Assembly: GCA_964016885.1 (NCBI GenBank)
Contig: OZ024745.1
Location: 84,382,001 to 84,446,000, forward strand
Source: Eledone cirrhosa
Taxonomy: Eukaryota
Direction of reading: 5' to 3'
DNA: 64,000 nt
Part shown: one piece after another, positions 1 through 64,000 of the stretch
Numbering within the stretch: position 1 is the stretch's first letter
How the letters are laid out: each line of letters starts with the position of its first letter
Translations under genes and position numbers: made by a program
Notes under the pieces: model-generated
Databases searched by the model: none
Told to the model about the DNA's origin: nothing
The model's input: only the letters and a program-made list of their open reading frames with translations

Positions 1-574
1 AGGAAGGTATAGGTTGCTGACGATAGCTAATAAGCTAGAAACTAGTACAGCCTTCCTTTGTCAGTGTTGAACAAACGAGCAACGGTGGTTTGCTAGACAC
101 TACAGCTTAATACGGGATGTTTGTTTACAAACACACCGAGCTTTATAATAAATGTTCGGTGAATCCATACGTACATATATATATATATGTGCATGTATGT
201 ATATATACATACATACTACTGTACGTCTGTATACATATATGTATGTACGTATACATACTTATATTTAAGTAACAGGCGTACAAAGAGTGGGAAATGAAAT
301 TTCGTTACATTTTTCCTTTTATCGTTTTCAGTGCACCCGGCCGATTAACCCACTCGATATGCAAATTGGGCTACTCTGCCGTTAATATGCATAAGGAAAG
401 TATATACTTTCGGACGTTCAATTATCTGGCAGGAAGGTATACGTTGCTGACGATAGCTAATAAGCTTGAAACTAGTACAGCGTTCCTTTGTCAGTGTTGA
501 ACATACGAGCAACGGTGGTTGCTAGACACTACGGCGTAATACGGGATGTCTGTTTACAAACACACCGAGAATTA
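1..574 (+). repeat. Left segment of the ~429-bp hammerhead-containing satellite (continues beyond the window start)
   Basis: Same monomer as the main array. Its diagnostic variants (acatacgagc, gcgtaat, gtctgttt, gagaatta) match the monomer at ~14731-14824. Confidence 0.97.
11..53 (+). ncRNA. Type I hammerhead ribozyme core (first copy in the window)
   Basis: Stem I AGGTTG(11-16)/CAGCCT(48-53); CTGACGA 17-23; stem II TAGC-TAATAA-GCTA 24-37; GAAA 38-41; stem III AC-TA-GT; predicted cleavage after GTA at 47. Confidence 0.85.
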
Positions 575-576
575 TC

Positions 577-631
577 TGTTAGAACACGAAAAGTGTGAAA
601 CAACAGAATGTTCACTTTTCGTGTTCTAACA
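577..631. repeat. Perfect 19-bp inverted repeat at the left insertion junction
   Basis: tgttagaacacgaaaagtg (577-595) is the reverse complement of cacttttcgtgttctaaca (613-631); 17-nt loop. Confidence 0.9.
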
Positions 632-1169
632 TATATGCGTAGCTTCTTAAAAAATTTTTCGGGGATAGCCGTGGTGGTGGTGATCGTATGTCATTGGCTA
701 ATTTTCAACCAATCAGAGTACCTCTCTCTATATCTCTTCCACTGTTACTTACGCCTGTTTCTCTCTATCTGTTCCGTCTCTATATATATCTCTTACTCTT
801 TCGCTTTGCACTCCTCCCCTTCAATACCATCTCTCCCCCTCTCTATATATTTGTTACTCTATCGCTGCACGCTCCTCTCCTTCAATATATCAATTACACA
901 CGCTTTACACTCCTTTATCCCCAGCGCCCCTATATATACCCCCCCCCATCTCCCGCATCTATATTTTAATGTACCGTTGCACCGTGAATATATGTGTCTA
1001 TATATATATACATATATATTGTATATACACATTCATGTATGTGTATACACACTCATGTATGTATATACACTGGTTTTATGTGTGTATTGTAAATTTGTAC
1101 TGTTAAAACACGAAACTAACATTCGATTGACACTTTGAGTACCTGTACAGGCAATAGTTATTAGAATGC

Positions 1170-1207
1170 TGTTGAAGTGTGTATATATTTTTGGGGGACA
1201 TCCTGTA
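1170..1207 (-). mobile_element. Possible solo Tc1/mariner-type terminal inverted repeat
   Basis: The minus strand reads TA-CAGGATGTCCCCCAAAAATATATACACACTT, resembling TA|CAGGGTGTCCC mariner MITE ends. No partner end was seen. Confidence 0.35.
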
Positions 1208-1567
1208 TATACACACATTATATATAATACAATAAACAGATAAATACACACATATATATATGAGCTTATTTAATTATAAATATTGTGAATTTTTAACTCA
1301 GTTCAATTATATATATAAATGGTTTCTACAGGACTAGAACTGTTTCATTCGAAAGAAATCATCATAATATTGAGAGTGGGGACTAGATAAAATATTTCAA
1401 ATCAAATGTGTATAAGTTATAAGTTAAAATGTATAAATAGAGACGATAGTGGAGGTATATCTGTTTAGTGGAACAGTAGACGATAGAATTAAATACAGAC
1501 GATAATCTCCCTTTAATGAAACAGCAGACGATAGAATTAAGGCAATTTAAATTTTAAGCATTTGCAT

Positions 1568-1620
1568 TTTTGCCTTTCATCGTTACGGGGTCGATAAAAT
1601 AAAGTACCAGTAATACACTG
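1568..1620 (+). mobile_element. SINE fragment (cephalopod-type)
   Basis: tttgcctttcatcgttacggggtcgataaaataaagtaccagtaatacactg shares tcgataaaataaagtaccagtaat with the copy at ~2524-2547. Family recognised from memory only. Confidence 0.55.
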
Positions 1621-1980
1621 TCAATAGACGACTTTCAAATTGAATTGTTGGTTCCATTTCTTTAGTATTTTCAATTGTAGTTATCTACTTAAAAAGCGTT
1701 ACACGGTTAGAGACATAATTCGTAAGTTATATCTTCCCTATTAAACCATTGCATTATTTCGCCTACAATAGAACAAAAATGAAATGTTCTTTAAAGAAAC
1801 AGGAATATAACTTTATAAAAAAAAAAGTTGCATCCGCTTCTTTTATCATTGATAATTTTTTCGTTTTAATATTAATTGTTTTTTGTAGTTGTTTATATTA
1901 AAAATCTTACTGTAATATTTACTTAAACGAAGGCAAACATCTAAACTTATAGATTAATCTTGAGCGAAGGACTAGATAAA

Positions 1981-1989
1981 TCTCTCTCC

Positions 1990-2023
<34 letters not shown>
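1981..2023. repeat. (CT)n(TA)n microsatellite
   Basis: Directly visible. Confidence 0.9.
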
Positions 2024-2024
<1 letters not shown>

Positions 2025-2419
2025 AACGAAGAATGATAAAATTTCAAGCAAAGAGTTTAATTAGGTATATTTTGTAATATTATTAACTAATTATTATAAT
2101 TAACGCGCATATTTTGCTATCCTCAAACACGTTTACACATGGCATGAAATATAACTAATCCGAGATGGCTAGGTTTCATCTTCTAACTGGATATACGAAA
2201 TCCATTATGTCTTGACAACAACATGAGGTAACATTATGTTATTCACAGACACACTTTGTACACTGTTCCATATCAGAATGTATTTCCTTCGTCACATTCA
2301 CAAACAGTATTGAAAATATGTTCTTCGGCAAATAAAAATGTTTTGTTCATAATATTTCAACTAGCGATTGCTCTACTCCACGCACGACCACCATAAATTA
2401 ATGACCAGCTCAACACAAG

Positions 2420-2555
2420 TATTGGTAGAGCGTCAGACACCATGCTTTGCAGTATTGTTATGGTCCTTTGCATTCTAAGTTCAAATCCTGCCGAGGTTAA
2501 CTTCGACTTTCATACTTACTAATTCGATAAAATAAAGTACCAGTAATGGACTGCC
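2420..2555 (+). mobile_element. Decayed tRNA-derived SINE (cephalopod-type)
   Basis: B-box-like gttcaaatcc (~2480-2489) followed by gccgaggttaacttcgactttcat...tcgataaaataaagtaccagt; homologous to 1568-1620. Confidence 0.6.
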
Positions 2556-3141
2556 GTAATGGATTTGTGCCGAAAAATAGAAACACTATTAATGTGCAAT
2601 AAGAGCAAAATATAACGACATTGCTCAATTATTTTATCTAATGTTGTAATAACACAAGGAAATGTTGTTTGTGTATTTTTTTTATATTTGCTCATAGGCT
2701 TTTACAATTTCGCTCAGCCAACAACTATTAAAAAGTGAGTTGCTTAAGATAACAATTTAATCACAAATTGTTGCTATCTTTTAATACACTCCAACAAGTC
2801 ATCAAATTATGTACAATAAAAACAAATCTTATTAATTTGCTCAGGGAATATAAAGAAAATGTATATACACTGATAATTGCAATTGTATGTAAATATTTTG
2901 TTTTTGTATTGTATATTTTATGTTTTCTATTATGTATAATATATTGATTTAATATTGATTGTTTTTTGTAGTTGTTTATATTAAAAGTCTGAAAATATTT
3001 TTATACATCTTACACTAATATTTATAAGATAATTTATAATAACAATTACATAATCTAATTACATTACAACGATAATTTATTATTAATATATATCCTGTTT
3101 AACTAGAGTTATTACAAGCGTTGCCTTAAAAAAATATTAAA

Positions 3142-4096
3142 CTAGACATGAAAAATGCGCAAGCTCAAAAGTGCCACAGAATGTTATAATAAACCTTCAA
3201 AAGTGTGGGACTAGAGTTGTTGCTAAAAAATATTGTAATCATTATATATCGTACATTCTGTGGCATCCTTTATAAAAATAGCTTAAACCAACGAAGCCTT
3301 TATTTTTACGCTATTTCACTTAGTTAATTCTTAGAGTGTAACATATAAAAATAAATACATCTATGTTTAATGTAATAACAGCTATAAATAATTACGTAAT
3401 ATTATTATCATATACTCATAGTAACAAAATAATTGTGTTGAAACTTAATATGATGCTTATATGAACGATCAAATCTATAATGATAATTTCTTAAATATAC
3501 TAATAGTAAAATAATTTAGTTATCTATTGTTACATTTTCATAGAACTATAATATTAACAATCGTATTGCATTATCAAATTTTTATCACTACAAACTTTCA
3601 TATTGGAATTACCTTAAGCCACTTATTATTACTTCGCTTTCGTACTTTTACAGCTGTAGATATTGCGCTGTATCTTATATCTAATATCAATATCTCGTGG
3701 TAATTTGCATGAAGTGTAAAATAGGTTTATTAATAACTTTAATATGAAATGTATTATACAGGGCTGCGGAGTCGGCCAAAAATTGACTGGCTCCAACTCA
3801 GGATCCGATACTCCATTATTTCCTAAATTTCAGCTCCGCAGCTCTGTTATTATATTAATTAATTTATTTTATAGTTGTAAATGATATTTTTATATGTTAC
3901 ACTCTAAGAATTAACTAAGTGAAATAGCGTAAAAATAAAGGCTTCGTTGGTTTAAGCTATTTTTATAAAGGATGCCACAGAATGTACGATATATAATGAT
4001 TACAATATTTTTTAGCAACAACTCTAGTCCCACACTTTTGAAGGTTTATTATAACATTCTGTGGCACATTTGAGCTTGCGCATTTTTCATGTCTAG
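3142..4096. mobile_element. Non-autonomous foldback/TIR element with ~212-bp terminal inverted repeats
   Basis: 3141-3353 is the near-perfect reverse complement of 3885-4097 (one mismatch seen). Termini are CTAG, and TATTAAA flanks both sides (3135-3141, 4097-4103). Confidence 0.8.
3759..3846. mobile_element. 88-bp hAT-like MITE nested in the foldback spacer
   Basis: TIRs cagggctgcggag / ctccgcagctctg (12/13 match); 8-bp flanks gtattata / ttattata (7/8), the TSD length typical of hAT. Confidence 0.7.
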
Positions 4097-4739
4097 TATT
4101 AAATGTTCGGTCAATCCATACGTACATATATATATATGTGTGCATGTATGTATATATATATACATACTACTGTACGTCTATATACATATATGTATGTACG
4201 TATACATACTTATATTTAGGTAACATCCGTAATAAGAGTGGGAAATGAAATTTCGTTTCATTTTTCCGTTTATCGTTTTCGGTACACCCGCCGATTAACC
4301 CACTCGATATGAGAATTGGGCTACTCTGCCGTTAATATGCATAAGGAAAGTATATACTTTCGGACGTTCAATCATCTGGTAGGATGGTATGCTTTGCTGA
4401 CGATAGCTAATAAGCTTGAAACTAGTACAGCGTTCCTTTGTTAGTGTTGAACAAACGAGCCACGGTGGTTGCTAGACACTGCGGCTCAATACGGAATGTT
4501 TGTTTACAAACACAGCGAGTATTATAATAAATGTTCGGTCAATCCATACGTACATATATATATATATATGTGCATGTATGTATATATATATACATACTAC
4601 TATACGTCTGTATACATATATGTATGTACGTATACATACTTATATTTAAGTAACTGCCGTACAAAGAATGGGAAATGAAATTTCGTTTCATTTTTCCGTT
4701 TATCAATTTCGGTGCACTCGGTCGATTAACCCACTTGAT

Positions 4740-4747
4740 ATGCAAAT
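4740..4747 (+). promoter_or_regulatory. Octamer motif ATGCAAAT (present in most monomers; example copy)
   Basis: Exact POU/Oct consensus about 90 bp upstream of the ribozyme core. Function is inferred only. Confidence 0.35.
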
Positions 4748-7375
4748 TGGGCTACTCAGCCGTTAATATGCATAAGGAAAGTATATACTTTCGGACGTTC
4801 AATCATCTGGTAGGATGGTATACTTTGCTGACGATAGCTAATAAGCTTGAAACTAGTACAGCGTTCCTTTGTCAGTGTTGAACAAACGAGCAACGGTGGT
4901 TACTAGACATTGCGGTTTAATACAGGATGTTTGTTTACAAACACAGCGAGCATTATAATAAATGTTCGGTGAATCCATACGTACATATATATATATATGT
5001 GTGCATGTATATATATATATACATACATACTACTGTACGTCTGTATACATATATGTATGTACGTATACATACTTATATTTAAGTAACAGCCGTACTAAGA
5101 GTGGGATATGAATTTTCGTTTCATTTTTCCGTTGTTCGTTTTCGGTGCACTCGGTCGATTAACCCACTTGATAAGCAAATTGGGCTCCTCTGCCGTTAAT
5201 ATGCATGAGGAAAGTATATACTTTCGGACGTTCAATTATCTGGCAGGAAGGTATACGTTGCTGACAAAAGCTAATAAGCTTGAAACTAGTACAGCGTTCC
5301 TTTGTCAGTGTTGAACAAACGAGCAACGGTGGTTTGCTAGACACTACGGTTGAATACGGGATGTTTGTTTACAAACACACCGAGCTTTATAATAAATGTT
5401 CGGTGAATCCATACGTACATATATATATGTGTGCATGTATGTATAAATATATATATATATACATACTACTATACGTCTGTATACATATACATACGTATAC
5501 ATACTTATATTTAAGTAACAGCCGTACTATGAGTGGGAAATGAAATTTCGCTCCATTTTTTCCGTTTATCGTTTTCGGTGTAACCGGCCGATTAACCCAC
5601 TCAATATAAAAATTGGGCTACTCAGCCGTTAATATGCATAAGGAAAGTATATACTTTCAGACGTTCAATCATCTGGCAGGAAAGTATACGTTGCTGACGA
5701 TAGCTAATAAGCTTAAACTAGTACAGCGTTCCTTTGTCAGTGTTGAACAAACGAGCAACGGTGGGTTGTTGGACACTACGGCTTAATACGGAAAGTTGGT
5801 TTACAAACACGCCGAGCATTATAATAAATGTTCGGTGAATCCATAGGTACATATATATATATGTGTGCATGTATGTATATATATATATATATATACTACT
5901 GTACGTCTGTATACATATATGTAGCTACATATGCATACTTCTATTTAAGTAACAGCCGTACTAAGAGTGGGAAATGAAATTTAGTTTAATTTTTTCAGTT
6001 TATCGTTTTCGGTGCACCCGGCCGATTAACCCACTCGATATGCAGATTAGGCTACTCAGCCATTAATATGCATAAGCAAACTATATACTTTCGGACGTTC
6101 AATCATCTGGCAGGAAGGTATAGCTTGTTGACGATAGCTAATAAGCTTGAAACTAGTACAGCGTTCCTTTGTCAGTGTTGAACAAACGAGCAACGGTGGT
6201 TTGCTAGACACTACAGCTTAATACGTGATGTTTGTTTACAAACACACCGAGCTTTATAATAAATGTTCGGTGAATCCATACGTACATATATATATATGTG
6301 TGCATTTATGTATATATACATACATACTACTGTACGTCTGTATACATATATGTATGTACGTATACATAATTTAAGTAACAGCCGTACTAAGAGTGGGAAA
6401 TGAAATTTAGTTTAATTTTTTCAGTTTATCGTTTTCGGTGAACCCGGCCGATTAACCCACTCGATATGCAAATTAGGCTACTCAACCGTTAATATGCATA
6501 AGGAAACTACATACTTTCGGACGTTCAATCATCTGCCAGGAAGGTATACGTTGCTGACGATAGGTATTAAGCTTGAAACTAGTACAGCGTTCCTTTGTCA
6601 GTGTTGAACAAACGAGCAACGGTGGTTGCTAGACACTACGGCTTAATACGGGATGTTTGTTTAAAAACACACAGAGAATTATAATAAATGTTCGGTGAAT
6701 CCATACGTACACATATATATGTGTGCATGTATGTATATATATATACATACTACTGTGCGTCTGTATACATATATGTATGTACGTATACATACTTATATTT
6801 AAGTAACAGCCGTACTAAGAGTGGGAAATGAAATTTCGTTTCTTTTTTCCGTTTATCGTTTTCGGTGCACTCGGTCGATTAACCCACTTGATATGCAAAT
6901 TAGGCTACTCAACCGTTAATATGCATAAGGAACTATATGCTTTCGGATGTTCAATCATCTGGCAGGGTGGTATACGTTGCTGACGATAGCTAATAACCTT
7001 GAAACTAGTACAGCGTTCCTTTGTCAGTGTTGAACAAACGAGCAACGGTGGTTGCTAGACACTAGGGCTTAATACGGGATGTTTCTTTACAAACACACCG
7101 TGCATTATAATAAATGCTTGGTGAATCCATACGTACATATATATATGTGTGCATGTATGTATATATATATACATACTACTGTACGTCTGTATACATATAT
7201 GTTTGTATCTATACATACTTATATTTAAGTAGCAGCCGTACTAAGCGTGGGAAATGAAATTTCGTTTCTTTTTTCCGTTTATCGTTTTCGGTGCACTCGG
7301 TCGATTAACCCACTTGATATGCAAATTAGGCTACTCAACCGTTAATATGCATAGGGAAAGTATATACTTTCGGAC

Positions 7376-7462
7376 GTTCAATCATCTGGCAGGAAGGTAT
7401 AGGTTGCTGACGATAGCTAATAAGCTAGAAACTAGTACAGCCTTCCTTTGTCAGTGTTGAAC
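7376..7462 (+). ncRNA. Full-length type I hammerhead ribozyme, well-paired example
   Basis: Distal stem I GTTCAA/TTGAAC and CTGGCA/TGTCAG; internal loop AGGTAT; proximal stem AGGTTG/CAGCCT; CTGACGA 7407-7413; TAGC-TAATAA-GCTA; GAAA 7428-7431; predicted cleavage after GTA at 7437. Confidence 0.87.
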
Positions 7463-10400
7463 AAACGAGCAACGGTGGTTTGCTAGACACTACAGCTTAA
7501 TACGGGATGTTTGTTTACAAACACACCGAGCTTTATAATAAATGTTCGGTGAATCCATACGTACATATATATATATATATGTGCATGTATGTATATATAC
7601 ATACATACTACTGTACGCCTGTATACATATATGTATGTACGTATACATACTTATATTTAAGTAACAGGCGTACAAAGAGTGGGAAATGAAATTTCGTTAC
7701 ATTTTTCCTTTTATCGTTTTCAGTGCAACCGGCCGATTAAGCCACTCGATATGCAAATTGGGCTACTCTGCCGTTAGTATGCATAAGGAAAGTATATACT
7801 TTCGGACGTTCAATTATCTGGCAGGAAGGTATACGTTGCTGACGATAGCTAATAAGCTAGAAACTAGTACAGCGTTCCTTTGTCAGTGTTGAACAAACGA
7901 GCAACGGTGGTTGCTAGACACTACGGCTTAATACGGGATGTTTGTTTAAAAACACACAGAGAATTATAATAAATGTTCGGTGAATCCATACGTACACATA
8001 TATATGTGTGCATGTATGTATATATATATACATACTACTGTGCGTCTGTATACATATATGTATGTAGGTATACATACTTATATTTAAGTAACAGCCGTAC
8101 TAAGAGTGGGAAATGAAATTTCGTTTCTTTTTTAGTTTATCGTTTTCGGTGCACGCGGTCGATTAACCCACTTGATATGCAAATTGGGTTACTCAGCCGT
8201 TAATATGCATAAGGAAAGTATATACATTCGGACGTTCAATCATCTGGCAGGAAGGTATAGCTTGTTGACGATAGCTAATAAGCTTGAAATTAGTACAGCG
8301 TTCCTTTGTCAGTGTTGAACAAACGAGCAACGGTGGTTTGCTAGACACTACAGCTTAATACGTGATGTTTGTTTACAAACACACCGAGCTTTATAATAAA
8401 TGTTCGGTGAATCCATACGTACATATATATATATGTGTGCATTTATGTATATATACATACATACTACTGTACGTCTGTATACATATATGTATGTACGTAT
8501 ACATAATTATATTTAAGTAACAGCCGTACTAAGAGTGGGAAATGAAATTTAGTTTAATTTTTTCAGTTTATCGTTTTCGGTGAACCCGGCCGATTAACCC
8601 ACTCGATATGCAAATTAGGCTACTCAACCGTTAATATGCATAAGGAAACTATATACTTTCGGACGTTCAATCATCTGCCAGGAAGGTATACGTTGCTGAC
8701 GATAGGTATTAAGCTTGAAACTAGTACAGCGTTCCTTTGTCAGTGTTGAACAAACGAGCAACGGTGGTTGCTAGACACTACGGCTTAATACGGGATGTTT
8801 GTTTAAAAACACACAGAGAATTATAATAAATGTTCGGTGAATCCAAACGTACACATATATATGTGTGCATGTATGTATATATATATACATACTACTGTGC
8901 GTCTGTATACATATATGTATGTACGTATACATACTTATATTTAAGTAACAGCCGTACTAAGAGTGGGAAATGAAATTTCGTTTCTTTTTTCCGTTTATCG
9001 TTTTCGGTGCACTCGGTCGATTAACCCACTTGATATGCAAATTAGGCTACTCAACCGTTAATATGCATAAGGAACTATATGCTTTCGGACGTTCAATCAT
9101 CTGGCAGGATGGTATACGTTGCTGACGATAGCTAATAAGCTTGAAACTAGTACAGCGTTCCTTTGTCAGTGTTGAACAAACGAGCAACGGTGGTTGCTAG
9201 ACACTAGGGCTTAATACGGGATGTTTCTTTACAAACACACCGTGCATTATAATAAATGCTTGGTGAATCCATACGTACATATATATATGTGTGCATGTAT
9301 GTATATATATATACATACTACTGTACGTCTGTATACATATATGTTTGTATCTATACATACTTATATTTAAGTAGCAGCCGTACTAAGCGTGGGAAATGAA
9401 ATTTCGTTTCTTTTTTCCGTTTATCGTTTTCGGTGCACTCGGTCGATTAACCCACTTGATATGCAAATTAGGCTACTCAACCGTTAATATGCATAGGGAA
9501 AGTATATACTTTCGGACGTTCAATCATCTGGCAGGAAGGTATAGGTTGCTGACGATAGCTAATAAGCTAGAAACTAGTACAGCCTTCCTTTGTCAGTGTT
9601 GAACAAACGAGCAACGGTGGTTGCTAGACACTGCAGCTTAATACGGGATGTTTGTTTACAAACACACCGAGCATTATAATAAATGTTCGGTCAATCCATA
9701 CGTACATATATATATATGTGTGCATGTATGTATATATATATACATACTACTGTACGTCTGTATACATATATGTATGTACGTATGCATACTTAAATTTAAG
9801 TAACAGCCGTACAAAGAATAGGAAATGAAATTTCATTTCATTTTTCCGTTCATCGTTCTCGGCACACCCGCCGATTAACCCATTCGATATGCAAACTTGG
9901 CTAACCTGCCGTTAATACTCATAAGGAAAGTATATACTTTCGGACGTTCAATCATCTGGCAGGATGGTATACGTTGCTGACGATAGCTAATAAGCTTGAA
10001 ACTAGTACAGCGTTCCTTTGTCAGTGTTGAACAAACGAGCAACGGTGGTTGCTAGATACTCTCGGCTTAATACGGGATGTCTGTTTACAAACACAGCGAG
10101 CATGATAATAAATGTTCGGTCAATCCATACGTACATATATATATATGTGTGCATGTATGTATATATATATATACATCCTATTGTACGTCTGTATACATAT
10201 ATGTATGTACGTATACATACTTATATTTAAGTAACAGCCGTACAAAGAATGGGAAATGAAATTTCGTTTCATTTATCCGTTTAGCGTTTTCAGTACACCC
10301 GCCGATTAACCCACTCGATATGCAAATTGGGCTACTCTGCCGTTAATATGCATAAGGAAAGTATATACTTTCGGACGTTCAATCATCTGGCAGGATGGTA

Positions 10401-13400
10401 TATGTTGCTGACGATAGCTAATAAGCTAGAAACTAGTACAGCGTTCCTTTGTCAGTGTTGAACAAACGAGCAACGGTGGTTGCTAGACACTGCAGCTTAA
10501 TACGGGATGTTTGTTTACAAACACAGCGAGCATTATAATAAATGTTCGGTCAATCCATACGTACATATATATATATGTGTGCATGTATGTATATATATAT
10601 ACATACTACTGTACGTCTGTATACATATATGTATGTACGTATACATACTTATATTTAAGTAACAGCCGTACAAAGATTGGGAAATGAAATTTCGTTTCAT
10701 TTTTCTGTTCATCGTTTTCGGTGCACTCGGTAGATTAATCAATTCATATGCAAATTGGGTTACTCAGCCGTTAATATGCAGAAGGAAACTATATACTTTC
10801 GGACGTTCAATTATCTGGCAGGAAGGTATAGGTTGCTGACGATAGCTAATAAGCTTGAAACTAGTACAGCGTTCCTTTGTCAGTGTTGAACAAACGAGCA
10901 ACGGTGGTTTGCTAGATTCTACGGCTTAATACGGGATGTTTGTTTACAAACACACCGAGCTTTGTAATAAATGTTCGGTGAATCCATACGTACATTTATA
11001 TTTATGTGCATGTCTGTATATATATATACATACTACTGTACGTCTGTATACATTTATGTATGTACGTATACATACTTATATTTAAGTAACAGCCGTACTA
11101 AGAGTGGGATATGAAATTTCGTTTCATTTTTCCGTTTATAGTTTTCGGTGCACTAGGTCGATTAACCCACTTGATATGCAAATTGGGCTAGTCAGCCGTT
11201 AATATGCATAAGGACAGTATATACTTTCGGACGTTCAATCATCTGGCAGGATGGTATACGTTGCTGACGATAGCTAATAAACTTGAAATTAGTACCGCGT
11301 TCCTTTGTCAGTGTTGAACAAACGAGCAACGGTGGTTGTTAGACACTGCGGCTTAATACGGGATGTTTGTTTACAAACACAGCGAGCATTATAATAAATG
11401 TTCGGTCAATCCATACGTACATATATATATATGTGTGCATGTATGTATATATATATACATACTAATGTGCGTCTGTATACATATATGTATGTACGTATAA
11501 ATAATTATATTTAAGTAACAGCCGTACTAAGAGTGGGAAATGAAATTTCGTTTCATTTTTCTGTTTATCGTTTTCAGTGCACCCGGCCGATTAACCCATT
11601 CGATATGCAAATTGGACTACTCAGCCGTTAATATGCATAAGGAAAGTATATACTTTCGGACGTTCAATCATCTGGCAGGAAAGTATAGCTTGTTGACGAT
11701 AGCTAATAAGCTTGAAACTAGTACAGCGTTCCTTTGTCAGTGTTGAACAAACGAGCAACGGTGGTTTGCTAGACACTACAGCTTAATACGTGATATTTGT
11801 TTACAAACACACCGAGCTTTATAATAAATGTTCGGTGAATCCATACGTACATATATATATATGTGTGCATTTATGTATATATACATACATACTACTGTAC
11901 GTCTGTATACATATATGTATGTACGTATACATAATTATATTTAAGTAACAGCCATACTAAGAGTGGGAAATGAAATTTAGTTTAATTTTTTCAGTTTATC
12001 GTTTTCGGTGAACCCGGCCGATTAACCCACTCGATATGCAAATTAGGCTACTCAACCGTTAATATGCATAAGGAAACTATATACTTTCGGACGTTCAATC
12101 ATCTGCCAGGAAGGTATACGTTGCTGACAATAGGTATTAAGCTTGAAACTCGTACAGCGTTCCTTTGTCAGTTTTGAACAAACGAGCAACGGTGGTTGCT
12201 AGACACTACGGCTTAATACGGGATGTTTGTTTAAAAACACACAGAGAATTATAATAAATGTTCGGTGAATCCATACGTACACATATATATGTGTGCATGT
12301 ATGTATATATATATACATACTACTGTGCGTCTGTATACATATATGTATGTACGTATACATACTTATATTTAAGTAACAGCCGTACTAAGAGTGGGAAATG
12401 AAATTTCGTTTCTTTTTTCCGTTTATCGTTTTCGGTGCACTCGGTCGATTAACCCACTTGATATGCAAATTAGGCTACTCAACCGTTAATATGCATAAGG
12501 AACTATATGCTTTCGGACGTTCAATCATCTGGCAGGATGGTATACGTTGCTGACGATAGCTAATAAGCTTGAAACTAGTACAGCGTTCCTTTGTCAGTGT
12601 TGAACAAACGAGCAACGGTGGGTTGTTGGACACTACGGCTTAATACGGAAAGTTGGTTTACAAACACGCCGAGCATTATAATAAATGTTCGGTGAATCCA
12701 TAGGTACATATATATATATGTGTGCATGTATGTATATATATATATATATACTACTGTACGTCTGTATACATATATGTAGCTACATATGCATACTTCTATT
12801 TAAGTAACAGCCGTACTAAGAGTGGGAAATGAAATTTAGTTTAATTTTTTCAGTTTATCGTTTTCGGTGCACCCGGCCGATTAACCCACTCGATATGCAA
12901 ATTAGGCTACTCACCCATTAATATGCATATGCAAACTATATACTTTCGGACGTTCAATCATCTGGCAGGAAGGTATAGCTTGTTGACGATAGCTAATAAG
13001 CTTGAAACTAGTACAGCGTTCCTTTGTCAGTGTTGAACAAACGAGCAACGGTGGTTTGCTAGACACTACAGCTTAATACGTGATGTTTGTTTACAAACAC
13101 ACCGAGCTTTATAATAAATGTTCGGTGAATCCATACGTACATATATATATATGTGTGCATTTATGTATATATACATACATACTACTGTACGTCTGTATAC
13201 ATATATGTATGTACGTATACATAATTATATTTAAGTAACAGCCGTACTAAGAGTGGGAAATGAAATTTAGTTTAATTTTTTCAGTTTATCGTTTTCGGTG
13301 AACCCGGCCGATTAACCCACTCGATATGCAAATTAGGCTACTCAACCGTTAATATGCATAAGGAAACTACATACTTTCGGACGTTCAATCATCTGCCAGG

Positions 13401-15359
13401 AAGGTATACGTTGCTGACGATAGGTATTAAGCTTGAAACTAGTACAGCGTTCCTTTGTCAGTGTTGAACAAACGAGCAACGGTGGTTGCTAGACACTACG
13501 GCTTAATACGGGATGTTTGTTTAAAAACACACAGAGAATTATAATAAATGTTCGGTGAATCCATACGTACACATATATATGTGTGCATGTATGTATATAT
13601 ATATACATACTACTGTGCGTCTGTATACATATATGTATGTACGTATACATACTTATATTTAAGTAACAGCCGTACTAAGAGTGGGAAATGAAATTTCGTT
13701 TCTTTTTTCCGTTTATCGTTTTCGGTGCACTCGGTCGATTAACCCACTTGATATGCAAATTAGGCTACTCAACCGTTAATATGCATAAGGAACTATATGC
13801 TTTCGGATGTTCAATCATCTGGCAGGGTGGTATACGTTGCTGACGATAGCTAATAACCTTGAAACTAGTACAGCGTTCCTTTGTCAGTGTTGAACAAACG
13901 AGCAACGGTGGTTGCTAGACACTAGGGCTTAATACGGGATGTTTCTTTACAAACACACCGTGCATTATAATAAATGCTTGGTGAATCCATACGTACATAT
14001 ATATATGTGTGCATGTATGTATATATATATACATACTACTGTACGTCTGTATACATATATGTTTGTATCTATACATACTTATATTTAAGTAGCAGCCGTA
14101 CTAAGCGTGGGAAATGAAATTTCGTTTCTTTTTTCCGTTTATCGTTTTCGGTGCACTCGGTCGATTAACCCACTTGATATGCAAATTAGGCTACTCAACC
14201 GTTAATATGCATAGGGAAAGTATATACTTTCGGACGTTCAATCATCTGGCAGGAAGGTATAGGTTGCTGACAATAGCTAATAAGCTAGAAACTAGTACAG
14301 CCTTCCTTTGTCAGTGTTGAACAAACGAGCAACGGTGGTTTGCTAGACACTACAGCTTAATACGGGATGTTTGTTTACAAACACACCGAGCTTTATAATA
14401 AATGTTCGGTGAATCCATACGTACATATATATATATATGTGCATGTATGTATATATACATACATACTACTGTACGTCTGTATACATATATGTATGTACGT
14501 ATACATACTTATATTTAAGTAACAGGCGTACAAAGAGTGGGAAATGAAATTTCGTTACATTTTTCCTTTTATCGTTTTCAGTGCAACCGGCCGATTAAGC
14601 CACTCGATATGCAAATTGGGCTACTCTGCCGTTAGTATGCATAAGGAAAGTATATACTTTCGGACGTTCAATTATCTGGCAGGAAGGTATACGTTGCTGA
14701 CGATAGCTAATAAGCTTGAAACTAGTACAGCGTTCCTTTGTCAGTGTTGAACATACGAGCAACGGTGGTTGCTAGACACTACGGCGTAATACGGGATGTC
14801 TGTTTACAAACACACCGAGAATTATAATAAATGTTCGGTCAATCCATACGTACATATATATATATGTGTGCATGTATGTATATATATATACATACTACTG
14901 TACGTCTATATACATATATGTATGTACGTATACATACTTATATTTAGGTAACATCCGTAATAAGTGTGGGAAATGAAATTTCGTTTCATTTTTCCGTTTA
15001 TCGTTTTCGGTACACCCGCCGATTAACCCACTCGATATGCAAATTGGGCTACTCTGCCGTTAATATGCATAAGGAAAGTATATACTTTCGGACGTTCAAT
15101 CATCTGGCAGGATGGTATATGTTGCTGACGATAGCTAATAAGCTAGAAACTAGTACAGCGTTCCTTTGTCAGTGTTGAACAAACGAGCAACGGTGGTTGC
15201 TAGACACTACGGCTTAATACGGGATGTTTGTTTAAAAACACACAGAGAATTATAATAAATGTTCGGTGAATCCATACGTACACATATATATGTGTGCATG
15301 TATGTATATATATATACATACTACTGTGCGTCTGTATACATATATGTATGTACGTATAC

Positions 15360-18300
15360 ATACTTATATTTAAGTAACAGCCGTACTAAGAGTGGGAAAT
15401 GAAATTTCGTTTCTTTTTTAGTTTATCGTTTTCGGTGCACGCGGTCGATTAACCCACTTGATATGCAAATTGGGTTACTCAGCCGTTAATATGCATAAGG
15501 AAAGTATATACATTCGGACGTTCAATCATCTGGCAGGAAGGTATAGCTTGTTGACGATAGCTAATATGCTTGAAATTAGTACAGCGTTCCTTTGTCAGTG
15601 TTGAACAAACGAGCAACGGTGGTTTGCTAGACACTACAGCTTAATACGTGATGTTTGTTTACAAACACACCGAGCTTTATAATAAATGTTCGGTGAATCC
15701 ATACGTACATATATATATATGTGTGCATTTATGTATATATACATACATACTACTGTACGTCTGTATACATATATGTATGTACGTATATATAATTATATTT
15801 AAGTAACAGCCGTACTAAGAGTGGGAAATGAAATTTAGTTTAATTTTTTCAGTTTATCGTTTTCGGTGAACCCGGCCGATTAACCCACTCGATATGCAAA
15901 TTAGGCTACTCAACCGTTAATATGCATAAGGAAACTATATACTTTCGGACGTTCAATCATCTGCCAGGAAGGTATACGTTGCTGACGATAGGTATTAAGC
16001 TTGAAACTAGTACAGCGTTCCTTTGTCAGTGTTGAACAAACGAGCAACGGTGGTTGCTAGACACTACGGCTTAATACGGGATGTTTGTTTAAAAACACAC
16101 AGAGAATTATAATAAATGTTCGGTGAATCCAAACGTACACATATATATGTGTGCATGTATGTATATATATATACATACTACTGTGCGTCTGTATACATAT
16201 ATGTATGTACGTATACATACTTATATTTAAGTAACAGCCGTACTAAGAGTGGGAAATGAAATTTCGTTTCTTTTTTCCGTTTATCGTTTTCGGTGCACTC
16301 GGTCGATTAACCCACTTGATATGCAAATTAGGCTACTCAACCGTTAATATGCATAAGGAACTATATGCTTTCGGACGTTCAATCATCTGGCAGGATGGTA
16401 TACGTTGCTGACGATAGCTAATAAGCTTGAAACTAGTACAGCGTTCCTTTGTCAGTGTTGAACAAACGAGCAACGGTGGTTGCTAGACACTAGGGCTTAA
16501 TACGGGATGTTTCTTTACAAACACACCGTGCATTATAATAAATGCTTGGTGAATCCATACGTACATATATATATGTGTGCATGTATGTATATATATATAC
16601 ATACTACTGTACGTCTGTATACATATATGTTTGCATCTATACATACTTATATTTAAGTAGCAGCCGTACTAAGCGTGGGAAATGAAATTTCGTTTCTTTT
16701 TTCCGTTTATCGTTTTCGGTGCACTCGGTCGATTAACCCACTTGATATGCAAATTAGGCTACTCAACCGTTAATATGCATAGGGAAAGTATATACTTTCG
16801 GACGTTCAATCATCTGGCAGGAAGGTATAGGTTGCTGACGATAGCTAATAAGCTAGAAACTAGTACAGCCTTCCTTTGTCAGTGTTGAACAAACGAGCAA
16901 CGGTGGTTTGCTAGACACTACGGCGTAATACGGGATGTCTGTTTACAAACACATTGAGAATTATAATAAATGTTCGGTCAATCCATACGTACATATATAT
17001 ATATATGTGCATGTATGTATATATATATACATACTACTGTACGTCTATATACATATATGTATGTACGTATACATACTTATAGTTAGGTAACATCCGTAAT
17101 AAGAGTGGGAAATGAAATTTCGTTTCATTTTTCCGTTTATCGTTTTCGGTACACCCGCCGATTAACCCACTCGATATGCAAATTGGGCTACTCTGCCGTT
17201 AATATGCATAAGGAAAGTATATACTTTCGGACGTTCAATCATCTGGCAGGATGGTATATGTTGCTGACGATAGCTAATAAGCTAGAAACTAGTACAGCGT
17301 TCCTTTGTCAGTGTTGAACAAACGAGCAACGGTGGTTGCTAGACACTGCAGCTTAATACGGGATGTTTGTTTACAAACACACCGAGCATTATAATAAATG
17401 TTCGGTCAATCCATACGTACATATATATATATGTGTGCATGTATGTATATATATATACATACTACTGTACGTCTGTATACATATATGTATGTACGTATAC
17501 ATACTTAAATTTAAGTAACAGCCGTACAAAGAATAGGAAATGAAATTTCATTTCATTTTTCCGTTCATCGTTCTCGGCACACCCGCCGATTAACCCATTC
17601 GATATGCAAACTTGGCTAACCTGCCGTTAATACTCATAAGGAAAGTATATACTTTCGGACGTTCAATCATCTGGCAGGATGGTATACGTTGCTGACGATA
17701 GCTAATAAGCTTGAAACTAGTACAGCGTTCCTTTGTCAGTGTTGAACAAACGAGCAACGGTGGTTGCTAGATACTCTCGGCTTAATACGGGATGTCTGTT
17801 TACAAACACAGCGAGCATGATAATAAATGTTCGGTCAATCCATACGTACATATATATATATGTGTGCATGTATGTATATATATATATACATCCTATTGTA
17901 CGTCTGTATACATATATGTATGTACGTATACATACTTATATTTAAGTAACAGCCGTACAAAGAATGGGAAATGAAATTTCGTTTCATTTATCCGTTTAGC
18001 GTTTTCAGTACACCCGCCGATTAACCCACTCGATATGCAAATTGGGCTACTCTGCCGTTAATATGCATAAGGAAAGTATATACTTTCGGACGTTCAATCA
18101 TCTGGCAGGATGGTATATGTTGCTGACGATAGCTAATAAGCTAGAAACTAGTACAGCGTTCCTTTGTCAGTGTTGAACAAACGAGCAACGGTGGTTGCTA
18201 GACACTGCAGCTTAATACGGGATGTTTGTTTACAAACACAGCGAGCATTATAATAAATGTTCGGTCAATCCATACGTACATATATATATATGTGTGCATG

Positions 18301-21300
18301 TATGTATATATATATACATACTACTGTACGTCTGTATACATATATGTATGTACGTATACATACTTATATTTAAGTAACAGCCGTACAAAGATTGGGAAAT
18401 GAAATTTCGTTTCATTTTTCTGTTCATCGTTTTCGGTGCACTCGGTAGATTAATCAATTGATATGCAAATTGGGTTACTCTGCCGTTAATATGCAGAAGG
18501 AAACTATATACTTTCGGACGTTCAATCATCTGGCAGGAAGGTATAGGTTGCTGACGATAGCTAATAAGCTTGAAACTAGTACAGCGTTCCTTTGTCAGTG
18601 TTGAACAAACGAGCAACGGTGGTTTGCTAGATTCTACGGCTTAATACGGGATGTTTGTTTACAAACACACCGAGCTTTGTAATAAATGTTCGGTGAATCC
18701 ATACGTACATTTATATTTATGTGCATGTCTGTATATATATATACATACTACTGTACGTCTGTATACATTTATGTATGTACGTATACATACTTATATTTAA
18801 GTAACAGCCGTACTAAGAGTGGGATATGAAATTTCGTTTCATTTTTCCGTTTATAGTTTTCGGTGCACTAGGTCGATTAACCCACTTGATATGCAAATTG
18901 GGCTAGTCAGCCGTTAATATGCATAAGGACAGTATATACTTTCGGACGTTCAATCATCTGGCAGGATGGTATACGTTGCTGACGATAGCTAATAAGCTTG
19001 AAATTAGTACCGCGTTCCTTTGTCAGTGTTGAACAAACGAGCAACGGTGGTTGTTAGACACTGCGGCTTAATACGGGATGTTTGTTTACAAACACAGCGA
19101 GCATTATAATAAATGTTCGGTCAATCCATACGTACATATATATATATGTGTGCATGTATGTATATATATATACATACCAATGTGCGTCTGTATACATATA
19201 TGTATGTACGTATAAATAATTATATTTAAGTAACAGCCGTACTAAGAGTGGGAAATGAAATTTCGTTTCATTTTTCTGTTTATCGTTTTCAGTGCACCCG
19301 GCCGATTAACCCATTCGATATGCAAATTGGACTACTCAGCCGTTAATATGCATAAGGAAAGTATATACTTTCGGACGTTCAATCATCTGGCAGGAAAGTA
19401 TAGCTTGTTGACGATAGCTAATAAGCTTGAAACTAGTACAGCGTTCCTTTGTCAGTGTTGAACAAACGAGCAACGGTGGTTTGCTAGACACTACAGCTTA
19501 ATACGTGATATTTGTTTACAAACACACCGAGCTTTATAATAAATGTTCGGTGAATCCATACGTACATATATATATTTGTGTGCATTTATGTATATATACA
19601 TACATACTACTGTACGTCTGTATACATATATGTATGTACGTATACATAATTATATTTAAGTAACAGCCGTACTAAGAGTGGGAAATGAAATTTAGTTTAA
19701 TTTTTTCAGTTTATCGTTTTCGGTGAACCCGGCCGATTAACCCACTCGATATGCAAATTAGGCTACTCAACCGTTAATATGCATAAGGAAACTATATACT
19801 TTCGGACGTTCAATCATCTGCCAGGAAGGTATACGTTGCTGACAATAGGTATTAAGCTTGAAACTCGTACAGCGTTCCTTTGTCAGTTTTGAACAAACGA
19901 GCAACGGTGGTTGCTAGACACTACGGCTTAATACGGGATGTTTGTTTAAAAACACACAGAGAATTATAATAAATGTTCGGTGAATCCATACGTACACATA
20001 TATATGTGTGCATGTATGTATATATATATACATACTACTGTGCGTCTGTATACATATATGTATGTACGTATACATACTTATATTTAAGTAACAGCCGTAC
20101 TAAGAGTGGGAAATGAAATTTCGTTTCTTTTTTCCGTTTATCGTTTTCGGTGCACTCGGTCGATTAACCCACTTGATATGCAAATTAGGCTACTCAACCG
20201 TTAATATGCATAAGGAACTATATGCTTTCGGACGTTCAATCATCTGGCAGGATGGTATACGTTGCTGACGATAGCTAATAAGCTTGAAACTAGTACAGCG
20301 TTCCTTTGTCAGTGTTGAACAAACGAGCAACGGTGGTTTGTTAGACACTACAGCGTAATACGGGATGTTTGTTTACAAACACACCGAGCTTTATAATAAA
20401 TGTTCGGTGAATCCATACGTACATATATATATATGTGTGCATTTATGTATATATACATACATACTACTGTACGTCTGTATACATATATGTATGTACGTAT
20501 ACATACTTATATTTAAGTAACAGCCGTACTAAGAGTGGGAAATGAAATTTCGTTTCTTTTTTAGTTTATCGTTTTCGGTGCACGCGGTCGATTAACCCAC
20601 TTGATATGCAAATTGGGTTACTCAGCCGTTAATATGCATAAGGAAAGTATATACATTCGGACGTTCAATCATCTGGCAGGAAGGTATAGCTTGTTGACGA
20701 TAGCTAATATGCTTGAAATTAGTACAGCGTTCCTTTGTCAGTGTTGAACAAACGAGCAACGGTGGTTTGCTAGACACTACAGCTTAATACGTGATGTTTG
20801 TTTACAAACACACCGAGCTTTATAATAAATGTTCGGTGAATCCATACGTACATATATATATATGTGTGCATTTATGTATATATACATACATACTACTGTA
20901 CGTCTGTATACATATATGTATGTACGTATATATAATTATATTTAAGTAACAGCCGTACTAAGAGTGGGAAATGAAATTTAGTTTAATTTTTTCAGTTTAT
21001 CGTTTTCGGTGAACCCGGCCGATTAACCCACTCGATATGCAAATTAGGCTACTCAACCGTTAATATGCATAAGGAAACTATATACTTTCGGACGTTCAAT
21101 CATCTGCCAGGAAGGTATACGTTGCTGACGATAGGTATTAAGCTTGAAACTAGTACAGCGTTCCTTTGTCAGTGTTGAACAAACGAGCAACGGTGGTTGC
21201 TAGACACTACGGCTTAATACGGGATGTTTGTTTAAAAACACACAGAGAATTATAATAAATGTTCGGTGAATCCAAACGTACACATATATATGTGTGCATG

Positions 21301-24300
21301 TATGTATATATATATACATACTACTGTGCGTCTGTATACATATATGTATGTACGTATACATACTTATATTTAAGTAACAGCCGTACTAAGAGTGGGAAAT
21401 GAAATTTCGTTTCTTTTTTCCGTTTATCGTTTTCGGTGCACTCGGTCGATTAACCCACTTGATATGCAAATTAGGCTACTCAACCGTTAATATGCATAAG
21501 GAACTATATGCTTTCGGACGTTCAATCATCTGGCAGGATGGTATACGTTGCTGACGATAGCTAATAAGCTTGAAACTAGTACAGCGTTCCTTTGTCAGTG
21601 TTGAACAAACGAGCAACGGTGGTTGCTAGACACTAGGGCTTAATACGGGATGTTTCTTTACAAACACACCGTGCATTATAATAAATGCTTGGTGAATCCA
21701 TACGTACATATATATATGTGTGCATGTATGTATATATATATACATACTACTGTACGTCTGTATACATATATGTTTGTATCTATACATACTTATATTTAAG
21801 TAGCAGCCGTACTAAGCGTGGGAAATGAAATTTCGTTTCTTTTTTCCGTTTATCGTTTTCGGTGCACTCGGTCGATTAACCCACTTGATATGCAAATTAG
21901 GCTACTCAACCGTTAATATGCATAGGGAAAGTATATACTTTCGGACGTTCAATCATCTGGCAGGAAGGTATAGGTTGCTGACGATAGCTAATAAGCTAGA
22001 AACTAGTACAGCCTTCCTTTGTCAGTGTTGAACAAACGAGCAACGGTGGTTTGCTAGACACTACGGCGTAATACGGGATGTCTGTTTACAAACACATTGA
22101 GAATTATAATAAATGTTCGGTCAATCCATACGTACATATATATATATATGTGCATGTATGTATATATATATACATACTACTGTACGTCTATATACATATA
22201 TGTATGTACGTATACATACTTATATTTAGGTAACATCCGTAATAAGAGTGGGAAATGAAATTTCGTTTCATTTTTCCGTTTATCGTTTTCGGTACACCCG
22301 CCGATTAACCCACTCGATATGCAAATTGGGCTACTCTGCCGTTAATATGCATAAGGAAAGTATATACTTTCGGACGTTCAATCATCTGGCAGGATGGTAT
22401 ATGTTGCTGACGATAGCTAATAAGCTAGAAACTAGTACAGCGTTCCTTTGTCAGTGTTGAACAAACGAGCAACGGTGGTTGCTAGACACTGCAGCTTAAT
22501 ACGGGATGTTTGTTTACAAACACACCGAGCATTATAATAAATGTTCGGTCAATCCATACGTACATATATATATATGTGTGCATGTATGTATATATATATA
22601 CATACTACTGTACGTCTGTATACATATATGTATGTACGTATACATACTTAAATTTAAGTAACAGCCGTACAAAGAATAGGAAATGAAATTTCATTTCATT
22701 TTTCCGTTCATCGTTCTCGGCACACCCGCCGATTAACCCATTCGATATGCAAACTTGGCTAACCTGCCGTTAATACTCATAAGGAAAGTATATACTTTCG
22801 GACGTTCAATCATCTGGCAGGATGGTATACGTTGCTGACGATAGCTAATAAGCTTGAAACTAGTACAGCGTTCCTTTGTCAGTGTTGAACAAACGAGCAA
22901 CGGTGGTTGCTAGATACTCTCGGCTTAATACGGGATGTCTGTTTACAAACACAGCGAGCATGATAATAAATGTTCGGTCAATCCATACGTACATATATAT
23001 ATATGTGTGCATGTATGTATATATATATATACATCCTATTGTACGTCTGTATACATATATGTATGTACGTATACATACTTATATTTAAGTAACAGCCGTA
23101 CAAAGAATGGGAAATGAAATTTCGTTTCATTTATCCGTTTAGCGTTTTCAGTACACCCGCCGATTAACCCACTCGATATGCAAATTGGGCTACTCTGCCG
23201 TTAATATGCATAAGGAAAGTATATACTTTCGGACGTTCAATCATCTGGCAGGATGGTATATGTTGCTGACGATAGCTAATAAGCTAGAAACTAGTACAGC
23301 GTTCCTTTGTCAGTGTTGAACAAACGAGCAACGGTGGTTGCTAGACACTGCAGCTTAATACGGGATGTTTGTTTACAAACACAGCGAGCATTATAATAAA
23401 TGTTCGGTCAATCCATACGTACATATATATATATGTGTGCATGTATGTATATATATATACATACTACTGTACGTCTGTATACATATATGTATGTACGTAT
23501 ACATACTTATATTTAAGTAACAGCCGTACAAAGATTGGGAAATGAAATTTCGTTTCATTTTTCTGTTCATCGTTTTCGGTGCACTCGGTAGATTAATCAA
23601 TTGATATGCAAATTGGGTTACTCAGCCGTTAATATGCAGAAGGAAACTATATACTTTCGGACGTTCAATCATCTGGCAGGAAGGTATAGGTTGCTGACGA
23701 TAGCTAATAAGCTTGAAACTAGTACAGCGTTCCTTTGTCAGTGTTGAACAAACGAGCAACGGTGGTTTGCTAGATTCTACGGCTTAATACGGGATGTTTG
23801 TTTACAAACACACCGAGCTTTGTAATAAATGTTCGGTGAATCCATACGTACATTTATATTTATGTGCATGTCTGTATATATATATACATACTACTGTACG
23901 TCTGTATACATTTATGTATGTACGTATACATACTTATATTTAAGTAACAGCCGTACTAAGAGTGGGATATGAAATTTCGTTTCATTTTTCCGTTTATAGT
24001 TTTCGGTGCACTAGGTCGATTAACCCACTTGATATGCAAATTGGGCTAGTCAGCCGTTAATATGCATAAGGACAGTATATACTTTCGGACGTTCAATCAT
24101 CTGGCAGGATGGTATACGTTGCTGACGATAGCTAATAAGCTTGAAATTAGTACCGCGTTCCTTTGTCAGTGTTGAACAAACGAGCAACGGTGGTTGTTAG
24201 ACACTGCGGCTTAATACGGGATGTTTGTTTACAAACACAGCGAGCATTATAATAAATGTTCGGTCAATCCATACGTACATATATATATATGTGTGCATGT

Positions 24301-27300
24301 ATGTATATATATATACATACCAATGTGCGTCTGTATACATATATGTATGTACGTATAAATAATTATATTTAAGTAACAGCCGTACTAAGAGTGGGAAATG
24401 AAATTTCGTTTCATTTTTCTGTTTATCGTTTTCAGTGCACCCGGCCGATTAACCCATTCGATATGCAAATTGGACTACTCAGCCGTTAATATGCATAAGG
24501 AAAGTATATACTTTCGGACGTTCAATCATCTGGCAGGAAAGTATAGCTTGTTGACGATAGCTAATAAGCTTGAAACTAGTACAGCGTTCCTTTGTCAGTG
24601 TTGAACAAACGAGCAACGGTGGTTTGCTAGACACTACAGCTTAATACGTGATATTTGTTTACAAACACACCGAGCTTTATAATAAATGTTCGGTGAATCC
24701 ATACGTACATATATATATTTGTGTGCATTTATGTATATATACATACATACTACTGTACGTCTGTATACATATATGTATGTACGTATACATTATTATATTT
24801 AAGTAACAGCCGTACTAAGAGTGGGAAATGAAATTTAGTTTAATTTTTTCAGTTTATCGTTTTCGGTGAACCCGGCCGATTAACCCACTCGATATGCAAA
24901 TTAGGCTACTCAACCGTTAATATGCATAAGGAAACTATATACTTTCGGACGTTCAATCATCTGCCAGGAAGGTATACGTTGCTGACAATAGGTATTAAGC
25001 TTGAAACTCGTACAGCGTTCCTTTGTCAGTTTTGAACAAACGAGCAACGGTGGTTGCTAGACACTACGGCTTAATACGGGATGTTTGTTTAAAAACACAC
25101 AGAGAATTATAATAAATGTTCGGTGAATCCATACGTACACATATATATGTGTGCATGTATGTATATATATATACATACTACTGTGCGTCTGTATACATAT
25201 ATGTATGTACGTATACATACTTATATTTAAGTAACAGCCGTACTAAGAGTGGGAAATGAAATTTCGTTTCTTTTTTCCGTTTATCGTTTTCGGTGCACTC
25301 GGTCGATTAACCCACTTGATATGCAAATTAGGCTACTCAACCGTTAATATGCATAAGGAACTATATGCTTTCGGACGTTCAATCATCTGGCAGGATGGTA
25401 TACGTTGCAGACGATAGCTAATAAGCTTGAAACTAGTACAGCGTTCCTTTGTCAGTGTTGAACAAACGAGCAACGGTGGTTTGTTAGACACTACAGCGTA
25501 ATACGGGATGTTTGTTTACAAACACACCGAGCTTTATAATAAATGTTCGGTGAATCCATACGTACATATATATATATGTGTGCATTTATGTATATATACA
25601 TACATACTACTGTACGTCTGTATACATATATGTATGTACGTATACATACTTATATTTAAGTAACAGCCGTACTAAGAGTGGGAAATGAAATTTCGTTTCT
25701 TTTTTAGTTTATCGTTTTCGGTGCACGCGGTCGATTAACCCACTTGATATGCAAATTGGGTTACTCAGCCGTTAATATGCATAAGGAAAGTATATACATT
25801 CGGACGTTCAATCATCTGGCAGGAAGGTATAGCTTGTTGACGATAGCTAATATGCTTGAAATTAGTACAGCGTTCCTTTGTCAGTGTTGAACAAACGAGC
25901 AACGGTGGTTTGCTAGACACTACAGCTTAATACGTGATGTTTGTTTACAAACACACCGAGCTTTATAATAAATGTTCGGTGAATCCATACGTACATATAT
26001 ATATATGTGTGCATTTATGTATATATACATACATACTACTGTACGTCTGTATACATATATGTATGTACGTATATATAATTATATTTAAGTAACAGCCGTA
26101 CTAAGATTGGGAAATGAAATTTAGTTTAATTTTTTCAGTTTATCGTTTTCGGTGAACCCGGCCGATTAACCCACTCGATATGCAAATTAGGCTACTCAAC
26201 CGTTAATATGCATAAGGAAACTATATACTTTCGGACGTTCAATCATCTGCCAGGAAGGTATACGTTGCTGACGATAGGTATTAAGCTTGAAACTAGTACA
26301 GCGTTCCTTTGTCAGTGTTGAACAAACGAGCAACGGTGGTTGCTAGACACTACGGCTTAATACGGGATGTTTGTTTAAAAACACACAGAGAATTATAATA
26401 AATGTTCGGTGAATCCAAACGTACACATATATATGTGTGCATGTATGTATATATATATACATACTACTGTGCGTCTGTATACATATATGTATGTACGTAT
26501 ACATACTTATATTTAAGTAACAGCCGTACTAAGAGTGGGAAATGAAATTTCGTTTCTTTTTTCCGTTTATCGTTTTCGGTGCACTCGGTCGATTAACCCA
26601 CTTGATATGCAAATTAGGCTACTCAACCGTTAATATGCATAAGGAACTATATGCTTTCGGACGTTCAATCATCTGGCAGGATGGTATACGTTGCTGACGA
26701 TAGCTAATAAGCTTGAAACTAGTACAGCGTTCCTTTGTCAGTGTTGAACAAACGAGCAACGGTGGTTGCTAGACACTAGGGCTTAATACGGGATGTTTCT
26801 TTACAAACACACCGTGCATTATAATAAATGCTTGGTGAATCCATACGTACATATATATATGTGTGCATGTATGTATATATATATACATACTACTGTACGT
26901 CTGTATACATATATGTTTGTATCTATACATACTTATATTTAAGTAGCAGCCGTACTAAGCGTGGGAAATGAAATTTCGTTTCTTTTTTCCGTTTATCGTT
27001 TTCGGTGCACTCGGTCGATTAACCCACTTGATATGCAAATTAGGCTACTCAACCGTTAATATGCATAGGGAAAGTATATACTTTCGGACGTTCAATCATC
27101 TGGCAGGAAGGTATAGGTTGCTGACGATAGCTAATAAGCTAGAAACTAGTACAGCCTTCCTTTGTCAGTGTTGAACAAACGAGCAACGGTGGTTTGCTAG
27201 ACACTACGGCGTAATACGGGATGTCTGTTTACAAACACATTGAGAATTATAATAAATGTTCGGTCAATCCATACGTACATATATATATATATGTGCATGT

Positions 27301-30300
27301 ATGTATATATATATACATACTACTGTACGTCTATATACATATATGTATGTACGTATACATACTTATATTTAGGTAACATCCGTAATAAGAGTGGGAAATG
27401 AAATTTCGTTTCATTTTTCCGTTTATCGTTTTCGGTACACCCGCCGATTAACCCACTCGATATGCAAATTGGGCTACTCTGCCGTTAATATGCATAAGGA
27501 AAGTATATACTTTCGGACGTTCAATCATCTGGCAGGATGGTATATGTTGCTGACGATAGCTAATAAGCTAGAAACTAGTACAGCGTTCCTTTGTCAGTGT
27601 TGAACAAACGAGCAACGGTGGTTGCTAGACACTGCAGCTTAATACGGGATGTTTGTTTACAAACACACCGAGCATTATAATAAATGTTCGGTCAATCCAT
27701 ACGTACATATATATATATGTGTGCATGTATGTATATATATATACATACTACTGTACGTCTGTATACATATATGTATGTACGTATACATACTTAAATTTAA
27801 GTAACAGCCGTACAAAGAATAGGAAATGAAATTTCATTTCATTTTTCCGTTCATCGTTCTCGGCACACCCGCCGATTAACCCATTCGATATGCAAACTTG
27901 GCTAACCTGCCGTTAATACTCATAAGGAAAGTATATACTTTCGGACGTTCAATCATCTGGCAGGATGGTATACGTTGCTGACGATAGCTAATAAGCTTGA
28001 AACTAGTACAGCGTTCCTTTGTCAGTGTTGAACAAACGAGCAACGGTGGTTGCTAGATACTCTCGGCTTAATACGGGATGTCTGTTTACAAACACAGCGA
28101 GCATGATAATAAATGTTCGGTCAATCCATACGTACATATATATATATGTGTGCATGTATGTATATATATATATACATCCTATTGTACGTCTGTATACATA
28201 TATGTATGTACGTATACATACTTATATTTAAGTAACAGCCGTACAAAGAATGGGAAATGAAATTTCGTTTCATTTATCCGTTTAGCGTTTTCAGTACACC
28301 CGCCGATTAACCCACTCGATATGCAAATTGGGCTACTCTGCCGTTAATATGCATAAGGAAAGTATATACTTTCGGACGTTCAATCATCTGGCAGGATGGT
28401 ATATGTTGCTGACGATAGCTAATAAGCTAGAAACTAGTACAGCGTTCCTTTGTCAGTGTTGAACAAACGAGCAACGGTGGTTGCTAGACACTGCAGCTTA
28501 ATACGGGATGTTTGTTTACAAACACAGCGAGCATTATAATAAATGTTCGGTCAATCCATACGTACATATATATATATGTGTGCATGTATGTATATATATA
28601 TACATACTACTGTACGTCTGTATACATATATGTATGTACGTATACATACTTATATTTAAGTAACAGCCGTACAAAGATTGGGAAATGAAATTTCGTTTCA
28701 TTTTTCTGTTCATCGTTTTCGGTGCACTCGGTAGATTAATCAATTGATATGCAAATTGGGTTACTCAGCCGTTAATATGCAGAAGGAAACTATATACTTT
28801 CGGACGTTCAATCATCTGGCAGGAAGGTATAGGTTGCTGACGATAGCTAATAAGCTTGAAACTAGTACAGCGTTCCTTTGTCAGTGTTGAACAAACGAGC
28901 AACGGTGGTTTGCTAGATTCTACGGCTTAATACGGGATGTTTGTTTACAAACACACCGAGCTTTGTAATAAATGTTCGGTGAATCCATACGTACATTTAT
29001 ATTTATGTGCATGTCTGTATATATATATACATACTACTGTACGTCTGTATACATTTATGTATGTACGTATACATACTTATATTTAAGTAACAGCCGTACT
29101 AAGAGTGGGATATGAAATTTCGTTTCATTTTTCCGTTTATAGTTTTCGGTGCACTAGGTCGATTAACCCACTTGATATGCAAATTGGGCTAGTCAGCCGT
29201 TAATATGCATAAGGAAAGTATATACTTTCGGACGTTCAATCATCTGGCAGGAAAGTATAGCTTGTTGACGATAGCTAATAAGCTTGAAACTAGTACAGCG
29301 TTCCTTTGTCAGTGTTGAACAAACGAGCAACGGTGGTTTGCTAGACACTACAGCTTAATACGTGATATTTGTTTACAAACACACCGAGCTTTATAATAAA
29401 TGTTCGGTGAATCCATACGTACATATATATATTTGTGTGCATTTATGTATATATACATACATACTACTGTACGTCTGTATACATATATGTATGTACGTAT
29501 ACATAATTATATTTAAGTAACAGCCGTACTAAGAGTGGGAAATGAAATTTAGTTTAATTTTTTCAGTTTATCGTTTTCGGTGAACCCGGCCGATTAACCC
29601 ACTCGATATGCAAATTAGGCTACTCAACCGTTAATATGCATAAGGAAACTATATACTTTCGGACGTTCAATCATCTGCCAGGAAGGTATACGTTGCTGAC
29701 AATAGGTATTAAGCTTGAAACTCGTACAGCGTTCCTTTGTCAGTTTTGAACAAACGAGCAACGGTGGTTGCTAGACACTACGGCTTAATACGGGATGTTT
29801 GTTTAAAAACACACAGAGAATTATAATAAATGTTCGGTGAATCCATACGTACACATATATATGTGTGCATGTATGTATATATATATACATACTACTGTGC
29901 GTCTGTATACATATATGTATGTACGTATACATACTTATATTTAAGTAACAGCCGTACTAAGAGTGGGAAATGAAATTTCGTTTCTTTTTTCCGTTTATCG
30001 TTTTCGGTGCACTCGGTCGATTAACCCACTTGATATGCAAATTAGGCTACTCAACCGTTAATATGCATAAGGAACTATATGCTTTCGGACGTTCAATCAT
30101 CTGGCAGGATGGTATACGTTGCTGACGATAGCTAATAAGCTTGAAACTAGTACAGCGTTCCTTTGTCAGTGTTGAACAAACGAGCAACGGTGGTTTGTTA
30201 GACACTACAGCGTAATACGGGATGTTTGTTTACAAACACACCGAGCTTTATAATAAATGTTCGGTGAATCCATACGTACATATATATATATGTGTGCATT

Positions 30301-30400
30301 TATGTATATATACATACATACTACTGTACGTCTGTATACATATATGTATGTACGTATACATACTTATATTTAAGTAACAGCCGTACTAAGAGTGGGAAAT
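15360..30400 (+). repeat. 12-monomer higher-order repeat, period 5143 bp, ~2.8 copies
   Basis: Identical ORF-track variants at 16682/21825/26968, 17733/22876/28019 and 19255/24398. Confidence 0.92.
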
Positions 30401-33400
30401 GAAATTTCGTTTCTTTTTTCCGTTTATCGTTTTCGGTGCACTCGGTCGATTAACCCACTTGATATGCAAATTAGGCTACTCAACCGTTAATATGCATAGG
30501 GAAAGTATATACTTTCGGACGTTCAATCATCTGGCAGGAAGGTATAGGTTGCTGACGATAGCTAATAAGCTAGAAACTAGTACAGCCTTACTTTGTCAGT
30601 GTTGAACAAACGAGCAACGGTGGTTTGCTAGACACTACAGCTTAATACGGGATGTTTGTTTACAAACACACCGAGAATTATAATAAATATTCGGTGAATC
30701 CATACGTACATATATATATATGTGTGCATGTATGTATATATATATACATACTAATGTTGGTTTGTATACATATATGTATGTACGTAAACATACTTATATT
30801 TAAGTAACAGCCGTACAAAGAGTGGGAAATGAAATTTCGTTACATTTTTCCGTTTATCGTTTTCAGTGCACCCGGCCGATTAACCCACTCGATATGCAAA
30901 TTGGGCTACTCTGCCGTTAATATGCATAAGGAAAGTATATACTTTCGGACGTTCAATTATCTGGCAGGAAGGTATACGTTGCTGAAGATAGCTAATAAGC
31001 TTGAAACTAGTACAGCGTTCCTTTGTCAGTGTTGAACATACGAGCAACGGTGGTTGCTAGACACTACGGCGTAATACGGGATGTCTGTTTACAAACACAC
31101 CGAGAATTACAATAAATGTTCGGTCAATCCATACGTACATATATATATATGTGTGCATGTATGTATATATATATACATACTACTGTACGTCTATATACAT
31201 ATATGTATGTACGTATACATACTTATATTTAGGTAACATCCGTAATAAGAGTGGGAAATGAAATTTCGTTTCATTTTTCCGTTTATAGTTTTCGGTACAC
31301 CCGCCGATTAACCCACTCGATATGCAAATTGGGCTACTCTGCCGTTAGTATGCATAAGGAAACTATATACTTTCGGACGTTCAATCATCTGGCAGGATGG
31401 TATATGTTGCTGACGATAGCTAATAAGCTAGAAACTAGTACAGCGTTCCTTTGTCAGTGTTGAACAAACGAGCAACGGTGGTTGCTAGACACTGCAGCTT
31501 AATACGGGATGTTTGTTTACAAACACACCGAGCATTATAATAAATGTTCGGTCAATACATACGTACATATATATATATGTGTGCATGTATGTATATATAT
31601 ATACATACTACTGTACGTCTGTATACATATATGTATGTACGTATACATACTTATATTTAAGTAACAGCCGTACTAAGAGTGGGAAATGAAATTTCGTTTC
31701 TTTTTTCCGTTTATCGTTTTCGGTGCACTCGGTCGATTAACCCACTTGATATGCAAATTAGGCTACTCAGCCGTTAATATGCACAGGGAAAGTATATACT
31801 TTCGGACGTTCAATCATCTGGCAGGAAGGTATAGGTTGCTGACGATAGCTAATAAGCTAGAAACTAGTACAGCGTTCCTTTGTCAGTGTTGAACAAACGA
31901 GCAACGGTGGTTTGCTAGACACTACAGCTTAATACGGGCTGTTTGTTTACAAACACACCGAGAATTATAATAAATATTCGGTGAATCCATACGTACATAT
32001 ATATATATGTGTGCTTGTATGTATATATATATACATACTAATGTTGGTTTGTATACATATATGTATGTACGTAAACATACTTATATTTAAGTAACAGCCG
32101 TACAAAGAGTGGGAAATGAAATTTCGTTACATTTTTCCGTTTATCGTTTTCAGTGCACCCGGCCGATTAACCCACTCGATATGCAAATTGGGCTACTCTG
32201 CCGTTAATATGCATAAGGAAAGTATATACTTTCGGACGTTCAATTATCTGTCAGGAAGGTATACGTTGCTGACGATAGGTAATAAGCTTGAAACTAGAAC
32301 AGCGTTCCTTTGTCAGTGTTGAACATACGAGCAACGGTGGTTGCTAGACACTACGGCGTAATACGGGATGTCTGTTTACAAACACACCGAGAATTATAAT
32401 AAATGTTCGGTCAATCCATACGTACATATATATATATGTGTGCATGTATGTATATATATATACATACTACTGTACGTCTATATACATATATGTATGTACG
32501 TATACATACTTATATTTAGGTAACATCCGTAATAAGAGTGGGAAATGAAATTTCGTTTCATTTTTCCGTTTATCGTTTTCGGTACACCCGCCGATTAACC
32601 CAATCGATATGCAAATTGGGCTACTCTGCCGTTAGTATGCATAAGGAAACTATATACTTTCGGACGTTCAATCATCTGGCAGAATGGTATATGTTGCTGA
32701 CGATAGCTAATAAGCTAGAAACTAGTACAGCGTTCCTTTGTCAGTGTTGAACAAACGAACAACGGTGGTTGCTAGACACTGCAGCTTAATACGGGATGTT
32801 TGTTTACAAACACACCGAGCATTATAATAAATGTTCGGTCAATCCATACGTACATATATATATATGTGTGCATGTATGTATATATATATATACATACTAC
32901 TGTACGTCTGTATACATATATGTATGTACGTATACATACTTATATTTAAGTAACAGTCGTAAAAAGAATAGGAATTGAAACTTCATTTCATTTTTCCGTT
33001 TATCATTTTCGACACACCCGCCGATTAACCCACTCGATATGCAAATTGGGCTACTCTGCCGTTAATACTCATAAGGAAAGTATATAATTTCGGACGTTCA
33101 ATCATCTGGCAGGATGGTATACGTTGCTGACGATAGCTAATAAGCTTAAAACTAGTACAGAGTTCCTTTGTCAGTGTTGAACAAACGAGCCACGGTGGTT
33201 GGTAGACACTGCGGCTTAATACGGGATGTTTATTTACAAACACAGCGAGCATTATAATAAATGTTTAGTCAATCCATACGTACATACATATATATGTGTG
33301 CATGTATGTATATATATATACATACTACTGTACGTCTGTATAGATATATGTATGTACGTATACATACTTAAATTTAAGTAACAGCCGTACAAAGAATAGG

Positions 33401-36400
33401 AAATGAAATTTCATTTCATTTTTCCGTTCATCGTTTTCGGCACACCCGCCGATTAACCCATTCGATATGCAAACTTGGCTACCCTGCCGTTAATACTCAT
33501 AAGGAAAGTATATACTTTCGGACGTTCAATCATCTGGCAGGATGGTATACGTTGCTGACGATAGCTAATAAGCTTGAAACTAGTACAGCGTTTCTTTGTC
33601 AGTGTTGAACAAACGAGCAACGGTGGTTGCTAGATACTCTCGGCTTAATACGGGATGTTTGTTTACAAACACAGCGAGCATGATAATAAATGTTCGGTCA
33701 ATCCATACGTACATATATATATATGTGTGCATGTATGTATATATATATACATCCTATTGTACGTCTGTATACATATATGTATGTACGTATACATACTTAT
33801 AATTAAGTAACAGCCGTACAAAGAATGGGAAATGAAATTTCGTTTCATTTATCCGTTTATCGTTGTCGGTACACCCGCCGATTAACCCACTCGATATGCA
33901 AATTGGGCTACTCTGCCGTTAATATGCATAATGAAAGTATATACTTTCGGACGTTCAATCATCTGGCAGGATGGTATATGTTGCTGACGATAGCTAATAA
34001 GCTAGAAACTAGTACAGCGTTCCTTTGTCAGTGTTGAACAAACGAGCAACGGTGGTTGCTAGACACTGCAGCTTAATACGGGATGTTTGTTTACAAACAC
34101 AGCGAGCATTATAATAAATGTTCGGTCATTCCATACGTACATATATATATATGTGCATGTATGTATATATATATACATACTTCTGTGCGTCTGTATACAT
34201 ATATGTATGTACGTATACATACTTATATTTAAGTAACAGCCGTACAAAGAACGAGAAATGAAATTTCGTTTCATTTATCCGTTTATCGTTTTTGGTGCAC
34301 TCGGTAGATTAACCCACATGATATGGAAATTGGGTTACTCAGCCGTTAATATGCATAAGGAAACTATATAATTTCGGATTCAATCATCTGGCAGGATGGT
34401 ATACGTTGCTGACGATAGCTAATAAGCTTGAAACTAGTACAGCGTTCCTTTGTCAGTGTTGAACAAATGAGCAACGGTGGTGCTAGACACTGCGGCTTAA
34501 TACGGGATATTTGTGAACAAACACAGCGACCATTATAATAAATGTTCGGTAAATCCATACGTACATATATATATATATGTGCATGTATGTATATATATAT
34601 ATACATACTACTGTACGTTTGTATACATATATGTATGTACGTATACATACTTATATTTAAATAACAGCCGTATAAAGAATGGGAAATGAAATTTCGTTTC
34701 ATTTTTTCCGTTTATCGTTTTCGGTGCACCCGGCCGATTAGCCCACTCGATATGCAAACTGGGCTACTCTGCCGTTAATATGCATAATGAAAATATATAC
34801 TTTCGGACGTTCAATCATCTGGCAGGATGGTATACGTTGCTGACGATAGCTAATAAGCTTGAAACAAGTACAGCGTTCCTTTGTCAGTGTTGAACATACG
34901 AGCAACGGTGGTTGCTAGACACTACAGCGTAATACAGGATGTCTGTTTACAAACACACCGAGAATTATAATAAATGTTCGGTGAATCCATACGTACATAT
35001 ATATATGTGTGCATGTATGTATATATATATATACATACTTCTGTGCGTCTGTATACATATATGTATGTACGTATATTTAGGTAACATCCGTAATAAGAGT
35101 GGGAAATGAAATTTCGTTTCATTTTTCCGTTTATCGTTTTCGGTACACCCGCCAAATTAACTCACTCGATATACAAATTGGGCTACTCTGCCGTTAATAT
35201 GCATAAGGAAAGTATATACTTTCGGACGTTCAATCATCTGGCAGGATCGTATATGTTGCTGACGATAGGTAATAAGCTAGAAACTAGTACTGCGTTCCTT
35301 TGTCAGTGTTGAACAAACGAGCAACGGTGGTTGCAAGACACTGCAGCTTAATACGGGATGTTTGTTTACAAACACAGCGAGCATTATAATAAATATTCGG
35401 TCAATCCATACGTACATATATATATATGTGTGCATGTATGTATATATATATACATGCTACTGTACGTCTGTATACATATATGTATGTACGTATACATACT
35501 TATATTTAAGTAACAGCCGTACAAAGATTGGGAAATGAAATTTCGTTTCATTTTTCTGTTCATCGTTTTCGGTGCACTCGGTAGATTAATGAATTGATAT
35601 GCAAATTGGGTTACTCAGCCGTTAATATGCAGAAGGAAACTATATACTTTCGGACGTTCAATCATCTGGCAGGAAGGTATAGGTTGCTGACGATAGCTAA
35701 TAAGCTTGAAACTAGTACAGCGTTCCTTTGTCAGTGTTGAACAAACGAGCAACGGTGGTTTGCTAGATTGTACGGCTTAATACGGGATGTTTGTTTACAA
35801 ACACACCGAGCTTTATAATAAATGTTCGGTGAATCCATACGTACATTTATATTTATGTGCATGTCTGTATATATATATACATACTACTGTACGTCTGTAT
35901 ACATATATGTATGTACGTATACATACTTATATTTAAGTAACAGCCGTACTAAGAGTGGGATATGAAATTTCGTTTCATTTTTCCGTTTACAGTTTTCGGT
36001 GCACTAGGTCGATTAACCCACTTGATATGCAAATTGGGCTAGTCAGCCGTTAATATGCATAAGGACAGTATATACTTTCGGACGTTCAATCATCTGGCAG
36101 GATGGTATACGTTGCTGACGATAGCTAATAAGCTTGAAATTAGTACCGCGTTCCTTTGTCAGTGTTGAACAAACGAGCAACGGTGGTTGTTAGACACTGC
36201 GGCTTAATACGGGATGTTTGTTTACAAACACAGCGAGCATTATAATAAATGTTCGGTCAATCCATACGTACATATATATATATATGTGTGCATGTATGTA
36301 TATATATATACATACTACTGTACCTCTGTATACATATATGTATGTACGTATACATACTTATATTTAAGTAACAGCCGTACTAAGAGTGGGAAATGGAATT

Positions 36401-39400
36401 TCGTTTCATTTGTCCGTTTATCGTTTTCGGTGCACTCGATCTATTAACCCACTTGATATGCAAATTGAGCTACTCAGCCGTTAATATGCATAAGGAAAGT
36501 ATATACTTTCGGACGTTCAATCATCTGGCAGGATGGTATACTTTGCTGACGATAGCTAATAAGCTTGAAACTAGTACAGCGTTCCTTTGTCAGTGTTGAA
36601 CAAACGAGCAACGGTGGTTGCTAGACACTACGGCTTAATCCGGGATGTTTGTTTACAAACACACCGAGAATTATAATAAATATTCGGTGAATCCATACGT
36701 ACATATATATATATGTGTGCATGTATGTATATATATATATACATACTAATGTTGGTTTGTATACATATATGTATGTACGTATACATACTTATATTTAAGT
36801 AACAGCCGTACTAAGAGTGGGAAATGAAATTTCGTTTCATTTTTTCCGTTTATCGTTTTCGGTGCACCCGGCCGATTAACCCACTCGATATGCAAATTGG
36901 GCTACTCCGCCGTTAATATGCATAAGGAAAGTATACACTTTCGGACGTTCAGTCATCTGGCAGGAAGGTATACGTTGCTGACGATAGCTAATAAGCTAGG
37001 AACTAGTACAACGTTCCTTTGTCAGTGTTGAACAAACGAGCAACGATGGTTTGCTAGAAACTACGGCTTAATACCGGATGTTTGTTTACAAACACACCGA
37101 TACTTATAATAAATGTTCGGTGAATCCATACGTACGTATATATATCTGTGCATGTATGTATGTATATATATACATACTACTATACGTCTGTATACATATA
37201 CGTATGTACGTATACGTACTTATATTTAAATAACAGCCGTACTAAGTGTGGGAAATGAAATTTCGCTCCATTTTTCCGTTTATCGTTTTCGGTGCACCCG
37301 GCCGATTAACCCACTCGATATGCAAATTGGGCTACTCAGCCGTTATTATGCAAAAGGAAAGTATATACTTTCGGACGTTCAATCATCTGGCATGAAGGTA
37401 TACGTTGCTGACGGTATCTAATAAGCTTGAAACTAGTACAGCGTTCCTTTGTCAGTGTTAAACAAACGAGCAACGGTGGTTACTAGACACTGCGGCTTAA
37501 TACGGGATGTTTGTTTACAAACACACCGAGCATTATAATAAACGTTCGGTGAATCCATACGTACATATATATATGTGTGCATGTATGTATATATATATAC
37601 ATACTAATGTTGGTTTGTATACATATATGTATGTACGTATACATACTTATATTTAAGTAAAAGCCGTACTAAGAGTGGGAAATGAAATTTTGTTTCATTT
37701 TTTCCGTTTATCGTTTTCGGTGCACCCGGCCGATTAACCCACTCGATATTCAAATTATTCTACTCCGCCGTTAATATGCATAAGGAAAGTATATACTTTC
37801 GGACGTTCAATCGTCTGTCAGGATGTTATACGTTGCTGACGATAGCTAATAAGCTTGAAACTAGTACAACGTTCCTTTGTCAGTGTTGAACAAACGAGCA
37901 ACGGTGGTTTGCTAGACACTACGGCTTAATACGGGATGTTTGTTTACAAACACAGCGAGCATTATAATAAATGTTCGGTGAATCCATACGTACATATATA
38001 TATATGTGTGCATGTATGTATATATATATACATACTACTGTACGTCTGTATACATATATGTATGTACGTATACATACTTATATTTAAGTAACAGCCGTAC
38101 TAAGAGTGGGATATGAAATTTCGTTTCATTTTCCGTTTATCGTTTTCGGTGCACTCGGTCGATTAACCCACTTGATATGCAAATTAGGCTACTCAACCGT
38201 TAATATGCATAAGGAAACTATATACTTTCGGACGTTCAATCATCTGGCAGGTAGGTATACGTTGCTGACGATAGCTAATAAGCTTGAAACTAGTACAACG
38301 TTCCTTTGTCAGTGTTGAACAAACGAGCAACGGTGGTTTGCTAGACACTACGGCTTAATACGGGATGTTTGTTTACAAACACACCGAGCATTATAATAAA
38401 TGTTCGGTGAATCAATACGTAATTATATATATGTGTGCATGTATGTATATATATATATACTTAGTACTATACGTCTGTATACATATATGTATGTACGTAT
38501 ACATACTTATATTTAAGTAACAGCCGTACTAAGAGAGGGAAATGAAACTTTGTTTCATATTTCCGTTTATCGTTTTCGGTGCACTCGGTCCATTAATCCA
38601 CTTGATATGCAAATTGGGCTACTCAGCCGTTAATATGCATAAGGACAGTATATACTTTCGGACGTTCAATCTTCTGGCAGGAAGGTATGCGTTGCTGACG
38701 ATAGCTAATAAGCTTGAAATTAGTACAGCGTTCCTTTGTCAGTGTTGAACAAACGAGTAACGGTGGTTGCTAACACTACGGCTTAATCCGGGATGCTTGT
38801 TTACAAAAACACCGAGAATTATAATAACTGCTCGGTGAATACATACGTACATATATATACGTGTGCATGTATGTATATATATATACATACTACTGTACGT
38901 CTGTATAAATTTATGTATGTACGTATACATACTTATATTTAAGTAACAGCCGTACTAAGAGTGGGATATGAAATTTCGTTTCATTTTTCCGTTGATCGTT
39001 TTCGGTGCACTCGGTCGATTAACCCACTTGATAAGCAAATTGGGCTCCTCTGCTGTTAATATGCATAAGGAAAGTATATACTTTCGGACGTTCAATTATC
39101 TGGCAGGAAGGTATACGTTGATGACGATAGCTAATAAGCTTGAAACTAGTACAGCGTTCCTTTGTCAGTGTTGAACAAACGAGCAACGGTGGTTTGTTAA
39201 ACACTACGGCTTAATACGGAAAGTTGGTTTACAAACATGCCGAGCATTATAATAAATGCTCGGTGAATCCATAGGTACATATATATATGTGTGCATGTAT
39301 GTATATATATATACATACTACTGTACGTCTGTATACATATATGTATGTACGTATACATACTTATATTTAAGTAAAAGCCGTACTAAGAGTGGGAAATGAA

Positions 39401-42400
39401 ATTTCGTTTCATTTTTTCCGTTTATCGTTTTCGGTGCACCCGGCCGATTAACCCACTCGATATTCAAATTAGTCTACTCCGCCGTTAATATGCATAAGGA
39501 AAGTATATACTTTCGGACGTTCAATCGTCTGGCAGGATATTATACGTTGCTGACGATAGCTAATAAGCTTGAAACTAGTACAACGTTCCTTTGTCAGTGT
39601 TGAACAAACGAGCAACGGTGGTTTGCTAGACACTACGGCTTAATACAGGATGTTTGTTTACAAACAAAGCGAGCATTATAATAAATGTTCGGTGAATCCA
39701 TACGTACATATATATATATGTGTGCATGTATGTATATATATATACATACTACTGTACGTCTGTATACATATATGTATGTACGTATACATACTTATATTTA
39801 AGTAACAGCCGTACTAAGAGTGGGATATGAAATTTCGTTTCATTTTCCGTTTATCGTTTTCGGTGCACTCGGTCGATTAACCCACTTGATATGCAAATTA
39901 GGCTACACAACCGTTAATATGCATAAGGAAACTATATACTTTCGGACGTTCAATCATCTGGCAGGTAGGTATACGTTGCTGACGATAGCTAATAAGCTTG
40001 AAACTATTACCGCGTTCCTTTGTCAGTGTTGAACAAACGAGCAACGGTGCTTTGCTAGACACTACGGCTGAATACAGGATGTTTGTTTACAAACACACCG
40101 AGCATTATAATAAATGTTCGGTGAATCAATACGTACATATATATATGTGTGCATGTATGTATATATATATATACTTAGTACTATACGTCTGTATACATAT
40201 ATGTATGTACGTATACATACTTATATTTAAGTAACAGCCGTACTAAGAGTGGGAAATGAAACTTTGTTTCATATTTCCGTTTATCGTTTTCGGTGCACTC
40301 GGTCGATTAATCCACTTGATATGCAAATTGGGCTACTCAGCCGTTAATATGCATAAGGACAGTATATACTTTGGGACGTTCAATCATCTGGCAGGAAGGT
40401 ATGCGTTGCTGACGATAGCTAATAAGCTTGAAATTAGTACAGCGTTCCTTTGTCAGTGTTGAACAAACGAGTAACGGTGGTTGCTAACACTACGGCTTAA
40501 TCCGGGATGCTTGTTTACAAAAACACCGAGAATTATAATAACTGCTCGGTGAATCCATACGTACATATATATACGTGTGCATGTATGTATATATATATAC
40601 ATACTACTGTACGTCTGTATAAATTTATGTATGTACGTATACATACTTATATTTAAGTAACAGCCGTACTAAGAGTGGGATATGAAATTTCGTTTCATTT
40701 TTCCGTTGATCGTTTTCGGTACACTCGGTCGATTAACCCACTTGATAAGCAAATTGGGCTCCTCTGCTGTTAATATGCATAAGGAAAGTATATACTTTCG
40801 GACGTTCAATTATCTGGCAGGAAGGTATACGTTGATGACGATAGCTAATAAGCTTGAAACTAGTACAGCGTTCCTTTGTCAGTGTTGAACAAACGAGCAA
40901 CGGTGGTTTGTTGGACACTACGGCTTAATACGGAAAGTTGGTTTACAAACATGCCGAGCATTATAATAAATGCTCGGTGAATCCATAGGTACATATATAT
41001 ATGTGTGCATGTATGTATATATATATACATACTACTGTACGTCTGTATACATATATGTATGTACGTATACATACTTATATTTAAGTAACAGCCGTACTAA
41101 GAGTGGGAAATGAAATTTCGTTTCATTTTTCCGTTTATCGTTTTCGGTGCACTCGGTCGATTAACCCACTTGATATGCAAATTGGCCTACTCAGCCGTTA
41201 ATATGCATAAGGACAGTATATACTTTCGGACGTTCGATCATCTGGCAGGATGGTATACGTTGCTGACGATAGCTCATATGCTTGAAACTAATACAGCGTT
41301 CCTTTGTCTTGTTGAACAAACGAACAACGGTGGTTACTAGACACTACGGCTTAATACTTGATGTTTGTTTACAAACACACCGATACTTATAATAAATGTT
41401 CGGTGAATCCATACGTACATATATATATGTGTGCATGTATGTATATATATATACATACTACTCCGCGTCTGTATACATATATGTATGTACGTATACATAC
41501 TTATATTTAAGTAACAGCCGTACTAAGAGTGGGAAATGAAATTTCGTTTCATTTTTCCGTTCATCGTTGTCGGTGCACTCGGTCGATTAACCCACTTGAT
41601 ATGCAAATTAGGTTACTCAACCGTTAATATGCATAAGGACACTATATACTTTCGGACGTTCAATCATCTGGCAGGTAGGTATACATTGCTGACGATAGCT
41701 AATAAGCTTGAAACTAGTACCGCGTCCCTTTGTCAGTGTTGAACAAACGAGCAACGGTGGTTTGCTAGACACTACGGCTTAATACCGGATGTTTGTTTAC
41801 AAACACACCGAGCATTATAATAAATGTTCGGTGAATCAATACGTACATATATATATGTGTGCATGTACGTATATATATATATACTTAGTACTATACGTCT
41901 GTATACATATATGTATGTACGTATACATACTTATATTTAAGTAACAGCCGTACTATGAGTGGGATATGAAATTTCGTTTCATTTTTCCGTTGATCGCTTT
42001 CGGTGCACTCGGTCGATTAACCCACTTGTTAAGCAAATTGGGCTACTCTGCCGTTAATATGCATAAGGAAAGTATATACTTTCGGACGTTCAATTATCTG
42101 GCAGGAAGGTATACTTTGCTGACGATAGCTAATAAGCTTGAAACTAGTACAGCGTTCCTTTGTCAGTGTTGAACAAACGAGCAACGGTGGTTTGCTAGAC
42201 ACTACGGCTTAATACCGGATGTTTGTTTACAAACACACCGAGCATTATAATAAATGTTCGGTGAATCCATACGTACATATATATATGTGTGCAAGTATGT
42301 ATATATATATACATACTACTGTGCGTCTGTATACATATATGTATGTACGTATACATACTTATATTTAAGTAACAGCCGTACTAAGTGTGGGAATTGAAAT

Positions 42401-45400
42401 TTCGTTTCATTTTTCCGTTTATCGTTTTCGGTGCACCCGGCCGATTAACCCATTCGATATGCAAATTGGGCTACTCTGCCGTTAATATGCATAAGGAAAG
42501 TATATACTTTCGGACGTTCAATCATCTGGCAGGATGGTATACGTTGCTGACGATAGCCAATAAGCTTGAAACTAGTACAGCGTTCCTTTGTCAGTGTTGA
42601 ACAAACGAGCAACCATGGTTTGTTGGACACTACGGCTTAATACTGAAAGTTGGTTTACAAACACGCCGAGCATAATAATAAATGCTCGGTGAATCCATAG
42701 GTACATATATATATGTGTGCATGTATGTATATATATATACATACTACTGTACGTCTGTATACATATATTTATGTACGTATACATACTTATATTTAAGTAA
42801 CAGCCGTACTAAGAGTGGGAAATGAAATTTCGTTTCATTTTTTCCATTTATCGTTTTCGGTGCACCCGGCCGATTAACCCACTCGATATGCAAATTAGTC
42901 TACTCCGCCGTTAATATGCATAAGGAAAGTATATACTTTCGGACGTTCAATCATCTGGCAGGATGTTATACGTTGCTGACGATAGCTAATAAGCTTGAAA
43001 CTAGTACAACGTTCCTTTGTCAGTGTTGAACAAACGAGCAACGGTGGTTTGCTAGACACTACGGCTTAATACGGGATGTTTGTTTACAAACACTGCGAGC
43101 ATTATAATAAATGTTCGGTGAATCCATACGTACATATATATGTGTGCATGTATGTATATATATATACATACTACTGTACGTCTGTATACATATATGTATG
43201 TACGTATACATACTTATATTTAAGTAACAGCCGTACTAAGAGTGGGAAATGAAATTTTGTTTCATATTTCCGTTTATCGTTTTCGGTGCACTCGGTCGAT
43301 TAACCCACTTGATATGCAAATTTGGCTACTCAGCCGTTAATATGCATATGGACAGTATATACTATGGGACGTTCAATCATCTGGCAGGAAGGTATGCGTT
43401 GCTGACGATAGCTAATAAGCTTGAAATTAGTATCGCGTTCCTTTGTCAGTGTTGAACAAACGAGTAACGGTGGTTGCTAGACACTACGGCTTAATCCGGG
43501 ATGCTTGTTTACAAAAACACCGAGAATTATAATAACTGCTCGGTGAATCCATACGTACATATATATATATGTGTGCATGTATGTATATATATATACATAC
43601 TACTGTACGTCTGTATACATATATGTATGTACGTATACATACTTACATTTAAGTAACAGCCGTACTAAGAGTGGGATATGAAATTTCGTTTCATTTTTCC
43701 GTTGATCGTTTTCGGTGCACTCGGTCGATTAACCCTCTTGATAAGCAAATTGGGCTCCTCAGCCGTTAATATGCATAAGGAAAGTATATACTTTCGGACG
43801 TTCAATTATCTGGCAGGAAGGTATACGTTGCTGACGATAGCTAATAAGCTTGAAACTAGTACAGCGTTCCTTTGTCAGTGTTGAACAAATGAGCAACGGT
43901 GGTTTGCTAGACACTACGGCTGAATACGGGATGTTTGTTTACAAACACACCGAGCATTATAATAAATGTTCGGTGAATCAATACGTACATATATATATGT
44001 GTGCATGTACGTATATATATATATACTTAGTACTATACGTCTGTATACATATATGTATGTACGTATACATACTTATATTTAAGTAACAGCCGTACTATGA
44101 GTGGGATATGAAATTTCGTTTCATTTTTCCGTTGATCGCTTTCGGTGCACTCGGTCGATTAACCCACTTGTTAAGCAAATTGGGCTACTCTGCCGTTAAT
44201 ATGCATAAGGAAAGTATATACTTTCGGACGTTCAATTATCTGGCAGGAAGGTATACTTTGCTGACGATAGCTAATAAGCTTGAAACTAGTACAGCGTTCC
44301 TTTGTCAGTGTTGAACAAACGAGCAACGGTGGTTTGCTAGACACTACGGCTTAATACCGGATGTTTGTTTACAAACACACCGAGCATTACAATAAATGTT
44401 CGGTGAATCCATACGTACATATATATATGTGTGCATGTATGTATATATATATACATACTACTGTGCGTCTGTATACATATATGTATGTACGTATACATAC
44501 TTATATTTAAGTAACAGCCGTACTAAGTGTGGGAATTGAAATTTCGTTTCATTTTTCCGTTTATCGTTTTCGGTGCACCCGGCCGATTAACCCACTCGAT
44601 ATGAAAATCGGGCTATTCAGCCGTTAATATGCATAAGGAAACTATATACTTTCGGACGTTCAATCATCTGGCAGGAAGGTATGCGTTGCTGACGATAGCT
44701 AATAAGCTTGAAATTAGTACAGCGTTCCTTTGTCAGTGTTGAACAAACGAGCAACGGTGGTTGCTAGACTCTACGGCTTAATCCGGGATGCTTGTTTACA
44801 AACACACCGAGAATTATAATAACTGCTCGGTGAATCCATACGTACATATATATACGTGTGCATGTATGTATATATACATACTACTGTACGTCTGTATACA
44901 TATATGTATGTACGTATACATACTTATATTTAAGTAACAGCCGTACTAAGCGTGGGAAAAGAAATTTCGTTTCATTTTTCCGTTTATCGTTTTCAGTGCA
45001 CCCGGTCGATTAACCCATTCGATATGCAAATTGGGCTACTCTGCCGTTAATATGCATAAGGAAAGTATATACTTTCGGACGTTCAATCATCTGGCAGGAT
45101 GGTATACGTTGCTGACGATAGCCAATAAGCTTGAAACTAGTACAGCGTTCCTTTGTCAGTGTTGAACAAACGAGCAACCATGGTTTGTTGGACACTACGG
45201 CTTAATACTGAAAGTTGGTTTACAAACACGCCGAGCATAATAATAAATGCTCGGTGAATCCATAGGTACATATATATATGTGTGCATGTATGTATATATA
45301 TATACATACTACTGTACGTCTGTATACATATATTTATGTACGTATACATACTTATATTTAAGTAACAGCCGTACTAAGAGTGGGAAATGAGATTTCGTTT

Positions 45401-48400
45401 CATTTTTTCCATTTATCGTTTTCGGTGCACCCGGCCGATTAACCCACTCGATATGCAAATTAGTCTACTCCGCCGTTAATATGCATAAGGAAAGTATATA
45501 CTTTCGGACGTTCAATCATCTGGCAGGATGTTATACGTTGCTGACGATAGCTAATAAGCTTGAAACTAGTACAACGTTCCTTTGTCAGTGTTGAACAAAC
45601 GAGCAACGGTGGTTTGCTAGACACTACGGCTTAATACGGGATGTTTGTTTACAAACACTGCGAGCATTATAATAAATGTTCGGTGAATCCATACGTACAT
45701 ATATATGTGTGCATGTATGTATATATATATACATACTACTGTACGTCTGTATACATATATGTATGTACGTATACATACTTATATTTAAGTAACAGCCGTA
45801 CTAAGAGTGGGAAATGAAATTTTGTTTCATATTTCCGTTTATCGTTTTCGGTGCACTCGGTCGATTAACCCACTTGATATGCAAATTTGGCTACTCAGCC
45901 GTTAATATGCATATGGACAGTATATACTATGGGACGTTCAATCATCTGGCAGGAAGGTATGCGTTGCTGACGATAGCTAATAAGCTTGAAATTAGTACCG
46001 CGTTCCTTTGTCAGTGTTGAACAAACGAGTAACGGTGGTTGCTAGACACTACGGCTTAATCCGGGATGCTTGTTTACAAAAACACCGAGAATTATAATAA
46101 CTGCTCGGTGAATCCATACGTACATATATATATATGTGTGCATGTATGTATATATATATACATACTACTGTACGTCTGTATACATATATGTATGTACGTA
46201 TACATACTTACATTTAAGTAACAGCCGTACTAAGAGTGGGATATGAAATTTCGTTTCATTTTTCCGTTGATCGTTTTCGGTGCACTCGGTCGATTAACCC
46301 TCTTGATAAGCAAATTGGGCTCCTCTGCCGTTAATATGCATAAGGAAAGTATATACTTTCGGACGTTCAATTATCTGGCAGGAAGGTATACGTTGCTGAC
46401 GATAGCTAATAAGCTTGAAACTAGTACAGCGTTCCTTTGTCAGTGTTGAACAAATGAGCAACGGTGGTTTGCTAGACACTACGGCTGAATACGGGATGTT
46501 TGTTTACAAACACACCGAGCATTATAATAAATGTTCGGTGAATCCATACGTACATATATATATGGGTGCATGTATGTATATATATATATATATATATACA
46601 TACTACTATACGTCTGTATACATATATGTATGTACGTATACATACTTATATTTAAGTAACAGCCGTACTAAGTGTGGGAAATGAAATTTCGCTCCATCTT
46701 TCCGTCTATCGTTTTCGGTGCACCCGGCCGATTAACCCACTCGATATGCAAATTGGGCTACTCAGCCGTTATTATGCAAAAGGATAGTATATACTTTCGG
46801 ACCTTCAATTATCTGGCAGGAAGGTATACGTTGCTGACGGTAGCTAATAAGCTTGAAACTAGTACAGCGTTCCTTTGTCAGTGTTGAACAAACGAGCAAC
46901 GGCGGTTACTTGACACTACGGCTTAATACGGGATGTTTGTTTACAAACACAGCGAGCATTATAATAAATGTTCGGTGAATCCATACGTACATATATATAT
47001 ATATGTGTGCATGTATGTATATATATATACATACTACTGTACGTCTGTATACATATATGTATGTACGTATACATACTTATATTTAAGTAACAGCCGTACT
47101 AAGAGTGGGAAATGAAATTTTGTTTCATATTTCCGTTTATCGTTTTCGGTGCACTCGGTCGATTAACCCACTTGATATGCAAATTTGGCTACTCAGCCGT
47201 TAATATGCATAAGGACAGTATATACTTTGGGACGTTCAATCATCTGGCAGGAAGGTATGCGTTGCTGACGATTGCTAATAAGCTTGAAATTAGTACAGCG
47301 TTCCTTTGTCAGTGTTGAACAAACGAGTAACGGTGGTTGCTAGACACTACGGCTTAATCCGGGATGCTTGTTTACAAAAACACCGATACTTATAATAAAT
47401 GTTCGGTGAATCCATACGTACATATATATATGTGTGCATGTATGTATATATATATACATACTACTGTGCGTCTGAATACATATATGTATGTACGTATACA
47501 TATTTATATTTAAGTAACAGTCGTACTAAGTGTGGGAAATGAAATTTCGCTCAATTTTTTCCGTTTATCGTTTTCGGTGCATCCGGCCGATTAACCCACT
47601 CGATATGCATATTGGTCTACTCAGCCGTTAATATGCATAAGGAAAGTATATAATTTCGGACGTTCAATCATCTGGCAGGAAGGTATACGCTGCTGACGGT
47701 AGCTAATAAGCTGGAAACTAGTACAGCGTTCCTTTGTCAGTGTTGAACAAACGAGCAACGGTGGTTTGCTAGACACTACGGCTTAATACGGGATGTTTGT
47801 TTACAAACACACCGAGCATTAAAATAAATGTTCGGTGAATCCATACGTACATATATATATATGTGCATGTATGTATATATATATACATACTACTGTACGT
47901 CTGTATACATATATGTATGTACGTATACATACTTATATTTAAGTAACAGCCGTACTAAGAGTGGGAAATGAAATTTCGCTCCATTATTTCTGTTTATCGT
48001 TTTCGGTGCATCCGGCCGATTAACCCACTCGAATTGCATATTGGTCTACTCAGCCGTTAATATGCATAAGGAAAGTATATACTTTCGGACGTTCAATCAT
48101 CTGGCAGGAAGGTATACGTTGCTGACGATAGCTAATAAGCTTGAAACTAGTACAGCGTTCCTTTGTCAGTGTTGAACAAACGAGCAACGGTGGTTACTAG
48201 ACTATACGGCTTAATACTTGATGTTTGTTTACAAACACACCGATACTTATAATAAATGTTTGGTGAATCCATACGTACATATATATATGTGTGCATGTAT
48301 GTATATATATATACATACTACTGTGCGTCTGTATACATATATGTATGTACGTATACATACTTATATTTAAGTAACAGCCGTACTAAGAGTGGGAAATGAA

Positions 48401-51400
48401 ATTTCGTTTCATTTTTTCCGTTTATCGTTTTCGGTGCACCCGGCCGATTAACCCACTCGATATGAAAATTGGGCTATTCAGCCGTTAATATGCATAAGGA
48501 AACTATTTACTTTCGGACGTTCAATCATCTGGCAGGATGGTATGCGTTGCTGACGATAGCTAATAAGCTTAAAATTAGCACAGCGTTCCTTTGTAAGTGT
48601 TGAACAAACGGGTAACGGTGGTTGCTAACACTACGTCTTAATCCGGGATGCTTGTTTACAAAAACACCGAGAATTATAATAACTGCTCGGTGAATCCATA
48701 CGTACATATATATACGTGTGCATGTATGTATATATATACATACTACTGTACGTCTGTATACATATATGTATGTACGTATACATACTTATAATTAAGTAAC
48801 AGCCGTACTAAGAGTGGGAAATGAAATTTTGTTTCATATTTCCGTTTATCGTTTTCGGTGCACTCGGTCGATTAACCCACTTGATATGCAAATTTGGCTA
48901 CTCAGCCGTTAATATGCATAAGGACAGTATATACTTTGGGACGTTCAATCATCTGGCAGGAAGGTATGCGTTGCTGACGATTGCTAATAAGCTTGAAATT
49001 AGTACAGCGTTCCTTTGTCAGTGTTGAACAAACGAGTAACGGTGGTTGCTAGACACTACGGCTTAATCCGGGATGCTTGTTTACAAAAACACCGATACTT
49101 ATAATAAATGTTCGGTGAATCCATACGTACATATATATATGTGTGCATGTATGTATATATATATACATACTACTGTGCGTCTGAATACATATATGTATGT
49201 ACGTATACATATTTATATTTAAGTAACAGTCGTACTAAGTGTGGGAAATGAAATTTCGCTCAATTTTTTCCGTTTATCGTTTTCGGTGCATCCGGCCGAT
49301 TAACCCACTCGATATGCATATTGGTCTACTCAGCCGTTAATATGCATAAGGAAAGTATATAATTTCGGACGTTCAATCATCTGGCAGGAAGGTATACGCT
49401 GCTGACGGTAGCTAATAAGCTGGAAACTAGTACAGCGTTCCTTTGTCAGTGTTGAACAAACGAGCAACGGTGGTTTGCTAGACACTACGGCTTAATACGG
49501 GATGTTTGTTTACAAACACACCGAGCATTAAAATAAATGTTCGGTGAATCCATACGTACATATATATATATGTGCATGTATGTATATATATATACATACT
49601 ACTGTACGTCTGTATACATATATGTATGTACGTATACATACTTATATTTAAGTAACAGCCGTACTAAGAGTGGGAAATGAAATTTCGCTCCATTATTTCT
49701 GTTTATCGTTTTCGGTGCATCCGGCCGATTAACCCACTCGAATTGCATATTGGTCTACTCAGCCGTTAATATGCATAAGGAAAGTATATACTTTCGGACG
49801 TTCAATCATCTGGCAGGAAGGTATACGTTGCTGACGATAGCTAATAAGCTTGAAACTAGTACAGCGTTCCTTTGTCAGTGTTGAACAAACGAGCAACGGT
49901 GGTTACTAGACTATACGGCTTAATACTTGATGTTTGTTTACAAACACACCGATACTTATAATAAATGTTTGGTGAATCCATACGTACATATATATATGTG
50001 TGCATGTATGTATATATATATACATACTACTGTGCGTCTGTATACATATATGTATGTACGTATACATACTTATATTTAAGTAACAGCCGTACTAAGAGTG
50101 GGAAATGAAATTTCGTTTCATTTTTTCCGTTTATCGTTTTCGGTGCACCCGGCCGATTAACCCACTCGATATGAAAATTGGGCTATTCAGCCGTTAATAT
50201 GCATAAGGAAACTATTTACTTTCGGACGTTCAATCATCTGGCAGGATGGTATGCGTTGCTGACGATAGCTAATAAGCTTAAAATTAGCACAGCGTTCCTT
50301 TGTAAGTGTTGAACAAACGGGTAACGGTGGTTGCTAACACTACGTCTTAATCCGGGATGCTTGTTTACAAAAACACCGAGAATTATAATAACTGCTCGGT
50401 GAATCCATACGTACATATATATACGTGTGCATGTATGTATATATATACATACTACTGTACGTCTGTATACATATATGTATGTACGTATACATACTTATAA
50501 TTAAGTAACAGCCGTACTATGAGTGGGAAATGAAATTTCGCTCCATTTTTACCGTTTATCGTTTTCGGTGAAACCGGCCGATTAACCCACTCTATATGAA
50601 AATTGGGCTACTCAGCCGTTAATATGCATAAGGAAAGTATATACTTTCAGACGTTCAATCATCTGGCAGGAAGGTATACGTTGCTGACGATAGCTAATAA
50701 GCTTGAAACTTGTACAGCGTTCCTTTGTCAGTGTTGAACAAATGAGCAACGGTGGTTACTAGACACTACGGCTTAATACTTGATGTTTATTTACAAACAC
50801 ACCGATACTTATAATAAATGTTCGGTGAATCCATACGTACATATATATATGTGTGCATGTATGTATATATATATACATACTACTGTGCCTCCGTATACAT
50901 TTAAGTATGTACGTATACATACTTATAATTAAGTAACAGCCGTACTAAGAGTGGGAAAGGAAATTTCGTTTCATTTTTTCCGTTTATTGTTTTCGGTGCA
51001 CCCGGCCGATTAACCCACTCGACATGCAATTTGGGCTACACAGCCGTTAATATGCATAAGGAAACTTTATACTTTCGGACCTTCAATAATCTGGCAGGAA
51101 GGTATACGTTGCTGACGATAGCTAAAAAGCTTGAAACTAGTACAGCGTTCCTTTGTCAGTGTTGAACAAACGAGCAACGGTGGTTTGCTAGACACTACGG
51201 CTTAATACGGGATGTTTGTTTACAAACACACAGAGCATTATAATAAATGTTCGGTAAATCCATACGTACATATATATATATGTGCATGTATGTATATATA
51301 TATATACATACTTCTGTACGTCTGTATACATATATGTACGTACGTATACATACTTATATTTAAGTAACAGCCGTACTAAGAGTGGGAAATGAAATTTCGT

Positions 51401-51510
51401 TTCATTTTACCGTTTATCGTTTTCGGTGCACTCGGTCGATTACCCCACTTGATATGCAAATTGGGCTACTCAGCCGTTAATATGCATAAGGAAACTATAT
51501 ACTTTCGGAC

Positions 51511-51597
51511 GTTCAATCATCTGGCAGGATGGTATACGTTGCTGACGATAGCTAATAAGCTTGAAACTAGTACAGCGTTCTTTTGTCAGTGTTGAAC
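51511..51597 (+). ncRNA. Last hammerhead copy of the array
   Basis: ACGTTG-CTGACGA(51542-51548)-TAGCTAATAAGCTT-GAAA-CTAGTA|CAGCGT; predicted cleavage after 51572. Confidence 0.8.
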
Positions 51598-51780
51598 AAA
51601 CGAGCAACGGTGGTTGCTAGACACAACGGCTTAATACGGGATGTTTGTTTACAAACACACCGAGCATTATAATAAATGTTTGGTGAATCCATACGTACAT
51701 ATATATAGTTTGCATGTATGTATATATATATACATGCTACTGTACGTCTGTATACATATATGTATGTACGTATACATACC

Positions 51781-51972
<192 letters not shown>

Positions 51973-52808
51973 AATCATATAACGTTGGCAAAAAAGAACG
52001 GGTTAAATTACAAATCGGACGGACAGCATAAAACGTCTTCTGTTGCCGTGTTTTTTGTTGTAAGTATAAAAGAAAGCAAAATTGCAGACATCTTTAGGCT
52101 TTGTCAAGAGTTTGAAATCTAAAACTGATTCATCGAATACTTGCCGACATTGAATACGAGAAACTGCTTCACACATACAGTGAGATGTGGTTCTTCAGAA
52201 AAATATATAACTCATTTAGAATATAATGGTATAGGTGCAGGAGAGACTGTGACACAAAGTTTTTCTGGTGTAATATTGATGTAGAGTAACATTAGAATTT
52301 ATGTCAGTCTTTCCAAACATGATTTCATAAACGTATTATGTTGTCTACTTTCAGTATTTCCTTAGTGTTGGAGGGAAGGGTGATTTTCCTCCCAAGTTAT
52401 TCGGTATTGTGTTGCATAATAATTTATTTGTTTTGTTTGTTATGTTATTGTTTCTTTCTTGTAATATTTTTCTTTATAAGTTTTAAAGTTTTCCCCCATA
52501 CATTTCTTCATATATATATATATATATATATATATTCACACACACTTGAGTGTTTTGTATAGATAGATAGATAGATTTTTTATTAGCCACAAGGGCGCAC
52601 AAGAAAAGGGGAGAAAACGAAGACATGCCGGGGATTTTACATACAATCGTGTACAAAAATATAAAACAAACAATTATAACAATTGAAATCCCCAATAGGG
52701 GGGAAGCGCCACAAATGGGTTGTTTAAAACCCCGTCGATAGAACAACCCTCAACTTCAGGAGCGTGTTGTGCAAGTGCTCTTTTCTTCCTTTTGCTTTCT
52801 TCTTCAAC

Positions 52809-55800
52809 TTACACATTTATATACAGAGAAGGCCCAATCACTCGGGCCATTTTTGCCACATTCACCCACGTTTCAATAAATTTACTGGGGTGCAGTGCCT
52901 CTCTCGCCACTCTGATTCTCCTTCTAAAGTTGTATCTAAAGAAGGGAATGAGTTGTTGTCCGGAGAGAAAGGTATCTGTCCTCAGTCCTCTCAATTTCGT
53001 CCACCAAATAACCTCTTTCACCATAGCCACTATACAGAGGAAAACCGCCTCTCTTTCGTTTTTGAAAGAAGTTGACGGTGGGATCCTTACTAAGGACTCA
53101 GCAGTCAACTGGATTTGTCCCATACGCGACAGCAGTTGATCCGCGTAGTTCCACGGGTTAGTTACGCCTGGGCAGTGTACAATTGCGTGCAGGATGATTT
53201 CAATGTCCAGCGCGCATCTTGGACACATCCTCTTGGAAGGATCCCTGCCGGGGCGTCCGTGTCTGTAGATCTTGTCACGAACTGGTGTAGCTCTTCGGTA
53301 GCACTGCCAGGCCAAGGACCTCTGGAAGTTGTCCATGGATCCCGAGCGGAAACTCCTACCAAACAGACTGCTGAGTCCGTCGTCTTCGACGCCTAGAGTC
53401 TCTCCGAGCACGTCGTCGCCCTTGTGACGTACTAACCCTCTATAGAATGTCGAAGTGGAGTCTCCACTGATTGCCGTGCCCGCTTGACAGAGGACTGTGA
53501 GCGCCTGAGCGCATTCAATGTGCCAGGCACCCATCTTCTTCGGTCTTCACTTGAACCAGGACTGCAGCTCCGTCAGTGAGACAAGTTGCGGGAAGGCCTG
53601 TCTCACAAACGGTGCCCACACGGTTGAGGGTCGGTGAGGAATAACTGTAGATGCCGTAGCCTCAGCGCATGCTTGCGTATCATCAGCCACGGCATTCCCA
53701 GCCCTCCGTTGGAAGGGTGCTGACAGCAGACGGATCTTCTCACCAGTGAAGCCTGCTTCTTCCAAAGGAACTGGAAGAGCATGCGTTCCATCTTGGTGAG
53801 GTGTTCACGGCGATAAGGCACGACGGTCAAGCGGTAGTAGATGACAGACGCTATGAAAGTGTTCGCTACCTCCGCTCGCCTTTCAAGGGTAGTCTGCCCA
53901 TTTTTGGGTGAGCGCAAATACCTTGGTCGTGACCTCATTCCAGTTTTTCTCCACCTGGAGGTCTGGGCCGAACCAGACCCCGAGCAATTTCACCGGTCCA
54001 TCCGTCCAGCGTCCGACGACGCTGTCGGACGGCATCGGTTTGCCTCTCCACGTTCCGAGTTGCAAACCGACACACTTGTCCTGATTCAGTTTTGCTCCTG
54101 TGAGCCTTTCATATTCCTGCAGTAAGTTGCCGATCGCCCCGATTTCGGAGGCTTCCGACACCATTACCGTTACGACGTCGGCATAAGCCGGCGCCGCTTT
54201 CCGCAGTCTCTGTTCCAACGGAATGCCCTGCAGCAGTTCCAGATTCCGCAATAGTGGCTCTAGAGTCAGTACGTACAGAATGGAGGAGGGAGGGCATCCC
54301 TGTCGGATGGAACGCGTGATTGCGAACGGCTCCGATAGGTAGCCGTTCACCTTGATCATCGAGCAGATGTTGGTGTGCATTGCGGCGATCCAGCCTCTGA
54401 AGACGGGACCGAAACCGGCCGCCTTGAGAACCGCTTCCAAGTATCGATGGTCGACCATATCGAACGCCTTAGACTGATCTAAATTGATCAGAGCCCCACC
54501 AAAGCCGGGTTTACACCCCATCCTCTCTATGATGTTTCGCATGAGGTGGAGATTGTCGTGTATGGACCTGGTCGGGATTGCACACGTTTGCACTTTCCCT
54601 ACCATGTTCTCGACGACAAGCGCCAACCTCGTTGCCAACACCTTGGCCAAAATCTTTAACTCTGTGTTGAGCAGAATTATGGGCCTAAAGTTGCTTAGTT
54701 CGTCCCCCTTGTTCTCGTCTTTCCTGATCAGCGTTACTATGCCCCTGCCTGCAGAACTGGGAATTCTCCCGTTCTGCTGCCAGTTGCAGTAGACGACCTC
54801 GAGGACGCCGGAGAACAAGTCCGGCATGCCTATGTAAAACTCATAGGGTAGACCATCTAGACCGGGTGATTTATGTTTCCCGCAGCGGCCCAGAGCGTCC
54901 CGTATTTCAGTAGCAGTGATCGGTTTTCGCAGAACTCGGCGTCCATGCTCGAGAGACGCGGCAGGCCGTCGAGGTATGAACCGAAGTCCATTGCCCCGTT
55001 CGACGTACCGCCACTCTGCCCGAACAGTTGCGCAAAGTGCCGCTGAAAGGCCGCACACATCCGCTTGGGGTCAAGTAGCACGCGTCTATTTTGGTCTTTC
55101 AAAGACCGAATCGTGGACTTGTTGCCACTTTTTGCCTCTGTGACTCGGGCCCAGCTAACAGCTTTCGCTCCCTCGTTTCATAGAGCACGTGATTTCCTTC
55201 TAACCACTCAGCCTTCGTGTTTTGCGTCGAAGAACTGGTCCAGTGCCGTTCTCATTGCTAGCACTCTAGCTACGTTGCCACTCCTAAGCGCCTTCTCTAC
55301 CTTGGCTACTAGTTCCATTGCTGTGGTGTGTCTCTCTAAGGCTAACTCTCTGCTAAAGTCTATCGACTCTACTCTAATTGCTTTCTTGAGGGGGTGCCAC
55401 CATCTGTTGTTCACGATGGCTCCCGTCAGTTGTTGCTTAACTAATCTACTTATCCGTTCACTGTAGGCTTTACGTGTCGGTAGCGACACGTTCAGCTTCC
55501 AGTATCCGGGTCCTTGACTATGTATTCTATCATGGTTTACTATGCAGATGACTAGTTTGTGGTCTAAATAGGCAACCATGTGCATTTGTGGACAGCTTAA
55601 CATCTTCTTGTCCTTCTCTCTAATGAAAAACCTATCTAAATACGATCTAGATGTCCCGCTGAGGTTTTCCCACGTCCACTCTGGTGCAGTCGGGAAATCT
55701 AGTCGATATCTATCAGCCAGTTGGAATTGGCCGATTAGATTTTTGAGGCTGTTGCACCCCCCCCCCCCCCCCATTCTACTGGGACGTGCTCTCACATAGT

Positions 55801-56256
55801 CCCATCGTGCATCTAGGACACCATTCCAGTCCCCCACTAAAAGTAAGGAGCGAGACGTTCCCAGAAAAGATTCTAGACGCTTAAAGAAGTCTGGCCGCGA
55901 TTGCGATTGCCCGGTCGGGGCATAAACGGCCACCAATCTGAAGGCTCCACCTCCAATACTGTTCACGTCTAGGACTACCAGTCTACCCTCCGGGTCCAAG
56001 TGTACTTGCTGTACTTCGACGTCCAGGTTTTTCCGAAACATGACAGCCATTCCCCTCCACCTCCTGGCTGACAGAGAGATGCGTAGATCTCAAAATCATT
56101 GAAGATGAGGGTTAGTTGCTGCCTGTTGTGGATTCTGGACTCGGTGATGGCTATCATATCCATACCGTGTGACCTAAGGTCGCTTAAAAATTGGTCCTGT
56201 TTCCAGGTCATCCCTAGGCTACGCACATTCACGCTTCCAACTCGTAAACTAGCCAT
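52809..56256 (-). pseudogene. Element A ORF2: APE endonuclease, reverse transcriptase and C-terminal CCHC; frameshifted
   Basis: Motifs SVNVRSL, AITES, LVGDWN, SYLDRF, LDHK (APE); KSPGLDG, FRPIILLN, LDQSKAFD, IRQGCP, YADV (RT; catalytic YADD mutated); CPRC...HAIVHC. Split over several ORF-track pieces. Confidence 0.92.
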
Positions 56257-56298
56257 GTTGGTGGAGAAGAGTTGGCGAAAAAGGACGAAAAGGTGCAC

Positions 56299-58333
56299 TT
56301 ACCTTTTCGTTTCCTGGAGATCGGGTTGTTCAATCTCCATTTGGGTGCTGGAGGGGGTGTTGGGTGGGGTGGGGAAACATTTAACAGGACGCGATTGATG
56401 AGTTTCTTGCAGGGGTTGCCCACGTCCTGCGAAAATTTATTCTTCAAGTCACTGTAGGTCTCCATAGAAACCCTTATAAGTTTAAGGTGTGTAGACGATT
56501 CTGCTTTAACGAAAGTTTTGCCCTCTGTCTCCACCTTGGGGTTTTTGGAGATGACCTCCATCAAACTCTTGGTGTTTGTGTTGATGTATACGTATTGTTG
56601 TTTGTATATTGGTTGTGTTGTTGTTGTTTGTTGTTCGTTCGGGAGTTTTCTTTTTATAGTGGGTGCTTGTGTTTGGGGTGGTGTTGGTGTTGGTTTTGCT
56701 GGTAGGGGATGTTTGACTGTGGTGTTGTTTGTGTTGTTGTTTGTGTCTGTGGTTGTGTGTTGGTGTTGGTGATTGGAGTTTTGTGGGTTTTGTGGTGTCT
56801 CTTTTTTTGTTTTTTGGATTTCCGAGGCCCTCCTTCTTCACTTAAAGAAGGAGAAGCAACCTCATCTGTCGATGAATAATAATCGTCAGGAGTGTGGGGT
56901 AGGGGTATGTTGTGTGATGGTGGTGTTTCGGTATGTGTGTTTGTGATAGTGTTTGATGGAGTGGGATGGGGTGGGGCTGTGTACTTCAGGGGTGTTGTCT
57001 GTGTTTTTTCTGTTGTTGTTGGTTGAGTGGCTGTTTGTTTTGGTGTGGTTTGCTTGTTTTGTGCGTTGTTGTTGTGGTGCTGGTTATTTTGGTGTTGGTA
57101 TTGGTAACAGTGTTTTCTTTTGGATTGTTTTTGTTGAGCGTAAAGGGCAGGAGGCCTTTAGATGTGTGGTGCTATTGCAACGAAAGCAATGTAGTTTTCG
57201 TTCCTCAATCGAAATGCTTATGTGGCTGTTGTTGTCCACCAGTACTTTTTCTGGTATTTTGGAGATTCTTTCCGGGCTCATTTGCACCAGAATCTCCATA
57301 TTTGTACCAGACCACGTGTGTCTGGTTGACTTTTGATGGAGAGAATGGTGTCTTTTCTCTCCTCTAAAAATCCTGCCAATATCCAACAAATATTAATATT
57401 TGGTGGTATGTTTGTAATTCTGATTTTTTGTGTCCTTTTTCCCATGTATGTAGGGGAAAAGGTGTAGTTTTGTGACAGTATTGGCGTCACTGAGTATCTT
57501 TGTGCAAGGGCCTCGCTTTTGAGGAATACCGAAATACTCCCGTACTGTTTGGCCCTCTGCATAAAGTCAATGTTTGGCAATATCTCCTTCAAGGTTGCCT
57601 CAATTTCCCCTTGACTGAGGAATGCTGGTCGTTTTGTTTCATTTAAAACAGTTCTGACGGTAATTGTCCTTCGAAATGTTTCCAGACGAAGTTCTGGGGA
57701 TGAGTTTATTTGAAATCCACCGGTTTCACCGAAAGTGATAAACTCCTTTGCTTCAGAGAGCATCTGTTTCGCTTTGGAGATGTCGAGATCTTTTAACTCT
57801 TGTTTCTTGATGACTGTTTGCGCAAAAGTATTTTTGGTGTTGTTGTTATTGTTGTTGTTGTGGTTGTCGGTTTTTCCGTTTGTAGTTGTGTCAATGGTTT
57901 TATTTTCTGTTGTTTTTGGTGTCTGTTGTACACTGTGTGGTTCGATCTTGTTTTTATTTTATTTTTTCCATATTGGCTTCCATGGTGACGCCAATACATG
58001 CGGAGTTAGAGGTAACGTTATTATTATTTGTGACTGTTTCTGTAAAAGTTATTTTTTTGTGTTGTTGTTGCTGTTGTTGTGGTTGTCGGTTTTTCCGTTT
58101 GTAGTTGTGTCTATTGTTTTAGTTTTTGTGGTTTTTGATGCCTGTTGTAAGCTGTGTGGTCCATCTTGTAAGTTGCATTTTTCGGCTTCTTGGCAAAACA
58201 AAACTTTGTTGTCACTATTTGTCTCCATAGTGACGTCTATGTAGTCAGAAGTAGCGGTAACGTTACTCTCTGCATTTCTCTCTCTACTTTCTTCATCAGC
58301 CTTCGGTAGCGTTGCTTCTACTAAGCTAGCCAT
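56299..58333 (-). pseudogene. Element A ORF1 (gag-like nucleic-acid-binding protein), frameshifted
   Basis: Starts MASLVEAT; Thr/Asn-rich tracts; PTYMGKRTQKIRIT motif shared with element B; knuckle CFRCNSTTHLKASC (CX2CX4HX4C). Confidence 0.82.
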
Positions 58334-58778
58334 TATCGATAGCAAAAATATTAAATTTTTGAAAATTTTTCAAATAAAATTTCCGCCCCTGTGTAGCGAA
58401 AACTAAGATTACCACTCAGCTGACAATTCAGCCAGGGTGTTAATCTATCAAACAATATAAATTTTCACAATAAATTCTGTTTTTGCATAGAAAATTTTAC
58501 AAAAATTTACTGACGTCCGGTCAATAGATACATAGATAGATATGTTTCTTTATTAGCCACAGGGGCACAAAAGAAGGGGACAAATACAAATGAGGAAGTT
58601 TACATACAATAAAAACGTAAAATGTTATCACAAATGCAATTTAAAAAATTAGTCGATTTTCCCCAATAGGGGGAGACAGTTCATATGGGTAACACATACC
58701 CCCGAAAAATGTGAAACCCTCATCTCCAGGAGTACGAAGAGTTTGTACTCCTTTCCTCTCCTCCTCCTTTTCCTCAAC

Positions 58779-61700
58779 CTACGGGCTGATATAGAGAGAA
58801 GGCCCATTCACTCGGGCCATTCTCGCCACTTTCACCCACCTTTCATAAAACTTGCTGGGGTACAGCACCTCTCTCTCCATCCTGATTTTTCTTCCAGAGT
58901 GGTATTTGAAAAAAAGAATCAGTTGTTGGCCGGAGGTGTCTGACCTCAGCCCTTTCAACCTTGTCCACCATACAACCTCTTTCACCATAGCTATCATACA
59001 AAGGAAAACCGCCTCTCCTTCGTTTTTGAAGGAGGGTGGCGGTTTGATCATGGCAATGGACTCGGTAGTCAACCGGATTGGTCCCCCGCGACAATAGTCG
59101 TTCTACATAGCCCCACAGGTCAGTGACGCCCGGGCAGTGTATGAATGCGTGCGCGACGGTTTCTTCGTTACGCACGCACCTCGGACAGATCTTTTTTGCA
59201 GGGTCCCTTCCCGGGCGCCCATGTCTGTAGAGCTTGTCTCGAAGTGGTAGAGCTCCTCGGTAGCACTGCCAGGCCAGGGACTTTTGGAAGTTGTCCATCG
59301 GTCCCGGGTGGAAGGTCCTACCGAACAGACTGGCCAGTTCATCTTCCTCTACGCCTAGAGTTTCACCGAGCACGTCATCGCACTTGCTGCGGATCAACCC
59401 TCTATAGAATGACGAAGTGGAGGCTCCACTGATCGCCGAGTCCGCCTGCCAGACGGCTGTGAGCGCCTGAGCACATTCGATGTGCCAGTCGCCCATTTTC
59501 CTCGGTCTTTGCTTGACCCAGGATTGCAGCTCGGTCAGCGAGACGAGTCGTGGGAAGGCTCGCCTCACGAACGGGGCCCACACCGGTTGTCCGGTGAGGA
59601 ATACGTAGAGATGCCGCAGCCAGAGCGCGTGTTTGCGCATCGTCAACCACGGCATCACCAGCCCTCCGTTAGAAGGGTGTTGGCAGCAGATGGATCTTCT
59701 CAGCAAAGGAGCCCGCCTCTTCCAAAGGAATTGGAAGAGCGCGCGCTCCATTTTGGCGAGCGTTTTGGCTGGACAAGGCACAACGGTCAAGCGGTAGTAG
59801 ATGGCGGACGCTATAAAAGTGTTCGCCACCTCCGCTCGACCTTTCAAGGATAGTTTGCACTCGGCCCACTTCTGGGTGAGTGCAAACACCTTGGCCGTCA
59901 CTTCGTTCCAGTTCTTCTCCACCTGGAGGTCCGGACCAAACCAGACCCCGAGCAGCTTTACCGGTCCTTCCGTCCAGCATCCGACGACGCCATCGGAAGG
60001 CATCGGTTTGCCTCTCCACGATCCGAGTTGCAAACCGATGGACTTGTCTCGGTTCAGCTTCACTCCTGTGAAACTTTCGTATTCCTTAAGTAAGGTGCCG
60101 ACTTCTTCGATTTGCGAGGCGCTCGACACCATTACTATTACGTCGTCGGCGTAGGCCGACGCCGCTTTCCGCAGTCCCGGTTCCAGAGGGATGCCCAGCA
60201 ATAGGTCCAACTTCCGCAGTAGTGGCTCGACAGTCAGTACGTACAGAAGGGAGGAGAGAGGGCATCCCTGTCGAATGGATCGCGTGATATGGAACGGCTC
60301 CGAGAGGTAGCCGTTCACCTTGACCCTTGAGCAGATGTTGCTGTTGTGCATTGCAGCAATCCAGCCCCTAAACACGGGTCCGAAGCCTGCCGCCTCGAGC
60401 ACCGCATCCAGGTAACGATGGTCAACCCTATCGAAAGCCTTAGACTGATCCAAGTGGATCAGGGCCCCACCGAAGCCGGGTTTACACCCTACACTCTCTA
60501 TGATGTATCGCATGAGGTGGAGGTTGTCGTGTATGGACCTGGTCGGGATTGCGCATGTCTGCACTTCTCCCACCAGGTTCTCGACGACAAGCGCCAGCCT
60601 CTTTGCTAACACCTTGGCCAAAATCTGTAGGCCGTCGAGGTATGGACCGAAATCCATAGCCCCTCCCGGCGCGCCGCCCCGCTCGAACAGTTGAGCAAAG
60701 TGCCGCTGAAAGGCCGCACACATCTGCTTCGGCTCACGTATCACGCGTCCGTTTTGGTCCTTCAAAGATCGAATCGTGGACTTCTTGCCACTTTTTGCCT
60801 CCGTCACTCGGGCCCAGCTAACAGCTTTGGCTCCCTTGTTTCCCAGAGCACGTATTTTGCTTCTGACAACGCAGCCCTCGTGCTTTGCGTTGAAGAACTG
60901 GTCCAAGGCCGTTCTCGTTGCTAGCACGCTGGCTACGTTGCCACTTTTAATTGCCTCTTCTACTTTATCTACCAGTTCCTTCTCGGTTCTATTTCTATCT
61001 AACGCTAATTCTTTACTAAAAACTAACGAGTCTAATCTAACTGCCCTCTTGAGAGAGTACCACCATCTGTTGTTGACAATGGCCCCTGTCAAGTGCTGTT
61101 TAACTAAAGTGCTAATCCGTCTACTGTAGGCTATGCTTGTCGGTAACGACAAGTTCAGCTTCCAGTAGCCGGGTCTTGTCTATGGGTTCTATCAAGGTTG
61201 GCCATGCAGGTCACTAGTTTGTGATCTGAATAGGCAACCATGAACATTTGTGGACAGCTTAACATGTCCCTATCCTTATTTCTAACTAGAACCCTATCTA
61301 GGTACGATCTAGATGTTCCGCTGAGATTAGTCCACGTCCACAGTGGCACAGTCGGAAAATCTAGTCGATATCTATCGGCCAGGTCAAATCGGTCGATTAA
61401 CTGTTTGAGGCTGTTACACCCCCCTTTATCGGGACATGCTCCCACATAGTCCCAACGTGCATCTAGGATTCCATTCCAGTCCCCCACTAAAAGCAAGGAG
61501 CGGGACGTTCCCAGAAAAGTCTCTAGACGTTTGAAGAAGTCTGGCCGCGGTGTCCCGGATGGGGAATATGCGGCCACCAGCCTGAAGGCTCCACCTTCAC
61601 TACCGTCAACGTCTAGGACCACCAGTCGACCCTCCGGGTCCAGATGTACCGTCTGTGTTACGAGGCCCAGGTGTTTCCGTAGCAAAACGGCAACTCCGCC

Positions 61701-61900
61701 CCACCCCCCGGTTGACAGAGAGATGCGTAGATCTCAAAGTCATCGAAGATGGGGGCCAGCTGTCGCTCGCTGTGGATCCTGGACTCGCAAATGGCTACCA
61801 CATCCATACTGTGCGACCTGAGGTCGTTTAAGAGTTTGCCCTGTTTCCAGGGCATTCCCAGGCTGCGTACGTTCACACATCCAACTCTTATATTGGCCAT
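58779..61900 (-). pseudogene. Element B ORF2: APE-RT-CCHC, frameshifted and deleted
   Basis: CVNVRSL, AICES, LVGDWN, SYLDRV, YSDH; LDQSKAFDRV, IRQGCPLS, YADD; CPRC...HAFIHC. ORF-track pieces 61658-61900, 61155-61685, 58843-61152 and 58779-59072. Confidence 0.92.
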
Positions 61901-61933
61901 GTTGGTGCTGAAAAGTTAAAAGAGGAAAAGAGA

Positions 61934-63836
61934 TCACTCACCCTTCGTCTCCTGGGAACCAGGCTGCACGATTTCCATAGGGGTGTTGGAGTGGTTGTCT
62001 GGGTGGGTGGTGGTTTCCAGCGGGGTGGGGACGGAGATGTTTGGTGGGGTGGGGTCTGGTGGGATGAGGGTGTCTGAGGTGGGGAGACATTTGAGAAGGA
62101 CGCGGTTAAGTGGTTTCACGCAGGAATTCCCCACATCCTTTTCAAATTTTTCTGTTAGGGAACTATAAGTTTGTATAGGGACCCTAATCAGTTTTAGGTT
62201 CAGTTTTTTGTTATTTTTAATAGAGTGGGCGAAAGTTTTCCCTTCGGTTTTCACCGAAGGGTTGTTCGTGATGGTCTCCATTAGTGTTTTGTTTTCAGTG
62301 TTTATGTAAGTGTAAGTGTAATTTTCTTGTGTTGTGTTTGTTTTTATCTGTAGTTCTTGTGTGTGCTTTCGTTTTGTTGTAGGTATTTTGTTTTCAGGAG
62401 GTGGGGGTTTTGTTTGTGATGTTTTAGTTGTTTGTGTTGGTGGTTGTATGTTTGTGGTAGTGTTTGGTGGTTTTTTCCTTTTGTGATGTCTTTTCTTTCT
62501 TTTCGAGCGATGGGGTTCTCCCTCGTCTTCACTGGGTGATGGCAAGATAGCCTCATCTGTTGTATCGTCTGTGTGATTGGGGAGGGGTATGTCTTGGGGA
62601 GCTGTTGTGTCTGTATGTGATTTTGCAGTGATTTTAGGTGGAGTGGGGTTGGGTGGGACTGTGTTTGTTGTGGTTATTTTTGTGTGTTGGTGTTGTTGTT
62701 GTTGTGGTGGTGTTGGTGGTTGTGTTGTTTTGATGGGTATCGGCAGAAGAGCCTTTTTTTGACTCATTAATTTAGGACAGGAAGCCCTCAGGTGACCCCT
62801 GCTAAAGCAATGGTAACATGAAGGCCGCCTACCCTCAACCGAAAAGTTTATGTAGGTGAGTCCGTCCAGGAGTACCCATTATGGGATCATAGCTATTCGC
62901 TCTGGGCTCATTTGCACCAGAACTGCAACGCTAGTCCCATTGAATACATCTCTGGGGGACTTTCCTACTGACAGTATTCTGTCTTCATCAAAATTGATGA
63001 AGCCGCACAGTATCCACCATATGTTCACCTTTTGTGTGACACTCGTGATTTTAATCTTTTGTGTCCTTTTTCCCATGTATGTAGGGAAAAAGGTATACAG
63101 GTTGGATACAATTGGCGACACAGAGTAATTTTGGGCCGTCAATTGATCCTTCATGAGTACCGAAATACTCCAAAAGAGTTTGCTTCTTTGAATTTTTGAA
63201 AACCAGTCAATTTCTTTCTGTGACAATTGGACTGGTTTTCGGGTAGAATTGGAAACTGTCCTAAAAACTATCGTTTTGAGAGCAGTTTCCTGGCGAATTT
63301 CTACCGGAGAATTGATGCTGAAAGCACCATTTTTTTCGAAAGTGACATATCTCCTAGCATCCTTTAAAAGTTGTTCGGCATTTGTTATGTCGAGATATGT
63401 TAGTTCCTCCTTTTTTTTAACTGTCTGTGCAAAGGAGATTTTGGTTTCTTTGTGGAATTATCCGTGTTGGTGGTGTTGTCATTATTGTTGTTATTGTTGT
63501 TGTTATTCTTGTTGTCACTGATGTTGATATTATTCGTATTTTCCTTGGTGTTGGTGTTGTTGTTGTCTTTGATGCTGGTATTATTGGTGTTGTCTTTATT
63601 TTTTCTTTGTTGTTCTTGTCATTGTTGTTTTTATCATCATTATTTGTGTTGTTGTTGTTATTTTTGTTGTCATTGTACTGTTTGGTGTCATTTGTGTTGT
63701 TTGGATATGAATTTGTTATTACATTTTCATTTCGTCTTTCCATCTCCATAGTATCTAGGGAAGAAGACGATGTTGACTGCGAGCTATGTAGTCTTACCGA
63801 CTCTCCACCACCATTATCGTTGAACGCAGCGTTCAT
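61934..63836 (-). pseudogene. Element B ORF1 (gag-like), frameshifted
   Basis: Asn/Thr-rich N-terminus; PTYMGKRTQKIKIT; knuckle CYHCFSRGHLRASC at ~62777-62818; Pro/Thr-rich C-terminal part ending QETKGE*. Confidence 0.82.
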
Positions 63837-64000
63837 AACGTAATCAAACTTCTTACGATATTTTTTCCAAAATTCGATGAAGAAAAAATTTTTCAAACGA
63901 ATATTTCGCCCCTGTAGGGGCGAAAATGAGTTGACCCACCACCTGAAGATCCAGGCGGGGGGGGGGGTCAAGTTACACAATAATATAAAATTTAACTGAA

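Follow-up and report, generated by a model that had tools for sequence, protein, structure and literature searches.

The window (the whole stretch of DNA analysed, 64,000 nucleotides, G000:C5:84382001-84446000 of a 3.0-Gb genome) carries a long tandem array that is probably a non-LTR retrozyme, seeded by a Penelope-like element (PLE) type of insertion and afterwards enlarged by unequal crossover. At the sequence level, a noncoding unit of ~420-430 bp bearing a type I hammerhead supports placing the repeat in the retrozyme type. The array is no size record and this kind of element is already known; most of the interest lies in the anatomy of its insertions. The movement of animal retrozymes has so far been a hypothesis that invokes PLE machinery and circular templates. 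Here, copies from three families bear the marks (two start sites, inverted arms) that recent work has linked to reverse transcription by PLEs, they share targets with long-ORF reverse transcriptase (RT)/GIY-YIG elements of the same genome, and a 60-kb satellite is tied to one retro-insertion. Direct tests thereby become possible of which helper acts, of whether circles or multimers serve as template, and of what the ribozyme contributes.

The array and its immediate surroundings comprise the following features:

4097..51780 (+ strand): main array block, 111 hammerhead-bearing units of ~429 bp, with higher-order repeats at lags of 12, 16-18 and 3-6 units
1..574 (+ strand): end of the upstream array block, which holds 21 motifs and begins ~8.5 kb before the window
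51781..51973 (no strand): (TA)n-rich run directly after the array's 3' end, the inferred target site
575..4096 (no strand): composite insert of 3,522 bp that splits one unit at GAATTA^TATTAAATG
3142-4096 (no strand): young 955-bp element within the insert, with 212-bp terminal inverted repeats that are 99.5% identical and a 7-bp flanking duplication, TATTAAA

Tandem Repeats Finder places the repeat at 4100-51785, with a period of 428, 111.3 copies and 91% matches; the majority unit is 429 bp and its G+C content 35-38%. A first-pass annotation of this DNA had described ~110 tandem copies of a ~429-bp monomer, which these figures and the 111 motifs bear out. The limits that it gave hold for the main block, but the array is longer and takes in window positions 1-574, the 21 upstream motifs and, preceding the upstream block at ~9.2-8.5 kb before the window, an inverted arm of ~1.55 units with 2 motifs. 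The whole locus spans ~61 kb and contains 132 forward motifs (21 upstream plus 111 in the main block). The inverted arm is joined head to head with the forward arm through a short templated piece, and its outer end, at consensus position 127, lies at neither of the two fixed 3' sites of the family (described below). On the right, the array stops at consensus ~210-216, which is the family's first fixed 3' end, and runs into (TA)n. Only this right end is canonical. Three ATG ORFs of at least 100 aa touch 4097-51780 (one of 112 aa lies inside it and two extend into the TA run), and we found in the array neither an ORF with RT plus GIY-YIG endonuclease nor a tRNA gene.

The rest of the insert, 575-3134, begins with a 55-bp imperfect palindrome and ends in a short A run; its minus strand carries a degraded, hammerhead-like remnant at 1330-1371 (E 0.037). 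A Helitron interpretation of the whole 3.5-kb insert, suggested by TC...CTAG between A and T, was rejected because the CTAG belongs to the separate inverted-repeat element.

The hammerhead motif, which reads in the monomers as first described, is best followed in these examples:

9115..9159 (+ strand): family-typical hammerhead core, with a 6-bp helix I, CUGACGA and U-U at the base of helix II
7832..7876 (+ strand): U-A variant core, predicted cut after 7869; rare genome-wide and amplified in the array
7808..7894 (+ strand): extended helix I with a GGUA internal loop, the inferred partner of loop II
7751..7758 (+ strand): octamer ATGCAAAT, 119 nt before the cut and present in 82/110 units

The typical core has UAAUAA as loop II, GAAA, and, inside the palindrome ACUAGU, a helix III of just 2 bp, a property that had gone unmentioned; cleavage is predicted to follow GUA at 9152. 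Cuts had also been expected after 7437 and 10007, and both predictions stand, except that the unit following 7437 begins CAGCC and not CAGCG. The layout is the canonical metazoan one for type I (a 6-bp helix I, a 4-bp helix II, a 1-2-bp helix III with a small palindromic loop and the core CUGANGA/GAAA/UH), in which two copies cleave more readily as a dimer owing to the short, palindromic helix III (PMC4209133). Helix II consists of 3 bp plus a U-U in 85 of the 111 units (U-A in 22, U-G in 2 and a one-base deletion shift in 2), in line with the earlier observation of a U-U majority and a U-A subset. A full core is present in 82/111 units and broken in 29/111. When helix I (5-6/6 pairs), helix II (3/3 upper pairs) and the palindrome are also counted, 57/111 motifs are fully intact, and both motifs are intact in 34/110 neighbouring pairs.

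The U-U pair is the family norm and the form that spread, not a defect: U-A occurs in just 54 of the 12,369 exact core copies genome-wide, and 21 of those 54 lie in this array. The idea that the U-A copies are the functional ones finds no support, given this genome-wide spread of U-U and the axolotl motif HHR_Amex2, which also has U-U at the base of helix II and cleaves 22% in an hour as a monomer, and much better as a dimer (PMC7229834).

The extended helix I (GTTCAA/TTGAAC and CTGGCA/TGTCAG) proposed from the first inspection forms in the predicted fold of two 88-nt copies (z -3.4 and -2.4), and this pairing would join both ends of the cut monomer. The 44-nt cores alone fold no better than shuffles (z -1.3 and -0.2). 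In the lowest-energy fold of one core, C3-U4-G5 pairs with the helix III loop, giving an inactive form, and the predicted energy of a dimer approximately equals that of two inactive folds (-20.8 vs -21.0 and -17.6 vs -17.2 kcal/mol). Also speaking against the proposed self-cleavage, only 1/9 predicted dimers of Xenopus retrozymes cleaved in one study (10.64898/2026.07.22.740005). Judged by its sequence, the array would be predicted to give rise to self-processed RNAs of ~429 nt. The octamer ATGCAAAT also occurs in sister families B and C and is absent from family D and from one variant of family A, to which the array unit belongs. Newt satellite 2 has an snRNA-type promoter; the octamer may be taken as a promoter lead only.

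An Rfam search, the check originally proposed, gave no hammerhead match for the whole window, three units or one motif, even at E<=10 (the Rfam miRNA matches in the window come from its AT-rich simple-repeat part and were discarded). The identity of the motif is supported by covariation, by the match of a sister family to Rfam HH9 and by a sister-trained covariance model. A loose pattern that fixed only CUGANGA and GAAACUAGU matched the genome 40,598 times vs 11 times for its reversed control, which excludes a chance origin of the motif, and exact matches number 8,055 for a 32-mer and 12,369 for the core, with 0 for the controls. In total the genome holds more than 50,000 such hammerhead motifs, and the array locus is not unique.

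These motifs belong to several families. In family B, the helix I U-G of A is changed to G-U. Family C has a 466-bp unit that is 66% identical to the array unit over 246 nt, is cut after GUU and has GAUG/CAUC or GUUG/CAAC in helix II; at L191/L192 (G000:C1:5738327-5752443), it forms a 32-motif array with an inverted arm and a canonical helix II. It matches Rfam HH9 with an E value of 2.5e-8 (below gathering), and its GGUA loop aligns over the HH9 internal loop. On sequence grounds, C appears the best candidate for a fast ribozyme. Family D (L202-L230 on G000:C1) is a very young retrozyme with a 310-bp unit and ~14,000 motifs (two overlapping patterns each matched ~13,900 times, and of the 100 matches listed most were D). 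It bears no likeness to the array unit outside the motif, replaces the palindrome ACUAGU with ACGCGU, has U-U or A-U at the base of helix II and matches HH9 at E 0.025, below gathering. Its multi-unit arrays are arranged head to head, their units are identical, and the tail measures ~35 nt. Four further loci (L143, L147, L148 and L155) carry single hammerhead motifs of other families, with a longer helix II.

For covariation we used 21 haplotypes, found with search patterns that left the helices unconstrained: 19 seen at least 2 times (a window copy standing for the commonest), the window U-A form and L161. Helices I and II covary: nine of 12 pairs vary on both sides and 91.7% of cells pair, a result that 0/500 shuffles reach (9/12) and for which slid controls give 1-2 pairs; relatedness of the rows can alone beat shuffles, which the slid control and family D lessen and do not remove. 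The only poorly paired column is the base of helix II, unpaired in 16/21. A covariance model built from 8 sequences of C, D and L216, without A or B, found 113/113 window copies, all on the + strand, plus one weak hit, in a comparison that is not fully independent since C is homologous to the array unit. Together these results support the array motif as a putative, structurally conserved type I hammerhead. We set aside the lower mutation rate of the core within the array (2.9% vs 4.7%) as evidence because the units are not independent.

How the family spread was read from 64 loci, namely those at the first exact 32-mer matches along the genome, after six overlapping loci and one duplicated segment pair had been dropped. 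Of 96 3' ends, 81 fall at two sites 58 nt apart (37 at 210-220 and 44 at 263-274), and 70 of those 81 run into TATA. Among 27 head-to-head pairs, 19 combine the two end classes, none repeats a class and 8 have one unclassified end, so that all 19 classifiable pairs use one of each class. The stretch between the two sites is exemplified in the main block:

8084..8140 (+ strand): ~58-nt 'tail' between the two fixed 3' ends, at consensus ~216 and ~274 after the cut

This tail folds as a weak hairpin (z -1.5). In PLEs, as described for anole Poseidon (PMC11167929), RT starts at two internal sites and the tail is what separates them; by analogy the tail here would lie between two reverse-transcription start sites. 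The 5' ends are evenly spread, as in random truncation, with no pile-up at the cut (positions 1-12 contain 5, against an expected 3.3; p 0.24). Of 94 segments, 71 span the cut, and 13 span two or more. The genome therefore holds no fossil of cleavage. Target-site duplications, which in non-LTR retrozymes exceed 4 bp where present, are masked, as the ends of the copies run into (TA)n. The insertions of families C and D that we inspected show the same two-end pattern, and contigs from 3 sequence runs of one sample also carry the family, with loose ends into (TA)n at 8083. The general marks of PLE insertion are an inverted 5' copy, a one-sided tail and a microsatellite bias (10.1101/2021.04.23.441226), and Poseidon has AT-rich targets and uses uncleaved RNA as its main substrate (PMC11167929). 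The dispersed copies fit a non-autonomous PLE in their two 3' ends, one-sided tail, inverted 5'-truncated arm and microsatellite target.

Potential sources of the machinery are present, as the genome holds elements with RT and GIY-YIG that end in (TA)n and have hammerhead-like motifs. Among 10,594 candidate GIY-YIG frames, 150 were scored. One element (L141) is organised as pLTR-ORF-pLTR, with RT and GIY-YIG matches in an open frame of 938 aa, and ends in (TA)n; its motif, read by eye, is a hammerhead-like one of the U3-A8 type with the palindrome ACCGGT. Including this element, six loci (L141, L142, L150, L147, L153 and L157) combine long-ORF RT/GIY-YIG with U3-A8-type hammerhead-like motifs around ACCGGT. 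Mollusca are the commonest source in clusters of L141-like proteins, among very few recorded members. In 50 (30 + 20) GIY-YIG loci drawn from the 10,594 candidates, we found no pLTR homology to the A, C or D unit; apparent matches there turned out to be neighbouring retrozyme insertions, and one PLE family showed a short resemblance at the 3' end that fell short of significance (p 0.08-0.95).

The insertions also carry information about the template that was copied. Insertion D1 has 12 units over both arms with 0 differences, and young sister insertions are nearly as uniform over both arms (0.4% over 7 units for an A-type, 0-0.5% for B and C), with differences of 0.3-4.2% between young insertions. 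Such near-identical units are as expected for rolling-circle copying of a monomer circle, or for transcripts of a uniform array. Several family-A insertions instead contain mixed neighbouring units, with arms that match in offset register, as expected for multimer templates. Adjacent units of family A differ by 3.9% within insertions vs 5.5% between them (39 and 9,098 comparisons), which does not discriminate for or against a monomer circle. At L136 (G000:C1:49582500-49590500) and L092/L096, units of 420 and 422 bp alternate strictly, which suggests a dimer template or later duplication of a dimer. Both the circle and the multimer route may work.

The mixed insertions and the missing 5' pile-up would also be accommodated if the hammerhead were vestigial, its cleavage killed by the U-U and the competing inactive fold of the core, and if the unit spread as uncleaved read-through RNA in the manner of a Penelope-dependent SINE-like passenger. 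In some young insertions, neighbouring units differ by 4-7% while the arms agree in offset register (0/109, 1/164 and 2/264), which points to mixed multimer templates, and the anole PLE still inserts in vitro when its ribozyme is mutated (PMC11167929). We nevertheless consider this unlikely, given that helix I underwent the compensatory U-G to G-U change between A and B, that N7 and loop II vary freely while the core is fixed, that U-U recurs in the unrelated family D and that the axolotl motif cleaves despite its U-U.

Under the retro-insertion reading that we prefer, the insertion accounts for the start of the array, and its length is mostly due to DNA-level duplication afterwards, as judged from the divergence of the units combined with higher-order blocks that are often exact. 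Distinct sequences number 85 among 110 units, with a mean of 30.5 substitutions per pair. The blocks recur at lags of 12, 16-18 and 3-6 units; units ~30-59 recur at lag 12 with 0-1 differences, the array contains 37 identical pairs, and broken hammerhead cores have been duplicated along with intact ones. Near-identical blocks of this sort might also arise if the assembly had over-expanded them, so that the family would be live elsewhere and the true array shorter, with much of the block length an artefact; the diversity of the units and the long arrays of sister families (32 units on C1) make this very improbable. An ordinary satellite with a chance hammerhead-like word, spread by DNA routes (rolling-circle DNA or Helitron-like), would share the higher-order repeats, which do record DNA-level amplification inside the array, but is largely refuted by the helix covariation, by copies that end at two fixed 3' sites, are truncated at random on the 5' side and have head-to-head arms, and by the same anatomy in the RT-encoding PLEs of this genome.

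The course of events that we propose would begin with read-through transcription of the tandem units. The RNA would cleave itself slowly after GUA, mostly when neighbouring motifs pair via ACUAGU (to judge from the architecture and from tested relatives), and part of it would remain multimeric or be ligated into circles. A PLE protein with RT and GIY-YIG activities would then nick (TA)n runs, as the end anatomy suggests, and presumably start reverse transcription ~216 and ~274 nt after the cut, leaving 5'-truncated and often head-to-head copies. One such insertion would have seeded the array, with the inverted arm on its left and the first fixed end plus (TA)n on its right. The higher-order repeats suggest that the seeded locus then grew to ~132 units by DNA-level duplication. 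It would later have taken in the 3.5-kb insert, and its 29/111 broken cores point to partial decay.

A wider and more tentative proposal, to which we give somewhat less than even weight, is that a weakened hammerhead (U-U and palindromic helix III), found in several unrelated families, spares circular or multimeric RNA, that a (TA)n-targeting PLE RT copies the circles repeatedly from two starts, and that the resulting head-to-head concatemers seed giant satellites. If true, the proposal would supply direct genomic evidence for the life cycle suggested for retrozymes, and a way in which ribozyme RNA can become satellite DNA.

The closest known systems are the metazoan non-LTR retrozymes of coral, mussel and axolotl, which resemble the array in having noncoding tandem units of 150-450 bp with a G+C content below 50%, one type I hammerhead per unit, dispersed as well as tandem copies and coexisting PLEs (PMC7229834). 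The array likewise has no LTR organisation; the comparison is one of features, not of sequence. The two-site, tail and inversion anatomy is clear here and is not given in the available portion of PMC7229834. Neither the size of the array nor the length of its monomer is exceptional, as had been supposed: 62-mer arrays of 150-450-bp units (PMC7229834), arrays of 180 and 300 units and units of 51-972 bp (bioRxiv 10.64898/2026.07.22.740005) have been published. The vertebrate and insect retrozymes of the latter study share the long arrays, the mix of monomers, dimers and multimers and the proposed dependence on PLEs. There the link to PLEs comes from co-occurrence and pLTR homology (24/57 Xenopus families matched known elements, mostly PLEs), whereas for the array family no pLTR homology was found and it is the insertion ends that match the PLE mechanism.

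PLEs themselves, as represented by anole Poseidon, share with our copies the two internal 3' ends with a tail, the inverted 5'-truncated arm and the AT-rich or microsatellite targets (PMC11167929; 10.1101/2021.04.23.441226), as well as a hammerhead upstream of the start sites (PMC11167929). They differ in that the array lacks RT or GIY-YIG coding, has a tail of ~58 nt vs 30-40 and a canonical vs a minimal hammerhead (PMC11167929). Newt satellite 2 and the Schistosoma W-element satellites are also type I hammerhead arrays of satellite scale with a very short helix III; they belong to other lineages, differ in sequence and have had transcription and cleavage demonstrated (PMC7229834; PMC8490949). 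Our literature search, which covered main texts, found no cephalopod retrozyme and no PLE-type end anatomy for retrozymes; the main text of 10.64898/2026.07.22.740005 names no mollusc among the classes sampled. In the giant squid genome, 235 Rfam hammerhead-1 matches have been recorded (PMC6962438). Beyond the array and its (TA)n run, window positions 52570-64000 hold, on the minus strand, two broken LINE copies in tandem, with endonuclease, RT and zf-RVT matches.

Follow-up and report, generated by a model that had tools for sequence, protein, structure and literature searches.

A hammerhead-bearing repeat of Eledone cirrhosa with Penelope-type insertion structure, and the single origin of a paired stem change in its tandem array

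Tandem array and surroundings

The window analysed here, a stretch of 64,000 nucleotides from Eledone cirrhosa, is largely occupied by a plus-strand tandem array whose 428-bp unit (GC 38%) contains one type I hammerhead. The main part of the array (4100-51788) holds about 111 units (111.3 copies, 91% matches). The tail of its upstream part lies at 1-575 on the same strand and extends about 8.5 kb before the window, where an inverted piece is present at the far end. Within the window, 113 hammerhead cores are found on the plus strand and none on the minus strand. A 12-unit higher-order repeat occupies 16539-28968, with corresponding units differing by 0-1 letters. At its 3′ side the array stops at unit position ~117 and is followed by (TA)n (51673-51973), an end shared with dispersed insertions of the same unit. 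Each unit also contains, at unit positions 20-120 (for example 7545-7655), a self-complementary, palindromic TA/CA-rich tract of 100 nt that stops at the first insertion end and is possibly a start or target signal for reverse transcription.

A 3.5-kb insertion at 576-4099 interrupts the array. Inside it are an inverted repeat of 223 nt (3131-3353 with 3885-4107, 98%) and, twice, a short SINE-like repeat (1569-1620 and 2502-2553) that may resemble an octopus SINE. To the right of the array lie two broken LINE-like elements on the minus strand, one with RVT_1 and Exo_endo_phos domains (53883-56089) and one with RVT_1 and zf-RVT (58843-61179), as well as GT-rich low-complexity tracts at 56700-57000 and 62300-63700. 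A search for tRNA genes found none.

Hammerhead anatomy

In its main form, the hammerhead of the unit consists of stem I ACGTTG/CAGCGT, the core CTGACGA, a four-pair stem II resting on a U.U apposition, GAAA, a palindromic ACTAGT stem III and a GUA cut site. The copy on which this study centres is a variant of that form. Its stem I 5′ arm (7401-7406) has C>G at 7402 and is followed by the core residues C3-A9 (CUGACGA, 7407-7413) and by stem II with a 4-nt loop (7414-7427), in which the A at 7427 makes a U-A pair where the family has U.U. GAAA and the ACUAGU stem III come next (7428-7437, palindrome 7431-7436), with cleavage predicted after A7437, and then the stem I 3′ arm (7438-7443) with G>C at 7442. 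The complete ribozyme, including an outer extension of stem I, spans 7386-7455, all on the plus strand.

This arrangement is that of a type I hammerhead, CUGANGA ... GAAA ... UH around three stems with stem I open. The canonical metazoan form has a helix I of 6 bp, a helix II of about 4 bp and a short palindromic helix III, and is active as a dimer (PMC4209133); here helix I has 6 bp, helix II has 4 bp plus U.U, and helix III is the ACUAGU palindrome, which requires either a dimer or one pair plus a tetraloop. The G10.1-C11.1 closing pair is absent from families A and B (U.U), group C has C.A or C-G at this position, and in the 466-bp families stem II is closed by G-C. The axolotl offers parallels for both features, as HHR_Amex2 is likewise reported with U.U at the base of stem II and HHR_Amex1 with a palindromic stem III tetraloop (PMC7229834).

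Rfam hammerhead models give no match at gathering score in the window, and among the 48 Rfam matches at E≤10 in 7300-8000 there is no hammerhead; low-score microRNA matches fall on the TA-rich tract and were rejected as chance. Because Rfam does not recognise the motif, the hammerhead assignment rests on its anatomy and on covariation between families. Circular folding of one unit gives z = -3.4 against 40 shuffles, a value not counted as support since the unit contains the self-complementary TA/CA tract.

Distribution and origin of the double change

A sequence-only reading of the window had proposed that the hammerhead stems vary in a compensatory manner among monomers. Its central example, AGGTTG/CAGCCT accompanied by GCTA, is present as described at 11-53, 7401-7443, 9543-9585 and 16829-16871. 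Further copies at 14261-14303, 21972-22014, 27115-27157 and 30546-30588 bring the total to 8 of 113 units, all on the plus strand. The unit at 11-53 is identical to that at 7401; the copies at 16829, 21972 and 27115 sit in the 12-unit higher-order repeat at a spacing of 5143 bp; and the eighth copy, at 30546, has recombinant flanks. The stem I variants CAACGT (37009 and 37867) and ACGCTG (47687) also exist. The proposed intermediate AGGTTG/CAGCGT at 10830 is real as a variant, but it lies on a different haplotype. Likewise, GCTA does close stem II with U-A in the double copies, but 15 of the 23 units with GCTA lack the double change.

That these variants are more than chance is not confirmed, and the examples were selective: a stem I pair is broken in 31 of the 113 units. 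A core base is changed in 29 of 113. Among the 24 units with the 5′-arm C>G, the partner change is found in only 8 and is missing in 16, and the 3′ change alone occurs in no array copy. Changes at A9 and A13 harm the hammerhead; two of the supporting examples carry them, the CAACGT copy at 36972-37014 (A13>G) and the ACGCTG copy at 47687-47729 (A9>G). The double-change copy at 14261 has a core change of its own, G8>A, and a Penelope hammerhead that loses G8 no longer cleaves (PMC11167929).

When 132 units (113 in the window and 19 upstream) are placed in a tree, the eight doubles form one clade together with two single-change relatives; all eight doubles share ten derived letters between unit positions 161 and 334. 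The two relatives, at 31541 and at window position -5007, possess C>G, GCTA and the private 246G and lack G>C, which therefore arose last and once. A genome-wide pattern search allowing at most one mismatch returned 10 matches, all in this array (the eight doubles and their two relatives); the search covers doubles on this loop II background, those on the alternative one being two mismatches away. By comparison, hammerheads of the family within three mismatches of the main form number 19,116 on both strands of the genome (control 0). In dispersed units each of the two changes is also found alone (2 and 2 of 124). Contigs derived from reads, drawn from three runs of one sample that is possibly the source of the assembly, show the main form at the flagged letters 7402 and 7442 in more than 99% of depth in one run, where depth is not copy number. 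The double change is one event multiplied by higher-order duplication.

A separate lineage of 12 of the 132 units (6122-6164 and 11 others) combines an adjacent CG>GC swap in stem I with C3>U; its ribozyme is broken and has reached more copies than the flagged one.

Mutation rates and predicted folding

The claim that the stems are selected within the array is not supported by rates, since changes in stem I and the core are as frequent as those in other parts of the unit. Compared with sites of matching base and CpG context outside the ribozyme, the 132 units show 15 distinct alleles in stem I (13.6 expected), 7 in stem II (9.0) and 12 in the core (11.5), while parsimony counts are 32 (27.6), 13 (18.5) and 20 (23.2), respectively, with no P below 0.2. 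Stem alleles keep pairing in 6 cases and break it in 16, for a neutral expectation of 5.3 and 17.4. Outside the ribozyme, apparent double changes affect 10-12% of complementary position pairs of G-C type. The probability of at least one chance double among the nine Watson-Crick stem pairs is 0.46, or 0.39-0.42 when duplicates are collapsed to 45-70 representatives; that of finding one in at least 8 copies is 0.04, at a threshold set post hoc.

Once duplicates are collapsed, changes in stem II fall below expectation at three thresholds (P 0.03-0.04, uncorrected and for one of four classes), and the values for stem I (0.43-0.71), the core (0.19-0.33) and all 35 sites (0.08-0.15) are higher. Forty-two hand-listed distinct array haplotypes lie slightly above shuffles (16-22 of 500), with three double-sided cells, two of which are the flagged event and the third a single change at U.U. 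Intact ribozymes are found in 51 of 132 units, and 81 have a change in the core or stem III or a broken pair. The alleles common in the array are mostly rare in dispersed copies (22 of 27 occur in at most 4 of ~66), which places their spread within the array. Another large array built from this unit (C1:51.77-51.79 Mb, 50 full units) contains 15 alleles where 14.8 are expected, and its ribozyme decay also looks unselected. One chance mutation copied along DNA explains the flagged pair, and selection within the array is not supported.

According to folding with a secondary-structure model that ignores tertiary contacts, the double change should mispair stem I instead of restoring the helix. For the outer four pairs of stem I the predicted pair probability is about 0.9 in the main form and falls to 0.08 in the single and double variants alike. 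The G>C at 7442 makes 7441-7447 a perfect 7-bp partner of 7391-7397 in a competing register; in the model, it is this rival pairing of the new C with the upstream AGGAAGG that keeps stem I of the double variant unrestored.

Dispersed copies and insertion structure

Outside arrays, the unit occurs at dispersed loci, 68 of which were analysed as bare tandem pieces of the unit; open reading frames were surveyed for 51000-64000. An inverted part is present at 36 of the 68 loci, and at 62 an arm stops close to unit position 119 or 174. Counted by arm, 84 of 97 ends fall at these two sites, 35 near 119 and 49 near 174. The ends of dispersed insertions often lie within simple repeats, and insertions of five to nine units also exist in the genome. 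When the region 3′ of the ribozyme served as anchor for a DNA search, the matches were mostly array copies. Penelope-like insertions are recognised by partial tandems, a 5′-truncated copy in inverted orientation and a tail (10.1101/2021.04.23.441226); this tail spans the interval separating two internal sites at which reverse transcription starts (PMC11167929). The present array has the same 3′ end as the dispersed insertions and an inverted far end.

The insertions cross the cut site of the ribozyme, and the template would therefore be a circle or an uncut multimer; in an anole study, uncut RNA was the main substrate in vitro (PMC11167929). At 67 dispersed loci the core (P 0.009-0.015) and stem II (P 0.02-0.04) vary less than matched sites, and stem I does not; at 33 loci chosen without reference to the ribozyme, reduced variation persists in the core alone (P 0.02-0.04). 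The sequence evidence supports a repeat family that would move through RNA.

No autonomous Penelope-like element with the unit as terminal repeat was found in 40 loci (30 GIY-YIG and 10 long-frame) examined from 10,597 GIY-YIG candidates in the genome, 150 of which were scored. Three of five long frames tested combine RT and GIY-YIG. Hammerheads at the 40 scanned loci differ from that of the unit. At one locus (L120) a unit copy lies about 1 kb from the candidate and is likely a separate insertion. The two LINE-like frames to the right of the array were also rejected as partners, being of AP-endonuclease rather than GIY-YIG type and outside the ends of the insertion. At L125:2151, L194, L195 and L198, a different short hammerhead with a CTGAAGA core and a GTAC palindrome lies about 400 nt 3′ of RT and GIY-YIG frames; it is the terminal-repeat ribozyme of one Penelope-like family.

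Covariation between families

Comparison of genome-wide families gives a different picture from the array. Subfamily B, which is dispersed, has A-U in place of the stem I U.G of the main family A and gives 1,737 matches at one mismatch or fewer; all 100 listed matches carry both changes, in a search by which single-sided forms are uncountable. A and B (28 loci) are separated by 32 fixed differences. Of the 257 sites outside the ribozyme 26 differ, and inside its 43 nt the differences are confined to the two stem I partners and one loop II site. Members of subfamily B, which number at least 1,737 and include L175-L190 (C1:2821128 onward), diverge by about 10% outside the stem I double change. 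In the ribozyme region, 3 of 72 sites are fixed for a change (omitting loop II position 313, which is variable within A), not significantly fewer than the 26 of 257 elsewhere (P 0.08).

A pattern of core and stem III that excludes the main family yields 11,342 more matches (control 6), including the close group C and families with units of 466-469 bp. The latter, found at C1:5738327-5752443 and L202-L250, have ATATTG/CAATAT stems and a stem II of GTTGT/ACAAC or GATGT/ACATC, and they share with group C the tandem-plus-inversion layout of the main family. In 14 copies from six groups, stem I is paired throughout (100%), 96% of all cells are paired, and 7 of 12 pairs have changed on both sides. 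The covariation score of these 14 copies is 0.54, compared with 0.20 in shuffled sets (0 of 500) and no more than 0.15 after sliding, for hand-picked related rows, a test that is not tree-aware and a core and stem III fixed by the search pattern. The reads-derived contigs agree: within 7401-7443, variants exceeding 5% across the family fall, in one run, at the paired positions 7404 (A 22%, G 11%) and 7440 (T 28%), at the loop II position 7421 and at the cut-site base 7437.

The earlier suggestion of an RNA stage with a selected ribozyme is supported at the family level, by insertion structure and by double-sided changes between families, and not within the array. Judged from sequence comparison, these findings support selection on RNA that would act in source lineages, while this array decays.

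Origin of the array

On the anatomy and copy numbers observed, together with the single origin, the equal rates, the structure of insertions and the covariation between families, the repeat is very probably a non-LTR retrozyme, a non-autonomous Penelope-like repeat that inserted here and then grew by DNA duplication, with the flagged pair a chance change copied eight times. Source copies would be transcribed, and the hammerhead would cut the RNA into units, probably as a dimer via the palindromic stem III. Cut units may circularise, as retrozyme units of coral, mussel and axolotl do (PMC7229834). A putative Penelope-like reverse transcriptase acting in trans would start at unit positions ~119 or ~174 and insert one to several units, often with the 5′ part inverted. 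The ribozyme would be selected only at the RNA and insertion stage, leading to stems that covary between families. The locus itself would have begun as one insertion, which DNA duplication and conversion expanded to ~135 units whose ribozymes now appear to decay at background rate; unequal crossover is a model for the local expansion of such repeats (10.64898/2026.07.22.740005). Within the array, C>G and U>A probably came first and G>C once later, followed by eightfold copying.

It is improbable that the array is instead under selection for working ribozymes, through host use or as an active source of RNA, with the G-C swap kept as a restorer of stem I. The double change is real, present in eight copies and without any 3′ change on its own, the probability of a chance double reaching so many copies is low, stem II is nominally low after collapsing, and 51 units are still intact; in crickets, moreover, satellite hammerheads are conserved across species (PMC2837043). 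Against these points stand the single origin of the change, the background rate of stem I and the core, and the 81 altered or mispaired units. In addition, the 12-copy lineage has both C3>U and a broken stem, stem I pairing is predicted to drop rather than recover in the double variant, and the genome search with at most one mismatch found no dispersed daughter of that variant. Slightly less credible still is a templated G>C, in which a strand switch at the DNA level within an imperfect inverted repeat would produce a compensatory look without selection or RNA. The change does perfect the 7-bp inverted repeat (7391-7397 with 7441-7447) and also fits the mutated 5′ arm, but the same G>C occurs without its partner in 2 of 124 dispersed units, the adjacent wobble was left uncorrected, and chance alone suffices.

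A very unlikely origin, the least favoured of those considered, is the writing of the whole array by one rolling-circle reverse transcription, such that variants among units would reflect an RNA population. The 3′ end and inverted 5′ piece resemble those of dispersed insertions, the insertions of five to nine units show that multi-unit copies exist elsewhere, and 45-57 deep lineages are left after collapsing. RNA-borne variants should spare the core, however, and the array variants do not. Near-identical higher-order repeats and array-private alleles in up to half of the units also require DNA-level copying after insertion, as proposed in the retrozyme account favoured above.

Relation to known elements and significance

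By the features tested, except for an Rfam match and the G-C closing pair, the repeat is a non-LTR retrozyme with Penelope-type ends. The non-LTR retrozymes of mussel, coral and axolotl are low-GC, non-coding tandem units with one type I hammerhead each, present in thousands of copies and in many-unit arrays (Cervera and de la Pena 2020, PMC7229834). The present unit falls, with its 428 bp and GC of 38%, within their range of about 150-450 bp and low GC, and the 19,116 hammerhead matches provide the many dispersed copies besides arrays. Its sequence is unrelated to those retrozymes in a comparison by Rfam only, and it differs from them by the 100-nt TA/CA-rich palindromic tract.

Resemblance to non-autonomous Penelope-like elements and pLTR derivatives lies in the partial tandems, the inverted 5′-truncated copies, the two alternative 3′ ends, the neighbourhood of AT-rich or microsatellite sequence and the local array expansion (Li, Clavereau, Pollet 2026, 10.64898/2026.07.22.740005; Craig et al. 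2021; Frangieh et al. 2024, PMC11167929). Unlike in Penelope-like elements, the tail here is ~55 nt instead of 30-40 nt, and the unit appears to lack an open frame.

Compensatory changes in a hammerhead satellite are already known from crickets: the pDo500 satellite of Dolichopoda has an embedded type I hammerhead with reported changes of this kind in stems I and II (PMC2837043). The pDo500 hammerhead is conserved beyond the rest of its repeat across species, whereas such conservation appears here only between dispersed families and not in the array. Literature searches found no description of such repeats in cephalopods, and the supplements of PMC7229834 and 10.64898/2026.07.22.740005 may list the family.

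On balance, the evidence leans towards an animal retrozyme without a coding frame that enters new sites by reverse transcription of Penelope type, started at two fixed internal sites and continuing across the cut site. Its related hammerheads, numbering over 30,000 and falling into six or more groups, would separate RNA selection in source lineages from neutral decay in arrays. If this is true, within-array 'compensatory' changes in hammerhead satellites need a copy-aware null. The very large family and its clear Penelope insertion signature would make the proposed partnership of retrozyme and Penelope testable in one genome, and the same genome would allow testing whether transposition needs the hammerhead.
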